A stretch of DNA of 64,000 bases from Squalus acanthias (GCA_030390025.1 CM059431.1:96846001-96910000), one strand, 5' to 3'. Counted from the first letter of the stretch, positions 1 through 64,000 are shown. The notes: generated by a model from the sequence alone, not told the origin. Numbers and translations are program-made.

Positions 1-430
1 TTGGGGTTGCAGGAGTTGGGGGGTGAAGGGGATGGGGGCTGTGGGTGCAGGAGGTTTGGGGGTGAAGGTAAGGGGGTTGCAGGGGGAGTGGGGGTGCAGC
101 AGGAGAGGGGGTGCAGGGAGAGGGAGGTGCTGGAGGTGGGGTGCAGGGGGAGGGGGAGGCAGGGGGTAGTGTGCGGGGGTTGAGTACATGGGGTGGGGGT
201 GCAGGCGTGGAGATTGTAGGGGTGGGGGGGTGCAGGGATGGGGTGTGGAGAGGCTGCATGGGGGGGACCCCCACAAAGCAGAGGTGGGGGTCTGGGGGTG
301 GGGGGAACATCCTACGCCAATTAATGTGATGGCAGGCAGCATGCAATATCCGTGTAGTGGTTGGGGGGTGCTGGGGTTAGTGGGTGCTGGGGGTGGGGTT
401 GCAGGGGGTGCTGCACGGGGGTGGGTTGCA
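1..430 (+). repeat. G-rich low-complexity repeat (GGGGTGCAG-type) with an embedded Harbinger-remnant motif at ~305-355
   Basis: Runs of G interspersed with TGCAG. The segment cctacgccaattaatgtga..gcaggcagcatgcaatatccgtg recurs at ~4825 and ~12016. Confidence 0.8.
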
Positions 431-679
431 GGGCGTCACATCATCCTTCAAAATATCTCCAATAAACGACTCAGATGTATAGGATTAAAATCAAGGTCAC
501 CAGTTAAAGTATATCTTTGTTGAAATATAACACTAAATCAACAAGTAATTATATCTTGACTCAGTCATATCTATCTAAGTCTCTGCAATGTAAGAAGAGG
601 CAGAGTTTCCTTGTTAACTTAAGTGTGTAAAACACCAGCTGGGTGAGAGCACTGCACGTTTTATGATGATTACCTGGAT

Positions 680-1128
680 TCAGGTGTGGGGGACGGCAGA
701 GAGATAAATGGATGATTGTGAGGGAGCGAGGGTGGTGAAAACAGTTATCTGTTGAGGCACAGCGTGGTCACACAGAGTTGTCATAAACAGAGTGTAAAGT
801 TGGGAATTTGGTGAGAGTGTGAATTCGGTGCAGAGGGGAAAGAGGTGCTGCATTTTGCCTCCAATACCTGTAGTAGTTCGTGTTTGTCCAGTGTTTTAGT
901 GCTTAGTGCAAGTTAGTGTGTAAAAAAACCCGAAAAAGTAGGTATAAATAATCTAGACTAAGATATAACAGCGCAGGTTGTATGTCTGGACTCCAGTCTG
1001 TGGGAGATTATGGAGAGCGAGACTGTCCCGAGCGAACATGTCTGCAATAGATGTCACCATCTCGAATCTCTCCAGCTCAGAGTCATTGAGCAGTCTGGAC
1101 AGTTTGCTCCAGATCTTGGTCACACCTC
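680..1128 (+). mobile_element. CR1 LINE 5' fragment (5'UTR plus start of ORF1), truncated at the duplication breakpoint
   Basis: Matches ~24050-24581 and encodes ..ESETVPSEHVCNRCHHLESLQLRVIE, homologous to ORF1 at 24371 and 54555. The 5' boundary is approximate. Confidence 0.8.
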
Positions 1129-1197
1129 ATCGTGTAATGTTTTTAAATCTGTTTTTGGAGGGGTAAAGCTCTTCAGTGGAGCAGTGAACACTGGTAC

Positions 1198-1328
1198 CTG
1201 CTCCACGAGCCTTCCTACCAAATTATTCATTTCACTCAATGCTACTTTTCCACCAAAATTAGAAAAGGTGGGAAAACCAGCACCAAAGGGGTCAGAGGCC
1301 ACTCGAAAGGTGGAAAGAAGCAAGTGAA
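1198..1328 (-). CDS. Candidate exon (HLLLSTFRVASDPFGAGFPTFSNFGGKVALSEMNNLVGRLVEQ), unknown protein
   Basis: Acceptor catttctttcag, open frame, and possible donor CAG|gtacca (phase 1-0). An upstream donor CAG|gtaagt at 1448 gives a 120-nt intron. The frame is conserved in the copy at 11183-11313. Confidence 0.35.
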
Positions 1329-1786
1329 CTGAAAGAAATGATTTCTCTGTGTAAGGCTATGAAAGACAATCTTGGTCCTTCTACAAGGGAGGATACTGAA
1401 ATGCTCCATAATCCTAGGTGTCATAAAGGGAGAAACCTTTACACTTACCTGTATCTCGGTACCTTGTGTTTCTGTGTTTATCTTTTAGGATTGCTAGTTA
1501 GAGGCAGCTTGATTAGAAAGATTTTGTGTTGAATTTGCTCCACTGTGACATGCTGAGGTTCCACCGCAGTGAGATCATGAATGAAAATTGTCCGCAGATC
1601 GTGATTCATGATGTCACAGGAGGAGAAATTCTCCCCAGAATGTCTGCTTCTGTCTCCCTCCAACGGGCAGGTTTACAGCATTAAATGCAGCAACAGGAGG
1701 TGACTGAAAGGTACATATAAGCATGCAGCTTTCAAGCATTTGGACTATTAGCCAATTTCAGAGACAAACGGCTAGAAATCTAATTG

Positions 1787-4700
1787 GGTGTGCAGGGGGA
1801 GTGTGGTTGCAGGGTTTGGGGGGTGCAGGGTTTGGGGGGGTGCAGGGTTTGGGAGTGCAGGGTTTGGGGGGTGCAGGGTTTGGGGGTGCAGGGTTTGGGG
1901 GTGCAGGGTTTTGGGGGTGCAGGGTTTGGGGGTGCAGGGTTTGGGGTGACAGGGTTTGGGGGGTGCAGGGTTTGGGGGGTGCAGGGTTTGGGGGGGTGCA
2001 GGGTTTGGGGGGGTGCAGGGTTTGGGGGGGTGCAGGGTTTGGGGGGTGCAGGGTTGGGGGGTGCAGGGTTGGGTGGGTGCAGGGTTTGGGGGGAGCAGGG
2101 TTTGGGGGGTGCAGGGTTTGGGGGGTGCAGGGTTTGGGGGTGCAGGGTTTGGGGGGTGCAGGGTTTGCGGGGGGAGCAGGGTTTGGGGGGAGCAGGGTTT
2201 GGGCGGAGCAGGGTTTGGGGGGAGCAGGGTTTGGGGGGTAGCAGGGTTTGGGGGGGTGCAGGGTTCGGGGGGAGCAGGGTTTGGGGGGGGGCAGGGCTTG
2301 GGTGGAACAGGGTTTGGGGGGGAGCAGGGTTTGGGGGGAGCAGGGTTTGGGGGGGAGCAGGGTTTGGGGGGGAGCAGGGTTTGGGGGATGCAGGGTTTGG
2401 AGGGGTGCTGGGTTTGGGGGGTGCAGGGGGAGTGTGGTTGCAGGGTTTGGGGGGGTGCAGGGTTTGGGGGGGTGCAGGATTTGGGGGGGTGCAGGGTTTG
2501 GGGGGTGCAGGGTTTGGGGGGAGCAGGGTTTGGGGGGGAGCAGGGTTTGGGGGGAGCAGGGTCTGGAGGTGAGCAGGGTTTGGGGGGGAGCAGGGTTTGG
2601 GGGGGAGCAGGGTTTGGGTGGTGCATAGTTTTGGGGGGAGCAGGGTTTTGGGGGGAGCAGGGTTTGGGGGGGAGCAGGGTTTGGGGGGAGCAGGGTTTGG
2701 GGGGGAGCAGGGTTTGGGGGGAGCAGGGTCTGGGGGGAGCAGGGTTTTGTGGAGAGCAGGGTTTGGGGGGGAGCAGGGTTGGGGGGTAACATGGTTTGGG
2801 GCGAGCAGGGTTTGGGGGGAGCAGGGTTTGGGGGGGTGTAACGTTTGGGGGGTGCAATGTTTGGGGGGTGCAGGGTTTGGGGGTGCAGGGTTTGGGGGTG
2901 CAGGGTTTGGGGGTGCAGGGTTGGGGGGAACAGGGTTGGGGGAGCAGGGTTTGGTGGGGTGCAGGGTTTGGGGGGGAGCAGGGTTTGGGGGGAGCAGGGT
3001 TGAGGGGGGAGCAGGGTTGGGTGGGTGCAGGGTTGGAGGGGGGTGCAGTGTTTGGGGGGTGCAGGGTTTGGGGGGAGCAGGGTTTGGGGGGGAGCAGGGT
3101 TTGGGGGGAGCAGGGTCTGGAGGTGAGCAGGGTTTGGGGGGGAGCAGGGTTTGGGGGGGAGCAGGGTTTGGGTGGTGCATAGTTTTGGGGGGAGCAGGGT
3201 TTTGGGGGGAGCAGGGTTTGGGGGGGAGCAGGGTTTGGGGGGAGCAGGGTTTGGGGGGGAGCAGGGTTTGGGGGAGCAGGGTCTGGGGGGAGCAGGGTTT
3301 TGTGGAGAGCAGGGTTTGGGGGGGAGCAGGGTTGGGGGGTAACATGGTTTGGGGCGAGCAGGGTTTGGGGGGAGCAGGGTTTGGGGGGGTGTAACGTTTG
3401 GGGGGTGCAATGTTTGGGGGGTGCAGGGTTTGGGGGTGCAGGGTTTGGGGGTGCAGGGTTTGGGGGTGCAGGGTTGGGGGGAACAGGGTTGGGGGAGCAG
3501 GGTTTGGGGGGGTGCAGGGTTTGGGGGGAGCAGGGTTTGGGGGGAGCAGGGTTGAGGGGGGAGCAGGGTTGGGTGGGTGCAGGGTTGGAGGGGGGTGCAG
3601 GGTTTGGGGGGGTGCAGGGTTTGGGGGGAGCAGGGTTGGGGGGGAGCAGGGTTTGGGGGGATCAGGGTTTGTGGGGGAGCAGGGTTTGGGAGGAGCAGGG
3701 TTTGGGGGGGAGCAGGGTTTGGGGGGGGGTGCTGGGTTTGGAGGGGTGCAGGGTTTGGGGGGTGCAGGGTTTGGGGGGTGCAGGGTTTGGGGGGGGGAGC
3801 AGGGTTGGGGGGGTGCAGGGTTGGGGGGGATCAGGGTTTGGGGGGATCAGGGTTTGGGGGGTGCAGGGTTGGGGTGCTGGGTTTGGGGGGTGCAGGGTTT
3901 GGGGGGTGCAGGGTTTGGGGGGGTGCAGGGTTTGGTGGGTGCAGGGATTGGGGGGGTGCAGGGTTTGTGGGGGTGCAGGGTTTGGTGGGTGCAGGGATTG
4001 GGGGGTGCAGGGTTTGGGGGGTGCAGGGTTTGGGGGGGGGTGCTGGGTTTGGAGGGGTGCAGGGTTTGGGGGGTGCAGGGTTTGGGGGGTGCAGGGTTTG
4101 GGGGGGGGGAGCAGGGTTGGGGGGGTGCAGGGTTGGGGGGGATCAGGGTTTGGGGGGATCAGGGTTTGGGGGGTGCAGGGTTGGGGTGCTGGGTTTGGGG
4201 GGTGCAGGGTTTGGGGGGTGCAGGGTTTGGGGGGGTGCAGGGTTTGGTGGGTGCAGGGATTGGGGGGGTGCAGGGTTTGTGGGGGTGCAGGGTTTGGTGG
4301 GTGCAGGGATTGGGGGGTGCAGGGTTTGGGGGGGTGCAGGGTTTGGGGGGGGTGCAGGGTTTGGTGGGTTCAGGGATTGGGGGGGTGCAGGGTTTGGGGG
4401 GGGTGCAGGGTTTGGGGGGGTGCAGGGTTTGGGGGGGTGCAGGGTTTGGGGGGTGCAAGGCTTGGGGGATGCAGGGTTTGGGTGGGTGCAGGGAGTGGGG
4501 GGGTGCAGGGAGTGGGGGGGTGCAGGGAGTGGGGGGGTGCAGGGAGTGGGGGCTGCAGGGAGTGGGGGCTGCAGGGAGTGGGGGCTGCAGGGAGTGGGGA
4601 TGCAGGGAGTGGGGGCTGCAGGGAGTGGGGGCTGCAGGGAGTGGGGATGCAGGGCGTGGGATGCAGGGGGTGATGTGCGGGGTCCAGGGGTGGGGCATGC

Positions 4701-4818
4701 GGGGCTGGGGTTCATGTGTTTGGGGTTGCAGCGGTTGGGGAACTGCAGGTGTGGGGTGTGAAGAGGATGCATGTGGAGGGGGGTGTGCAGGGGAGGGGAG
4801 CAGAGGGTGGGGGGGGGG
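1787..4818 (+). repeat. G-rich minisatellite, 15-17 bp unit GGGGGG(T/A)GCAGGGTTT, shifting to GGGGGCTGCAGGGAGT at the 3' end
   Basis: Directly visible tandem array of ~3 kb with internal higher-order duplications. Confidence 0.95.
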
Positions 4819-5215
4819 CACTTCCTACACCAATTAATGTGACTGCAGGCAACATGCAAGATCTGTGCATGCAGCCAGTGCTACCCGTGCTACTCAGTGG
4901 CTGCAGGCCTATTGGGGGGGTCGGGGGGGGGGGGAGCGGTGGAGTCTGTGACGTTACTTAAAGGCAGCCAGCACTTCTTAAAGGGGAGAGCAGTCTGGCT
5001 GCAGAGGCTATGGAGCAAGTTGAGGAAGGAATGGCTGACGGAGGGAGAGACTGAGCACCAAGGTTCTCTGATGCTGCACTATAGGCCTTGGTGCAGGCAG
5101 TGAACAGGAGGAGGGACATCTATTTCACCCAGTGGGTAGGAAGACCTCCAGGCATCTGGTGAGGAGGCAGTGGGAAGAGATTGTTGAGTGTGTCAATGCC
5201 AGAATCCGCTTTGCC
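4819..5215 (+). pseudogene. Decayed Harbinger Myb/SANT-like gene, 5' part
   Basis: Translates MADGGRD*APRFSDAAL*ALVQAVNRRRDIYF/GRKTSRHLVRRQWEEIVECVNAR, aligning with RAQRFSERALDALVGTVERRRSILF..W.EVA..VSSR at 43908. It shares the upstream motif ttcttaaaggggag with ~43803. Confidence 0.75.
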
Positions 5216-5269
5216 TCGTCAGATTGCTCCCTCGCCCCACACACCTGCACATGCCTTTAACAACCAGCG

Positions 5270-6410
5270 GTATGAAGAATGAGCAGGAAAGCGGGTTTAG
5301 ACTGGGTGGGATTTAAAGCGTTCGGGGAGTGAGCAGGAGAGTGGGATTAGAGTGGGTGGGATGTTAAAGGGTACGGGGAGTGAGGGGGAGAGTGGGATTC
5401 GACTGGGTAGGATTTTAAAGGGTACAGGGAGTCAGGGGGGAGAGTGGAATTAGACTGTGTGTGATATTAAAGGGTACGGGGAGTGCGCAGGAGAGTTGGA
5501 TTAGACTGGGTGGGATATTAAAGGGTACGGGCAGTGAGCAGGAGAGTTGGATTAGACTGGGTGGGATATTAAAGTGTATGGGGAGTGAGCAGGAGTGTGG
5601 GATTAGACTGGGTGGGATGTTAATGGGTACGGGGAGTGAGCAGGAGAGTGGGATTAGACTGGGTGTGATATTAAAGGGTATAGGGAGTGAGCAGGAGCGT
5701 GGGATTAGACTGGGTGGGGCATTAAAGGGTACGGGGAGTGAGGGGGTGAGAGGGATTAGATTGGGTGGGATATTAAAGGCTATGGGGATGGAGCAGAAGA
5801 ATGGGATTAGACTGGGTGGGATATTTAAGGGTGAGGGGGTGAGTGGGATTAGACTAGATGGGCTATTTAAGGTTATGGGGAGTGAACAGGAGAGTGGGAT
5901 TAGAATGGATGGGGTATTAAAGGATACGGGGAGTGAGCAGGAGAGTGGGATTAGACTGGGTGGAATATTTAAAGTTATGGAGATTGAGCGTGAGAGTGGG
6001 ATTAGGCTGGGTGGGATGTTAAAGGGTACGGGGAGTTAGCAGTACAGTGGGATTAGACTGGTGGGATACTAAAGGGTATGGGGAGTGAGCAGGAAGTGAG
6101 ATTGGAATGGGTGGGATATTAAAGCGTTCGGGGAGTGAGGGGGCAGAGTGGGATTAGACGGTGGGATATTAAAGGGTACGGGGAGTGAGCAGGAGAGTGG
6201 GATTAGACTGGGTGGGATATTAAAGGGTTTGGGGAGTGAGGGGGAGAGTTGGATTAGACTGGGTGGGGCATTAAAGGGTTTGGGAGTGAGGGGGAGAGTT
6301 GGATTAGACTGGGTGGGCTATTAAAGGGCACGGGGAGTGAGCAGGAGAGTGGGATTAGACTGGGTGGGATATTAAAGGGCACGGTGAGTGAGCAGGCGAG
6401 TGCGATTATA
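5270..6410 (+). repeat. 51-bp satellite (GGGGAGTGAGCAGGAGAGTGGGATTAGACTGGGTGGGATATTAAAGGGTAC), ~22 copies
   Basis: Tandem array; 17-aa periodicity in the spurious ORFs. Confidence 0.95.
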
Positions 6411-7584
6411 TTATATTATGGAATTCGGGGAATGAAGCCATAAACTCTGGAGTATTAAAGATGCTGTTATGAGCATTGTGGGCTTTGAGGGAACTAACGG
6501 TCGATGGGCCCAATGACCTCCCTCATCAGTATGCAACTTTGTGACTTTGTAAACATTAATACTCATCGCTATTTTAGAGAAAGTTGGCAGTTTCTGTGAT
6601 GTAATGAATATCTGAATATTCCTTCCACGGTGTTAGCAACCCTACTTAAAATGGAACAGTAAGTAATTTGAAAAACATTTTAAAATTCTTGTTTCAGGTT
6701 TCAGGTCTGTCTTAGGTATTTCCTCAGGTACAATGCTGGTCACTCTTGTAAGTGGTCTCAGCATCTTATGTTCAGGAGTCTCCCCAATCTTTAATTATAT
6801 GTAACCGGGCTCTAACAATCGGACCTGTTTGTACAGTGAGGACACATACAAATGCTTTGGCTCAGACACCAAGTGAAGGCACTGGGGAAAATTTTCATCC
6901 TCACCGCATGGGCAGTGGTCAGATGGAGTGAATCGCCCAGCTGCTATGGAAACCGCTTGATTTTCATTCTATTGAAATCCGCTCTGTCAGATTAGCAGCC
7001 GTTGGGTGAAGACATAAATTTACCCAAAGTAACAGTCAAAGCAAATCATATTTTCTTACTTAAATCTCATTTGTTTCCTCAAAAGCATGGGGATGAAATG
7101 CTAAACACTGTGCCCTGCCATTTTCATGGTTTGGTTTTTGGGCATTATGATACTTTCAGATTCCTTCCACCTGCAAAAACACAGAGCTGTTGCACAGACA
7201 TTCGTTCAAACCTTCCTGTCTCTGTGTCCCTTTTCTCTGTTAATTCTGATCCCAGGAAGCAGTGGAGTTAGTGCCTGTCCCAGCAGGTTTCTCAGCCAAA
7301 CCAATTATCCGGTCCCCCGGGCGTACATTGCCCACGGACACCTGATGCTGTGCCACATGAATAGAACCACCCTCCACAGAAGTCTGTTAATACTTGTTGG
7401 CTGCCTCACACTGCATGACCAATTTCCCCATGTCCCTGCTCACCTGGCTCATGTGCACACTTTGCAAAACTGCAGCCGTGGCCTTTCTTTGTAAACCAGT
7501 GCGGATTCACTTTGTTTTAAAACACAATTCTAAAACATTGCTCAATCCCAAAATCCTTTCTGTGATAGAAAAAGGTCAAAAATT

Positions 7585-8975
7585 GCAAAGCATTTCCTTA
7601 TGTCACCCCTGGTTCTATTGTCAATCACTTTAAATCTGTGTCCTCTGGTTACCAAAGCTCCTGCCACTGGAAACAGTTTAATCTTTTTTACTCTATCAAA
7701 ACGCTTCATGATTTTGAACACCTCTATCTAATATCCCCTTAACCTTCTCTGCTCTAAGGAAAACAATCCCAGATTCTTCAGTCTCTCCATATAACTGAGG
7801 TCTCTCCTCCCTGGTACCATTCTAGTAAATCTCTTCTGCACCCTCTCCCCCTCTAAGGCCTTAACATCCTTCCTAATGTGTGGTGCCCAGAATTGAACAC
7901 AATACTCCAGCTGTTTTATAAAGGTTGAGCATAACTTCCTTGCCTATGCCTCTATTAATAAATCCAAGGATCCTGTATGCCTTCTTAACAGTCTTCTCAA
8001 GTTGTCCTGTCACCTTCACCCCCAAGTCTCTCTGTTCCTGAACCCCCTTTAAAATTGTATCATTTAGTTTATATTGCCTCTCCTCATTCTTCCTACCAAA
8101 ATGAATCACTCCACACTTCTCTGCGTTAAATTTCATCTGCCACGTGTCTGCCCATTTCACTATGTCCTCCTGAAGTCTGTTACTATTCTCCTCGTTGTTT
8201 ACTACATTTACGAATTTTGTGCCATCTGAAAATTTTGAAATAGTGTCCTGTACATCCGTCCAGGTCATTAATATATATCAAAAAGAGCAGTGGTCTGAAA
8301 ACCGACCTCTGGGGGACACCACTGCACACTTCCCTCCAGTCTGAAAAACAACCGTTCACTACTACTCTCTGCTTTCTGTCCCATAATCAATTTTGTATCC
8401 ATGCTGCCAATGCCTCTTTAATCCCATGGACTTTAATTTTGCTAATAAGTCTATTATGTGGCACTTAATCAAACACCTTCTGAAAGTCCATATACACAAC
8501 ATCAGCTGCACTACCCTCATTAACCCTCTCCGTTAATTCATCAAAGAGTTAGTGAAACATGATTTTCCTTTAACAAATCAGCAGTGACTTTCATTTATGA
8601 GCCCATATTTTTCCAAGTGCCAATTAATTTTGTTCCGGATTATAATCTCTGAAAGTTTCCCCACCACCGACGTTAGGTTGACTGGCCTGTAATTGCTGGA
8701 TTTATCCCTCTCCCCTTTATTGAACAGGAGTGTAATATTTACAATTCTCCAGTTCTCTGGCACCACCCCTATATCTAAGGAGGATTGGAAGATTATGGTC
8801 AGAGCCTCCACAATTTCCACCCTTCGTTCCCTCAGTAACCTAGGCTGCATCCCATCTGGACCGGATAACTTTTCTACTTTGAGTACTGCCAACCTTTTAA
8901 ATTCCTCCTCTTTATACATTTTTATCCTATCCAATATCGCTACTGCCTCCTCCTTTGCCACTACATTGGCAGCAT
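7585..8975 (-). mobile_element. Degraded CR1 LINE ORF2 (reverse transcriptase) fragment
   Basis: Minus-strand ORFs with GPDG, NYRPVNLTSVVGK, ISKFSDGTK and WQMKFNAEKC motifs; frameshifted. Confidence 0.9.
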
Positions 8976-9162
8976 TCTGTTTTAAACCACAGCACAGGCA
9001 CCTGTCAATAGCTTGTCTATATCAGCAAGTGTAAACCACGACCAAGTCTGAACACAAGCTAAATGGTTTCTTCTTAAAGTCATACTCAGCCAGGGCTACT
9101 GGCAGTGAGCGCCTTTGAATCTATAAAATTCACCACTGAAATAGACTGTGCCTCGCTCTTAC

Positions 9163-9222
9163 CGTGTAATATATGGACAAGAGGTTTCTGAGAACGTGTC
9201 TCCACATTGGGTGTGTGCAGGC
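9163..9222 (-). CDS. Candidate 60-nt symmetric exon (LHTPNVETRSQKPLVHILH in phase 1)
   Basis: Strong acceptor cccccattctctcttctgcag and donor CACG|gtaaga; identical copy at 22742-22801. Confidence 0.5.
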
Positions 9223-9345
9223 CTGCAGAAGAGAGAATGGGGGAATCTGGGAATTCTGCTTCAAACTATCCACAGAAACATCATTAGTAACGTTTGGACA
9301 AAACAGTAATTGAAACTATTTCGGCACCTTTTGACATTTAAACAG

Positions 9346-9590
9346 TACCCTTTAATATCCCACCCAGTCTAATCCCACTCTCCCCCTCACTCCCCACACC
9401 CTTTAATATCCCACCCAGTCGAATCCCACTCTCCCCCTCACTCCCCACACCTTTTAATATCCCACCCAGTCGAATCCCACATGCCTGCTCACTCCACATT
9501 TCCTTTAAAATCTCACCCAGTCTCATACCACTCTCCTGCTCAGTCGCCATATACTTTAATATCCCACCCAGTCTAATCCCACTCTCCTGC
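9346..9590 (-). repeat. Short inverted block of the 51-bp satellite (~5 copies; ~2 copies at 22928-23017)
   Basis: Reverse complement of the 51-bp unit. Confidence 0.9.
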
Positions 9591-9802
9591 TGTAAACCCC
9601 AGAGCTGTAGGCATTGACACACCTTGAGGTGCTACCCTTGGAGATAGTGGGTCGACAGTCCATGGTACACATCGGAGAGGGGCGTGCAAGTGGTGTCCCC
9701 AAGTCTACAGGTAGTAAATATTCTGCAATCTTTCACTTCACTCAAGAAATGGTTTATTCACCTGCGTCTTCTGCCAATTAAGCTGTCACCATGACCTCAT
9801 AC

Positions 9803-9883
9803 CAAAGGCTGCTGGATATCTGTCCCAAGGGATGTCTGCAGATTCCAATTCAAGCCTTTCCCATTGTGTTTCCATAGGGCCAC
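9803..9883 (-). CDS. Candidate 81-nt phase 1-1 exon (GPMETQWERLELESADIPWDRYPAAF)
   Basis: Acceptor ttcctgctcttcag, donor TTTG|gtatga, open frame; copy at 23229-23309 and distant paralog at 56358-56438. Confidence 0.5.
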
Positions 9884-10284
9884 CTGAAGAGCAGGAACCA
9901 TTAGGGCCAGAGGCAGAGTGCATGGCCGTTTCTCACCTACTTTTCCAAGTTTTACTCATCCTCTGCCTCATGATCACCTTTACACTTTGACTGAAATTAC
10001 CAAATGTAGGAAAGTATAGGGCAAAATTATTTCATTCTTTCTCTAGTGGACTTGAATGGAAGTAAAATTACTGGCCAATCTATTTTTAAATGTATAAGAG
10101 GATTTTGTGACCGTGCCTTGGCTACAGTATTACACCTCCGTTCAGGAAACAGAATAGTTCTGTGCTATGACATCCAATCCATGCTGAAATATACTGCCGG
10201 CCTCTAACTGTAGCCCTCAGCACCGCAATCTTTGCTCAATCTTTCACAATGATCTGCTTCAAAATCATCAGACCTTGTGCTTAC

Positions 10285-10398
10285 CGTATAACATGGATAA
10301 CAATAACCCGTCAGCATTTTTCTCAGTGCTGTCATTGGTATAATCCACCACTACGTCCGAGTCAGTCGGAGAGGGCATCACATCATCCTTTGAAATAT
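10285..10398 (-). CDS. Candidate 114-nt phase 1-1 exon (ISKDDVMPSPTDSDVVVDYTNDSTEKNADGLLLSMLY)
   Basis: Acceptor ttgtttattatag, donor TACG|gtaagc, open frame; copy at 23714-23827 and a truncated copy at ~430-447. Confidence 0.5.
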
Positions 10399-10624
10399 CT
10401 ATAATAAACAATTCAAACGTATTCGATTAAAAACAAGGTCAGCAGGTAAATCATCTCTGTGCAAATATAACACTAAATGAACAGTTAACTATATCTTGAC
10501 TCAGTCACATCTATCTAAGTCTCTGCAATGTAAGAAGGGGCCAGAGTTTCCTTGTTAACGTAAGTGTGTAAAGCACCAGCTGGGTGAGGGCACTTAGGAA
10601 AATGGTTTATGTTGATTACCTGGA

Positions 10625-11113
10625 CTCAGGTGTGGGGGACGGCAGAGAGATAAACGGATGAGTGTGAGGGAGCGAGGGTGGTGAAAACAATTATCTGCTG
10701 AGGCGCAGAGTGGTCACACACAGTTGTCAAAAACAGAGTGTAAAGTTGGGAATTTGGTGAGAGTGTGAATTCGGTGCAGAGGGGGAAAGAGGTGCTGCAT
10801 TTTGCCTCCAATACCTGTAGTGGTTTGTGTAAGCTTGAGGCTATAAGTATTGAAACTTTTGTCCAGTGTTTTAGTGCTTAGTGCAAATTAGTGTGTAAAA
10901 AAAACTTACAACCGACTAAAAAGTAGGTATAAATAATCTAGACTAAGATATAACAGCGCAGGTTGTATGTCTGGACTCCAGTATGTGGGAGATTATGGAG
11001 AGCGAGACTGTCCCGAGCGAACATGTCTGCAATAGATGTCACCATCTCGAATCTCTCCGGCTCAGAGTCATTGAGCAGTCTGGACAGTTTGCTCCAGATC
11101 TTGGTCACACCTC
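10625..11113 (+). mobile_element. CR1 LINE 5' fragment, second copy
   Basis: Near-identical to 680-1128, with the same internal deletion and the same breakpoint. Confidence 0.8.
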
Positions 11114-11182
11114 GTAGCGTAATGTTTTTAAATCTGTTTTTGGAGGGGTAAAGCTCTTCAGTGGAGCAGTGAACACTGGTAC

Positions 11183-11313
11183 CTGCTCCACGAGCCTTCC
11201 TACCAAATTATTCATTTCACTCAATGCTACTTTTCCACCAAAATTAGAAAAGGTGGGAAAACCAGCACCAAAGGGGTCAGAGGCCACTAAAAAGGTGGAA
11301 AGGAGCAAGTGAA
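11183..11313 (-). CDS. Candidate exon, duplicate of 1198-1328
   Basis: Same splice signals and open frame. Confidence 0.35.
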
Positions 11314-12009
11314 CTGAAAGGAATGATTTCTCTGTGTAAGGCTATGAAAGACAATCTTGGTCCTTTTAAAAGGGAGGGTACTAAATTGCTCCGTAATCCT
11401 AGGTGTCATAAAGGGAGAAAACTTTACACTTACCTGTATCTCAGTAACCTTGTGTTTCTGTGTTTATCTTTAAGGATTGCTAGTTAGAGGCAGCTTGAAC
11501 AGAAAGATTTTGTGTCGAATTTGCTCCACTGTGACATGCTGAGGTTCCACCACAGTGAGATCATGAATGGGAATTGTCCGCAGATCGTGATTCATGATGT
11601 CACAGGAGGAGAAATTCTCCCCAGAATGTCTGCTTCTGTCTCCCTCCAACGGGCAGGTTTACAGCATTAAATGCAGCACCAGGAGGTGACTGAAAGGTAC
11701 AAATAAGCATGCCGCTTTCAAACATTTGGACTATTCGCCAATTTCAGAGACAAACGCCTGGAATTCAGATGCAAGGTGCAGGGGTTGGGGGGTTGCAGGG
11801 GATTGGGTGCAGGGGCTGGTGTATGGGGAGCCGGGATCATGTGTGCGGGGGTGGGTTACATGGGTTGGGGGTGCAGATGTGGGGGTTGCAGGAGGTCGGG
11901 GGAGCAGGTGTACGGTGTGCAGATGTCCGCGGGCTGGGTGTGGTGCAGGGGTGGGGAGTGTAGAGGGTACATGGGTAGGGTGCAGGTGTGGTGAGCTGGG
12001 CTGGGGGGG

Positions 12010-12440
12010 TCACTTCCTACGCCAATTAATGTGACTGCAGGCAGCATGCAATATCCGTGCTACCTGCTGATTAGAATGATCCGTGTATGTAGCCAGTGCT
12101 ACTCGTGCTACTCATTGGCTGCACGCCTATCGGGGTGGAGGGGGGCGACATCGGGGAGTCTGTGATGCTACTTAAAGGCAGCCAGCACTTCTTAAAGGGG
12201 AGAGCAGTCTGGCTTCAGAGGCTATGGAGCAAGTTGAGGAAGGAATGGCTGACGGAGGGAGAGAGTGAGCACCAATGTTCTCTGATGCTGCACTATAGGC
12301 CTTGGTGCAGGCAGTGAACAGGAGAAGGGACATCTCTTTCCCCCAGGGGGTAGGAAGACCTCCAGGCATTTGGTGATGAGGCAGTTGGAAGAGATTACTG
12401 AGTCCTCTGATTACTGAGTCCTGAATGCCAGAATCCTCTT
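12010..12440 (+). pseudogene. Decayed Harbinger Myb/SANT-like gene, duplicate
   Basis: Paralogous to 4819-5215 with the same in-frame stops. Confidence 0.75.
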
Positions 12441-12509
12441 TGTCTCCTCTGATTGCTCCATCGCCCCACACACTCCACATGACAACCTGCAAATGCCTTT
12501 AACAACCAA

Positions 12510-15500
12510 CGGTATGGAGAATGAGCAGGAAATTGGATTTAGACTGGGTGGGGTATTAACGGCTGTGGAAAGTAAGCAGGAGAGTTGGATTGGACTGGGT
12601 GGGATATTAAAGGGTACGGGGAGTGTGCAGGAGAGTGGGATTAGAACGGGTGGGATATTAAACAGTATGGGGAGTGAGCAGGAGAGTGGGATAAAACTGG
12701 TTGGGGCATTAAAGGGTATGGGGAGTGAGCATGAGAGGGGGATTAGACTTGATGGGGCATTAAAGGGTATGGAGAGTGAGCAGTAGAGTGGGATTGGTCT
12801 TGGAGGGATATTAAAGGGTACGGGGAGTGAGCAGGAGAGTGGGATTAGACTGGCTGGGATATTAAAGGGTACGGGAGAGTGGGATTAGACTGGGTGTTAT
12901 ATTAAAGGGTACGGGGAGTTAGCGGGAGAGTGGGATTAGTCTGGGTGGGATATTAAAGGGTACGGGGAGTGAGCGGGAGAGTGGGATTAGTCTGGGTGGG
13001 ATGTTAAAGGGTACGGGGAGTGAGCATGAGAGTGGGATTAGACTGGGTGGGACATTAATTAACACGGGGAGTGAGCAGGAGAGTGGGATTAGACTGAGTG
13101 GGATATTAAAGGGTATGGGGAGTGAGGGGGAGAGTGGGATTTGACTGGGTGGGATACTGAAGGGTATGGGGAGTTAGTGGGAGAGTGGGATTAGTCTGGG
13201 TGGGATGTTAAAGGGTACAGGGAGTGAGCAGGAGAGTGGGATTGGACTGGGAGGGATATTAAGGGGTACGGGGAGTGAGCATGAGAGTGGGATTAGACTG
13301 AGTGGGATATTAAAGGGTACGGGAGAGTTGGATTAGACTGGGTGTTATATTAAAGGGTATAGGCAGTGGGCAGGAGAGTGGGATTAGACTGAGTGGGATA
13401 TTGCAGGGTACGGGGAGTGAGCAGGAGAGTGGGATTGGACTGGGTGGGACATTAATGTGTATGGAGAGTGCTCAGGAGACTGGGATTTGACTGGGTGTGA
13501 TACTGAAGGGTATGGGGAGTTAGCGGGAGAGTGGGATTAGTCTGGGTGGGATATTAAAGGGTACGGGAGTGAGCAGGAGAGTGGGATTAGACTGGGTGGG
13601 ATATTAAAGGGTACGGGAGTGAGCAGGAGAGTGGGATTAGACTGGGTGTAATATTATAGGGTATGGGGAGTGAGCAGGAAAGTGGGATTTGACTGGGTGT
13701 GATACTGAAGGGTATGGGGAGTTAGCGGGAGAGTGGGATTAGTCTGGGTGGGATGTTAAAGGGTAAAGTGAGCATGAGAGGGGGATTATAGAATCATAGA
13801 GTCATAGAGTTATACAGCACAGAAAGAGGCCCTTCGGCCCATCGTGTCCGCGCCGGCCATCAAGTCCTGTCTATTTTAATCCCATTTTCCAGCACTTGGT
13901 CCGTAGCCTTGTATGCTATGGCGTTTCAAGTGCTCATCTAAATGCTTCTTGAATGTGGTGAGGGTTCCTGCCTCTACCACCCTTTCAGGCAGTGAGTTCC
14001 AGATTCCAACCACCCTCTGGGTGAAAAAGTTTTTCCTCAAATCCCCTCTAAACCTCCTGCCCCTTACCTTGAAACTATGCCCCCTGGTTATTGACCCCTC
14101 TACTAAGGGGAAAAGTTCCTTTCTATCTACCCTATCTATGCCCCTCATAATTTTGTACACCTCAATCAGGTCCCCCCTCAGCCTTCTCTGCTCTAAGGAA
14201 AACAACCCCAGCCTGTCCAGTTTCTCTTCATAGCTGAAGCGCTGCAGCCCAGGTGACATCCTGGTGAATCTCCTCTGCACCCTCTCCAATGCAATCACAT
14301 CCTTCCTATAGTGTGGCAACCAGAACTGCACACAGTATTCCAGCTGTGGCCCAACTAGCGTTATGTACAGCTCCATCATAACCTCCCTGCTCTTATATTC
14401 TACGCCTCGGCTAATAAAGGCAAGCATCCCATATGCCTTTTTAACCACCTTATCTACCTGTCCTGCTGCCTTCAGGGATCTATGTACATGCACACCAAGG
14501 TCCCTCTGATCCTAGGGTCCTACCATTCATTGTGTATTCCCTTGCCTTGTTAGTCCTCCCAAAATGCATCACCTCACACTTTTCAGGGTTAAATTCCATT
14601 TGCCACTGTTCTGCCCATCTGACCAACCCGTCTATATTGTCCTGTAGCCTAAGGCTTCCCTCCTCGCTATTTACCACCCCACCAATTTTTGTGTCATCTG
14701 CAAACTTACTGATCATACCTCCTACATTCATATCTAAATCATTAATGTACACTAGAAACAGCAAAGGACCCAGCACCGATCCCTGCGGTACACCACTGGA
14801 CACAGGCTTCCAGTCACAAAAACAACCTTCGACCATCACCCTCTGCCTCCTGCCACTAAGTCAATTTTGGATCCAATGTGCCAAGTTGCCCTGGATCCCA
14901 TGGGCTTTTATCTTCTTGACCAGTCTCCCATGCGGGACTTTGTCAAAAGCCTTACTGAAGTCCATGTAGACCACATCAACTGCACAACCCTCATTAGATT
15001 AGACTGGGTGGAATGATAAAGGGTACGGGGAGGGAGCATGAGAGGGGGATTAGACTGGGTGGGATACTGAAGGGTATGGAGAGTTAGCGGGAGAGTGGGA
15101 TTAGTCTGGGTGGGATGTTAAAGGGTATGGGGAGTGAGCATGAGAGGGGGATTAGACTGGGTGGGGCATTAAAGGGTGCGGGAGAGTGGGATTAGACTGG
15201 GTGTTATATTAAAGGGTATGGGGAGTGAGCAGGAGAGTGGGATTAGACTGGGTGAGGCATTAATGTGTATGGAGAGTGAGCAGGAGACTGGGATTTGACT
15301 GGGTGGGATACTGAAGGGTATGGGGAGTTAGCGGGAGAGTGGGATTAGTCTGGGTGGGATGTTAAAGGGTATGGGGAGTGAGCATGAGAGGGGGATTAGA
15401 CTGGGTGGGATATTAAAGGGTACAGGGAGTGAGCATGAGAGTGGGATTTGACTGGGTGTGATATTAAAGGGTATGGGGAGTGAGGGGGAGAGTGGGATTC

Positions 15501-18410
15501 AACTGGGTGGGATATTAAAGGGTATGGGGAGTTAGCGGGAGAGTGGGATTAGTCTCGGTGGGGCATTAAAGGGTATGGGGAGTGAGCAAGAGATTGGGAT
15601 GAGACTGGGTGGGATACTAAAGGGTACGGGGAGTGAGCAGGAAAGTGGGATTAGACTGGGTGGGATATTAAAAGGTACGGGGAGTGAGCAGGAGAGTGGG
15701 ATTAGACTGGGTGGGGCATTAAAGGGTATGGGGAGTGTGCACGAGAGTGGGATTAGACTGGGTGGGATACTAAAGGGTACGGGAGTGAGCAGGAGAGTGG
15801 GATTAGAACGGGTGGGATATTAAACGGTATGGGGAGTGAGCAGGAGAGTGGGATTGGACTGGGTGGGATATTAAAGGGTACGGGAGTGAGCGGGAGAGTG
15901 GGATTAGACTGGGTGGGATATTAATTAATTCAGGGATTGAGGGGGAGAGTGGGATTAGACTGGGTGGGATATTAAAGGTTATGGGGAGTGGGCAGGAGAG
16001 TGGGATTAGATTGAGTGGGATATTAAAGGGTACGGGGAGTGAGCAGGAGAGCGGGATTAGACTGGGTGGGATATTCAAGGGTACTATAAGTGAGCAGGAG
16101 AGTGGGATTAGACTGGGTGGGATATTAAAAGGTATGGGGAGTGAGCAGGAAAGTGGGATTAGACTGGGTGGGATATTAAAGGGTACGGGGAGTGAGCAGG
16201 AGAGTGGGATTAGACTGGGTGGGATATTCAAGGGTACGATTGGTGAGCAGGAGAGTGTGATTAGACTGGTTGTGATATTAAAGGGTATGGGGAGTGATCA
16301 GGAGATTGGGATGAGACTGGGTGGGACATTAAAATGTACGGGGAGTGAGTAGGAAAGTGGGATTAGACTGGGTGGGATATTAAAAGGTACGGGGAGTGAG
16401 CAGGAAAGTGGGATTAGACTGGGTGGGATATTAAAAGGTATGGGGAGTGAGCAGGAGAGTGGGATTAGAATGGGTGGGACATTAATTAACACGGGGAGTA
16501 AGCAGGAGAGTGGGATTAGAATGGGTGGGACATTAATTAACACGGGAAGTAAGCAGGAGAGTGGGATTCGACTGGGTGGGATATTATAGGGTACGGGGAA
16601 TTAGCGGGAGAGTGGAATTAGTCTGGGTGGGGCATTAAAGGGTAAAGGGAGTGAGCAGGAGAGTGGGATTAGACTGGGTGGGGCATTAAAGTGTACGGGG
16701 AGTGAGCAGGAGATTGGGATTAGACTGGGTGGGATATTAAAGGGTACGGGGAGTGAGCAGGAAAGTGGGATTAGACTGGGTGGGATACTAAAAGGTACGG
16801 GGAGTGAGCAGGAAAGTGGGATTAGACTGGGTGGGGCATTAAATGGTACGGTGAGTGAGAATGAGAGTGGGATTAGATTGGGTGGGATATTATAGGGTAC
16901 GGGAGTGAGCAGGAGAGTGGGACAAGAACGGGTGGGATATTAAAGGGTATGGGGAGTGAGCAGGAGAGTTGAATTTGACTGGGTGGGATACTGAAGGGTA
17001 TGGGGAGTTGGCGGGAGAGTGGGATTAGTCTGGGTCGGATGTTAAAAGGTACGGGGAGTGAGCATGAGAGGGGAATTGGACTGGGTGGGATATTAAAAGG
17101 TATGGGGAGTGAGCGGGAGAGTGGGATTAGACTGGGTGAGGCATTAAAGTGTATGGAGAGTGAGCAGGAGAGTTGTATTTGACTGGGCGCGATACTGAAG
17201 GGTATGGGGAGTTAGCGGGAGAGTGGGATTAGTCTGGGTGGGATGTTAAATGGTACGGGATGTGAGGGGGAGAGTGGGATTAGACTGGGTGGAATATTAA
17301 TTAATACAGGGATTGAGGGGGAGAGTGGGATTAGACTGGGTGAGATATTAAAGGGTACGGGGAGTGAGGGGGAGAGTGGGATTAGACTGGGTGGGGCATT
17401 AAAGGGTGCTGGGAGTGAGGGGGAGAGTGGGATTAGACTGGGTGGGGCATTAAAGTGTATGGGGAGTGAGCAGGAGAGTGGGATTAGACTGGGTGGGATA
17501 TTAAAGGGTACAGGGAGTGAGGGGGAGAGTGGGATTAGACTGGGTGGGATATTAAAGGGTACGGGGAGTGAGGGGGAGAGTGGGATTAGACTGGGTGGGG
17601 CATTAAAGGGTGCTGGGAGTGAGGGGGAGAGTGGGATTAGACTGGGTGGGGCATTAAAGTGTATGGGGAGTGAGCAGGAGAGTGGGATTAGACTGGGTGG
17701 GATATTAAAGGGTACAGGGAGTGAGGGGGAGAGTGGGATTAGACTGGGTGGGATATTAAAGGGTACGGGGATTGAGGGGGAGAGTGGGATTAGTCTAGGT
17801 GGGGCATTAAAGGGTGCTGGGAGTGAGGGGGAGAGTGGGATTAGACTGGGTGGGATATTAAAGGGTACGGGGAGTGAGCGGGAGAGTGGGATTAGTCAAT
17901 GTGGGGCATTAAAGGGTATGGGGAGTGAGGGGAGAGTGGGTTTAGACTGGGTGAGATATTAAAGGGTACGGGGAGTGAGCAGGAGAGTGGCATTCGACTG
18001 GGTGATATTAAAGGGTACGGGGAATTAGCGGGAGAGTGGAATTAGTCTGGGTGGGGCATTAAAGGGTATGGGGAGTGAGCAAGAGAATGCTATTAGACTG
18101 GGTGGGGCATTAAAGGGTAAGGGGAGTGAGCAGGAGAGTGAGATTAGACTGGGTGGGGCATTAAAGTGTGTGGGGAGTGAGTAGTAAAGTGGCATTAGAC
18201 TGGGTGGGATATTAAAGTGTACGGGGAGTGAGCAGGAGAGTGGGATTAGACTGGGTGGGATATTAAAGTGTACGGGGAGTGAGGGGGAGAGTGGGATTAG
18301 ACTGGGTGGGATATTAAATGGTATGGGGAGTGAGCAGGAGAGTGGGATTAGACTGGATGGGATATTAAAGGGTGTGGGGAGTGGGCAGGAGAGTGGGATT
18401 GGATTAGAGA
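12510..18410 (+). repeat. 51-bp satellite, expanded array (~90 copies) interrupted by a CR1
   Basis: Same unit as 5270-6410, with some 4-unit higher-order repeats near 17330-17720. Confidence 0.95.
13790..14993 (-). mobile_element. 5'-truncated CR1 LINE inserted in the 51-bp satellite
   Basis: RT motifs GVPQGSVLGP and SKFADDTK, C-terminus SIQGYGPSAGKWD*, 8-bp tail repeats (actctatg)n; absent from unit 1. Confidence 0.95.
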
Positions 18411-19298
18411 TGTAGGGGAATGAAGCCATAAACTCTGGAGCCATTAAAGACGCTGTTATGAGCATTGTGGGCTTTGAGGGAACGAACGGTCTATGGGCCC
18501 TAAGACTTCCCTCATCAGTACACAACTTTGTGACTTTGTAAACTTTCTCTGTATTTACATTAATACTCATCGCTATTTTAGAGAAAGTTGGCAGTTAATA
18601 TGATGTAATGAATATCTGAATATTCCTTCCACCGTGTTAGCAACCCTTCTTAAAATGGAACAGTAAGTATTTTGAAAAACATTTAAAAACTCTTCTTACA
18701 GGTTTCAGGTCTGTCTTACATATTTCCTCAGGTACAATGCTGGTCACTCTTGTAAGTGGTCTCAGCATCTTATGTTCAGGAGTCTCCCCAATCTTTAATT
18801 ATATGTAACCGGGCTCTAACAATCGGACCTGTTTGTACAGTGAGGACACATACAAATGCTTTCGCTCAGACACCAAGTGAAGGCACTGGGAAAATTTTCA
18901 TCCTCACCGCATGGGCAGTGGTCAGACGGAATGAATCGCCCAGCTGCTATGGAACCCGCCCAATTTTCATTCTATTGAAATCCGCTCTGTCAGATTAGCA
19001 GCCGTTGGGTGAAGACATAAATTTACCCAAAGTAACAGTCAAAGCAAATCATATTTTCTTACTTAAATCTCATTTGTTTCCTCAAAAGCATGGGGATGAA
19101 ATGCTAAACACTGTGCCCTGCCATTTTCATGGTTTGGTTTTTGGGCATCATGTTACTTTCAGATTCCTTCTACCTGCAAAAACACAGAGCTGTCGCACAG
19201 ACATCTGTTCAAAACTTCCTGTCTCTGTGTCCCTTTTCTCTGTTAATTCTGATCCCAGGAAGCAGTGGAGTTTGTGCCTGTCCCAGCAGGTGTCACAG

Positions 19299-20876
19299 CC
19301 ATGGCTCAGTAGGTAGCAGCCTTGCCTCTGAAGGTTGTGGGTTCAAGTCCCACTACAGAGACTTGAGTACAAGATCCAGGCTCACACTCCAGTGCGGTAC
19401 TGAGGGATTGCTGCACAGTTGGAGGGTCAGTACTGAGGGAGCGCTGCACTGTCGGAGGGTCAGTACTGAGGGAGCGCTGCACTGTCGGAGGGAAAGTACT
19501 GAGGGAGCGCTGCACTGTCGGAGGGGCAGTACTGAGGGAGCGCTGCACTGTCGGAGGGGCAGTACTGAGGGAGCGCTGCACTGTCGGAGGGTCAGTACTG
19601 AGGGAGCGCTGCACTATCGGAGGGGCAGTACTGAGGGAGCGCTGCACTGTTGGAGGGTCAGTACTGAGGGAGCGCTGCACTGTCGGAGGGGCAGTACTGA
19701 GGGAGCGCTGCACTGTCGGAGGGAAAGTACTGAGGGAGCGCTGCACTTTCGGAGGGGCAGTAATGAGGGAGCACCGCACTGTCGGAGGGGCAGTACTGAG
19801 GGAGCGCCACACGGTCAGAGGGTCAGTACTGAGGGAGCGCTGCACTGTCGGAGGGTCAGTACTGAGGGAGCGCTGCACTGTCGGAGGGGCAGTACTGAGG
19901 GAGCGCTGCACTGTCGGAGGGTCAGTACTGAGGGAGCGCTGCACTGTCGGAGGGGCAGTACTGAGGGAGCGCTGCACTGTCGGAGGGGCAGTACTGAGGG
20001 AGCGCTGCACTGTCGGAGGGGCAGTAATGAGGGAGCACCGCACGGTCAGAGGGTCAGTACTGAGGGAGCGCTGCACTGTCGGAGGGTCAGTACTGAGGGA
20101 GCGCTGCACTGTCGGAGGGAAAGTACTGAGGGAGCGCTGCACTGTTGGAGGGGCAGTACTGAGGGAGCGCTGCACTGTCGGAGGGGCAGTACTGAGGGAG
20201 CGCTGCACTGTCGGAGGGGCAGTACTGAGGGAGCGCTGCACTGTCGGAGGGTCAGTACTGAGGGAGCGCTGCACTGTCGGAGGGGCAGTACTGAGGGAGC
20301 GCTGCACTGTCGGAGGGGCAGTACTGAGGGAGCGCTGCACTGTCGGAGGGGCAGTACTGAGGGAGCGCTGCACTGTCGGAGGGTCAGTACTGAGGGAGCG
20401 CTGCACTGTCGGAGGGGCAGTACTGAGGGAGCGCTGCACTGTCGGAGGGTCAGTACTGAGGGAGCGCTGCACTGTCGGAGGGGCAGTACTGAGGGAGCGC
20501 TGCACTGTCGGAGGGGCAGTACTGAGGGAGCGCTGCACTGTCGGACGTGCCGTCTTTCGGATGAGAGATTAAACCGAGGCCCCGCACGCCCTCTCAAGTG
20601 GACGTAAAAGATCCCACGGCACTATTTCGAAGAAGAGCAGGGGAGTTCTCCCCGGTGTCCTGGCCAATATTTATCCCACAAACAAGATCACTAAAACAGA
20701 TGATCCGGTCATTATCACATTGCTGTTTGTTGGAGCTTCCTGTGCATAAATTGGCTGCCGCGTTTCCGACACAACAGTGACTACACTTCAAAAAGTACTT
20801 CATTGGCTGTAAAGTGCTTTGGAAAGTCCAGTGGTCGTGAAAGGTGCTTTATAAATGCAGGTCTTTCTTTTCCTGG
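19299..20876 (+). mobile_element. tRNA-derived Deu-domain SINE (SacSINE1/AmnSINE1-like) with ~34 internal 33-bp repeats
   Basis: Pol III A box tggctcagtagg, B box gttcaagtcc, Deu core tgccgtctttcggatgag..gtaaaagatccca and tail ataaatgcaggtctttcttt; flanked by 35-bp imperfect direct repeats. The family name comes from recalled consensus, not a search. Confidence 0.8.
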
Positions 20877-21199
20877 AGTGGAGGTAGTGCCTTTCCCAGT
20901 AGGTTTCTCAGGAAAACCAATTATCCGGTCCCCCGGGCGTACATTGCCCACAGACACCTGATGCTGTGCCACGTGAATAGAACCACCCTCCCCATAAGTC
21001 TGTTAATAGTTGTTGCCTCACACTGCAGGACCAATTTCCCCATGTCCCTGCTCACCTGGTTCAAGTGCACACTTTCCAAAACTGCAGCCGTGGCCTTTCT
21101 TTGTAAACCAGTGCGGATTCATTTTTTTAAAAACACAATTCTTAAACATTGTTCAATCCCAAAATCCTTTCTGTGATAGAAAAACATCAAAAATCGCAA

Positions 21200-22553
21200 A
21201 GCATTTCCTTATGTCACCTCTAGTTCTTTTGTCAATCACTTTAAATCTGTGTCCTCTGATTACCAAACCTCCTGCCACTGGAGACAGTTTCTCCTTTTTT
21301 ACTCTATCAAAGCCCTTCATGATTTTGAACACCTCTATCAAATATCCCCTTAACCTTCTCTGTTCTAAGGAAAACAATCCCAGATTCTTTACTCTCCATA
21401 TAACTGAGGTCTCTCCTCCCTGGTACAATTCTAGTAAATCTCTTCTGCACCCTCTCCCTCTCCCTCTCCAAGTGTGGCGCCCAGAATTGAACACAATACT
21501 CCAGCTGTTTTATAAAGGTTTAGCATAACTTCCTTGCTTTTGTAGTCTATGCCTCTATTAATAAATCCAAGGATCCTGTATGCCATTTTAACAGCCTTCT
21601 CAAGTTGTCCTGCCACCTTCAGCTGCAAGTCTCTCTGTCCTGAACCCCCTTTAAAATTGTACCATTTAGCTTATATTCTCTTCATTCTTCCTACCAAAAT
21701 GAATCACTCCACACGTCTCTACGTTAAATTTCATCTGCCACGTGTCTGTCCATTTCACTATGTCCTCCTGAAGTCTGTTATATTCTCCTCGTCGTTTAAA
21801 ATTTTGAAATTATGTCCTGTACATCCGTCGAGGTCATTAATATATATCAAAAGGAGCAGTGGTCCAAAAACCGACCTCTGGGGGACACCACTGCACACTT
21901 CCCTCCAGTCTGAAAAACAACCGTTCACCACTACTCTCTGCTTTCTGTCCCATAACCAATTTTGTATCCATGCTGCCAATGCCTCTTTAATCCCATGGAC
22001 ATATATTTTGATAATAAGTCTATTATGTGGCACCTAATCAAACGACTTTTGAAAGTCCATATACACAACATCAACCGCACTACCCTCATTAACCCTCTCC
22101 GTTAATTCATCAAAGAACTCAATCAAGTTAGTGAAACATGATTTTCCTTTAACAAATCAGCAGTGACTTTCATTTATTAGCCCATATTTTTCCAAGTGCC
22201 AATTAATTTTGTTCCGGATTATTGTCTCTAAAAGTTTCCCCACCACCGACGTTAGGCTGACTGGCCTGTAATTTCCGGATTTATCCCTCTCCCCTTTATT
22301 GAACAGGAGTGTAATATTTACAATTCTCCAGTTCTCTGGCACCACCCCTATATCTAAGGAGGATTGGAAGATTATGGTCAGAGCCTCCACAATTTCCACC
22401 CTTCGTTCCCTCTGTAACCTAGGCTGCATCCCATCTGGACCGGATAACTTTTCTACTTTGAGTACTGCCAACCTTTTAAATTCCTCCTCTTTATACATTT
22501 TTATCCTATCCAATATCGCTACTGCCTCCTCCTTTGCCACTACATTGGCAGCA
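21200..22553 (-). mobile_element. Degraded CR1 LINE ORF2 fragment, duplicate of 7585-8975
   Basis: Near-identical translation (MAKEEAVAILDRIK..). Confidence 0.9.
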
Positions 22554-22741
22554 TTCTGTTTTAAACCACAGCACAGGCACCTGTCAATAGCTTGTCTATA
22601 TCAGCAAGTGTAAACCACGACCAAGTCTGAACACAAGCTAAATGGCTTCTTTTTAAAGTCATACTCAGCCAGGGCTACTGGCAGTGAGCGCCTTTCAATC
22701 TATAAAATTCATCACTGATATAGACTGTGCCTCGCTCTTAC

Positions 22742-22801
22742 CGTGTAATATATGGACAAGAGGTTTCTGAGAACGTGTCTCCACATTGGGTGTGTGCAGG
22801 C
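22742..22801 (-). CDS. Candidate 60-nt symmetric exon, duplicate
   Basis: Same sequence and splice sites as 9163-9222. Confidence 0.5.
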
Positions 22802-23228
22802 CTGCAGAAGAGAGAATGGGGGAATCTGGGAATTCTGCTTCAAACTATCCACAGAAACATCATTAGTAACGTTTGGACAGAACAGTAATTGAAACTATAT
22901 CAGCACGTTTTGACATTTAAACATTAACCTTTAATATCCCACCCAGTCTAATCCCACTCTCCCCCTCACTCCCCACACCCTTTAATATCCCACCCAGTCG
23001 AATCCCACTCTCCTGCTGTAAACCCCAGATCTGTAGGCGTTGACACACCTTGAGGTGCTACCCTTGGAGATAGTGGGTCGACAGTCCATGGTACACATCG
23101 GAGAGGGGCGTGCAAGTGGTGACCCCAAGCCTACAGGTAGTAAATATTCTGCAATCTTTCACTTCACTCAAGAAATGGTTTATTCACCTGCGTCTTCTGC
23201 CAATTTAACTGCTACCACAGTCTCATAC

Positions 23229-23309
23229 CAAAGGCTGCTGGATATCTGTCCCAAGGGATGTCTGCAGTTTCCAATTCAAGCCTTTTCCATTGTGTTTCCA
23301 TAGGGCCAC
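23229..23309 (-). CDS. Candidate 81-nt phase 1-1 exon (GPMETQWKRLELETADIPWDRYPAAF)
   Basis: Duplicate of 9803-9883 with splice sites and frame kept. Confidence 0.5.
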
Positions 23310-23713
23310 CTGAAGAGCAGGAACCATTAGGGCCAGAGGCAGAGGGCATGGCCGTTTCCCACCTACTTTTCCAAGTTGTACTCATCCTCTGCCTCATGAT
23401 CACCTTTACACTTTGACTGAAATTACCAAATGTAGGAAAGTATAGGGCGAAATTATTTCATTCTTTCTCCAGTGGACTTGAATGGGAGTAAATAAATTAC
23501 TGGCCAATCTATTTTTAAATGTATAAGAGGATTTTGTGACCCTGCCTTGGCTACAGTAGTACATCTCCGTTCAGGAAACAGAATAGTTCTGTGCTATGAC
23601 ATCCAATCCATGCTGAAATATACTGCCGGCCTCTAACTGTAGCCCTCAGCACCGCAATCTTTGCTCAATCTTTCACAATGATCTGCTTCAAAATCATCAG
23701 ACCTTGTGCTTAC

Positions 23714-23827
23714 CGTATAACATGGATAACAATAACCCGTCAGCATTTTTCTCAGTGCTGTCATTGGTATAATCCACCACTACGTCCGAGTCAGTCGGAG
23801 AGGGCGTCACATCATCCTTCGAAATAT
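23714..23827 (-). CDS. Candidate 114-nt phase 1-1 exon (ISKDDVTPSPTDSDVVVDYTNDSTEKNADGLLLSMLY)
   Basis: Acceptor ttgtttactgtag, donor TACG|gtaagc. Confidence 0.5.
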
Positions 23828-26034
23828 CTACAGTAAACAATTCAAAAGTATTCGATTAAAAACAAGGTCAGCAGTTAAAGTATCTCTGTTGAACTAAATG
23901 AACAACTAACTATATCTTGACTCAGTCACATCTATCTAAGTCTCTGCAATGTAAGAAGGGGCCAGAGTTTCCTTGTTAACATAAGTGAGTAAAGCACCAG
24001 CTGGGTGAGGGCACTTAGGAAAATGGTTTATGATGATTACCTGGACTCAGGTATGGGGGACGGCAGAGAGATAAACGGATGAGTGTGAGGGAGCGAGGGT
24101 GGTGAAAAGAATTATCTGCTGACGTGCAGAGTGGTCACACAGAATTGTTATATACAGAGTGTAAAGTTGGGAATTTGCTGAGAGTGTGAATTTGGTGCAG
24201 AGGGGGAAAGAGGTGCTACTTTTTGCCTCCAATACTTGTAGTGGTTCATGTAAGCTTGAGGGTGTAAGTATTTAAACTTTTGTCCTGTGTTTTAGTGCTT
24301 AGTGCAAATTAGTGTGTAAAAAAAACTTACAACTGACTAAAATGTAGATATAAATAATCTAGACTAAGATATGGCAGAGCAGGTTGTATGTCTGGACTGC
24401 AGTATGTGGGAGTTTGTGGCCAGGGAGACTGTACTGAGCGAACATGTCTGCAGTAGATGTCACCGTCTCGAATCTCTCCGGCTCAGAGTTATTGAGCTAA
24501 AGTGTGAGTTGGAGACACTCTGACACATTAAGGGAGGGGAATGAGTATCTGGACAGTTTGCTCCAGACCTTGGTCACACCTTGTAGAGAGGTGCAGGATC
24601 AGAATGGTGTTGGTGTAACCGATAGTTTACAGAGTAAGGTGAACCCAGGTGAGATAGTGAAGGAGGACCCGCTGAAACTGACCTTATCCAACCGCAGAAA
24701 CTGATCCTATGCAACAGGCACAATGTACTTGCTACCTGCGAGGATAAGGATAAAGACTGCCAGAAGGATAGCCAGAATGCGGACCATGGCACCTTGGATC
24801 AGGAGACTGTCCAAAGGGGGTGGGGGGGGAGGAGGAGAAGCGTAATGTGGTAGTTGTTGGGGATTCAATAATTAGGGGGACAGAGAGCATCCTTTGTAAG
24901 CAGGATCGAGAGTCCCACATGGTATGCTGCCTACCTGGTGCCAGGAGAGGGACATCACGAACCGGCTTGAAAGGATATTGGACAGGGATGGGGGGGATCC
25001 AGCCGTTGTGATCTATGTTGGGACCAGCAACATAGGAAAGAGTAGGCAAGAGGTTATGGTTGGAGAGTACCTGGAGTTAGGAGCTAAATTAAATAGCAGG
25101 ACCTCAAGGGTTAGTACCCGAACCATGTGCAAATTGGCGTAGGGATAAGCAGATTAGGGAGGTAAACACATGGCTGAAGGTGTGGTGTGTGAAAGAGGGG
25201 TTCTATTTTATGGGACACTGGCACCAGTACTGAGCAAGGAAGGAATTGTTCCGTTGGGACAGGCTCCACCTGAACCAGGCTGGGACCAGGGTCCTAGCGG
25301 AAAGGATAAATAGGATGGCCACAAGGACTTTAAACTAGTAAATTGGGGGGAGGCCTCAGTTGGAAAAGGTAGTATAAATAATAGTTCTAAAACAAACAAA
25401 AGGAAAGAGAGTAGAGTAATAGTCAGAAATTGTGCTTTAGGCACTACAGGTAAAGGGAAAACTAAAAGATGTAAAGTAATTAAACCAGGAGAGAGAAATA
25501 AGAAATGTGTGAGTAAAACATTAGAGCTGAAGGATAGGTTAGGGTGTGTGGCCCAAATAAATGTTCTTTATACAAATGCATGGAGTATAAAGAACAAATT
25601 GAATGAACTGCAGGCACGAATTCAGCTTAGAGGGTATGACATGGTAGCCATTACTGAGACATGGCTGCAAGATGGTCAGGACTGGGAACAAATATACCAG
25701 CTTATAAGGTCTACAGGAAAGATAGGGAAAATGGTAGTGGGGAAGGAGTAACCTTAGTGATTAAGGATGAAATCACTTCAATGATAAGAGAGGATATAAT
25801 GAAAGGTAAGCAGGCAGTGGAGACTTTATGGGTAGAATTAAGAAATAGAAAAAGATTTAAGACTGTAGTGGGAGTTGTGCATAGGCCCCCTGGTAGCAGC
25901 TGTGAAATGCTAGATTGTATAAATGCAGAGATTAGACAAGCATTTATTTCATATAGATTGGGATAAGCAGACTATCACCTATCAGAAAGGTAGTGAATTT
26001 CTTGAGTATGTTCAGGATAGTTTTCTGCAACAAT

Positions 26035-26751
26035 GGCCTAGATATTCCGATCCCTACGGGTGGGTACGCGTTGTGTACCCACCCGTAGGGACATCGGAAA
26101 TGCCGGTTTCAGGCATGCACAGCGCATGCGCTGAAAACCGGCATTTCTGATCTGTCAAGAATGGTCTTGACAGATCCTCCGGCTGCCCTGGAGCAGGGCC
26201 TCTGCGGGCGGATAGTTCTGCTTTTTGGAGACCCTCCGCCCGCAGAAAACCCTTACAATTCTTATGCCTGGTAAAAGCAGGCGTGTAAGGCCTGCTTTTA
26301 CCAGGATAAGAGTTGAAAAAAAGTTTTAAAAAAGCTAAGTTTATTTTTAGCCCCGTAAAAAACTTTAATTATTTTTTTCAAAAAATTAAATTTTTGTTTA
26401 AAATACTTAATTTATGTAATTTCAAGCCATTTTAAAAATGTAATTAAAAAAAAAATTATTTAAAGTTTTACTATGTTTTTGGGGTGATCTCCATTCATAT
26501 ATTTGACAGGTCTTCCTGTCAAGTGTATGAAGGGAGATTCCTTTCTTTGATTGGCTCCCCATGGCCCACATGATCCCAGGGACGCTGCGAACTACCTGCG
26601 CCTCTGGGATACGTGGGCCCTGCGCACTTGCAGTTTGGAGAGGCCCAGGAGTGGAAGCGTGTGCGTCCCGGGAGCCTTCAGGTAAGGGCGTAGATTTTTC
26701 CAGATCGCAGTCCTCCGCCCGCGGGAGGCCTGCGATCGGAAAATACGGGCC
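26035..26751. mobile_element. Non-autonomous Harbinger-type element (MITE), 717 bp
   Basis: Imperfect TIRs GGCCTAGATATTCCGATC / GATCGGAAAATACGGGCC and a 3-bp TSD AAT. Removing it restores the CR1 codons ctg caa caa tat gtc (LQQYV). Confidence 0.85.
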
Positions 26752-26850
26752 AATATGTCCCAGAACCATATTAGATTTAGTAATGAGTAATGAGCCAGAA
26801 TTAGTTAACAGCCTAACGTTGCGTGAACATTTATCCAATAGTGATCATAA

Positions 26851-27090
26851 GGGAATTAGGGGTTACGGGGAGCGGGCTGGAAATTGGACATGAGTTTGAG
26901 TTCGGATCGGTCAAGGCCCTGTGGGTGGTGGAGCGGGCCCAGGGGCCGAGTGGCCTGGTCCTGCTCCTACTTCTTGTGTTCTTTAGAGTTGAGGTTGGAT
27001 CAGATCAGCCATGATCTTATTCAATGGCGGAGCAGGCTCGAGGGGCCGATTGGTCTACTCCTGCTCCTATTTCTTATGTTCTTATGTTCT
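26851..27090 (+). mobile_element. Two tandem short CR1 3'-end fragments inserted in the CR1 endonuclease region
   Basis: GIRGYGERAGNWT* plus two 3'UTR hairpin/tail units ending (ttcttatg)n. They split the SDH-NMIEF motif, with an ATAA duplication. Confidence 0.8.
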
Positions 27091-29337
27091 TATAATATGA
27101 TTGAGTTCAACGTAGTGTTTGAGAGTGAGAAACGTGAAACAGCTATTAGATTTAGGTAAGGTTGACTTGAATGTGATGAGACAGAGATTGTCCACAGCAA
27201 ACTGGGCAAATCTGTTAATGGGTAAAATGACAGAAGAGCAGTGAGAGGTGTTCAAAAAAGAATTTAAGGTGATATAGAACCAGGTTATACCCTTAAGGGG
27301 CAAGAGCGCAATTTGCCAAAAAAAACCAGCCATGGACGACTAAAGAGGTAAGGGACAGCATAAAACTAAAAGAAAACCATACAAAAACCAAAAATAGCAC
27401 AGATCCTGGCGAATGGGAAAGATATAAAGAACCACAAAAGGTGACAAAACAGATAATAAGAGCTACACAAAGGGAGTATGAAAAGAAACTTGCAAGGGAT
27501 ATCAAAATCAACACGTTTTTTACAATTATATTAAGAAAAAGAGGGTGGTCAGGAGCAATTTGGGGCCCCTTAAAACTGATAACAGTGATATTGTAAATGA
27601 AAAGAAGGAAATGATGGACACATTGAATAATTACTTTGCGTCAGTATTTACAGCAGAGGAAGAGAATAGCGTGCCAGATATCCCAAGGAAACTAATATTG
27701 AATCAGGGACTCACCAAAATTAATGTAAGCAAAATAACAATAATGAAGAAAATAATGGCACTAAAGAGTGACAAATCCCCAGGACCAGATGGTTTCCATC
27801 CCAGGGTTTTAAAGGAAGTAGGTGAGAACATTGCAAATCCCTAACTATTATCTTCCAAAGTTCTCTCGATTCGGGAAACGTTTATTTGGATTGAAAAATT
27901 GCACATGTCACCCCGCTATTTAAAAAAGGTGAGAGGGGGAAACCAGGGAATTATAGACCAGTTAGCCTAACGTCTGTTGTCAGGAAATTACTAGAGTCTA
28001 TAATTAAGGATAGAGTGACTGAACACCTTGAAAATTTTCAGCTGATCAGAGAGAGCCAGCATGGATTTGTAAAAGGTTGGTTTATGCCTGACGAACCTGA
28101 TTGAATTATTTGAAGAGGTGACTAAATTAGTGGACAGGGGAATGTCTATGGATGTTATTTATATGGACTTCCAGAAGGCATTTGATAAAGTCCCATATAA
28201 GAGACTGTTAGCTAAAGTTGAAGCTCATGTAACTGAAGGCAAATTATTAACCTGATTAGGAAATTGGCTGAGTGGCAGGAGACAGAGAGTAGAGATAATG
28301 GGCAGGTACTCTAATTGGCAGGATGTGACTAGTGATGTCCCGCAAGGATCTGTGTTGGGGCCTCAACTATTCACCGTATTTATTAACTACTTAGATGATG
28401 GGAGAGAGAGCCTCATATCCAATTTTGCCAATGACAGAAAGATAGGTGGCATTGTAAGCAGTGTAGATGGAAGCATAAAATTACAAAGATATATCAATAG
28501 ATTAAGTGAATGGGCAAAACTGTGGCAAATGAATTTCAATGTAGGCAAATGTGAGATCATCTACTTTGGACCTAAAAAGGATAGAACAGGGTACTTTCTA
28601 AATGGTGAAAAGCTAAAAACAGTGGAGGTCCAAAGAGACTTGGGGGTCCAGGTACATAGATCATTAAAATGTCATGAACAGGTACAGAAAATAATCAAAA
28701 AGACTAATGGAATGTTAGCCTTTATATCTAGAGGACTAGAATACAAGGCGGTAGAAGTTATGCTGCAGCTATACAAAACCCTGGTTAGACCACACCTGGA
28801 GTGCTGTGAGCAGTTCTGGGCACCACACCTTAGGAAGGATATATTGGCCTTGGAGGGAGTGCAGCGTAGGTTTACCAGAATGATACCCGGACTTCAAGGG
28901 TTAAATTACGAGGCGAGATTACACAAACTAGGGTTGTATTCCCTGGAATTTAGAAGGTTAAGGGGTGATTTGATCAAAGTTTCAAGATATTAAGGGGAAC
29001 TGATAGGATAGATAGAGAGAAACTTTTTCTGCTGGTTGGGGATTCTAGGACTAGGGGCCGTAGTCTAAAAATTAGAGCCAGGCCTTTCAGGAGTGGAATT
29101 AGGGAACACTTCTACACACAAAGGTTGGTAGAAGTTTGGAACTCTCTTCCGCAAATGGCAATTCATGCTAGATCAATTGTTAATTTTAAATCTGAGATTG
29201 ATAGATTTTTGTTAACCAAAGTTATTAAGGGATATGGGCCAAAGGCGGGTATTTGGAGTTAGGTCGCAGATCAGCTACGATCTCATTGAATGGCAGAACA
29301 GGCTCGAGGGGCTAAATGTCCTCCTCCTGTTCCTATG

Positions 29338-32300
29338 TGAGGAGATGGCACAAGGGGCTTGGAGGTGAATGAACAGGTTGTGGGGGGAAGAGGGAGGGAG
29401 TGCATGGTGAGCAGAGGGGGCTACAGCAAAGGGGCTCCGTTAATAGAAACAAAATGCAGAAAAGGATTGAGAGAGACAGAGAGCAGTCGAGTAAGAAATA
29501 GTACGGTATTAAGTGGGGTCAGAATAAGAGAGAATACAAGAAGGTCTAAGACAGGTTTACAGTGCGTGTGTGTAAACGCACGAAGCGTGGTAAATAAGGT
29601 TGGTGAGCTGCAGGCACAAATAGCCGCATGGGAATATAATGTCGTGGTGATAACAGAGACCTGGCTCAAAAAAGGGCAGGATTGGGTACTAAACATTCCT
29701 GGATATAAGGTGTTCAGGAAAGATAGGAAAGGAAAGAAAGGAGGTGGGGTGGCAGTATTGGTTAAGGAGAATGTTACAGTGCTGGAGAGAGAGGATGTCC
29801 TGGAGGGGTCAAGGACAGAATTTATTTGGTTAGAGTTAAGAAACAATAGAGGTGCCATTACACTACTAGGTGTACTCTATAGGCCACCAACTCGTGGGAA
29901 GGATATAGAGGAGCAAATTTGCAGAGAAATTACAGAGGGGTGCAAGAACCATAGAGTAGTGATAATGGGGGACTTCAACTATCCTAATATAGACTGGGAT
30001 AGTAATAGTGTAAAGGGCAGAGAGGGGGAAGAATTTCTGATGTGCGTTCAGGAGAACTTCCTTGATCAGTACGTTTCCAGCCCAACAAGGAAGGAGGCAT
30101 TGCTGGATCTGGTTCTGAGGAATGAGGTGGGTCAAGTGAAGCAAGTGTCAGTAGGGGAACATTTAGGGAACAGTGATCATAGTATCATAAGGTTCAGATT
30201 AGCTATGGAAAAAGAAAGGGAGCAATCTAGAATAAAAATACTTAATTGGAGGAAAGCCAATTTCAGTGGGTTGAGAATGGATCTGGCCCAGGTAAACTGG
30301 AATCAAAGATTGGCAGGCAAAACTGTAATCGAACAATGGGCTACCTTTAAAGAGGAGATGGTTCGGGTACAGTTGAGGTATATTCCCACGCGGGGGAAAG
30401 GTATGGCAATCAAAGTCAGAGCTCCCTGGATGACGAAAGGGATAGGAGAGTAAGATGAAGCAGAAAAAGGGGGCGTATGACAGATGTTGGGTTGAGAATC
30501 CAAGTGAGAACTAGGCTGAATATAGAAAGTTCAGAGGGAAAGTGGAAAAGGAAATGAGAGGCAAAGAGAGAGTATGAAAATAGATTGGCAGCTAACATAA
30601 AAGGGAATCCAAAAGTCTTCTATAGTCATATAAATAGTAGATGGGTAGTAAGAGGAGGGGTGGAGCTGATTAGGGACCTAAAAGGAGACCTACGCATGGA
30701 GGCAGAGGGCATGGGGGCTGAGGTACTAAATGAGTACTTTGCATCTGTCTTTACCAAGGAAGAAGATGCTGCCAAAGTCATAGTGAAATAGGAGGTAGTT
30801 GAGATACTGGATGGGATAAAAATTGATAAAGAGGAGGTACTAGAAAGGCTGGCTATGCTTAAAGTAGATAAGTCACCAGGACCGGATGGGATGCATCCTA
30901 GAATGCTGAGGGAAGTAAACGTGGAAATTGCGGAGGTACTGGCCATAATCTTCCTTAGATATGGGGGTGGTACCAGAGGACTGGAGAATTGCAAATGTTA
31001 CACACTTGTTCAAAAAAGGGTGTAAGGATAAATCCAGCAACTACAGGCCAGTCAGTTTAACCTCGGTAGTGGGAAAGCTTTTAGAAATGATAATCCAGGA
31101 CAAAATTAACAGTCACTTGGACAAGTGTGGATTAATTAAGGAAAGCCAGCACGGATTTGTTAAAGGCAAAACGTGTTTAACTAACTTGACTGAGTTTTTG
31201 ATGAGGTAACAGAGAGGGTTGATGAGGGCAATGCGGTTGATGTGGTGTACACGGACTTCCAAAAGGTGTTTGATAAAGTGCCACATAATAGGCTTGCCAG
31301 CAAAGTTGAAGCCCATGGAATAAAGGACAGTGGCAGCATGGATACGAGGTTGGCTGAGTGACAGGAAACAGAGAGTAGTGGTGAATGGTTATTTTTCAGA
31401 CTAGAGGAAGGTATACAGTGGTGTTCCCCCGGGGTCAGTACTAGGACCACTGCTTTTCTTGATATATATTAATGACTTGCACTTGGGTGTACAGGGCACA
31501 ATTTCAAAATTTTCAGATGACACAAAACTTGGAAGTATAGTGAACAGTGAGGGGGACAGTGATAGACTTCAAGAAGGCATAGACAGGCTGGAGAAATGGG
31601 CGGACACGTGGCAGATGAAATTTAACACAGAAAGGTGCGACGTAATACATTTTGGTAGGAAGAGCAAGGAGAGGCAATATAAACTAAAGGGTATAATCCT
31701 AAAGGGGATGCATGAACAGAGAGACCTGGGGGTATGTGTGCACAAATCATTGAAGGGGGCAGGGCAGGTTGAGAAAGCGCTTAAAAACGCATACGGGATC
31801 CTGGGCTTCATAAATAGAGGCATAGAGTACAAAAGCAAGGAAGTTATGATGAACCTTTATAAAACACTGGTCCGACCTCAACTGGAGTATTGTGTCCAAT
31901 TCTGGGCACCGCACTTTAGGAAGGATGTGAAGGCCTTAGAGAGGGTGCAGAAAAGATTTACAAGAATGGTTCCAGGAATGAGGGACTTCAGTTACGTGGA
32001 TAGACTGGAGAAGCTGGGGTTGTTATCCTTAGAGCAGAGAAGGTTGAGAGGAGATTTGATAGAGGTGTTCAAAATCATGAGGAGTCTAGACAGAGTAGAT
32101 AGAGAGAAACTGTTCCCATTGTAGGAAGGGTCGAGAACCAGAGGACACAGATTTAAGGTGATTGGCAAAAGAACCAAAGGCGACATGAGGGAAAACTTTT
32201 TTACGCAGTGAGTGGTTAGGATCTGGAATGCACTGCCTGAAAGGGTAGTGGAGGAAGATTCAATCACAGCTTTCAAAATGGAATTGGCTAAGTACCTGAA

Positions 32301-32427
32301 GGAAAAAGATTTGCAGGGCTACAGGGAAAGGGCGGGGGAGTGGGACTAACTGAAGTGCTCTTGCAGAGAGCCGGAATGGGCTCAACAGGCCGAATGGCCT
32401 CCTTCTGTGCTGTAACCATTCTATGAA
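29338..32427 (+). mobile_element. CR1 LINE with near-complete but disrupted ORF2, lacking ORF1
   Basis: Endonuclease ORF 29359-30453 (CVNARSV, ITETWL, GDFNYP, SDH), RT fragments, end LQGYRERAGEWD* at 32349 and tail attctatg. Confidence 0.95.
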
Positions 32428-35400
32428 ACACAGAAACATAGAAGATAGGAGCAGGAGTAGGCCATTCGGCCGCTCGAGCCTGCTCCGCCATTCGATGAGA
32501 TCATGGCTGATCATCCAAACTCAGTACCCTGTACCTGCCTTCTCCCCATATCCCTTGATACCTTTAGCTTTAAGAAATATATCTAACTCATTCTTGAATA
32601 TATTTAATGACTTGGCCTCAACTACCTTCTGTGGTAGAGAATTCCACAGGTTCACCACTCTCTGGGTGAAGAAATTCTTCCTCATTTCTGTCCTAAATGG
32701 CTTACCCGTTATCCTTAGATTATGACCCCTGGTTCTGGACTCTCCGACCATCGGGAACATTCTTCCTGCATCTAGTTTGACCAGACCTGTCAGAATTTTA
32801 TATGTTTCGATGAGATCCCCTCTCATTCTTCTATACTCCAGCGAGTATAAGCCCAATCGACACAATCTCTCCTCATATGTCATTCCTGCCATCCCAGGTA
32901 TCAGCCTTGTGGTGAATCTTCGCTGAACTCCCTCCATGGCAAGAACATCCTTCCTCAGATAAGGCGACCAAAACTGCACACAATACTCAAGGTGTGGTCT
33001 CACCAAGGCCCTGTACAACTGCAGCAGGACATCCCTGTTCCTATACTCAAACCCTTTCGCTATGAAGGCCAACATACCATTTGCCTTCTTCACCGCCTGC
33101 TGCACCTGCATGCTTACCTTCAGCGACTGGTGCACAAGGACACCCAGGTCTCGTTGCACTTCCCCTTCTCCCAATCTATTGCCATTCAGATAATAGTCTG
33201 CCTTTCTGTTTTTGACACCAAAGTGGATAACCTCGCATTTATCCATGTTATATTGCATCTGCCAAGCTTCTGCCCACTCACCCAACCTGTCCAAATCATA
33301 CTGGAGTTTCTCGGTATCCTCCTCGCAGCACACACTCCCACCCAGCTTTGTGTCATCTGCAAACTTGGAGATATTACATTTAGTTCCCTTATCTAGATCA
33401 TTAATGTATATTGTGAATAGCTGGGGTCCAAGGACCGATCCCTGCGGTACCCCACTAGTCACTGCTTCCCACTTGGAAAAAGACCCATTAATTCCTACTC
33501 TTTGCTTTCTGTCCGCCAACCAGTTCTCTATCCAAGTCAATACCTTGCCTCCAATCCCATGTGCCTTAACTTTACACGCTAATCTCTTATGCGGGACCTT
33601 ATCGAAAGCCTTTTGAAAGTCCAAATACACCACATCTACTGGTTCTCCCTTATCTATTTTCCCACTTACATCCTCAAAAAATTCCAGTAGATTAGTCAAG
33701 CACGATTTACCTTTTGTAAATCCATGTTGACTTTGTCCGATCCTGTCACTGTTTTTCAAGTGCTCAGCTATTACATCTTTTATAATGGACTCTAGCATTT
33801 TCCCCACTACCGATGTCAGTCTGTAATTCCCCGCTTTCTCTCTACCACCCTTTTTGAATAGTGGGGTAACATTAGCTACCCTCCAATCCATGGGTACAGT
33901 TCCAGATTCCATCGAATGTTGGAAGATGATCAGCAATGCATCTACTATTTCTAGGGCCACTTCCTTAAGTACCCTAGGATGTAGATTATCAGGCCCTGGG
34001 GATTTATCGGCCTTCAATCCCGTCAATTTCCCTAACACCATTTCCCTGCAAATACTGATTTCTTTCAGTTCCTCCCTTTCATCAGACCGTATGTTCTCCA
34101 ACATCTCTGGGAGGTTATTTGTGTCCTCCTTTGTGAAGACAGAACCAAAATATGCATTTAATTGGTCTGCCATTTCTTTGTTTCCCATTATAACTTCCCC
34201 CGCTTCTGACTGCAAGGGACCTACACTTGATTTCACTAATCTTTTTCTCTTCACATATCTATAAAAACTCTTATAGTCAGTTTTTATGTTCCCTGCAAGC
34301 TACTTTCATATTCTATTTTCCCCTTCTTAATTAATCCCTTTGTCCTCCTTTGTTGAATCCTAAACTGCTCCCAATCCTCAGGGTTACCGCTTTTTCTGGC
34401 CAATTTATATGCCCTCTCCTTGGATCTTATGCTATCCCTAATTTCCCTTGTTAGCCACGGTTGATTCACCCTTTTTGTTTTATTCTTATGCCACACTGGG
34501 ATGAACAAATTCTGTAGTTCATCCATGCAGTCTTTGAATGTTTGCCATTGCCTATCCACTGTCAACCCTTTGAGTGACATTCCCCAATCAATCCTACCCA
34601 ATTCGCGCCTCATACCATCGTAGTTTCCTTTATTTAAATTCAGGACCCTAGTCTCTGATTCAACTACTTCACTCTCCATCCTAATGAAGAATTCTATCAT
34701 ATTATGATCACTCTGACCCAAGGGGCCTCGTACAACAAGATTGCTAATTAATCCTTTCTCGTTACATAGTACCCAGTCGAAGATGGCCTGATCTCTGTTT
34801 GGTTCCTCGATATATTGTTCCAGAAAACCATCTCGTAAACATTCTAGGAATTCCTCCTCCACAGTATTTTTACTAATTTGGTTAGCCCAATTTATATGTA
34901 AACTAAAGTCACCCATGATGACTGCTGTGCCCTTACTGCATACTTCTCTAATTTCCCTTTTAATGCCATCCCCAATCTCCGTATTACTGTTTGGAGGTCT
35001 ATATACCACTCTCACTAACGTTTTCTGCCCCTTGTTATTTCTCAGTTCTACCCATACAGATTCCGCATCATCAGAGCTAATATCCTTCCTTTTAATTGTG
35101 TTAATCCCCTCTTTAACCAGCAATGCTACCCCACCTCCCTTTCTTTTTTGCCTATCTTTCCTAAATATTGTATACCCCTGGATGTTGAGTTCCCAGCCTT
35201 GGCCACCCTAGAGCCATGTTTCTGTAATCCCAATCAAATCGTATTCATTTACCTCTATTTGCACAGCTAATTCATCCACCTTGTTCCGAATGCTCCTTGC
35301 ATTAAGACACAAAGCCTTCAGGCTTGTTTTTTTAACGCTCTCAGACCTATATGAATTATTATTTACTGTGACCATGTTTGATTTAAACCGTTGAGTTCTT

Positions 35401-35505
35401 TGCCTTCTACTTTTGTTTTTCTCCTTCCTGTCTTTTGCTTTTATCCTTGTTTCCCTTTCCTCTGTCTCCCTGCTCAGGTTCCCAACCCCCTGCCACTTTA
35501 GTTTA
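32428..35505 (-). mobile_element. CR1 LINE with near-intact ORF2, 5'-truncated at the ORF1 stop
   Basis: 577-aa RT ORF 32521-34254 (YLDFQKAFD, FADD) plus endonuclease ORF; tail (tttctrtg)n; same subfamily as 60465-64000. Confidence 0.96.
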
Positions 35506-35839
35506 TGTTTCTATGAATATCTTCCATTGTGCTCCATAAAACTCCCAGGTCCATCCCTCTCGGTCTCAACCACCCACCCACTGTTGCCCCCCTGCTGAAC
35601 AGGGGTTAAACACACAAACTATGTCTTAACAGGCACATAAATGGTGCAAATGGAATTTGTTTTTCGGGTATGTGTAAAATGAGATGGAAATCCTGGGGAG
35701 CGCAGACCCACTCCCCATCACCCCAAAGACTCCTCACCAGGACCGCAATTTCCTAATGTGAGCCCTCCACTCTTGGATTGTAATTGCAATTATTGAAACA
35801 GAAAACTGAAGGAAAGCCATTGTTCGAGGCACTTCGTAC

Positions 35840-35953
35840 CTTGTAAATCAGATACTCCTCTTATAGCTTCTCCTGTCTCATTTTCTCCATTGTCACTTTT
35901 TGTTATTTCTTCAGAATTCCGGTCCTTCAGATCCCTTGTGCAAATTATCTCAT
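35840..35953 (-). CDS. Candidate 114-nt phase 1-1 exon (EIICTRDLKDRNSEEITKSDNGENETGEAIRGVSDLQ)
   Basis: Acceptor ttgttattatcgcag, donor CAAG|gtacga, open acidic frame; same length as the exons at 10285 and 23714. Confidence 0.45.
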
Positions 35954-36903
35954 CTGCGATAATAACAATGTAAACTGGTTTTAGAGTTGCCCCATATTAC
36001 TGTGCTCATCATATTCATTCCATCCTGGGGTGATTGTGTGATCCTGCACCTCCAGGGGACCTGGGTTTGTGGGAGCCTTGGATTAGAGAATGCAGCCGAC
36101 ATTGGTCGCTCCCAGTGTGGGATCGCCCCAATGATAAACACCGTGCATTAATCAGTAATGTACATCTTCGATTTATGAAAATGGACATTAATGGGACTCT
36201 GGTAGAAAAGGGGAGAGAAATTGGGGGGTGAGGCTAACCATCCACTCAACGCCCTAACCCGAATTCCCCCACCCTCCTGTGGGACGGCCACTGATCACTC
36301 CTTCCTGGCTGGTTGCAAGTGCTAGTGGGGAGGGTGGGGTCCGGGGTCCCATCTGTTTCCCCCTTTCCACCCCACCCCTCGTTCCGTCACTCTCTGGGCC
36401 TGTTGTGCCTGTTGTGTTGGCCTGCGGAAGCGGTGGGAATGACCCCAGATGGAGGGAGATGGCCTTGCAGTGGCCTGCTCTTCCCAACCCACTGCCGAGC
36501 CTCACCTGCTCAGGCCTCAGGCTCCACTCAGGTCTTTGGTGGACGACAGACCAGTTTTCAGGGCTCCGAAGCCCCTTTAAGGTGTCTTTGGGCCTCTTTG
36601 CCAACTTCATAATCTTGGGGGACAATGGCCGGCTCCTGGTTGCTGGCTAGAACCCTAGAGCCGTGAATTTGTAATGATCCCTGATCCAGGGAACAGGTCT
36701 GGGTCATTATGGGATCAGGGCAGTGAGCGGAAGTCCTGTCCTGTCCTGACCCTGTAGGGCTGGAGTCATTGCAGCGTCATGAGGTAGTCCTGTTCTGACT
36801 CGACCCTGTAGGGCTGGGGTCATTGCGGGGTCGGCCGGAAGTCCTGTCGGGCTGGGCTAAGGAAAATCCAGCCCTAAAAGTCATCTTTAAGTCTGCAGCT
36901 CAC

Positions 36904-36999
36904 CTCTTCTTTCCTTGTATCCTTCAAGCTGCCAGAGAATATCGTTCAACATGTTCAGAGGTGCTCCCTCTTTTTCAGGAGAAATCAGGAAACGCAGTT
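36904..36999 (-). CDS. Candidate 96-nt phase 1-1 exon (LRFLISPEKEGAPLNMLNDILWQLEGYKERR)
   Basis: Acceptor tgtaaatttacag preceded by a (CT)n tract, donor AGAG|gtgagc, open frame. Confidence 0.55.
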
Positions 37000-37052
37000 C
37001 TGTAAATTTACAAACAGATGGGAATGAACAGATCGATGGGAAAGGGCTGGAC

Positions 37053-37073
37053 AGAGAGAGAGAGAGAGAGAGA
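37053..37073 (+). repeat. (GA)n microsatellite
   Basis: Direct observation. Confidence 0.9.
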
Positions 37074-37123
37074 GTGAGTGCAAAATACAGGGAAAGCACA
37101 CAATAAAAGCCGCCTATACATAC

Positions 37124-37219
37124 TGCAGTGCTTGCTGATGTCTTGCAACACGTGCTTGAGGATTAGTACAGTGTCATCTTTCCCTTCTGAGGATATCTGT
37201 GGGTCTCCCAACCTCTCAC
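37124..37219 (-). CDS. Candidate 96-nt phase 1-1 exon (ERLGDPQISSEGKDDTVLILKHVLQDISKHC)
   Basis: Acceptor cctaattctttcag, donor TGCA|gtatgt; a 124-nt intron joins it in frame to the next exon. Confidence 0.55.
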
Positions 37220-37373
37220 CTGAAAGAATTAGGAGCTGATTAGGGTTACAATGAACAGGCGCTTGTTCAGACCTGACTAGTTAGGGCAGATTTTCCAGAT
37301 TGGCTCCAGGGGTCTCTGACATACCCAGCATACCTCAGGGGCAATAGGAAACTGCACACATTTCACCCGCCCC

Positions 37374-38521
37374 ACCCCCTGGACATTTCACCCCCTGGCC
37401 CCCTGGACACTTCACCCCCTGGCCCCCTGGACATTTCACCCCTGGCCCCCTGGACATTTCACCCCCTGGCCCCCTGGACACTTCACCCCCTGGCCCCCTG
37501 GACATTTCACCCCCTGGCCCCCTGGACATTTCACGCCCTGGCCCCCTGGACACTTCACCCCCTGGCCCCCTGGACATTTCACCCCCTGGCCCCCTGGACA
37601 TTTCACCCCCTGGCCCCCTGGACACTTCACCCCCTGGCCCCCTGGACATTTCACCCCCTGGCCCCCTGGACATTTCACCCCCTGGCCCCCTGGACATTTC
37701 ACCCCCGGCCCCCTGGACACTTCACCCCCCGGCCCCCTGGACACTTCACCCCCCCGGCCCCCGGGACACTTCACCCCCCGGCCCCCTGGACATTTCACCC
37801 CCGGCCCCCTGGACATTTCACCCCCGGCCCCCTGGACACTTCACCCCCGGCCCCCTGGACATTTCACCCCCGGCCCCCTGGACACTTCACCCCCCGGCCC
37901 CCTGGACACTTCACCCCCGGCCCCCTGGACATTTCACCCCCGGCCCCCGGGACATTTCACCCCCCGGCCCCCTGGACACTTCACCCCCCGGCCCCCTGGA
38001 CACTTCACCCCCGGCCCCCTGGACATTTCACCCCCGGCCCCCTGGACACTTCACCCCCTGGCCCCCTGGACACTTCACCCCCCGGCCCGCTGGACATTTC
38101 ACCCCCGGCCCCCTGGACATTTCACCCCCGGCCCCCTGGACACTTCACCCCCGGCCCCCGGGACACTTCACCCCCCGGCCCGCTGGACATTTCACCCCCG
38201 GCCCCCTGGACATTTCACCCCCTGGCCCCCTGGACATTTCACCCCCTGGCCCCCTGGACACTTCACCCCCCGGCCCCCTGGACATTTCACCCCCCGGCCC
38301 CCTGGACATTTCACCCCCTGGCCCCCTGGACATTTCACCCCCGGCCCCCTGGACATTTCACCCCCCGGCCCCCTGGACACTTCACCCCCCGGCCCCCTGG
38401 ACATTTCACCCCCGGCCCCCTGGACATTTCACCCCCGGCCCCCTGGACACTTCACCCCCTGGCCCCCTGGACACTTCACCCCCGGCCCCCTGGACACTTC
38501 ACCCCCGGCCCCCTGGACATT
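37374..38521 (+). repeat. C-rich minisatellite, 23-24 bp unit GGCCCCCTGGACA(T/C)TTCACCCC(C), ~48 copies
   Basis: Tandem array. Confidence 0.95.
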
Positions 38522-38752
38522 ACCCCTGCACCCTGCATCTCCAGGTGGGGCCTCTCCCCACCCCGCCTCTATATTGGGCTCTGCAGCGGCAGAACGAATG
38601 CATTCTCAGCGCAGCTCGCAGCCTCTCAGACCAGCACTCAGGCAGGGAATCCAGGACTAGAAGCTTCTAAAAATTAGAGGTCAGAGGTCAGAGATCCCAG
38701 TCGCTTTGGAGTAGGTTTGCAAGAATCTGATTCCATCGTGTCTTAGATGAAT

Positions 38753-39168
38753 TGTGCAAACCCCTCCCCCACCCCGATCGAATCGTGCAAACCCCTCCCC
38801 CACCCCGATCGAATCGTGCAAACCCCTCCCCAACCCCGATCGAATCGTGCAAACCCCTCCCCCACCCCGATCGAATCGTGCAAGCCCCTCCCCCACCCCG
38901 ATCGAATCGTGCAAACCCCTCCCCCACCCCGATCGAATCGTGCAAACCCCTCCCCAACCCCGATCGAATCGTGCAAACTCCTCCCCACCCCGATCGAATC
39001 GTGCAAACCCCTCCCCCACCCCAATCGAATCGTGCAAGCCCCTCCCCCACCCCGATCGAATCATGCAAGCCCCATCCCACCCGAACGAATCGTGTAAACC
39101 CCTCCCCCACCCCGATCGAATCGTGCAAGCCCCTCCCCCACCCCGATCAAATCATGCAAGCCCCTCCC
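38753..39168 (+). repeat. 31-bp minisatellite GTGCAAACCCCTCCCCCACCCCGATCGAATC, ~13 copies
   Basis: Tandem array; ~3 degenerate copies at the paralogous site 48317-48405. Confidence 0.95.
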
Positions 39169-39509
39169 TGATGGTATTATGCCTGTGTCTACTCCAGCTG
39201 TGGCCCTGGGGGAAGCCCGGGTATCCTGGTGGAATGCAGTGGGGCTCACACCCCATGTAAGGCTCTTTAACCCTATTTTTCTCTGCCCAGCACTAGCGAG
39301 CACAGAGCAGAGGGAAATCCATCTTAATATGTTCAACATGTAGCAACTTGTTCGACTTTGCAACATCTGTAGAGCCTGTTCAAGTTGTTCTCATCAAGCT
39401 CCCAAAGATTACTCAACTCAACATAACACAAAACAATTCTAATTACTGGTCTTGAACCCAGTGTGCCTCTGTAGGGAGTTATACCCAGGGTGCAGGTCCA
39501 TTGCAATTA

Positions 39510-39725
39510 AGAACAGGAGGAGGCCATTCAGCCCCTCGAGCCTGTTCCACCATTCCATTAGATCCTGGATGATCTGCATCTCAATTCCATCTACCTGCCT
39601 TTCCTCCATATTCCTTGATACCCTTAACCAACAAATATCGATCAATCTCAGTCTTGAAAGCTCCAATTGACCCCCAGAATCCACAGTCTTTTGGGGGAGA
39701 GAGTTCCAGATTTCCACGTTGTGTG
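39510..39725 (-). mobile_element. Old CR1 3' fragment
   Basis: EIWNSLPQKTV motif and 3'UTR hairpin aggctcgaggggctgaatggcct. Confidence 0.8.
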
Positions 39726-40161
39726 AACAATGTAAGTGTTTATGTCATTCTGATTAGTTTAAGTGATCGATCATGCCAATTTCCTCAAATATCTTTCTAC
39801 TCGAGGCCAGTGACCAAAAATACCACCGGGCGTCTGACACTAAAATGGGACTTAGCCAGGGAGAGCCACTGAGTTCAGAGTTCAAGGAGACGGACAGGCA
39901 CAAACGCCAAGATTTGCCAAATTGGAGCCAGTCCTTGATTATTCAGGACTGAACTTCATCAGATGAAAAGCTATCCCATGGAGCTTAAACAATGATAATG
40001 TATGAGTTCTGCGGAGCTTATTGAAGTTTTTATAAAAGTGCTTTGGGATTTCTCTAGTTGCTGTAATTGCTGATGTTTTGTATCAGTCTTCCAGCCTTTT
40101 ATCCAATATGAACAAAGATCAGTCACAATCTGTTTAATGAATCATTCCCCTAAACACCAAC

Positions 40162-40233
40162 CTGTCAGCTTTTCCAGCATCTGTAAGATCTGTTCCAATT
40201 GTCTCCCTGGTGACAATGGAATTCTATTCAAAC
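40162..40233 (-). CDS. Candidate 72-nt phase 1-1 exon (LNRIPLSPGRQLEQILQMLEKLT)
   Basis: Long T-rich tract then aag acceptor, donor ACAG|gttggt; copy at 48625-48696 and decayed paralog at 39348-39416. Confidence 0.5.
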
Positions 40234-40435
40234 CTTTCATTTAAAAGATACAAGAAAAAATATCGGAAAAATGTAATAATAAATGGTATTAGCAATCGCA
40301 CAAAGAGAACTAAACCAACTGGGCTTCAGACTTCTTGTTTGGGTCACTCTACCACTTCTGGGTTTTGCCCAAGATGATTTCCGTAGTTCAGGAATTGCAG
40401 TGATTGAACGGGGCTGGTTCCAGGATCGGGTGATC

Positions 40436-43020
40436 TGTTGGAGGGGCAGTACTGAGGGAGCACCTCACTGTCGGAGGGGCAGTACTGAAGGAGTGCTGTA
40501 CTGTCGGAGGGGCAGTACTGAGGGAGCGCTGCACTGTCGGAGGGGCAGTACTGAGGGAGCACTGCACTGTCGGAGGGGCAGTACTGGGGGAGCGTTGCAC
40601 TGTCGGAGGGGCAGTACTGAGGGAGCGCTGCACTGTCGGAGGGGCAGTACTGGGGGAGCATTGCACTGTCGGAGGGGAGGTACTGAAGGATTGTTGCACT
40701 GTCGGAGGGGCAGTACTGAGGGAGCGTTGCACAGTCGGAGGGGCAGTACTGAGGGAGTGCCGCACTTTCGAAGGGGCAGTACTGAGACAGCGTTGCACTG
40801 TCGGAGGGGCAGTACTGAGGGAGCATTGCACTGTCGGAGGGGCAGCCCTGGGGGAGCGCAGCACTGTCGGAGGGGCAGCACTGAGGGAGTGCTGCACTGT
40901 CGGAGGGGCAGTACTGAGGGAGCACTGCACTGTCGGAGGGGCAGTGCTGAGGGAGTGCTATGCTGTCGGAGGGGCAGTACTGAGAGAGCGCTGCACTGTC
41001 GGAGGGGCAGTACTGGGGGAGCATTGCACTGTCGGAGGGGAGGTACTGAAGGATTGTTGCACTGTCGGAGGGGCAGTACTGAGGGAGCGTTGCACAGTCG
41101 GAGGGGCAGCCCTGGGGGAGCGCAGCACTGTCGGAGGGGCAGCACTGAGGGAGTGCTGCTCTGTCGGAGGGGCAGTACTGAGGGAGTGCTGCACTGTCAG
41201 AGGGGCAGTACTGAGGGAGCGTTGCACAGTCGGAGGGGCAGCCCTGGGGGAGCGCAGCACTGTCGGAGGCGCAGCACTGAGGGAGTGCTGCACTGTCGGA
41301 GGGGCAGTACTGAGGGAGCACTGCACTGTCGGAGGGGCAGTGCTGAGGGAGTGCTACGCTGTCGGAGGGGCAGTACTGAGGAAGTGCTGCACTGTCAGAG
41401 GGGCAGTACTGAGGGAGCGCAGCACTGTCGATGGGAGAGCGCAGCACTGTCGGAGGGGCAGTACTGAGGGAGCGCTGCACTGTCAGAGGGGCAGTACTGA
41501 GGGAGTGCTATGCTGTTGGAGGGGCAGTACTGAGGGAGTGCTGCACTGTCGGAGGGGCAGTACTGAGGGAGCGCTGCACTGTCGGAGGGGCAGTACTGAG
41601 GGAGTGCCGCACTGTCGGAGGGGCAGTACTGAGGGAGCGCTGCACTGTCGGAGGGGCAGTACTGAGGGAGTGCCACACTGTCGGAGGGGCAGTACTGAGG
41701 GAGCACTGCACTGTCGGAGGGGCAGTACTGAGGGAGCGCTGCACTGTAGGAGAGACAGTACTGAGGCAGCGTTGCACTGTTGGAGGGGCAGTACTGAGGC
41801 AGCGTTGCACTGTCGGAGGGGCAGTACTGAAGGAGCGCTGCACTGTCGGAGGGGCAGTACTGAGGGAGTGCCGCACTGTCGGAGGGGCAGTACTGAGGGA
41901 GCACTGCACTGTCGGAGGGGCAGTACTGAGGGAGCGCTGCACTGTAGGAGAGACAGTACTGAGGCAGCGTTGCACTGTCGGAGGGGCAGTACTGAGGGAG
42001 TGCCGCACTGTCGGAGGGGCAGTACTGAGGGAGTGCCGCACTGTCGGAGAGGCAGTACTGAGGGATCACTGCACTGTAGGAGAGACGGCACTGAGGCAGC
42101 GTTGCACTGTCGGAGGGGCAGTACTGAGGCAGCGTTGCACTGTCGGAGGGGCAGTACTGAGGGAGTGCTGTACTGTCGGAGGGGCAGTACTGAGGGAGCA
42201 CTGCACTGTCGGAGGGGCAGTACTGAGGGAGCGCCGCACTGTCGGAGGGGCAGTACTGAGGGAGTGCCGCACTGTCGGAGGGGCAGTACTGAGGGAGCAC
42301 TGCACTGTCGGAGGGGCAGTACTGAGGGAGTGTCGCACTGTCGGAGGGGCAGTACTGAGGGAGTGTCGCACTGTCGGAGGGGCAGTACTGAGGGAGCGCC
42401 GCACTGTCGGAGGGGCAGTACTGAGGGAGTGTCGCACTGTCGGAGGGGCAGTACTGAGGGAGCGCCGCACTGTCGGAGGGGCAGTACTGAGGGAGTGCCG
42501 CACTGTCGGAGGGGCAGTACTGAGGGAGTGCCGCACTGTCGGAGGGGCAGTACTGAGGGAGCACTGCACTGTAGGAGAGACAGCACTGAGGCAGCGTTGC
42601 ACTGTCGGAGGGGCAGTACTGAGGCAGCGTTGCACTGTTGGAGGGGCAGTACTGAGGCAGCGTTGCACTGTCGGAGGGGCAGTATTGAGGGTGTGCTACG
42701 CTGTCGATGTGCCGTCTTTCGGATGAGACACTTACCCGAGGCCCAGTCCGCCATCTCAGGTGGATGTAAAAGATCCCATGGCACTATTTTGAAGAAGAGC
42801 AGGGGAGTTCTCCCCGGTGCCTTGGCTTACATTTATCCCTCAACCAACACCTAAAACAGCTGGTCTGGTGATTGTCATGTTGCTGTTTGTGGAAACTTGC
42901 TGAGTCAATTCTCCTACATTACAGCAGAGACTATGCTTCAAACGTACTTCATTGGCTGTAAGAAATTTTGGGACGTCCTGAGGTTATTAAAGGTGCTGCA
43001 TAAATAGAAGTTATTTCTTT
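40436..43020 (+). mobile_element. Headless Deu-domain SINE with ~69 copies of the 33-bp repeat
   Basis: 33-bp array 40436-42705 followed by the Deu core and tail. The tRNA head is missing relative to the paralog at 49835. Confidence 0.85.
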
Positions 43021-43149
43021 CTTTTCCTTTTTGCTCCATTAAGTTCACACAAAATTGCTCCCTTTAACTTTACTAAATGAATTGCAGTAAATTGCTTCAG
43101 ATTGTAGTCAAACCATGTTTGAATAATAATTAGAGGCATCGAAGCTTAC

Positions 43150-43540
43150 AGCCAGAGAGAGGACAATTACCCCATCATTTCTCTGCAACCCAAAACTAAT
43201 CCCACTACCCTGCTCTCTCCATGGCTCTGGACCTTCCTCTGCTTTAAATATTTATTTACTTTTCCTTTAAAAGATGCGATGGTCTCTGCCTCAACCATTC
43301 TTGGGGCAAATCATCCCAGGCTCCAACAACCCTCCGTAAAGAAATGTCTTCTCACTCTCTTAGTGATAATTTTAAATTGATAATCCCTCATCCCTGACTC
43401 CCCAGCCAGAGGAGATAGTCTCTCCCTATTCATTCTCTCAAAACACTTCATAATTTTCTGAATCTCTGTTAAATCTCCTCTCAGCCTTCTCTGCTCCAGT
43501 GGGAATAGTCCCAGTATCTCAAGTCTCTCCTCATGACTAT
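43150..43540 (-). mobile_element. Old degraded CR1 3' fragment (duplicate at 55380-55750)
   Basis: Antisense ORF2 end motifs (ctcctctcagccttctctgctcca; ctctgcctcaacca). Confidence 0.65.
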
Positions 43541-43907
43541 AGACTATGGGGGAAAATTCAGTATCGCCCCGTATGGGGCGCCATTATCGGCCATGAGCAA
43601 AGTTTAGTGCCTGGTGCTAATTATCGCCTCTGACTGCAAACTTGGCTTTTATTGCCCCTGGAGTTGATTGGAGTGCTAAATCAGGCGCTACACACCTGTC
43701 TTAAGGCGCAAAGGCCGAGGAGCGAGGCGCTAACTCAGAGCGCGGGCGCAGCGCAGGTGCTGTCAGTTAGCGATGGAACACAGACACACTGACGCTGGAC
43801 AGTTCTTAAAGGGGAGGGTCGATCTTGCTCTCCAGCCACACCCTGCTCATTGGAGCCTTGAATCTCGGCCTGGAGAGACCTGTGCCTAAATCATCCAGCC
43901 AAGGACT

Positions 43908-45544
43908 ATGGAGAGGGTGAGAGAACGAGCTCAGCGCTTCAGCGAGCGGGCCTTGGATGCTCTGGTTGGCACGGTGGAGCGCAGAAGGTCTATACTCTTC
44001 CCTGAGAGTGGCAGGAGGCCTTTGCCGCGTGAGTACAGAAGTGTGTGGAGGGAGGTGGCTCAGAGCGTCTCCTCCAGGAGCATGGTGCCCAGGACCCATA
44101 CTCAATGTCGAAAAAAGTTCAACGACCTCACTCGGATCGTCAGGGTGAGTGGCTTTTCTTCAATACCTCTCCATCCCTCCATCTCAACCTCACCCCAATG
44201 CCCAACACTCATCCAACACCTATGGCCCTCTCATGAAACACGCACGCACATTCCACACTTTGCATACAGTAAGGGCTATTCACCTATGGGAGGCACATCA
44301 GACAAGACCATGGCTGCATACAGTAAGGGCTATTCAATTATGGGAGGCACATCAGGCAAGACCATGGCTGTATATTTACTCAGACGCCATCCTTTTTCTT
44401 GTAGGCCAAGCTATCTCATAATAGGAGACAGCAGCAACGGACGGGTGGAGGGCGGCCTCAGCTGCAACCCCTCAGCGATCTTGAGGTGCGCGTCCACAGG
44501 ATTGTGGCAAGCCAGGTGATCGGTCCCGTCGCCCCTGGAGAGGCCGACCCCGTTCTGGACAGCAATGGTAAGGTCATCACCTTTTTCTCCTCTCTCCTTC
44601 CACTTGTCCCTCACAACACCAGCCTTTGACACTTTCAATCCAACTTACTAAATCGCTGCACTCATTCCTTCCTTACTGCCCCCCTGTCTTCACGCTAAAG
44701 CCACTCTTGTACCTCCCTGCTTTCAGATGGTGATTCACCAGCTGAGGAGACGGGCCCTCAAGCTGCCAGTGGGAGTGAAGCTGCAGGCGAGGAGGAAGAT
44801 GAAGCCAGAGCATCAGCGCCACCCTCTCCCGAGGAAGCCCATGCCCACACTGGGAACATGCCTTCCCTGGAGGGGAGCAGGGGGGAAGGGTCTGATGAGG
44901 GTGAAGCTCCAGGACCCAGCGGGCTGCAGCAACACGATGGGGGTAGGGAAGCTCGGGGGCCTTCTCCCCAGAGGGAGAGTAGGCCAGCAAGTCCAGCTGC
45001 ACTGGACGCAGAGGATGAGCGGCTCATCGCTGAAATGAACACCCAGGTGGTGGGCATGCACACTGAGCTCATGGGTGCAGTGGGAAGGGTGCCCGAATGC
45101 ATTGAATCACTGGCAAGGGGTGTGGTGCACTTCGCTGTAGCACAGGCGGATGCCACGCTAAAGCTTAGTGCTGCAATTCAGCCACTGGCTGCCATGACCC
45201 CATCTCAGACAGCTCTCATGCAGACTCAGATTGAGGTAATGCGAGCACTGACTGCTGCCATCCTCGCTGGTTTGGACACATTTCCCTGGGGCTCTCACTG
45301 CGCCGCAGCAGGCCAGCAATCTGTGCTTCAGCAGATTGCTCCGGATGCTGAAGTGCTGCCCCGAGGGAGTGCCAGTGTGTCGGTCGAGCAGGGAGTTGCT
45401 GTCCTCTCTCAAGACAACAGCATTCCTGCGGCCACCACTGTCACTTCTCCATTGCACTTGCCACCGCCTGTAGGCCAGACTGCTGCCACCCATGCAGAGT
45501 TGGTGCAGTCTGCAGCCGGGCCCTCCAGGCCCAGAGCTGGTTGA
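43908..45544 (+). CDS. Harbinger Myb/SANT-like (trihelix) DNA-binding protein; exons 43908-44144, 44405-44567, 44727-45544
   Basis: RFSERAL..W.EVA..RT..QCRKKFNDL, then RTGGG. Canonical splice sites (AGG|gtgagt, ttgtag|, ATG|gtaagg, tttcag|) keep the frame. The TGA at 45542 is probably premature. Confidence 0.85.
44261..44368 (+). repeat. 54-bp direct repeat (2 copies) in Harbinger intron 1
   Basis: tgcatacagtaagggctattca..tatgggaggcacatcag.caagaccatggc occurs twice. Confidence 0.9.
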
Positions 45545-46012
45545 GGCCGTCCTTCAAGGGTATCTGCAGTCTCAGGTTCTGACAATCAGCAGCCTTCCAC
45601 CAGCCTTGCTGCAGCCACTGGGGCCCCATTACGGAGGAGCAGTAGGGTGGGAAGGGGGGGAAGTGCGCAAGGGAAGGAGATCACCCTTGAAGGGCAAAAA
45701 GTAGGAGGTGTGACAAAATGTTTGTCAATTTTTTATTAAAGGCCGAGGTTCGTGGTCAAACTTTTGTTTAGTGTTTTGGACATTATCTCCAGGTTGTGAG
45801 AACCAGTTATGTTAATGACTGTTTTTTTGTGTTTCTTTCTATTAGTTTGTCATGAAGAAATGACACAAGAGTTTGTAAAATAAATAAGTTTTTGTATTCA
45901 AAATGTATATGTTTGGTCTTTGGATTCATTGCTGCCTTGGCCGGCTTAGGGGTTGCGGGTTGGTTTCATTCATGTTGTTCTCAATGGCAGAAGCCATTTC
46001 CTCAGCAGGGGC

Positions 46013-47156
46013 CTAGAAGCGGCTTGCTATCGGCCGTTGACGGACGGCCCTTCCAGTTTCAAGATTGTGGGCCGCCCTCACGCCTTGGTGCTGCTGATGC
46101 TCATCCTCCTCCTCTTCCTCCTCCTCTTCCTCCTCCTCCTCCGGTGGTGCTCCAAGGCCTGGTGGCATTGGCTGGGTCCTGAGGATTGCCAGGTTATGCA
46201 GCATGCAGCACACAACTATGAAGAGGGAGACTCGCTCAGGCGAGTACTGCAGGGCTCCTCCTGAGTGGTCCAGACAGCGGAACCGTTGCTTGAGCACGCC
46301 GATTGTGTGCTCAACGATGTTCCTGGTTGCGAGATGGCTCTCGTTGTACCGCAGCTCAGCAGGGGTGTTGGGGGTACGGAGCGGTGTCATCAGCCAGGTG
46401 CACAGTGGATATCCCTTGTCCCCAAGAAGCCAACCACTTGGGTGATGCGGTGCCTGGAAAAGGTCTGCAGGATGAATGCATCGTGGCTGCTGCCAGGATA
46501 GCGGGCATTGACAGTGAGTATCAGCTGTCTGTGGTCACAGACCAACTGGACGTTTAAAGAGTGGAATCCCTTTCGGTTGCGGAAATCCTCTGCATTCTCA
46601 TGCGGTGCACGCAATGCCACATGCGTGCAGTCAATGGCACCCTGCACCATGGGGAAGCCCGCTATCCTCGCAAAGCCCAATGCGCATTCATGCTGTTTGG
46701 CCCGGGTCATCGGGAAAGAGATGTACTGTCGTCTCCTTTTATAGAGGGCATTTGTGACCTGACGGATGCAGCAATGGACAGCGAACTGGGAGATATTGGC
46801 GATGTCCCCAGTAGCTGCTTGAAATGAGCCGGTGGCATAAAAGTTCAGAGCCACTGTGATCTTCACTGCCACTGACAGAGACGTCCTGGACCTCAGTAGA
46901 GGCTGCAGATCTGGCTGCAGCAGGTGGCAAAGCTCAGTGACCACCTCCTTGCTGAAGCGCAGCCTTCGCAAACACTGCTCCTCAGACATATTAATGTAGG
47001 AGAATTGTTGGCGAAATACCCTGGGAGGGGAAGGTCTCCTGTAAGAGGCCTGTTGGCCCTCCTCTGTCTGGCCATGATTGCCACTCTCTCTCTGCGTCTC
47101 TGTGGCCTCCGAATCTGCAGGCGCAGGACAACGCCCCCAATCAGTGCAGCCCCCAC
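46013..47156 (-). pseudogene. Harbinger DDE transposase (HARBI1-like), frameshifted
   Basis: [41 protein letters not shown] and [16 protein letters not shown] motifs; frameshifts near 47050 and 46460; no ATG at the expected start. Confidence 0.92.
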
Positions 47157-48624
47157 AGTCTCTTGGCAATCAAAGCAATGAAGGTCAAAAACAAAAGTAC
47201 CTGCAAAGTGATGCTCAGTAGCCAAAACTACTTCACACAGCGTTGACTCTATGCAGAAATCTCTCCTTCTCTCTCTCAGAATCTCTCTCTCTGTCAGAAC
47301 GAGTGGTGCAAAAATGTCTACCACAGAAAAAGCCAGGAAGAGGCCACGTTTAAATAGCACCCCCCAGCCCCACAGTGACTGGGAAATGTTCCAGTCTACC
47401 TGTCGTTGCTTGCGCCAGGCAGAAAGGAGGGGGGCTCCACTCAATATCCGCTCCGGGGCGCCACAAGGGCGTTGCACACTCGAATGACGTCAAGATCTGC
47501 GTGCGCAGGAGATCGGGGCGGTATTGTTTAGCGCCGCCACAAAATATCTGGTCAATTTCACGAGCGGCGCAGATATCGCCGCGCCCGGGCACAAGTTGCT
47601 TTGCGCCCCATTAGCGCCCTCTTAAGGCGCTAACGGGAGGCGCAAACCAACTGAATTTTTCCCCCTATGAATTTCCTCAGACTGTCTGCCGCTGCACCAT
47701 CGTAACTTTGCAGAATGTGTGGCGGAAACTTCATCTATTTGAATAAATTGGGTTTCTGCCGTATTCCAGCGAGGTTACGATGGAAGTTGGAGGTAGATGT
47801 GCCTCCTGGCCCACGTACATCAATGTCACAGTTGTTTTGCCATATTTTCTGAGCGACCTGCAGTGGTTCCTTTATGGACTGCTGGTTCCGTCCTTCTCTG
47901 CCTAGTACCGAGTGTGCATGGCTACAGTTCATGCACTGCTACCTGAAAATTGCAATTGGCGTAGGACCTCCATTTGTACATTAGAATTGGACTCCTACCT
48001 GAAACAGGCGGGGCTCTGGACACTCATTTCCACGCTGTGTCAGGAATGGTGGTGGGCGAAGCGAGAGTGGGATCGGGAGCATTTTATCCCCTAGACATTA
48101 CCCCTTATCCCCTGCATCTCTGGGTATGGAGTCCCCGCCACATAGGGCTCTGCAGCTGCAGAACGGATAGATTCTTTGAGCGCAGCTCGAAGCCTCTCAG
48201 TCTCACATTCAGCCGGGAATCCAGGACCGGAACCTTCTGGAGATCACCGGTCAGAGGTCCCAGTTGCTCTGGAGTAGATTTGCATGAATCCGATTCCATT
48301 GGGCCATAGATGGATGGTGCAAACCCCTCCCCACCCCTAGCGAATCGTGGACGATCCACCCCCATTCCCGATCGAATCGTGCAAGTCCCTCCCCAGTGGA
48401 ATCGTGCCTGTGTCTACTTCAGGAGATGAAAAGCTATCCCATGGAGCTTAAACAATGATAATGTATGAGTTCTGCGGAGCTTATTGAAGTTTTTATAAAA
48501 GTGCTTTGGGATTTCTCTAGTTGCTGTAATTGCTGATGTTTTGTATCAGTCTTCCAGCCTTTTATCCAATATGAACAAAGATCAGTCACAATCTGTTTAA
48601 TGAATCATTCCCCTAAACACCAAC

Positions 48625-48696
48625 CTGTCAGCTTTTCCAGCATCTGTAAGATCTGTTCCAATTGTTTCCCTGGTGACAATGGAATTCTATTCAAAC
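48625..48696 (-). CDS. Candidate 72-nt phase 1-1 exon, duplicate (LNRIPLSPGKQLEQILQMLEKLT)
   Basis: One conservative R>K change; splice sites kept. Confidence 0.5.
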
Positions 48697-49834
48697 CTTT
48701 CATGTAAAAGATACAAGAAAAAATATCAGAAAAATGTAATAATAAACGGTATTAGCAATCGCACAAAGAGAACTAAACCAACTGGGCTTCAGACCTCTTG
48801 TTTGGGTCACTCTACCACTTCTGGATTTTGCCCAAGATGATTTCCGTAGTTCAGGAATTGCAGTGATTGAACGGGGCTGGTTCTAAGATCAGGTGATCCC
48901 AGTGAGAGTGCAGGTTGGGAAATTGTGGGCGCTCAGTTCTTGATTTTCCATCCAGTCGGATTAAAATCATAGGGCTGCAGCCTGTGACAGGCCGGTTTGC
49001 ACCAGACTTGACCACTGCTCCTCACTGGGGGCATCTGCTTTCGTCCCCAATCATGCAAATTCAACTCTATTACACGGATGTGTGGACCTTCCAAGATTTT
49101 TATTGGTGTCTTGGGGATTCTAGAAAAATGCAAAGCAGTGTCCTTGTTCACAGCTTGAAAAGGGGGAAATGATGAAAAGCCAATGGCATCTAATCTTCAA
49201 ATTTACTGCTCTCCAGATTAAGGCTGAAGCCCTCAAATTGCAAGAGGCAAAACTGGAATCCTGCCAAAGTTCCAGATTGAGGCCAGGAGATCGGTAGAGC
49301 CTATTTCTGCTGGGATTCCACCCCATATTTCACAGAGAGACATTTCCTGGTTTGGGGGGATGGTGGAGAGGGGAGGTCATGGGCAGATCTGCTGCCCGCA
49401 CCCCATGTCAGGAAGGTGTGTCCAGGGGGATGAACCCCATAGCTTTCCTGTAAATCCTGCCCAGAACATCCTTATAAGGCCTCAGCAGAACTCTCGCCAA
49501 CTGAAAGCTGTCATGAATCACGAAGGGGCCTACTGAAAGCCCTATAAACTCGATGGAGAAGTAATCAATTTTGAAGGGGACCCATCCCTTTACTTGTCTG
49601 CGAAAGTGGAAGATTGTTTGACCTGTTTACTTTGGGCAGTGACAGGTCTCAAGTACCTCTGGCCAAGAGCCCCTGGGCTGCTCTGACTTAGAATTGGCAA
49701 GTCGGAGCAGGCACTGCCAACTTGGGACAGAGACTTTGTGTTCGCCGTTCGATAAACTTCCAGCAAGTTCTGCTGACCTTTCTCCAATGGAACCAGTTGA
49801 TTGGAATCTCATTCTTCCAATGCTTATGCAGCAC

Positions 49835-50545
49835 TTCTGCGTCAGAAGGTTGTGGGTTCAAGTCCTACTCCAGAGATTTAAGCACAAAATCCAGGCCTAC
49901 ACGCCCAGTGCAGTACTGAGGGAGCGCTGCACTGTCGGAGGGGCAGTACTGAGGGAGCGCTGCACTGTCGGAGGGTCAGTACTGAGGGAGCGTCGCACTG
50001 TCGGAGGAGCTGTACTGAGGGAGTGCTGCACTGTCGGAGGGGCAGTACTGACGGAGTGCTGCACTATCGGAGGGGCAGTACTGAAGGAGCGCTGTACTGT
50101 CAGAGGGTCAGTACTGAGGGAGCGCTGCACTGTCGGAGGAGCAGTACTGAGGGAGCGCTGAACTGTCAGAGGGTCAGTACTGAGGGAGCGCGGCACTGTC
50201 GGAGGGGCAGTACTGAGGGAGTGCTGTACTGTCGGAGGTGCCTGTCTTTTGGATGAGACGTTTACCCGAGGCCCCGCCTGCCCTCTCAGGTGGATGTAAG
50301 AGATACCAGGCGACTATTATAAGAAGAGCAGGGGAGTTCTCCCCAATGCCTTGACCAATATTTATCCCTCAACCATAACATGGTCATTTATCTCATTGAT
50401 GTTTGTGGAAGCTTGCTGTGTGCAAATTGGCTGCTGCGTTTCTTACATTACAGCAGTGACTACGCTTGAAAAGTACTTCATTGGCTGTAAGAAATTTTGG
50501 GACGTCCTGAGGTCATGAAAGGTGCTACATAAATGGAAGTTATTT
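49835..50545 (+). mobile_element. Deu-domain SINE with partial tRNA head and ~10 copies of the 33-bp repeat
   Basis: B box gggttcaagtcc, Deu core and tail aaatggaagttattt. Confidence 0.85.
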
Positions 50546-53500
50546 ACATAGGATTACATAGGATATACGGCACAGAAACAGGCCACTCGGCTCAACCAGT
50601 CCATGCCGGCGTTTATGCTCCACTCGAGCCTCCTCCCGTCTTTCCTCATCTAAATCTATCAGCATAACCCTCTATTCCCTTCTCCCTCATATGCTTGTCC
50701 AGCCTCCCCTTAAATGCATCTATACTATTCGCCTCAACCACTCCCTGTGGTAGCAAGTTCCACATTCTCACCACTCTTTGGGTAAAGAAGTTTCTTCTGA
50801 ATTCCCTATTGGATTTCTTGGTGACTATCTTATATTGATAGCCTCTAGTTATGCTCTTCCCCACAAGTGGAAACATTCTCTCTGTATCCACTCTATCAAA
50901 ACCTTTCATAATTTTAAAGACCTCTATTAGGTCACCCCTCAGCCTTCTTTTTTCAAGAGAAAAGAGACCCAGCCTGTTCATGCTTTCCTGATATGTATAC
51001 CCTCGCATTTCTGGTATCATCCTTGTAAACCTTCTCTGCACCCTCTCCTGTGCCTCTATATCCTTTTAATAATATGGCGACCAGAACTGTACGCAGTACT
51101 CTAAGTTTGGTCTAACCAAGGTTAGATACAGGATTATCATAACTTCCCTACTTTACAATTCCATTCCTCTAGAAATAAACCCTAGTGCTTGATTTGCTTT
51201 TTTTATGGCCTTGCTAACCTGCAGGCGCAACTTTCAGTGATTTGTGTATTTGTACTCCGAGATCCCTTTGTTCCTCTACCCCACCTAGACTCGCACCCTC
51301 CAAGTAATAAGTGACCTCCCTATTCTTCCTACCGAAATGTAATACCTCACATTTATCTGTGTTGAACTTCATTTGCCAATTATTTGCCCATTCTGCAAGT
51401 TTATTAATGTCCTCCTGTAATTTGTTGCAGTCCTCCTCAGTATTGACTATCCCCCCAATTTGGTATCATCCACAAATTTAGAAATTGTGTTTTTGATTCT
51501 AAAGTCTAAATCGTTAATGTAAATTATGAACAGCAGTTGTCCCAGCACTGATTCTTGTGGAACACCACTACCCAACTTCTGCCACTGTGAATAGCTACCC
51601 TTTACTCCCACTCTCTGCTTTCTGTCTTGAAGCCAGCCAGCAATCCATTCTGCTACTTGTCCCCTGACTCCGCATTCTCTGACCTTACTCATTAGTCTAT
51701 TATGTGGTATCTTATCGAAGGCCTTTTGAAAATCTAGATAAATTACATCTACTGAATTACCATTGTCTACTCTCTCTGCTACCTCTTCAAAAAATTCAAT
51801 AAGGTTGGTCAAGCAAGATTTTCTCTTTTGAAATCCATGCTGACTATTCATTATTATACTTTTCGTTTCTAGATGTTCTTCTATTCTCTCCTTTAGTAGG
51901 GATTCCATTATTTTTCCTACCACCGATGTTAAGCTGACTGGTCTATAATTCCCTGGACATGTTCTATTCCCCTTCTTAAATATCGGTATTACGTTAGCTA
52001 TCCGCCAGTCCTCTGGTACTACACCTTTTTCTAACGAATTATTAAATATGTGTAGTAATGCCTCTGCTATCTCTTCCCTAGATTCTTTTAAAATGCATGG
52101 ATGCAATCTATCCTCTTTGAGTTTGATTAGTTTATTTAATATATCCCCTTTTTTATTTTAAATGCACTTATCTCATTACTCATCTCATCATCCAATGTCA
52201 TGTCTACCTGTTCTATCTCCCTGGTAAATACCGAAGCGAAATAATGATTTAATATTTCTGCCATCTCCCTATCATTACCTGTGGTATTGTCCTGTCTATC
52301 CCTTAATGGCCCTATTCCCATCCCAACCTTCCTTTTTTTTGATGTGCCTGTAAAATATTTTACTATTTTGTCTTATGTTCCTTGAAAATTTAATTTCATA
52401 GTTCCTCTTTGCCTTCCTAATTGTTTTTTTGACTTCTCTCCTAATCCCTTCGTATTCTCTCTTATCATGCACTCCCCTGCTGTCTATGTACTTAATGTAT
52501 GCCTCTTTCCTTACCCTCAATTGTTCCCTTATGTCTTTATTCATCCATGGAGTCTCATTAGTGTTTAGTTTGTTCTTTCCTTTTAGCGGAATATATTTTT
52601 CCTGCACTCTTTTGATCACTGTTTTAAATGTTTCCCATTGTCGTTCTACATCGTTGTTTGCCAATATTGTTGCCCATTTTATCTTCCCAAGTTCTATTCT
52701 CAGCCCCTCAAAATCAGCAATTCTCCAATCTATTAACCTGGTTTTTGTCATACTTATGTCCTTCTCTATTATCATCTTAAAGCGTATTATATTATGGTCA
52801 CTATTGCCTATATGTTCCCCTACTTTTATTTCTCTTATCTGCTCTGACTCACTCCCCATTACTAGGTCCAATAGCGAATCCTCCCTTGTTGGGCTTTTTA
52901 CATATTGGGTTAGAAAGGAGTCCTGTACACATTGTAGGAACTCCATTCCCTTATCCCCTTTACCTACCTCTTCTGTCCAATTAATATTGTGGTAGTTGAA
53001 ATCCCCCATGATTATTATTCTATGTTTTTTACTCATTTCTCTATTTTGTCTGTATATTTCTTCCTCCACCTCCCTTCCACTATTAGGTGGTCTGTAGACT
53101 ATGCCTATTAGTGTGATTGATCCTTTATTATCTTTTATCTCTATCCATATGGATTCTATTTCTGTCTTGCTGATATCTGCGTTAGTTTTTTCTACTGCCA
53201 TCCTGTTATCCCTAATAAGTACAGCTACTCCACCTCCCCTTTTTCCCTCTCTATCTTTTCTAAATATGTTATACCCTGCAATGTTTAATTCCCAGTCCTG
53301 ATTTTTCTGTAGCCATGTCTCAGTAATCCCTACTAAGTCTGGTTCCTCCCAGTGCATGATTGCCTCCAGCTCCCCTGTTTTATTACGGACACACTGTACA
53401 TTGCTCTACAGACAGTTTAATTCATTTTTAATAGGATTTCCTCTCACTTTATGTTTAACCATCTTTTTAGACTCCTGTCTATAACTCTATTTGCTCCCTT

Positions 53501-55248
53501 GCTGTCAATGTCCTCCCTTACTTTATTCTATTCTATGCTCACTTTTCCTGTTTTGTTTATATTTAGGCTGCTTACGTTTCTTGTAGATCCCTCCCCACTC
53601 CTTACTAGTTTAAAGCCTTTGCCCCCTCCCTATGTACCCTTTCTGCTAGGACTCGGGTCCCATCCCGGTTCAGGTGAAGCCCGTCCCATCAGTTCAGCTC
53701 CTTCCTGTCCCAGGACTGGTGCCAGTATCCCATGAAAAGGAACCCCTCTTTCCCACACCAGCCCTTTAGCCACATGTTAATCCTCCTGATCTGTCTGCTT
53801 CTATGCCAATTTGTATGTGGCTCGGGCAATAATCCAGAGATTATTACCCTCGATTCCTGCTTTTTAATTTAGAGCCTAACTCCTAAAATTCTTTCAGCAG
53901 GACCTCCTCCCTGTTCCTACCTATGTCGTTTGTTCCAACATGGACCATGATGACTAGATTTATCCCCTCCCTTTGCAAGTTCCTCTCCAGCCGTTGTGAG
54001 ATATCCCTTACATTGGCAACACAACCTTCGGGATTCTCGTTCATGGCTGCAGACAACGCTATCTATCCCCCTAATTATAGAGTACCCTATTACTGCCACA
54101 TTTCTATTCTGCTATTCCCCCCCCCCCCCCACAACCTTGGACAGCCTTCTGAGCCACGGTGCCTTGGTCTGCATTGTGGCTGTCCTCCCTGCAGTCTTTC
54201 TCCTTGTCCTCACAGGTAGCGAGTACATTGTACCTGTTGGACAGGACCAGTGTCTGTGGGACCTCCTTCTCAACCTCTCGTAAATCCCCGCACCCGTCTC
54301 CCTAACAGTCACACCCTCCCTTTCCTGAACCTGTGCTTTCCTCTGGGGTGTGACTGTATTCTGGAAAAAACTGTCCAGAAATTCCTCCCCCTCCCTTATG
54401 TGTCGGAGTGTCTCCAACTCGCACTCCAGCTCAATGGCTCTGAGCTGGAGAGATTCGAGACGGAGACATCTCCTGCAGACGTGTTCGCTCGGGACAGTCT
54501 CGCTGTCCACAAACTCCCACATACTGCAGTCCAGACACGCAACCTGCCCTGCCATGTCTTAATCTAGCCTTATTTTATTTATTTAATTAGTTAAAATCTT
54601 TATTCAATGATTATTTATAGTTTATTAAATAGTTTAACTAGTTAAGCTATAAATTTAATACAGTTATAGTTTCCCGCACCTAGTTTAAACCACTGTCCTA
54701 GGATAGAGAGAAAAAAAAACCTTAATACTCAACAACCAATCACCTACCTGCTGTCCTGCGACATCACTCTTTGTTTTTGGAAATCGTCGACGGTTCGGCC
54801 ACTCCTGGAGTCGCCAATCAGGTCGGTGCTGTTTCCCCCGCTGTTTTATGTTCCGCTCCTGGTGTCTCCAATCAGGTCGGTGCTGTTTCCCCCGCTGTTT
54901 TATGTTCCGCTCCTGGAGTCTCCAATCAGGTCAGTGCTGTTTCCCCCGCTGTTTTATGTTCCGCTCCTGGAGTCTCCAATCAGGTCGGCGCTGTTTCCCC
55001 CGCTGTTTTATGTTCCGCTCCTGGAGTCTCCAATCAGGTCGGCGCTGTTTCCCCCGCTGTTTTATGCTCTGCTCCTGGAGTCTCCAATCAGGTCGGCGCT
55101 GTTTCCCCGCTGTTTTATGTTCCACTCCTGGAGTCTCCAATCAGGTCAGTGCTGTTTCCCCCGCTGTTTTATTTTCCACTCCTGGAGTCTCCAATCAGGT
55201 CGGCGCTGTTTCCCCGCTGTTTTATGTTCTGACGCTGCTGTCTGCAAA
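50546..55248 (-). mobile_element. Full-length CR1 LINE (ORF1 54555-~53606, ORF2 ~53420-50646), decayed
   Basis: ORF1 MAGQVACLDC..VCRRC finger plus esterase; ORF2 endonuclease and RT, ending GIEGYADRFR*. Boundaries are set by the paralogous empty site at ~43010-43030. Confidence 0.95.
54802..55230. repeat. 54-bp tandem monomers (8 copies), each with CCAATCA, at the CR1 5' end
   Basis: Unit ctcctggagtctccaatcaggtcggcgctgtttcccccgctgttttatgttccg. Confidence 0.95.
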
Positions 55249-56357
55249 CTTTTCCATTTTGCTCCATTAAGTTCACACAAAATTGCTCCCTTTAACTTTA
55301 CTAAATGAATTGCAGTAAATTGCTTCAGATTGTAGTCAAACCATGTTTGAATAATAATTAGAGGCATCAAAGCTTACAGCCAGAGAGAGGACAATTAGCC
55401 CATCATTTCTCTGCAACCCAAAGCTAATCCCACTGCCCTGCTCTCTCCATGGCTCTGGATCTTCCTCTGCTTTAAATATTTATTTCCTTTTCCTTTAAAA
55501 GATGCGATGGTCTCTGCCTCAACCATTCTCTGGGGCAAATCATCCCAGGCTCCAACAACCCTCCGTAAAGAAACTTCTCATTCTCTTAGTGATAATTTTA
55601 AATTGATAATCCCTCATCCCTGACTCCTCAGCCAGAGGAGATAGTCTCTCCCTATTCACTCTCTCAAAACACTTCATCATTTTCTAAATCTCTGTTAAAT
55701 CTCCTCTCAGCCTAGTCCCAGTATCTCAAGTCTCTCCTCATGACTATAGACTATGAATTTCCTCAGACTGTCTGCCGCTGCACCATCGTAACTTTGCAGA
55801 ACGTGTGGCGGAAACTTCATCTAATTGTGTAAATTGGGTTTCTGCCATATTCCAGCGAGGTTACGATGGAAGTAGATGTGCCTCCCAGCACTTCTCTGCC
55901 TAGTATCGATGGGTGGAGTGTGCATGGCCAGGCTGCACGCATTGCTACCTGAAAATTGCATTGGGTCCTACAACTGGCATACGACATCCATTTGCATATT
56001 AGAATTCTGCTCCTGCCTGAAACAGGCGGCGCTCTGGACCCCCATTTCCACACTGTGTCTATTTTGCGTTAGCTGAACTCCACAGTCAGTACTACCTACC
56101 TGCCCTCATTCACCCTTCTCATATGGTCACAACACGATGAATTGGTCTTCTATTATAGCCTGGTGTTCTGGGGCAAGCTCCAAATGTTCACTCACTGAAG
56201 GAGGCATCGACCCTGTGACTCGGTATTGACCAATTGTGCGCTGATGGTGTGGAGCCCACCATAGATACTAAGGCCCACAGCATCGTGGGTAAGGCCCAGA
56301 TGGCCAATTGGGTGACATCAACGCCTGGCCTTTGGGGAAAGGACTCAGTGATCAGAC

Positions 56358-56438
56358 CTTCTGCTGCTGCTGGTCCTCTGGGATAGTGATCTGCACTCTC
56401 AGTCTGCCGAGCAATTGTATTCCGGACTCCGAACGAAC
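56358..56438 (-). CDS. Candidate 81-nt phase 1-1 exon (SFGVRNTIARQTESADHYPRGPAAAE)
   Basis: Acceptor aaattcacag and a weak donor GAAG|gtctga. ESAD falls at the same offset as in the 81-nt exon at 9803. Confidence 0.35.
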
Positions 56439-56529
56439 CTGTGAATTTAATTGTGTAATGATGGAATATTCCAGCACAGAAACAGGCCATTTAACCCATC
56501 AAATCGTCTCCACGTGAATGAACTGGCAT

Positions 56530-56840
56530 TTTCTGGAGGTCGAGATAAGGTCGATAGGGAATGACTCTACCCGGCAAAAGGGGAATCCAGAACTAGGGCA
56601 ATATAACAGAATCCAAGCTAACCCGGGTAAGAGCAAATCCAGGAAAAACTTCACCACACAAGGGGCTGTGTAAATGAGTACATTCTCTCAGAACAGGAGC
56701 GATGGAGAGACAATTGAGCTTAAAAGAAGAGATGTACATACTTGAGAAAGGAGAATGTTAAGGGAAATTGAGAAAGCTGCCAGTGCTAACAGAATGGTGG
56801 AGCGGTTTGATGGCTGAATGCCGGCTGTTGTTCCTGTGGG
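56530..56840 (+). mobile_element. Highly degraded CR1 3' fragment
   Basis: Remnants of the 'gaatccagaactaggg' and 'aggaaaaacttc..cacacaaggg' ORF2 end motifs. Confidence 0.5.
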
Positions 56841-57034
56841 GTAAATTTTCATTTTCAGGGGATTCGATGGTGCAAATTTTGGTTTTGTTACCATGTTCCT
56901 GAACCTGTCAGAAGCAACTTCGAGACTGCAGTTTCAACTGTGTATCATTTTCAGTCCAATGAGGACCTCTAGTGGCTAGAACCATTGTTACACCATTATG
57001 CTGCTTGATAACTGCTGTTCTTTATATATTTGCT

Positions 57035-57315
57035 GTTGGAATGCTGGTGACACAGGCAAGGCCAGCATTTATTGCCCATCTCTAGTTGTCCTGAAAAGGT
57101 GGTGGTGGACCTTCTTCTTAAACTGCTGCAGTCCGTGTGGTGAAGGTGCTCCCACAGTGCTGTTAGGTCGGGAGTTCCAGGAGATTGACCCAGTGACTAT
57201 TAAGGAAGGGCGATATAGTCAGGATGGTGTGAGACTTGGAGCTGATGGTGTTCCCATGGAATTGCTGCTTGACCTCAGTGGAAGAGGCCACAGAGGAGGG
57301 AGGTGCTGTCGAAGT
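57035..57315 (-). mobile_element. LINE 3' fragment of a different family
   Basis: Translates ..SWNSRPNSTVGAPSPHGLQQFKKKVHHHL.. followed by aataaatgctggccttgcc; the tail is shared with the SINE at 59410-59800. Confidence 0.6.
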
Positions 57316-57837
57316 AATGATGAAGGATGATGATGGTGGGGGACTCGGAGATGGTGGCTCCATTGAAGGTGGGGGAGAAGGAGGGGTAGGGGGGTGAGGT
57401 GATGGGGGGGGGGGCATGGCCCAGTGTACCTGCAATTTCTCCCAATTAGCACCCCATAACTGACCACATGGCACACTGCCACTATAGTAGTGGTGGAATG
57501 AGCCGCACAGCAGGGAGCCTGAGGCAGATACCGTGTAAAGGAGAACATTATTGGTGAAATACCTGCAGCTTTCTAAAACTTTCCCAGGACAACTATTTTG
57601 TTTATTTTGTTGAGGTCTGGTGTTAAATCCGGTGAAATGTATGTTTTGGACTGGAAAATAGAAGAGGCGAGATTGGAGGAACTTAGAGCAAAGTCTCACA
57701 GAAGATACTGGTTTCCAACAGTCGATACTCTACTGAGTTTACTGCCCTAGAAGATCTTAGATTTCTCCGCCTGTCAGTGCCTCAGAACATTGTGCTCCCC
57801 CCCACCCCACCGCCCCCCCCCCTCCCACCAGAGACTA

Positions 57838-58482
57838 TTTGGGAATTTTCTCTTGAAAAAGAAGGGTGAGGGGTGACCTAATAAAGTTCTTTAAAATTAT
57901 GAAAGGTTTTGATAAAGTGGATACAGAGAGAATGATTCCACTTGTGGGGAAGAGCATAACTAGAGGCCATCAATATAGGATAGTCACCAAGAAATCCAAT
58001 AGGGAATTCAGAAGAAACTTCTTTACCTAAAGAGTGGTGAGAATGTGGAACTCGCTACCACAGAATCATAGAATCATAGAAGATAGGAGCAGGAGTAGGC
58101 CATTCAGCCCCTCTAGCCTGCTCCGCCATTCAATGCGATCATGGTTGATCATCCAAATTCAGTACCCTGTCCCTGCTTTCTCCCCATATCCCTTGATCCC
58201 TTTAGCCTTAAGAAATATATCCAACTCCTTCTTGAATCTATTTAATGAATTGGCCTCTACTGCCTTCTGTGACAGGGAGTGGTTGAAGCGAATAGTATAG
58301 ACGCATTTAAGGGGAGGCCAGACAAGCATATGAGGGAGAAGGGAATAGAGGGTTATGCTGATAGGTTTAGATGAGGAAAGTCGGGAGGAGGCTCGAGTGG
58401 AGCATAAACGCCGGCATGGACTGGTTGGGCCAAATGGCCTGTTCCTGTGCCGTATATCCTATGTAATGTAATCCTGTGTATG
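57838..58482 (+). mobile_element. CR1 3' fragment (same subfamily as 50546-55248) with a nested antisense CR1 tail at 58064-58271
   Basis: Matches the reverse complement of 50546-50960. The insert matches 32435-32631 and is flanked by ACAG. Confidence 0.9.
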
Positions 58483-58559
58483 CTGACTGAAAACCCATAG
58501 CCCACCTCATCAAGGAGTCCAGCACTATCTGTGGCAGCGAAAGGAACCAACGCCTGGAA

Positions 58560-59330
58560 ATTATTTTGCTACTAAATCTTTCCAGGCAGCCTTGGGTGAC
58601 CACAATCACATTAGTCTGGCCACAGCTCACCACAGAAGGTCACTGGAGCTCACAGTTTATTCCCTTCTCTATGGAGTATGCAGAAAAAAGAAAGTGAGCC
58701 ATCCAATTCTAGTCTGGGAGAGTTCCCACAGGTGCAGAAAGCAATTGAGGTCTTCAAAGCCCCATATCAGAACCCCCTCAATCTAGTTACTAGGAAAGAG
58801 TTTCATTCTATCAATGTCCAGCTAGTGTGTGTTGCCACTCACCCTATCCTGCACGTTAATGCTTAATAGCCAGGAAGCTGTCATGCTGCTTTCATCATGT
58901 GACAATCCACCATACCAGTCCTGATGACTCACAGTCATGTATCAGGATGGTTGATTGGTGATCAGTCATGACTTATGACTCCAGTACGGCATCTGCAGAT
59001 AGAGGCAGAGAACAGATATAATGAGGCCCATGGGACTACAAGGAATGTAGAACAGACCATTGGCATTCTGAAGACTCTTGGACAAATCTGGTGGAGCCCC
59101 ATAGCACAGGCCAGGGAGGGTCACTACAATCTTGGTAACTTCCTGCTTGATGCATAATCTTGCTCGGCAGAAAGGATTACTATTTCCTGAGAAGGAAGAG
59201 AGAGGCAGCCCCCCCATCTCCACACCAGGAGTGGGTGCACAGAAACGAGAGGAGTTGGAGCAGGAGAGCCAGGAGCCTGCAGTTCAAAGCCGAGTGTTTT
59301 CAGTAATAAAAAGATTGAGCAACCAAATAA
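58560..59330 (+). pseudogene. Ancient degraded Harbinger transposase
   Basis: FPQVQKAI, RKEFHSINVQLVC, PGSCHAAFI, GWLIGD and LMTPVR..RYNEAHGTTRNVEQTIGILK motifs with stops and frameshifts. Confidence 0.85.
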
Positions 59331-59409
59331 AAATCCTTCCCTCAGGGCTGGTCCCCCACACACTGCCTAACACCCCCAAAGGCCTCATTAAGACCTGTAC
59401 TGGGGGTAG

Positions 59410-59800
59410 GGGAGTGTAGTGGTTAAATTACTGGACTGGTAATCCAAAGAACTAGAGCTCAAATCCCACCATGAGAAATTGAGGCAGTTTAAAAAATCTG
59501 GAAATAAAAGGCTGGTCTCAGTAAAAGTGACCGTGAAGCTGTCGGATTGTCGTAAAACCTCAACTGGTTCACTGATGTCCTTTAGGGAAGGAAACCTGCC
59601 ATCCTTACCCGGTCTGGCCTATATGTGACTCCAGCCCCACACCATCGTGGTTGACTCTTAACTGCCCTCTGAAGTGCCCAGCAAGCCACTCAGTTTGTAT
59701 CAAACCACTATCAGTGATTCAAGAAGAAGGCCCACCACCACCAAGACGACTAGAATGCAATAAAAGCCGCCTTGCCAGCAATGCCCACATCCTGAGAACT
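59410..59800 (+). mobile_element. tRNA-derived SINE with a LINE-related tail
   Basis: Degenerate A box (gtgtagtggtt) and B box (gctcaaatccc); 3' end ttcaagaagaaggcccaccacc..aataaa..ccttgccagc. Confidence 0.6.
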
Positions 59801-60464
59801 AATGCAATTTTCAGGTACCGAGATAACATTTCCCAAAATGCAATAATAGAAATCTCACATTTCATCTCCTCAGCCCACTAGATTGCAAACACCCAGAGAA
59901 ATGAACATCAATCAGTTTTTACTTTCCATTGTAATATTACCCCAGCGATTCCAGGAATTTCAAGCACTCTAACTACTTCTACCCGTTCTGCCAGCCACTT
60001 ACTCTGATTCCGAATCTCCTAATTCTATGAGGTGCTCCCTGGGTGATGTGAGGTTGAAAGGTGGGTGGTGGGAAGATTTCCCTGGACCCTTCAAAGTCTG
60101 GTCACAGTGAAGCTGCTGTCCCTGAGAGACCGGCTTATGGTGACCATTCTCTTGCATTCTCAAGGGGAGTTGGGCCCAGGTCAGAAGCTCCCTCAGGTGT
60201 TGGGATTGTTGTGTTGAGGCTGTCCCCTCAAGGCATCTATTGAATCAGTGATGGTTGCCGTGCTGGAACCCACCAATGTCCTGAGTAACTCCTCCTAGTG
60301 CCTTGTCACCACAGAAATCTCATGGACTGCCACACTCTCAAGTGTGATCTATATGGCATGGCAAGCTTTGTGCAATGTGTTGAAGATGGGGGTAGTGGAC
60401 TCCTCCCACTTCTCCATCAACTCAATGGTGCGCATGGAAACCATCTCCACTGCCTCCACATGAG

Positions 60465-63400
60465 ATAGAAACATAGAAACATAGAAACATAGAAGATAGC
60501 AGCAGGAGTAGGCCATTCGGCCCCTCAAGCCTGCTCCGCCATTCGATGAGATCATGGCTGATCATCCAAACTCAGTACCCTGTACCTGCCTTCTCCCCAT
60601 ATCCCTTGATACCTTTAGCCTTAAGAAATATATCTAACTCCTTCTTGAATATATTTACTGACTTGGCCTCAACTGCCTTCTGTGGTAGAGAATTCCACAG
60701 GTTCACCACTCTCTGGGTGAAGAAATTCCTCCTCATCTCTGTCCTAAATGGCTTACCCCTTATCATTAGACTGTGACCTCTTGTTCTGGACTCACCCGCC
60801 ATCGGGAACATCCTTCCTGCATCCAGTCTGTCTAGCCCTGTTAGAATTTTATAAGTTTCAATGAGATCTCCTCTCATTCTTCTAAACTCCAGCGAGTATA
60901 AGCCCAATCGACCCAATCTCTCCTCGTACATCATTCCTGCCATCCCAGGTATCAGTCTGGTGAATCTTCACTGCACACCCTCCATGGCAAGAACATCCTT
61001 CCTCAGATAAGGCGACCAAAACTGCACACAATACTCAAGGTGTGGTCTCACCAAGGCCCTGTACAGCTGCTGCAAGACATCCTTGTTCCTGTACTCAAAC
61101 CTTCTCGCTACGAAGGCCAACATACCATTTGCCTTCTTAACCGCCTGCTGTACCTGCATGCTTACCTTCAGCAACTGGTGCACAAGGACACCCAGGTCTC
61201 GTTGCACTTCCCCTTTTCCCAATTTATTGCTGTTCAGATAATAATCTGCCTTTCTGTTTTTGCCACCAATGTGGATAACATCGCATTTATCCACATTATA
61301 CTGCATCTGCCATGCTTCTGCCCAATCACCCAACCTGTCCAAATCATACTGGAGTTTCTCTGCATCCTCCTCGCAGCGCACACGCCCACCCAGCTTTGTG
61401 TCATCTGCAAACTTGGAGATATTACATCTAGTTCCCTTGTCTAGATCATTAATATATATTGTGAATAGCTGGGGTCCTAGGATCGATCCCTGCGGAACCC
61501 CACTAGTCACTGCCTGCCACTCGGAAAAAGACCCGTTTATTCCAATTCTTTGCTTCCTGTCTGCCAAACAGTTCTCTATCCAAGTCAGTACCTTGCCCCC
61601 AATCCCATGTGCCTTAACTTTACACGCTAATCTCTTATACGGGACCTTATCGAAAGCCTTCTGAAAGTCCAAATACACCACATCCACTGGTTCTCCCTTA
61701 TCTATTCTATCAGTTACATCCTCAAAAAATTCCAGTAGATTAGTCAAGCACGATTTACCTTTTGTAAATCCATGTTGACTTTGTCTAATCCTGTCACTGT
61801 TTTCCAAGTGCTCTGCTATTACATCTTTTATAATGGACTCTAGCATTTTCCCCACTACCGATGTCAGGATTACCGGTCTATAATTCCCCGTTTTTTCTTT
61901 ACCACCTTTTTTGAACAGTGGGGTAACATTAGCTACCCTCCAATCCATGGGAACTGTTCCAGAGTCTATAGAATTTTGGAAGATGACCAGCAATGCATCT
62001 ACTATTTCTAGGGCCACTTCCTTAAGTACCCTAGGATGTAGATTATCAGGCCCTGGGGATTTATCAGCCTTTAATGCCGTCAATTTCCCTAACACCATTT
62101 CCCTACAAATACTGATTTCATTCAGTTCCTCCCTCTCATTAGACCCTGTGTTCCTCGACATCTCTGGGAGGTTATTTGTGTTCTCCTTTGTGAAGACAGA
62201 GCCAAAGTATGTATTTAATTGGTCTGCCATTTCTTTGTTCCCCATTATAAATTCCCCTGATTCTGACTGCAAGGGACCTATGCTTGACTTCACCAATCTT
62301 TTTCTCTTCACATATTTATAAAAGCTTTTACAGTCAGTTTTTATGTTCCCTGCAAGCTTACGCTCGTACTCTATTTTCCCCCTTTTAATTAATCCCTTTG
62401 TCCTCCTTTGCTGAATCCTAAACTGCTCAATCCTCAGGTTTACTTTTTTTTCTGGCCAATTTATATGTCCTCTCCTTGGATCTTATGCTATCCCTGATTT
62501 CCCTTGTCAGCCATGGTTGAGTCACCTTTTTAATTTTATTTTTATGCCAGACAGGGATGAACAAATTCTGTAGTTCATCCATGCAATCTTTGAATGTTTG
62601 CCATCGCCTATCCACCGTCAACCCTTTGAGTAACATTCCCAAATCTATCCTACCCAACTCATGCCTCACACCATCGTAGTTTCCTTTATTTAAATTCAGG
62701 ACCCTAGTCTCTGAGTCAACTATTTCATTCTCCACCTTAATGAAGAATTCTATCATATTATGATTGCTCCGCCCAAGGGGCCCCGTACAACAAGATTGCT
62801 AATTAATCCTTCCTCGTTACATAATACCCAGTCTAAGATGGCCTGGTCTCTAGTTGGTTCCTCGACATATTGGTCCAGGAAACCATCCCGTATACACTCC
62901 AGGAATTCCTCCTCCACAGTATTGTTGCTAATTTGGTTAGCCCAATCTATATGTAGATTAAAGTCACCCATGATAACTGCTGTGCCCTTATTGCATGCGT
63001 CTCTAATTTCCTGTTTAATGCCATCGCCAACCTCTGCATTACTGTTTGGGGGTCTGTATACCACTCCCACTAACGTTTTCTGCCCCTTGATATTTCTCAG
63101 CTCTACCCATACGGATTCCACATCATCAAAGCTAATATCCTTCCTTACAATTGTGTTAATCCCCTCTTTAACCAGCAATGCTACCCCACCTCCTTTTCCT
63201 TTTTGCCTGTCTTTCCTGAATATTGAATACCCCTGGATGTTGAATTCCCAGCCTTGGTCACCCTGGAGCCATGTCTCCGTAATCCCAATCATATCATATC
63301 CGTTTACCTCTATTAGCGCAGCTAATTCATCCACCTTATTATGAATGCTCCTCGCATTAAGACATAAAGCCTTCAGGCTTGTTTTTTTTAACACTCTTAG

Positions 63401-64000
63401 ACCTTTTAGAATTATTATTTACTGTGGCCATGTTTGATTTAAACTCTTGATTTCTCTGACTGTCACCTTTGCTTTTCTCCTTCCTGTCTTTTGCTTCTAT
63501 CCTTGTTTCCCTTTCCTCTGTCTCCCTGCTCAGGTTCCCAACTCCCTGCCATTTTAGTTTAAACCCTCCTCCCCCAGAGCACTAGCAAACACTCCCCCTA
63601 GGACATCGGTCCCGGCCCTGCCCAGGTGCAAACCGTCCAGTTTGTACTGGTCCCACCTCCCCCAGAACCGGTTCCAATGTCCCAGGAATTTGAATCCCTC
63701 CCCCTTGCACCATTCCTCTAGCCACGTATTCATTTGAAATATCCTTCTATTTCTACTCTGACTAGCACGTGGCACTGGTAGCAATCCTGAGATTACTACC
63801 TTTGAGGTCCTATTTTTTAATTTACCTCCTAACTCCATATATTCTGCTTTTAGGACCTCATCCCGTTTTTTTATCTGTATCGTTGGTACCTATATGCACC
63901 ACGACAACTGGCTGTTCACCCTCCCCCTCCAAAATGCTCTGTAGCTGCTCCGAGACATCCTTAACCCTTGCACCAGGGAGGCAACATACCATCCTGGAGT
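60465..64000 (-). mobile_element. CR1 LINE: ORF2 63394-60572 (few disruptions) and ORF1 C-terminus 63554 to beyond the window
   Basis: Endonuclease CLNARSI..GDFNL, RT YLDFQKAFD/FADD, esterase DGLHL and tail (tttctatg)n. Confidence 0.96.

Follow-up and report, generated by a model that had tools for sequence, protein, structure and literature searches.

Does the 64,000-nucleotide stretch of Squalus acanthias DNA analysed here (the window; GCA_030390025.1 CM059431.1:96846001-96910000) hold on its minus strand an unannotated gene, assembled from short exons that all share one phase? A sequence-only reading had proposed such a gene from twelve AG..GT segments in unique islands between repeats. 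We compared the segments with those of the other strand and phases, with their own duplicated copies, and with known proteins and domains.

Anatomy of the same-phase segments

All twelve segments were found as described: each lies on the minus strand between an upstream AG and a downstream GT, has a length that is a multiple of three, and is open in phase 1, meaning here the frame that begins at exon base 3. Splicing in any order without frameshift or stop, as had been proposed, is indeed possible, with no stop codon at the junctions of the 132 ordered exon pairs. Concatenated in genomic order the segments yield 1041 nt, or 346 codons, with no stops, although a stop-free joined frame is the same criterion by which they were picked. 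The claimed frame is the single open one in seven of the twelve segments, or five of the eight unique sequences. Offset 0 is likewise open in 56358-56438 and in the pair 23229-23309/9803-9883, and all three frames are open in 22742-22801/9163-9222. Stop-to-stop frames agree with the remark that an ORF track misses most of the segments or starts them wrongly: five of the eight unique ones lack an in-frame Met upstream, and in the other three the Met lies inside intron sequence.

The strongest candidates fall into two clusters, in which splice sites were scored in bits with an uncalibrated matrix. The first cluster opens with a 96-nt candidate exon of phase 1-1 (37124-37219) with a strong acceptor (9.8 bits) and a weak donor (3.2 bits, GCA/gtatgt), in which the claimed frame is the sole open one and also has the best periodicity among the three frames. 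A putative intron of 124 nt (37000-37123) follows on the same strand; it is pyrimidine-rich, with a (CT)n run and 45 nt free of AG upstream of the acceptor, and looks canonical. The next candidate exon, again of 96 nt and phase 1-1 (36904-36999), has the strong donor GAG/gtgagc, and its codon log-odds reach the 97th percentile of decoys. The third (35840-35953, 114 nt, phase 1-1) encodes an acidic peptide. In the second cluster, the 114-nt candidate of phase 1-1 at 23714-23827 leads a three-exon module of 255 nt (copy B); its periodicity is the highest of 85 candidates, its AG-free zone measures 54 nt, and it holds 7 CpG (observed/expected 1.25). The module continues with 23229-23309 (81 nt, phase 1-1; acceptor 11.4 bits, AG-free zone 51 nt) and ends with 22742-22801 (60 nt), which has the top splice pair of the window (acceptor 13.4, donor 8.6).

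Two other unique minus-strand segments are weaker. The 72-nt candidate at 48625-48696 has 74 nt free of AG upstream of its acceptor (...catgaaag/G), which scores 3.8, and its codon log-odds stand at the 67th percentile of decoys. The 81-nt segment at 56358-56438 is the weakest of all, with two open frames and splice scores of 4.0 and 4.0. Codon-position periodicity does not make the claimed frame distinctive in every segment: it is poor in 23229-23309, undistinguished in 35840-35953 and absent in 56358-56438.

Comparison with chance

In its bare form the pattern is equally common in the remaining phases and on the opposite strand, an outcome that the earlier reading had itself named as a refutation. 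The claimed class contains 2692 open AG..GT segments of 54-200 nt, compared with 2581-3512 for the remaining classes of the minus strand and 3512-6391 for those of the plus strand; with weak splice filters added it retains 87 against 49-104 in other classes, so that there is no raw excess. A different picture was obtained when 17 kb of unique, non-duplicated sequence was scanned in 18 classes with the splice position-weight matrix, which is uncalibrated. At a summed score of at least 14 the claimed class contains seven non-overlapping candidates, whereas the 17 others average 1.7 and reach 4 at most (Poisson p 0.002, or about 0.03 when corrected for 18 classes). The corresponding figures, against the other-class mean, are 8 vs 3.1 at a score of at least 13, and 5 vs 1.2 at 15 or more. 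The high-scoring candidates include six of the eight unique segments picked by the reader, which are split evenly between two islands 1.1-1.4 kb long. A plain consensus-match count showed no class excess (6 vs 3.35 and 14 vs 10.35, p>0.1), and the count excess thus depends on the scoring scheme. The zone free of AG upstream of the acceptors has a median of 48 nt, compared with 18 nt for 398 decoy acceptors (p 0.004), and exceeds the 90th percentile of the decoys in five of the eight segments; the unbiased version of this test gave p=0.06.

Measures of coding character point in the same direction, albeit not uniformly. Codon position 2 is A with a frequency of 0.35 in the class and 0.24 in random sets of other classes (p at most 0.004 for all thresholds between 9 and 15), and the difference between G at positions 1 and 2 is 0.10-0.12 against 0.02; the LINE ORFs of the same window have values of 0.32-0.41 and 0.06-0.14, respectively. 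Mean codon log-odds, calculated with an uncalibrated table of human codon usage and with empirical decoys as the null, are +0.003 for the claimed segments, -0.11 to +0.11 for real transposable-element ORFs and -0.126 for decoys; the claimed set reaches p=0.0014 and the unbiased class 0.0105. The contrast between frames within a segment is 0.120 for the claimed segments, 0.135 for chunks of real ORFs and 0.041 for decoys, but the frame signal falls to p=0.07 once local composition is fully controlled, and the claimed frame is the best of the three in four of the eight segments. CpG retention is 0.48 in the exons and 0.33 in the islands, a difference that is not significant and is driven by one exon. 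An amino-acid composition score, together with a composite that included it, was dropped because its positive control failed, real transposable-element ORFs scoring no better than decoys (-0.055 vs -0.020). By eye, decoy peptides from other classes are about equally protein-like.

The reading of the segments as a gene is supported in part: class-level tests made independently of the reader's choices still single out this strand and phase, whereas raw frequency is not elevated, and the reader's own warning of selection by eye is a real concern. Statistical support for the six segments of the two clusters (35840-37219 and 22742-23827) is moderate and method-dependent. The string of segments looks somewhat more gene-like than chance, and we treat it as a candidate gene.

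Duplicated copies and the search for relatives

Eight of the twelve segments are independent, the other four being copies from recent segmental duplications. The larger duplication pairs 7261-11076 with 20877-24497 at 93-94% identity. Block B (20877-24497) contains the three-exon module, a LINE fragment and a 51-mer satellite; block A (7261-11908) also matches 430-1923 through its part 10372-11908, at 89-91%. On the minus strand of block A lie the paralogous copies of the module: the 114-nt exon at 10285-10398, copied from 23714 with two differences (one synonymous, one Thr>Met); the 81-nt exon at 9803-9883, copied from 23229 with two differences, both non-synonymous; and the 60-nt exon at 9163-9222, identical to that at 22742. 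A smaller duplication (39953-40435 and 48416-48898, identity 97.7%) placed a minus-strand copy of the 72-nt segment 48625 at 40162-40233, with a single Lys>Arg difference. AG and GT are intact in both members of the exon pairs. Between them the pairs differ at five sites, one synonymous and four non-synonymous, which is too few to measure selection. A search of the duplicated block for conservation peaks at the exons found none, the exon copies being no better kept than the surrounding 2 kb or so.

A third, older copy of the block retains 27 nt of the 114-nt exon (430-456, minus strand; 8 aa, 87.5%); this exon copy is interrupted by a satellite, and G-rich repeat stands in place of the remainder. 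In tblastn searches of the window the exon peptides found the known copies, with one further, non-significant match at 39349-39390 (minus strand). This may be a degenerate and incomplete copy of the 72-nt segment's 3' half (9/14 residues, E 0.03, not significant after eight queries); a stop immediately precedes it, and its splice sites are poor. The cluster at 35840-37219 occurs in one copy within the window. The description 'modular, lineage-expanded' thus stands as regards recent duplication of whole blocks of 0.5-4 kb, but not as regards the exons themselves, since their peptides are mutually dissimilar (28 pairs among eight unique peptides, none significant, lowest p 0.0495) and their copies are not extra-conserved.

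Searches for relatives of the exon peptides gave no matches that we accept. In Pfam, seven exon peptides matched no family at E<=10, and 258 island ORFs of at least 40 aa none over the curated cut-off; weak island matches, all under the curated cut-offs, were taken as chance, and a sub-cut-off match to Chromo_shadow on the plus strand (1517-1681 and 11488-11667), resting on 'CPQIVI', was rejected. Homologue searches for three exons found none, two of them yielding 0 of 13 and 0 of 296 candidates, in a protein database that includes annotated proteins of several elasmobranchs, although sensitivity is low for queries of 31-37 aa. The lone match among 1.84 billion representatives (P0003) is an exact 117-residue repeat in 11 copies, in which a weak match to 'LEGY' is summed across the repeats and is thus spurious. 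The ESM Atlas gave no usable match for two exons, and Rfam and tRNA scans no matches. Transposase, integrase, reverse transcriptase and endonuclease domains were absent from the island ORFs, whereas the window's control transposable-element ORFs scored clearly. A literature search turned up background of a general kind, with no mention of a comparable shark gene, and was too limited to show absence from print. As these searches found neither homologue nor domain, the word gene is used here in a hypothetical sense.

Four sequencing runs matched 35800-37250, none of them recorded as RNA, and the best contained 0.06 of the sampled words. In 30 bins over 22700-37300, depth is near zero at 23187-24160 and 35849-37300 and high over 24.2-35.8 kb; because the matching runs are low-depth contigs of uncertain kind, this depth says nothing about expression. 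In the same contig runs, no joint at a proposed intron was seen among the 15 joints listed out of 276. Of the LINEs within the putative introns, five or six lie in sense and two in antisense orientation, which is weak evidence against a gene.

In genes such as those for NLR proteins, each phase-1 exon encodes a single leucine-rich repeat of the ribonuclease-inhibitor type; a possible likeness is that the peptides of 48625, 37124 and 36904 share, by eye, an [IL]-S-[PS]-x motif with an amphipathic helix after it. This reading was rejected, as no Pfam leucine-rich repeat (LxxLxLxxN-type consensus) matched at E<=10, pairwise peptide similarity is not significant, and a PDB search with a three-peptide profile retrieved only synthetic Symfoil proteins and no leucine-rich repeat chain. 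Two other kinds of gene are comparable: cassette-exon genes of uniform phase, such as tropoelastin, and genes in which charged luminal domains are encoded by long strings of mini-exons, such as triadin and ASPH/junctate. The candidate shares with them short exons, long introns and a phase that permits any exon combination, but its composition is neither elastin-like nor Lys/Glu-repeat-like, and no Pfam family, those of these genes included, matches its exon peptides at E<=10.

A candidate gene and its alternatives

We tentatively propose, at a confidence just short of even, that the minus strand of this elasmobranch-like genome carries here an unannotated gene restricted to the lineage, and that the six strongest segments, if not more, are genuine internal exons of it with GT-AG splice sites. 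The putative exons would comprise 37124-37219, 36904-36999 and 35840-35953 in one cluster and 23714-23827, 23229-23309 and 22742-22801 in the other; 48625/40162 and 56358 are less secure as members. As all introns would follow codon base 1 and all exon lengths are multiples of three, every exon would be an in-frame cassette. The predicted spliced product is hydrophilic and acidic (pI about 4.9), contains little Cys or Trp and, to judge from its composition, is probably mostly disordered. The analysis demonstrates the anatomy, the compatible frames, the duplications and a moderate enrichment of splice and coding features in the class; transcription, splicing, translation and any function are inferred. 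The recent segmental duplication, a satellite-bordered block of about 3.6-4.6 kb at a spacing of about 13.4 kb, would have copied the three-exon module in frame (114+81+60 nt, 85 codons), giving either a longer protein or alternative cassettes, and the smaller duplication would likewise have copied the 72-nt segment.

A chance origin is quite possible, though we rate it somewhat below the gene: the segments would be unremarkable non-coding DNA of the unique islands that lie among transposons and satellites, put together by a search of one strand and one phase, with the mild enrichments owed to locally purine-rich composition, choice of scoring scheme and multiple testing. The thousands of such segments in every class (87 vs 49-104 after splice filtering) agree with this, as do the simple consensus score without excess, the p values of 0.07 and 0.06 in the composition-controlled frame and unbiased AG-free-zone tests, the searches for homologues, domains and internal similarity that found none, copies no better kept than their flanks with one synonymous and four non-synonymous differences, and decoy peptides about as protein-like by eye. 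On the other side, several partly independent class-level measures agree on the same one of 18 classes, namely the high-matrix count (p 0.002), A at position 2 (p at most 0.004 at all thresholds), the G contrast and codon log-odds (p 0.01), and the signal is packed into two tight clusters of three ordered segments each. If chance is the answer, same-phase sets of open AG..GT segments can be put together in any window, and raw counts cannot tell them from exons.

That the exons are relics, belonging to a decaying gene (a unitary or duplicated pseudogene) or to a non-coding transcript, with splice-like and coding-like features outlasting selection on the protein, we consider unlikely. The four non-synonymous differences against one synonymous, the lack of extra conservation, a module copy truncated by satellite, the possible degenerate copy of the 72-nt segment with its upstream stop, the abundance of satellites and LINEs with one Harbinger element at the locus, and the homologue searches without a match would fit this, but all twelve copies remain open with AG and GT intact, the differences are too few to gauge selection, and the elasmobranch proteomes of the database should include a parent gene, yet none matched. 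Highly improbable, in our view, is a low-copy mobile element or macrosatellite unit carrying its own spliced gene, as opposed to a host gene across the window. The module does lie within a repeated block flanked by satellites and a LINE fragment, and an intron-bearing Harbinger element is also present, but the island ORFs have no transposase, integrase or other mobile-element domain and the window contains the 35840-37219 cluster just once.

The proposed gene can be compared with a known kind. According to Schad, Kalmar and Tompa 2013 (PMC3632108), disordered proteins are typically encoded by runs of symmetric exons, which often stem from tandem duplication within the gene, and 1-1 exons make up 12.95% of human internal exons. 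Runs of short 1-1 exons are rare a priori, a point against the gene. The candidates resemble the genes described there in being short and all of phase 1-1, with a predicted acidic and hydrophilic peptide and a three-exon module duplicated in frame; they differ in that the exons are mutually dissimilar beyond the recent block duplications, and in that disorder is here deduced from composition alone. More specifically, though doubtfully, the locus may be an orphan, lineage-restricted gene of a cartilaginous fish, with a coding sequence that satellite-bordered duplications are still enlarging and with no detectable relative in any other proteome. Cassettes of three exons and 85 codons would add in frame because all exons are of phase 1-1.

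If the candidate gene is real, it would be a fast-evolving one in a vertebrate genome very rich in repeats, so far unannotated and missed by ORF finders and homology-based annotation, and a clean case of the in-frame gain of modules by phase-symmetric exons. Should the orphan-gene reading also hold, the locus would offer a snapshot of a disordered protein under assembly from duplicated symmetric exons.

Structure and duplicated copies of the segments

All 12 minus-strand segments that the sequence-only reading had listed as hidden exons are built as described: read on the minus strand, each is flanked by AG upstream and GT downstream, is divisible by three in length and is open in phase 1 (the frame beginning at exon base 3). 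Spliced in order they yield 346 codons without a stop, and the further claim of free combination holds, as none of the 132 ordered pairs gives a stop at the split codon. The phase-1 frame is the sole open frame in seven of the 12 segments (five of the eight unique sequences); offset 0 is also open in 56358-56438 and in 23229-23309 with its copy, 9803-9883, while all three frames are open in 22742-22801 and its copy, 9163-9222.

Only eight of the 12 segments are independent. One duplication (7261-11076 = 20877-24497, 93-94% identity) includes the trio of 114-, 81- and 60-nt segments, and another (39953-40435 = 48416-48898, 97.7% identity) includes the 72-nt segment. In a third, older copy of the trio block (430-1923 = 10372-11908) just 27 nt of the 114-nt segment are left, followed by a G-rich repeat in place of the rest. 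The paralogous exon copies differ at five of 327 nt (one synonymous and four non-synonymous changes), and between the paralogous block copies the exons show no extra conservation compared with the surrounding ~2 kb. At 39349-39390 (minus strand) the sequence resembles the 72-nt segment over its 3' half and donor region: 9/14 residues are identical (E 0.03), three Leu are retained via synonymous changes, and a stop stands immediately upstream. This may be a copy of that segment that decayed long ago, or chance.

Frequency, splice signals and codon usage

The sequence-only reading had itself stated that a similar frequency of such segments in other phases and on the plus strand would refute its gene, and the raw pattern is indeed not commoner in the claimed class, one of 18 strand/length/frame classes. 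This class holds 2692 open AG..GT segments between 54 and 200 nt long, versus 2581-3512 in other minus-strand classes and 3512-6391 on the plus strand; with weak splice filters, 87 candidates compare with 49-104 in other classes. A class-level null was drawn from the 17 other classes, using non-overlapping candidates from unique islands only (~17 kb, with bounds drawn from the tandem-repeat, duplication and transposon maps), counting duplicates once and leaving the earlier picks unused. With an approximate, uncalibrated splice matrix, seven candidates of the claimed class score at least 14, where the 17 other classes average 1.7 and never exceed 4 (Poisson p 0.002); at thresholds of 13 and 15 the counts are eight versus a mean of 3.1, and five versus 1.2. 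Candidates scoring at least 12.5 include six of the eight unique segments, split evenly between islands 22613-24560 and 35700-37277. A plain consensus-match score gives no excess in the claimed class (6 vs 3.35; 14 vs 10.35), so the count result hinges on the scoring scheme.

The remaining three candidates at or above 12.5, which had not been claimed, are 674-748, 59058-59186 and 59432-59497. The latter two are further minus-strand segments open in phase 1-1, with strong acceptors (13.1 and 11.5 bits) but weak donors; they lie upstream of the originally proposed range and their codon periodicity is poor.

Upstream of the claimed acceptors, AG is absent over a median of 48 nt, versus 18 nt in 398 decoy acceptors of like matrix score (p 0.004), and in five of eight cases the AG-free stretch exceeds the decoys' 90th percentile; for the unbiased class the median is 29 nt versus 20 nt in decoys (p 0.06). 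Between 37124 and 36999 lies a pyrimidine-rich interval of 124 nt that terminates in ...tttgtaaatttacag.

Pooled over the claimed class, A at codon position 2 amounts to 0.31-0.35, versus 0.24 for sets drawn at random from the other classes (p ≤0.004 for all matrix thresholds between 9 and 15), and G1-G2 to 0.07-0.12 versus ~0.02. The LINE ORFs of the window have a matching pattern (A2 0.32-0.41, G1-G2 0.06-0.14). Codon log-odds, computed from human usage with 638 decoy frames as the empirical null, reach +0.003 per codon in the claimed set (p 0.0014), compared with -0.126 in decoys and a range of -0.11 to +0.11 in real transposable-element ORFs; the unbiased class has p 0.0105. A contrast between the claimed frame and the two alternative frames within each segment, which fully removes local composition, gives means of 0.120 for claimed segments, 0.135 for real ORF chunks and 0.041 for decoys, with p only 0.07 for eight segments; the claimed frame ranks first of three in 4/8. 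An amino-acid composition score, the first coding measure tried, was dropped when its positive control failed.

Homologue searches and repeat surroundings

No Pfam family matched seven exon peptides, even at E≤10, and none of 258 stop-to-stop frames of at least 40 aa from the islands exceeded a curated cut-off, while transposable-element ORFs of the window were clearly recognised in the same scan. The frame around exon 23714 had no match among proteins of 92-2000 aa (0/13 candidates), and that around exon 37124 had none either (0/296 candidates). A HMMER search of 1.84 billion representatives with the 31-residue peptide of exon 36904 produced a single hit, which is spurious: a weak local match is summed over an exact tandem repeat present 11 times in the protein. 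With only 31-37 residues, a query picks up close relatives alone, so these negatives weigh little against a fast-evolving gene and more against one that is conserved or annotated. Among the eight exon peptides there is no mutual similarity (28 pairs, lowest p 0.0495), and an apparent motif common to three of them matched no LRR or other fold family. Four sequencing runs aligned to 22700-37300, none recorded as RNA, are repeat-dominated contigs of low depth and uninformative about expression. Plus-strand Chromo_shadow matches in paralogous frames at 1517-1681 and 11488-11667 (18.4 and 15.1 bits, below the cut-off of 22.4) rest on CPQIVI and are probably due to chance.

The window is vertebrate-like and very repeat-rich, with six tandem-repeat families (16-, 51-, 33-, 24-, 31- and 54-mers). 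The third copy of the duplicated block is cut short by an adjoining array of a G-rich 16-mer (TGCAGGGTTTGGGGGG; 1808-4654, 2.8 kb, ~174 repeat units), whose GC skew reaches 0.8. A 51-bp satellite recurs in five or more arrays, with both orientations represented (5280-6408, 9347-9591, 12511-13765, 14997-18400 and ~22920-23020); among them are arrays inside the duplicated block that separate its 60-nt segment from its 81-nt segment and differ in length between the two copies. Two of three 33-bp satellite arrays (19397-20545, 40435-42706 and 49910-50238) adjoin the duplicated 72-nt segment region, and conserved lead-ins at 7105-7494 and 19108-19300 suggest that a 33-bp array expanded inside one block copy.

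Several CR1-like LINEs carry reverse-transcriptase and endonuclease ORFs, including two long minus-strand copies with both (32425-35505 and 60476-63561, 91% identical); upstream of the latter, the ORF 63554-63889 gives a weak GDSL-lipase-like match. The highest-identity named relatives of a LINE reverse-transcriptase ORF are annotated elasmobranch proteins (Chiloscyllium, Leucoraja, Hypanus, Mobula; 62-76% identity), whereas bird and turtle entries, numerous in that search, are only 43-53% identical; a cartilaginous fish is thus a reasonable guess for the source. A Harbinger-type DNA transposon (43021-47787) contains a DDE_Tnp_4 transposase split over two frames (46013-47169, minus strand) and a Myb/SANT-like ORF (43890-44519, plus strand). 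Its ends, 43021-43487 and 47665-47787, reappear adjacent to each other at 55249-55873 (96% identity), apparently a copy with an internal deletion.

Interpretation of the segments

Several partly independent measures converge on one of 18 classes and on two tight clusters, and we therefore tentatively favour, at somewhat below even probability, the reading that the claimed segments belong, as genuine exons, to a lineage-restricted gene whose product would be acidic and probably disordered. Chance is a serious rival, possible if doubtful, since many short 1-1 exons in a row have a low prior, one of the two splice scorings gives no excess, and no homologue, domain or transcript supports the putative gene. 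The mostly sense orientation of LINEs in the putative introns counts weakly against a conserved gene. It is unlikely that the segments represent a decaying relic or a non-coding transcript, and very improbable that they belong to a mobile-element gene.

Within the favoured lineage-restricted gene, 48625-48696 with its copy 40162-40233, and 56358-56438, are the least secure segments. Symmetric 1-1 exon architecture of this kind is known from human genes, as described in PMC3632108. In the putative gene, the uniform 1-1 phase would let segmental duplication insert cassettes in frame.
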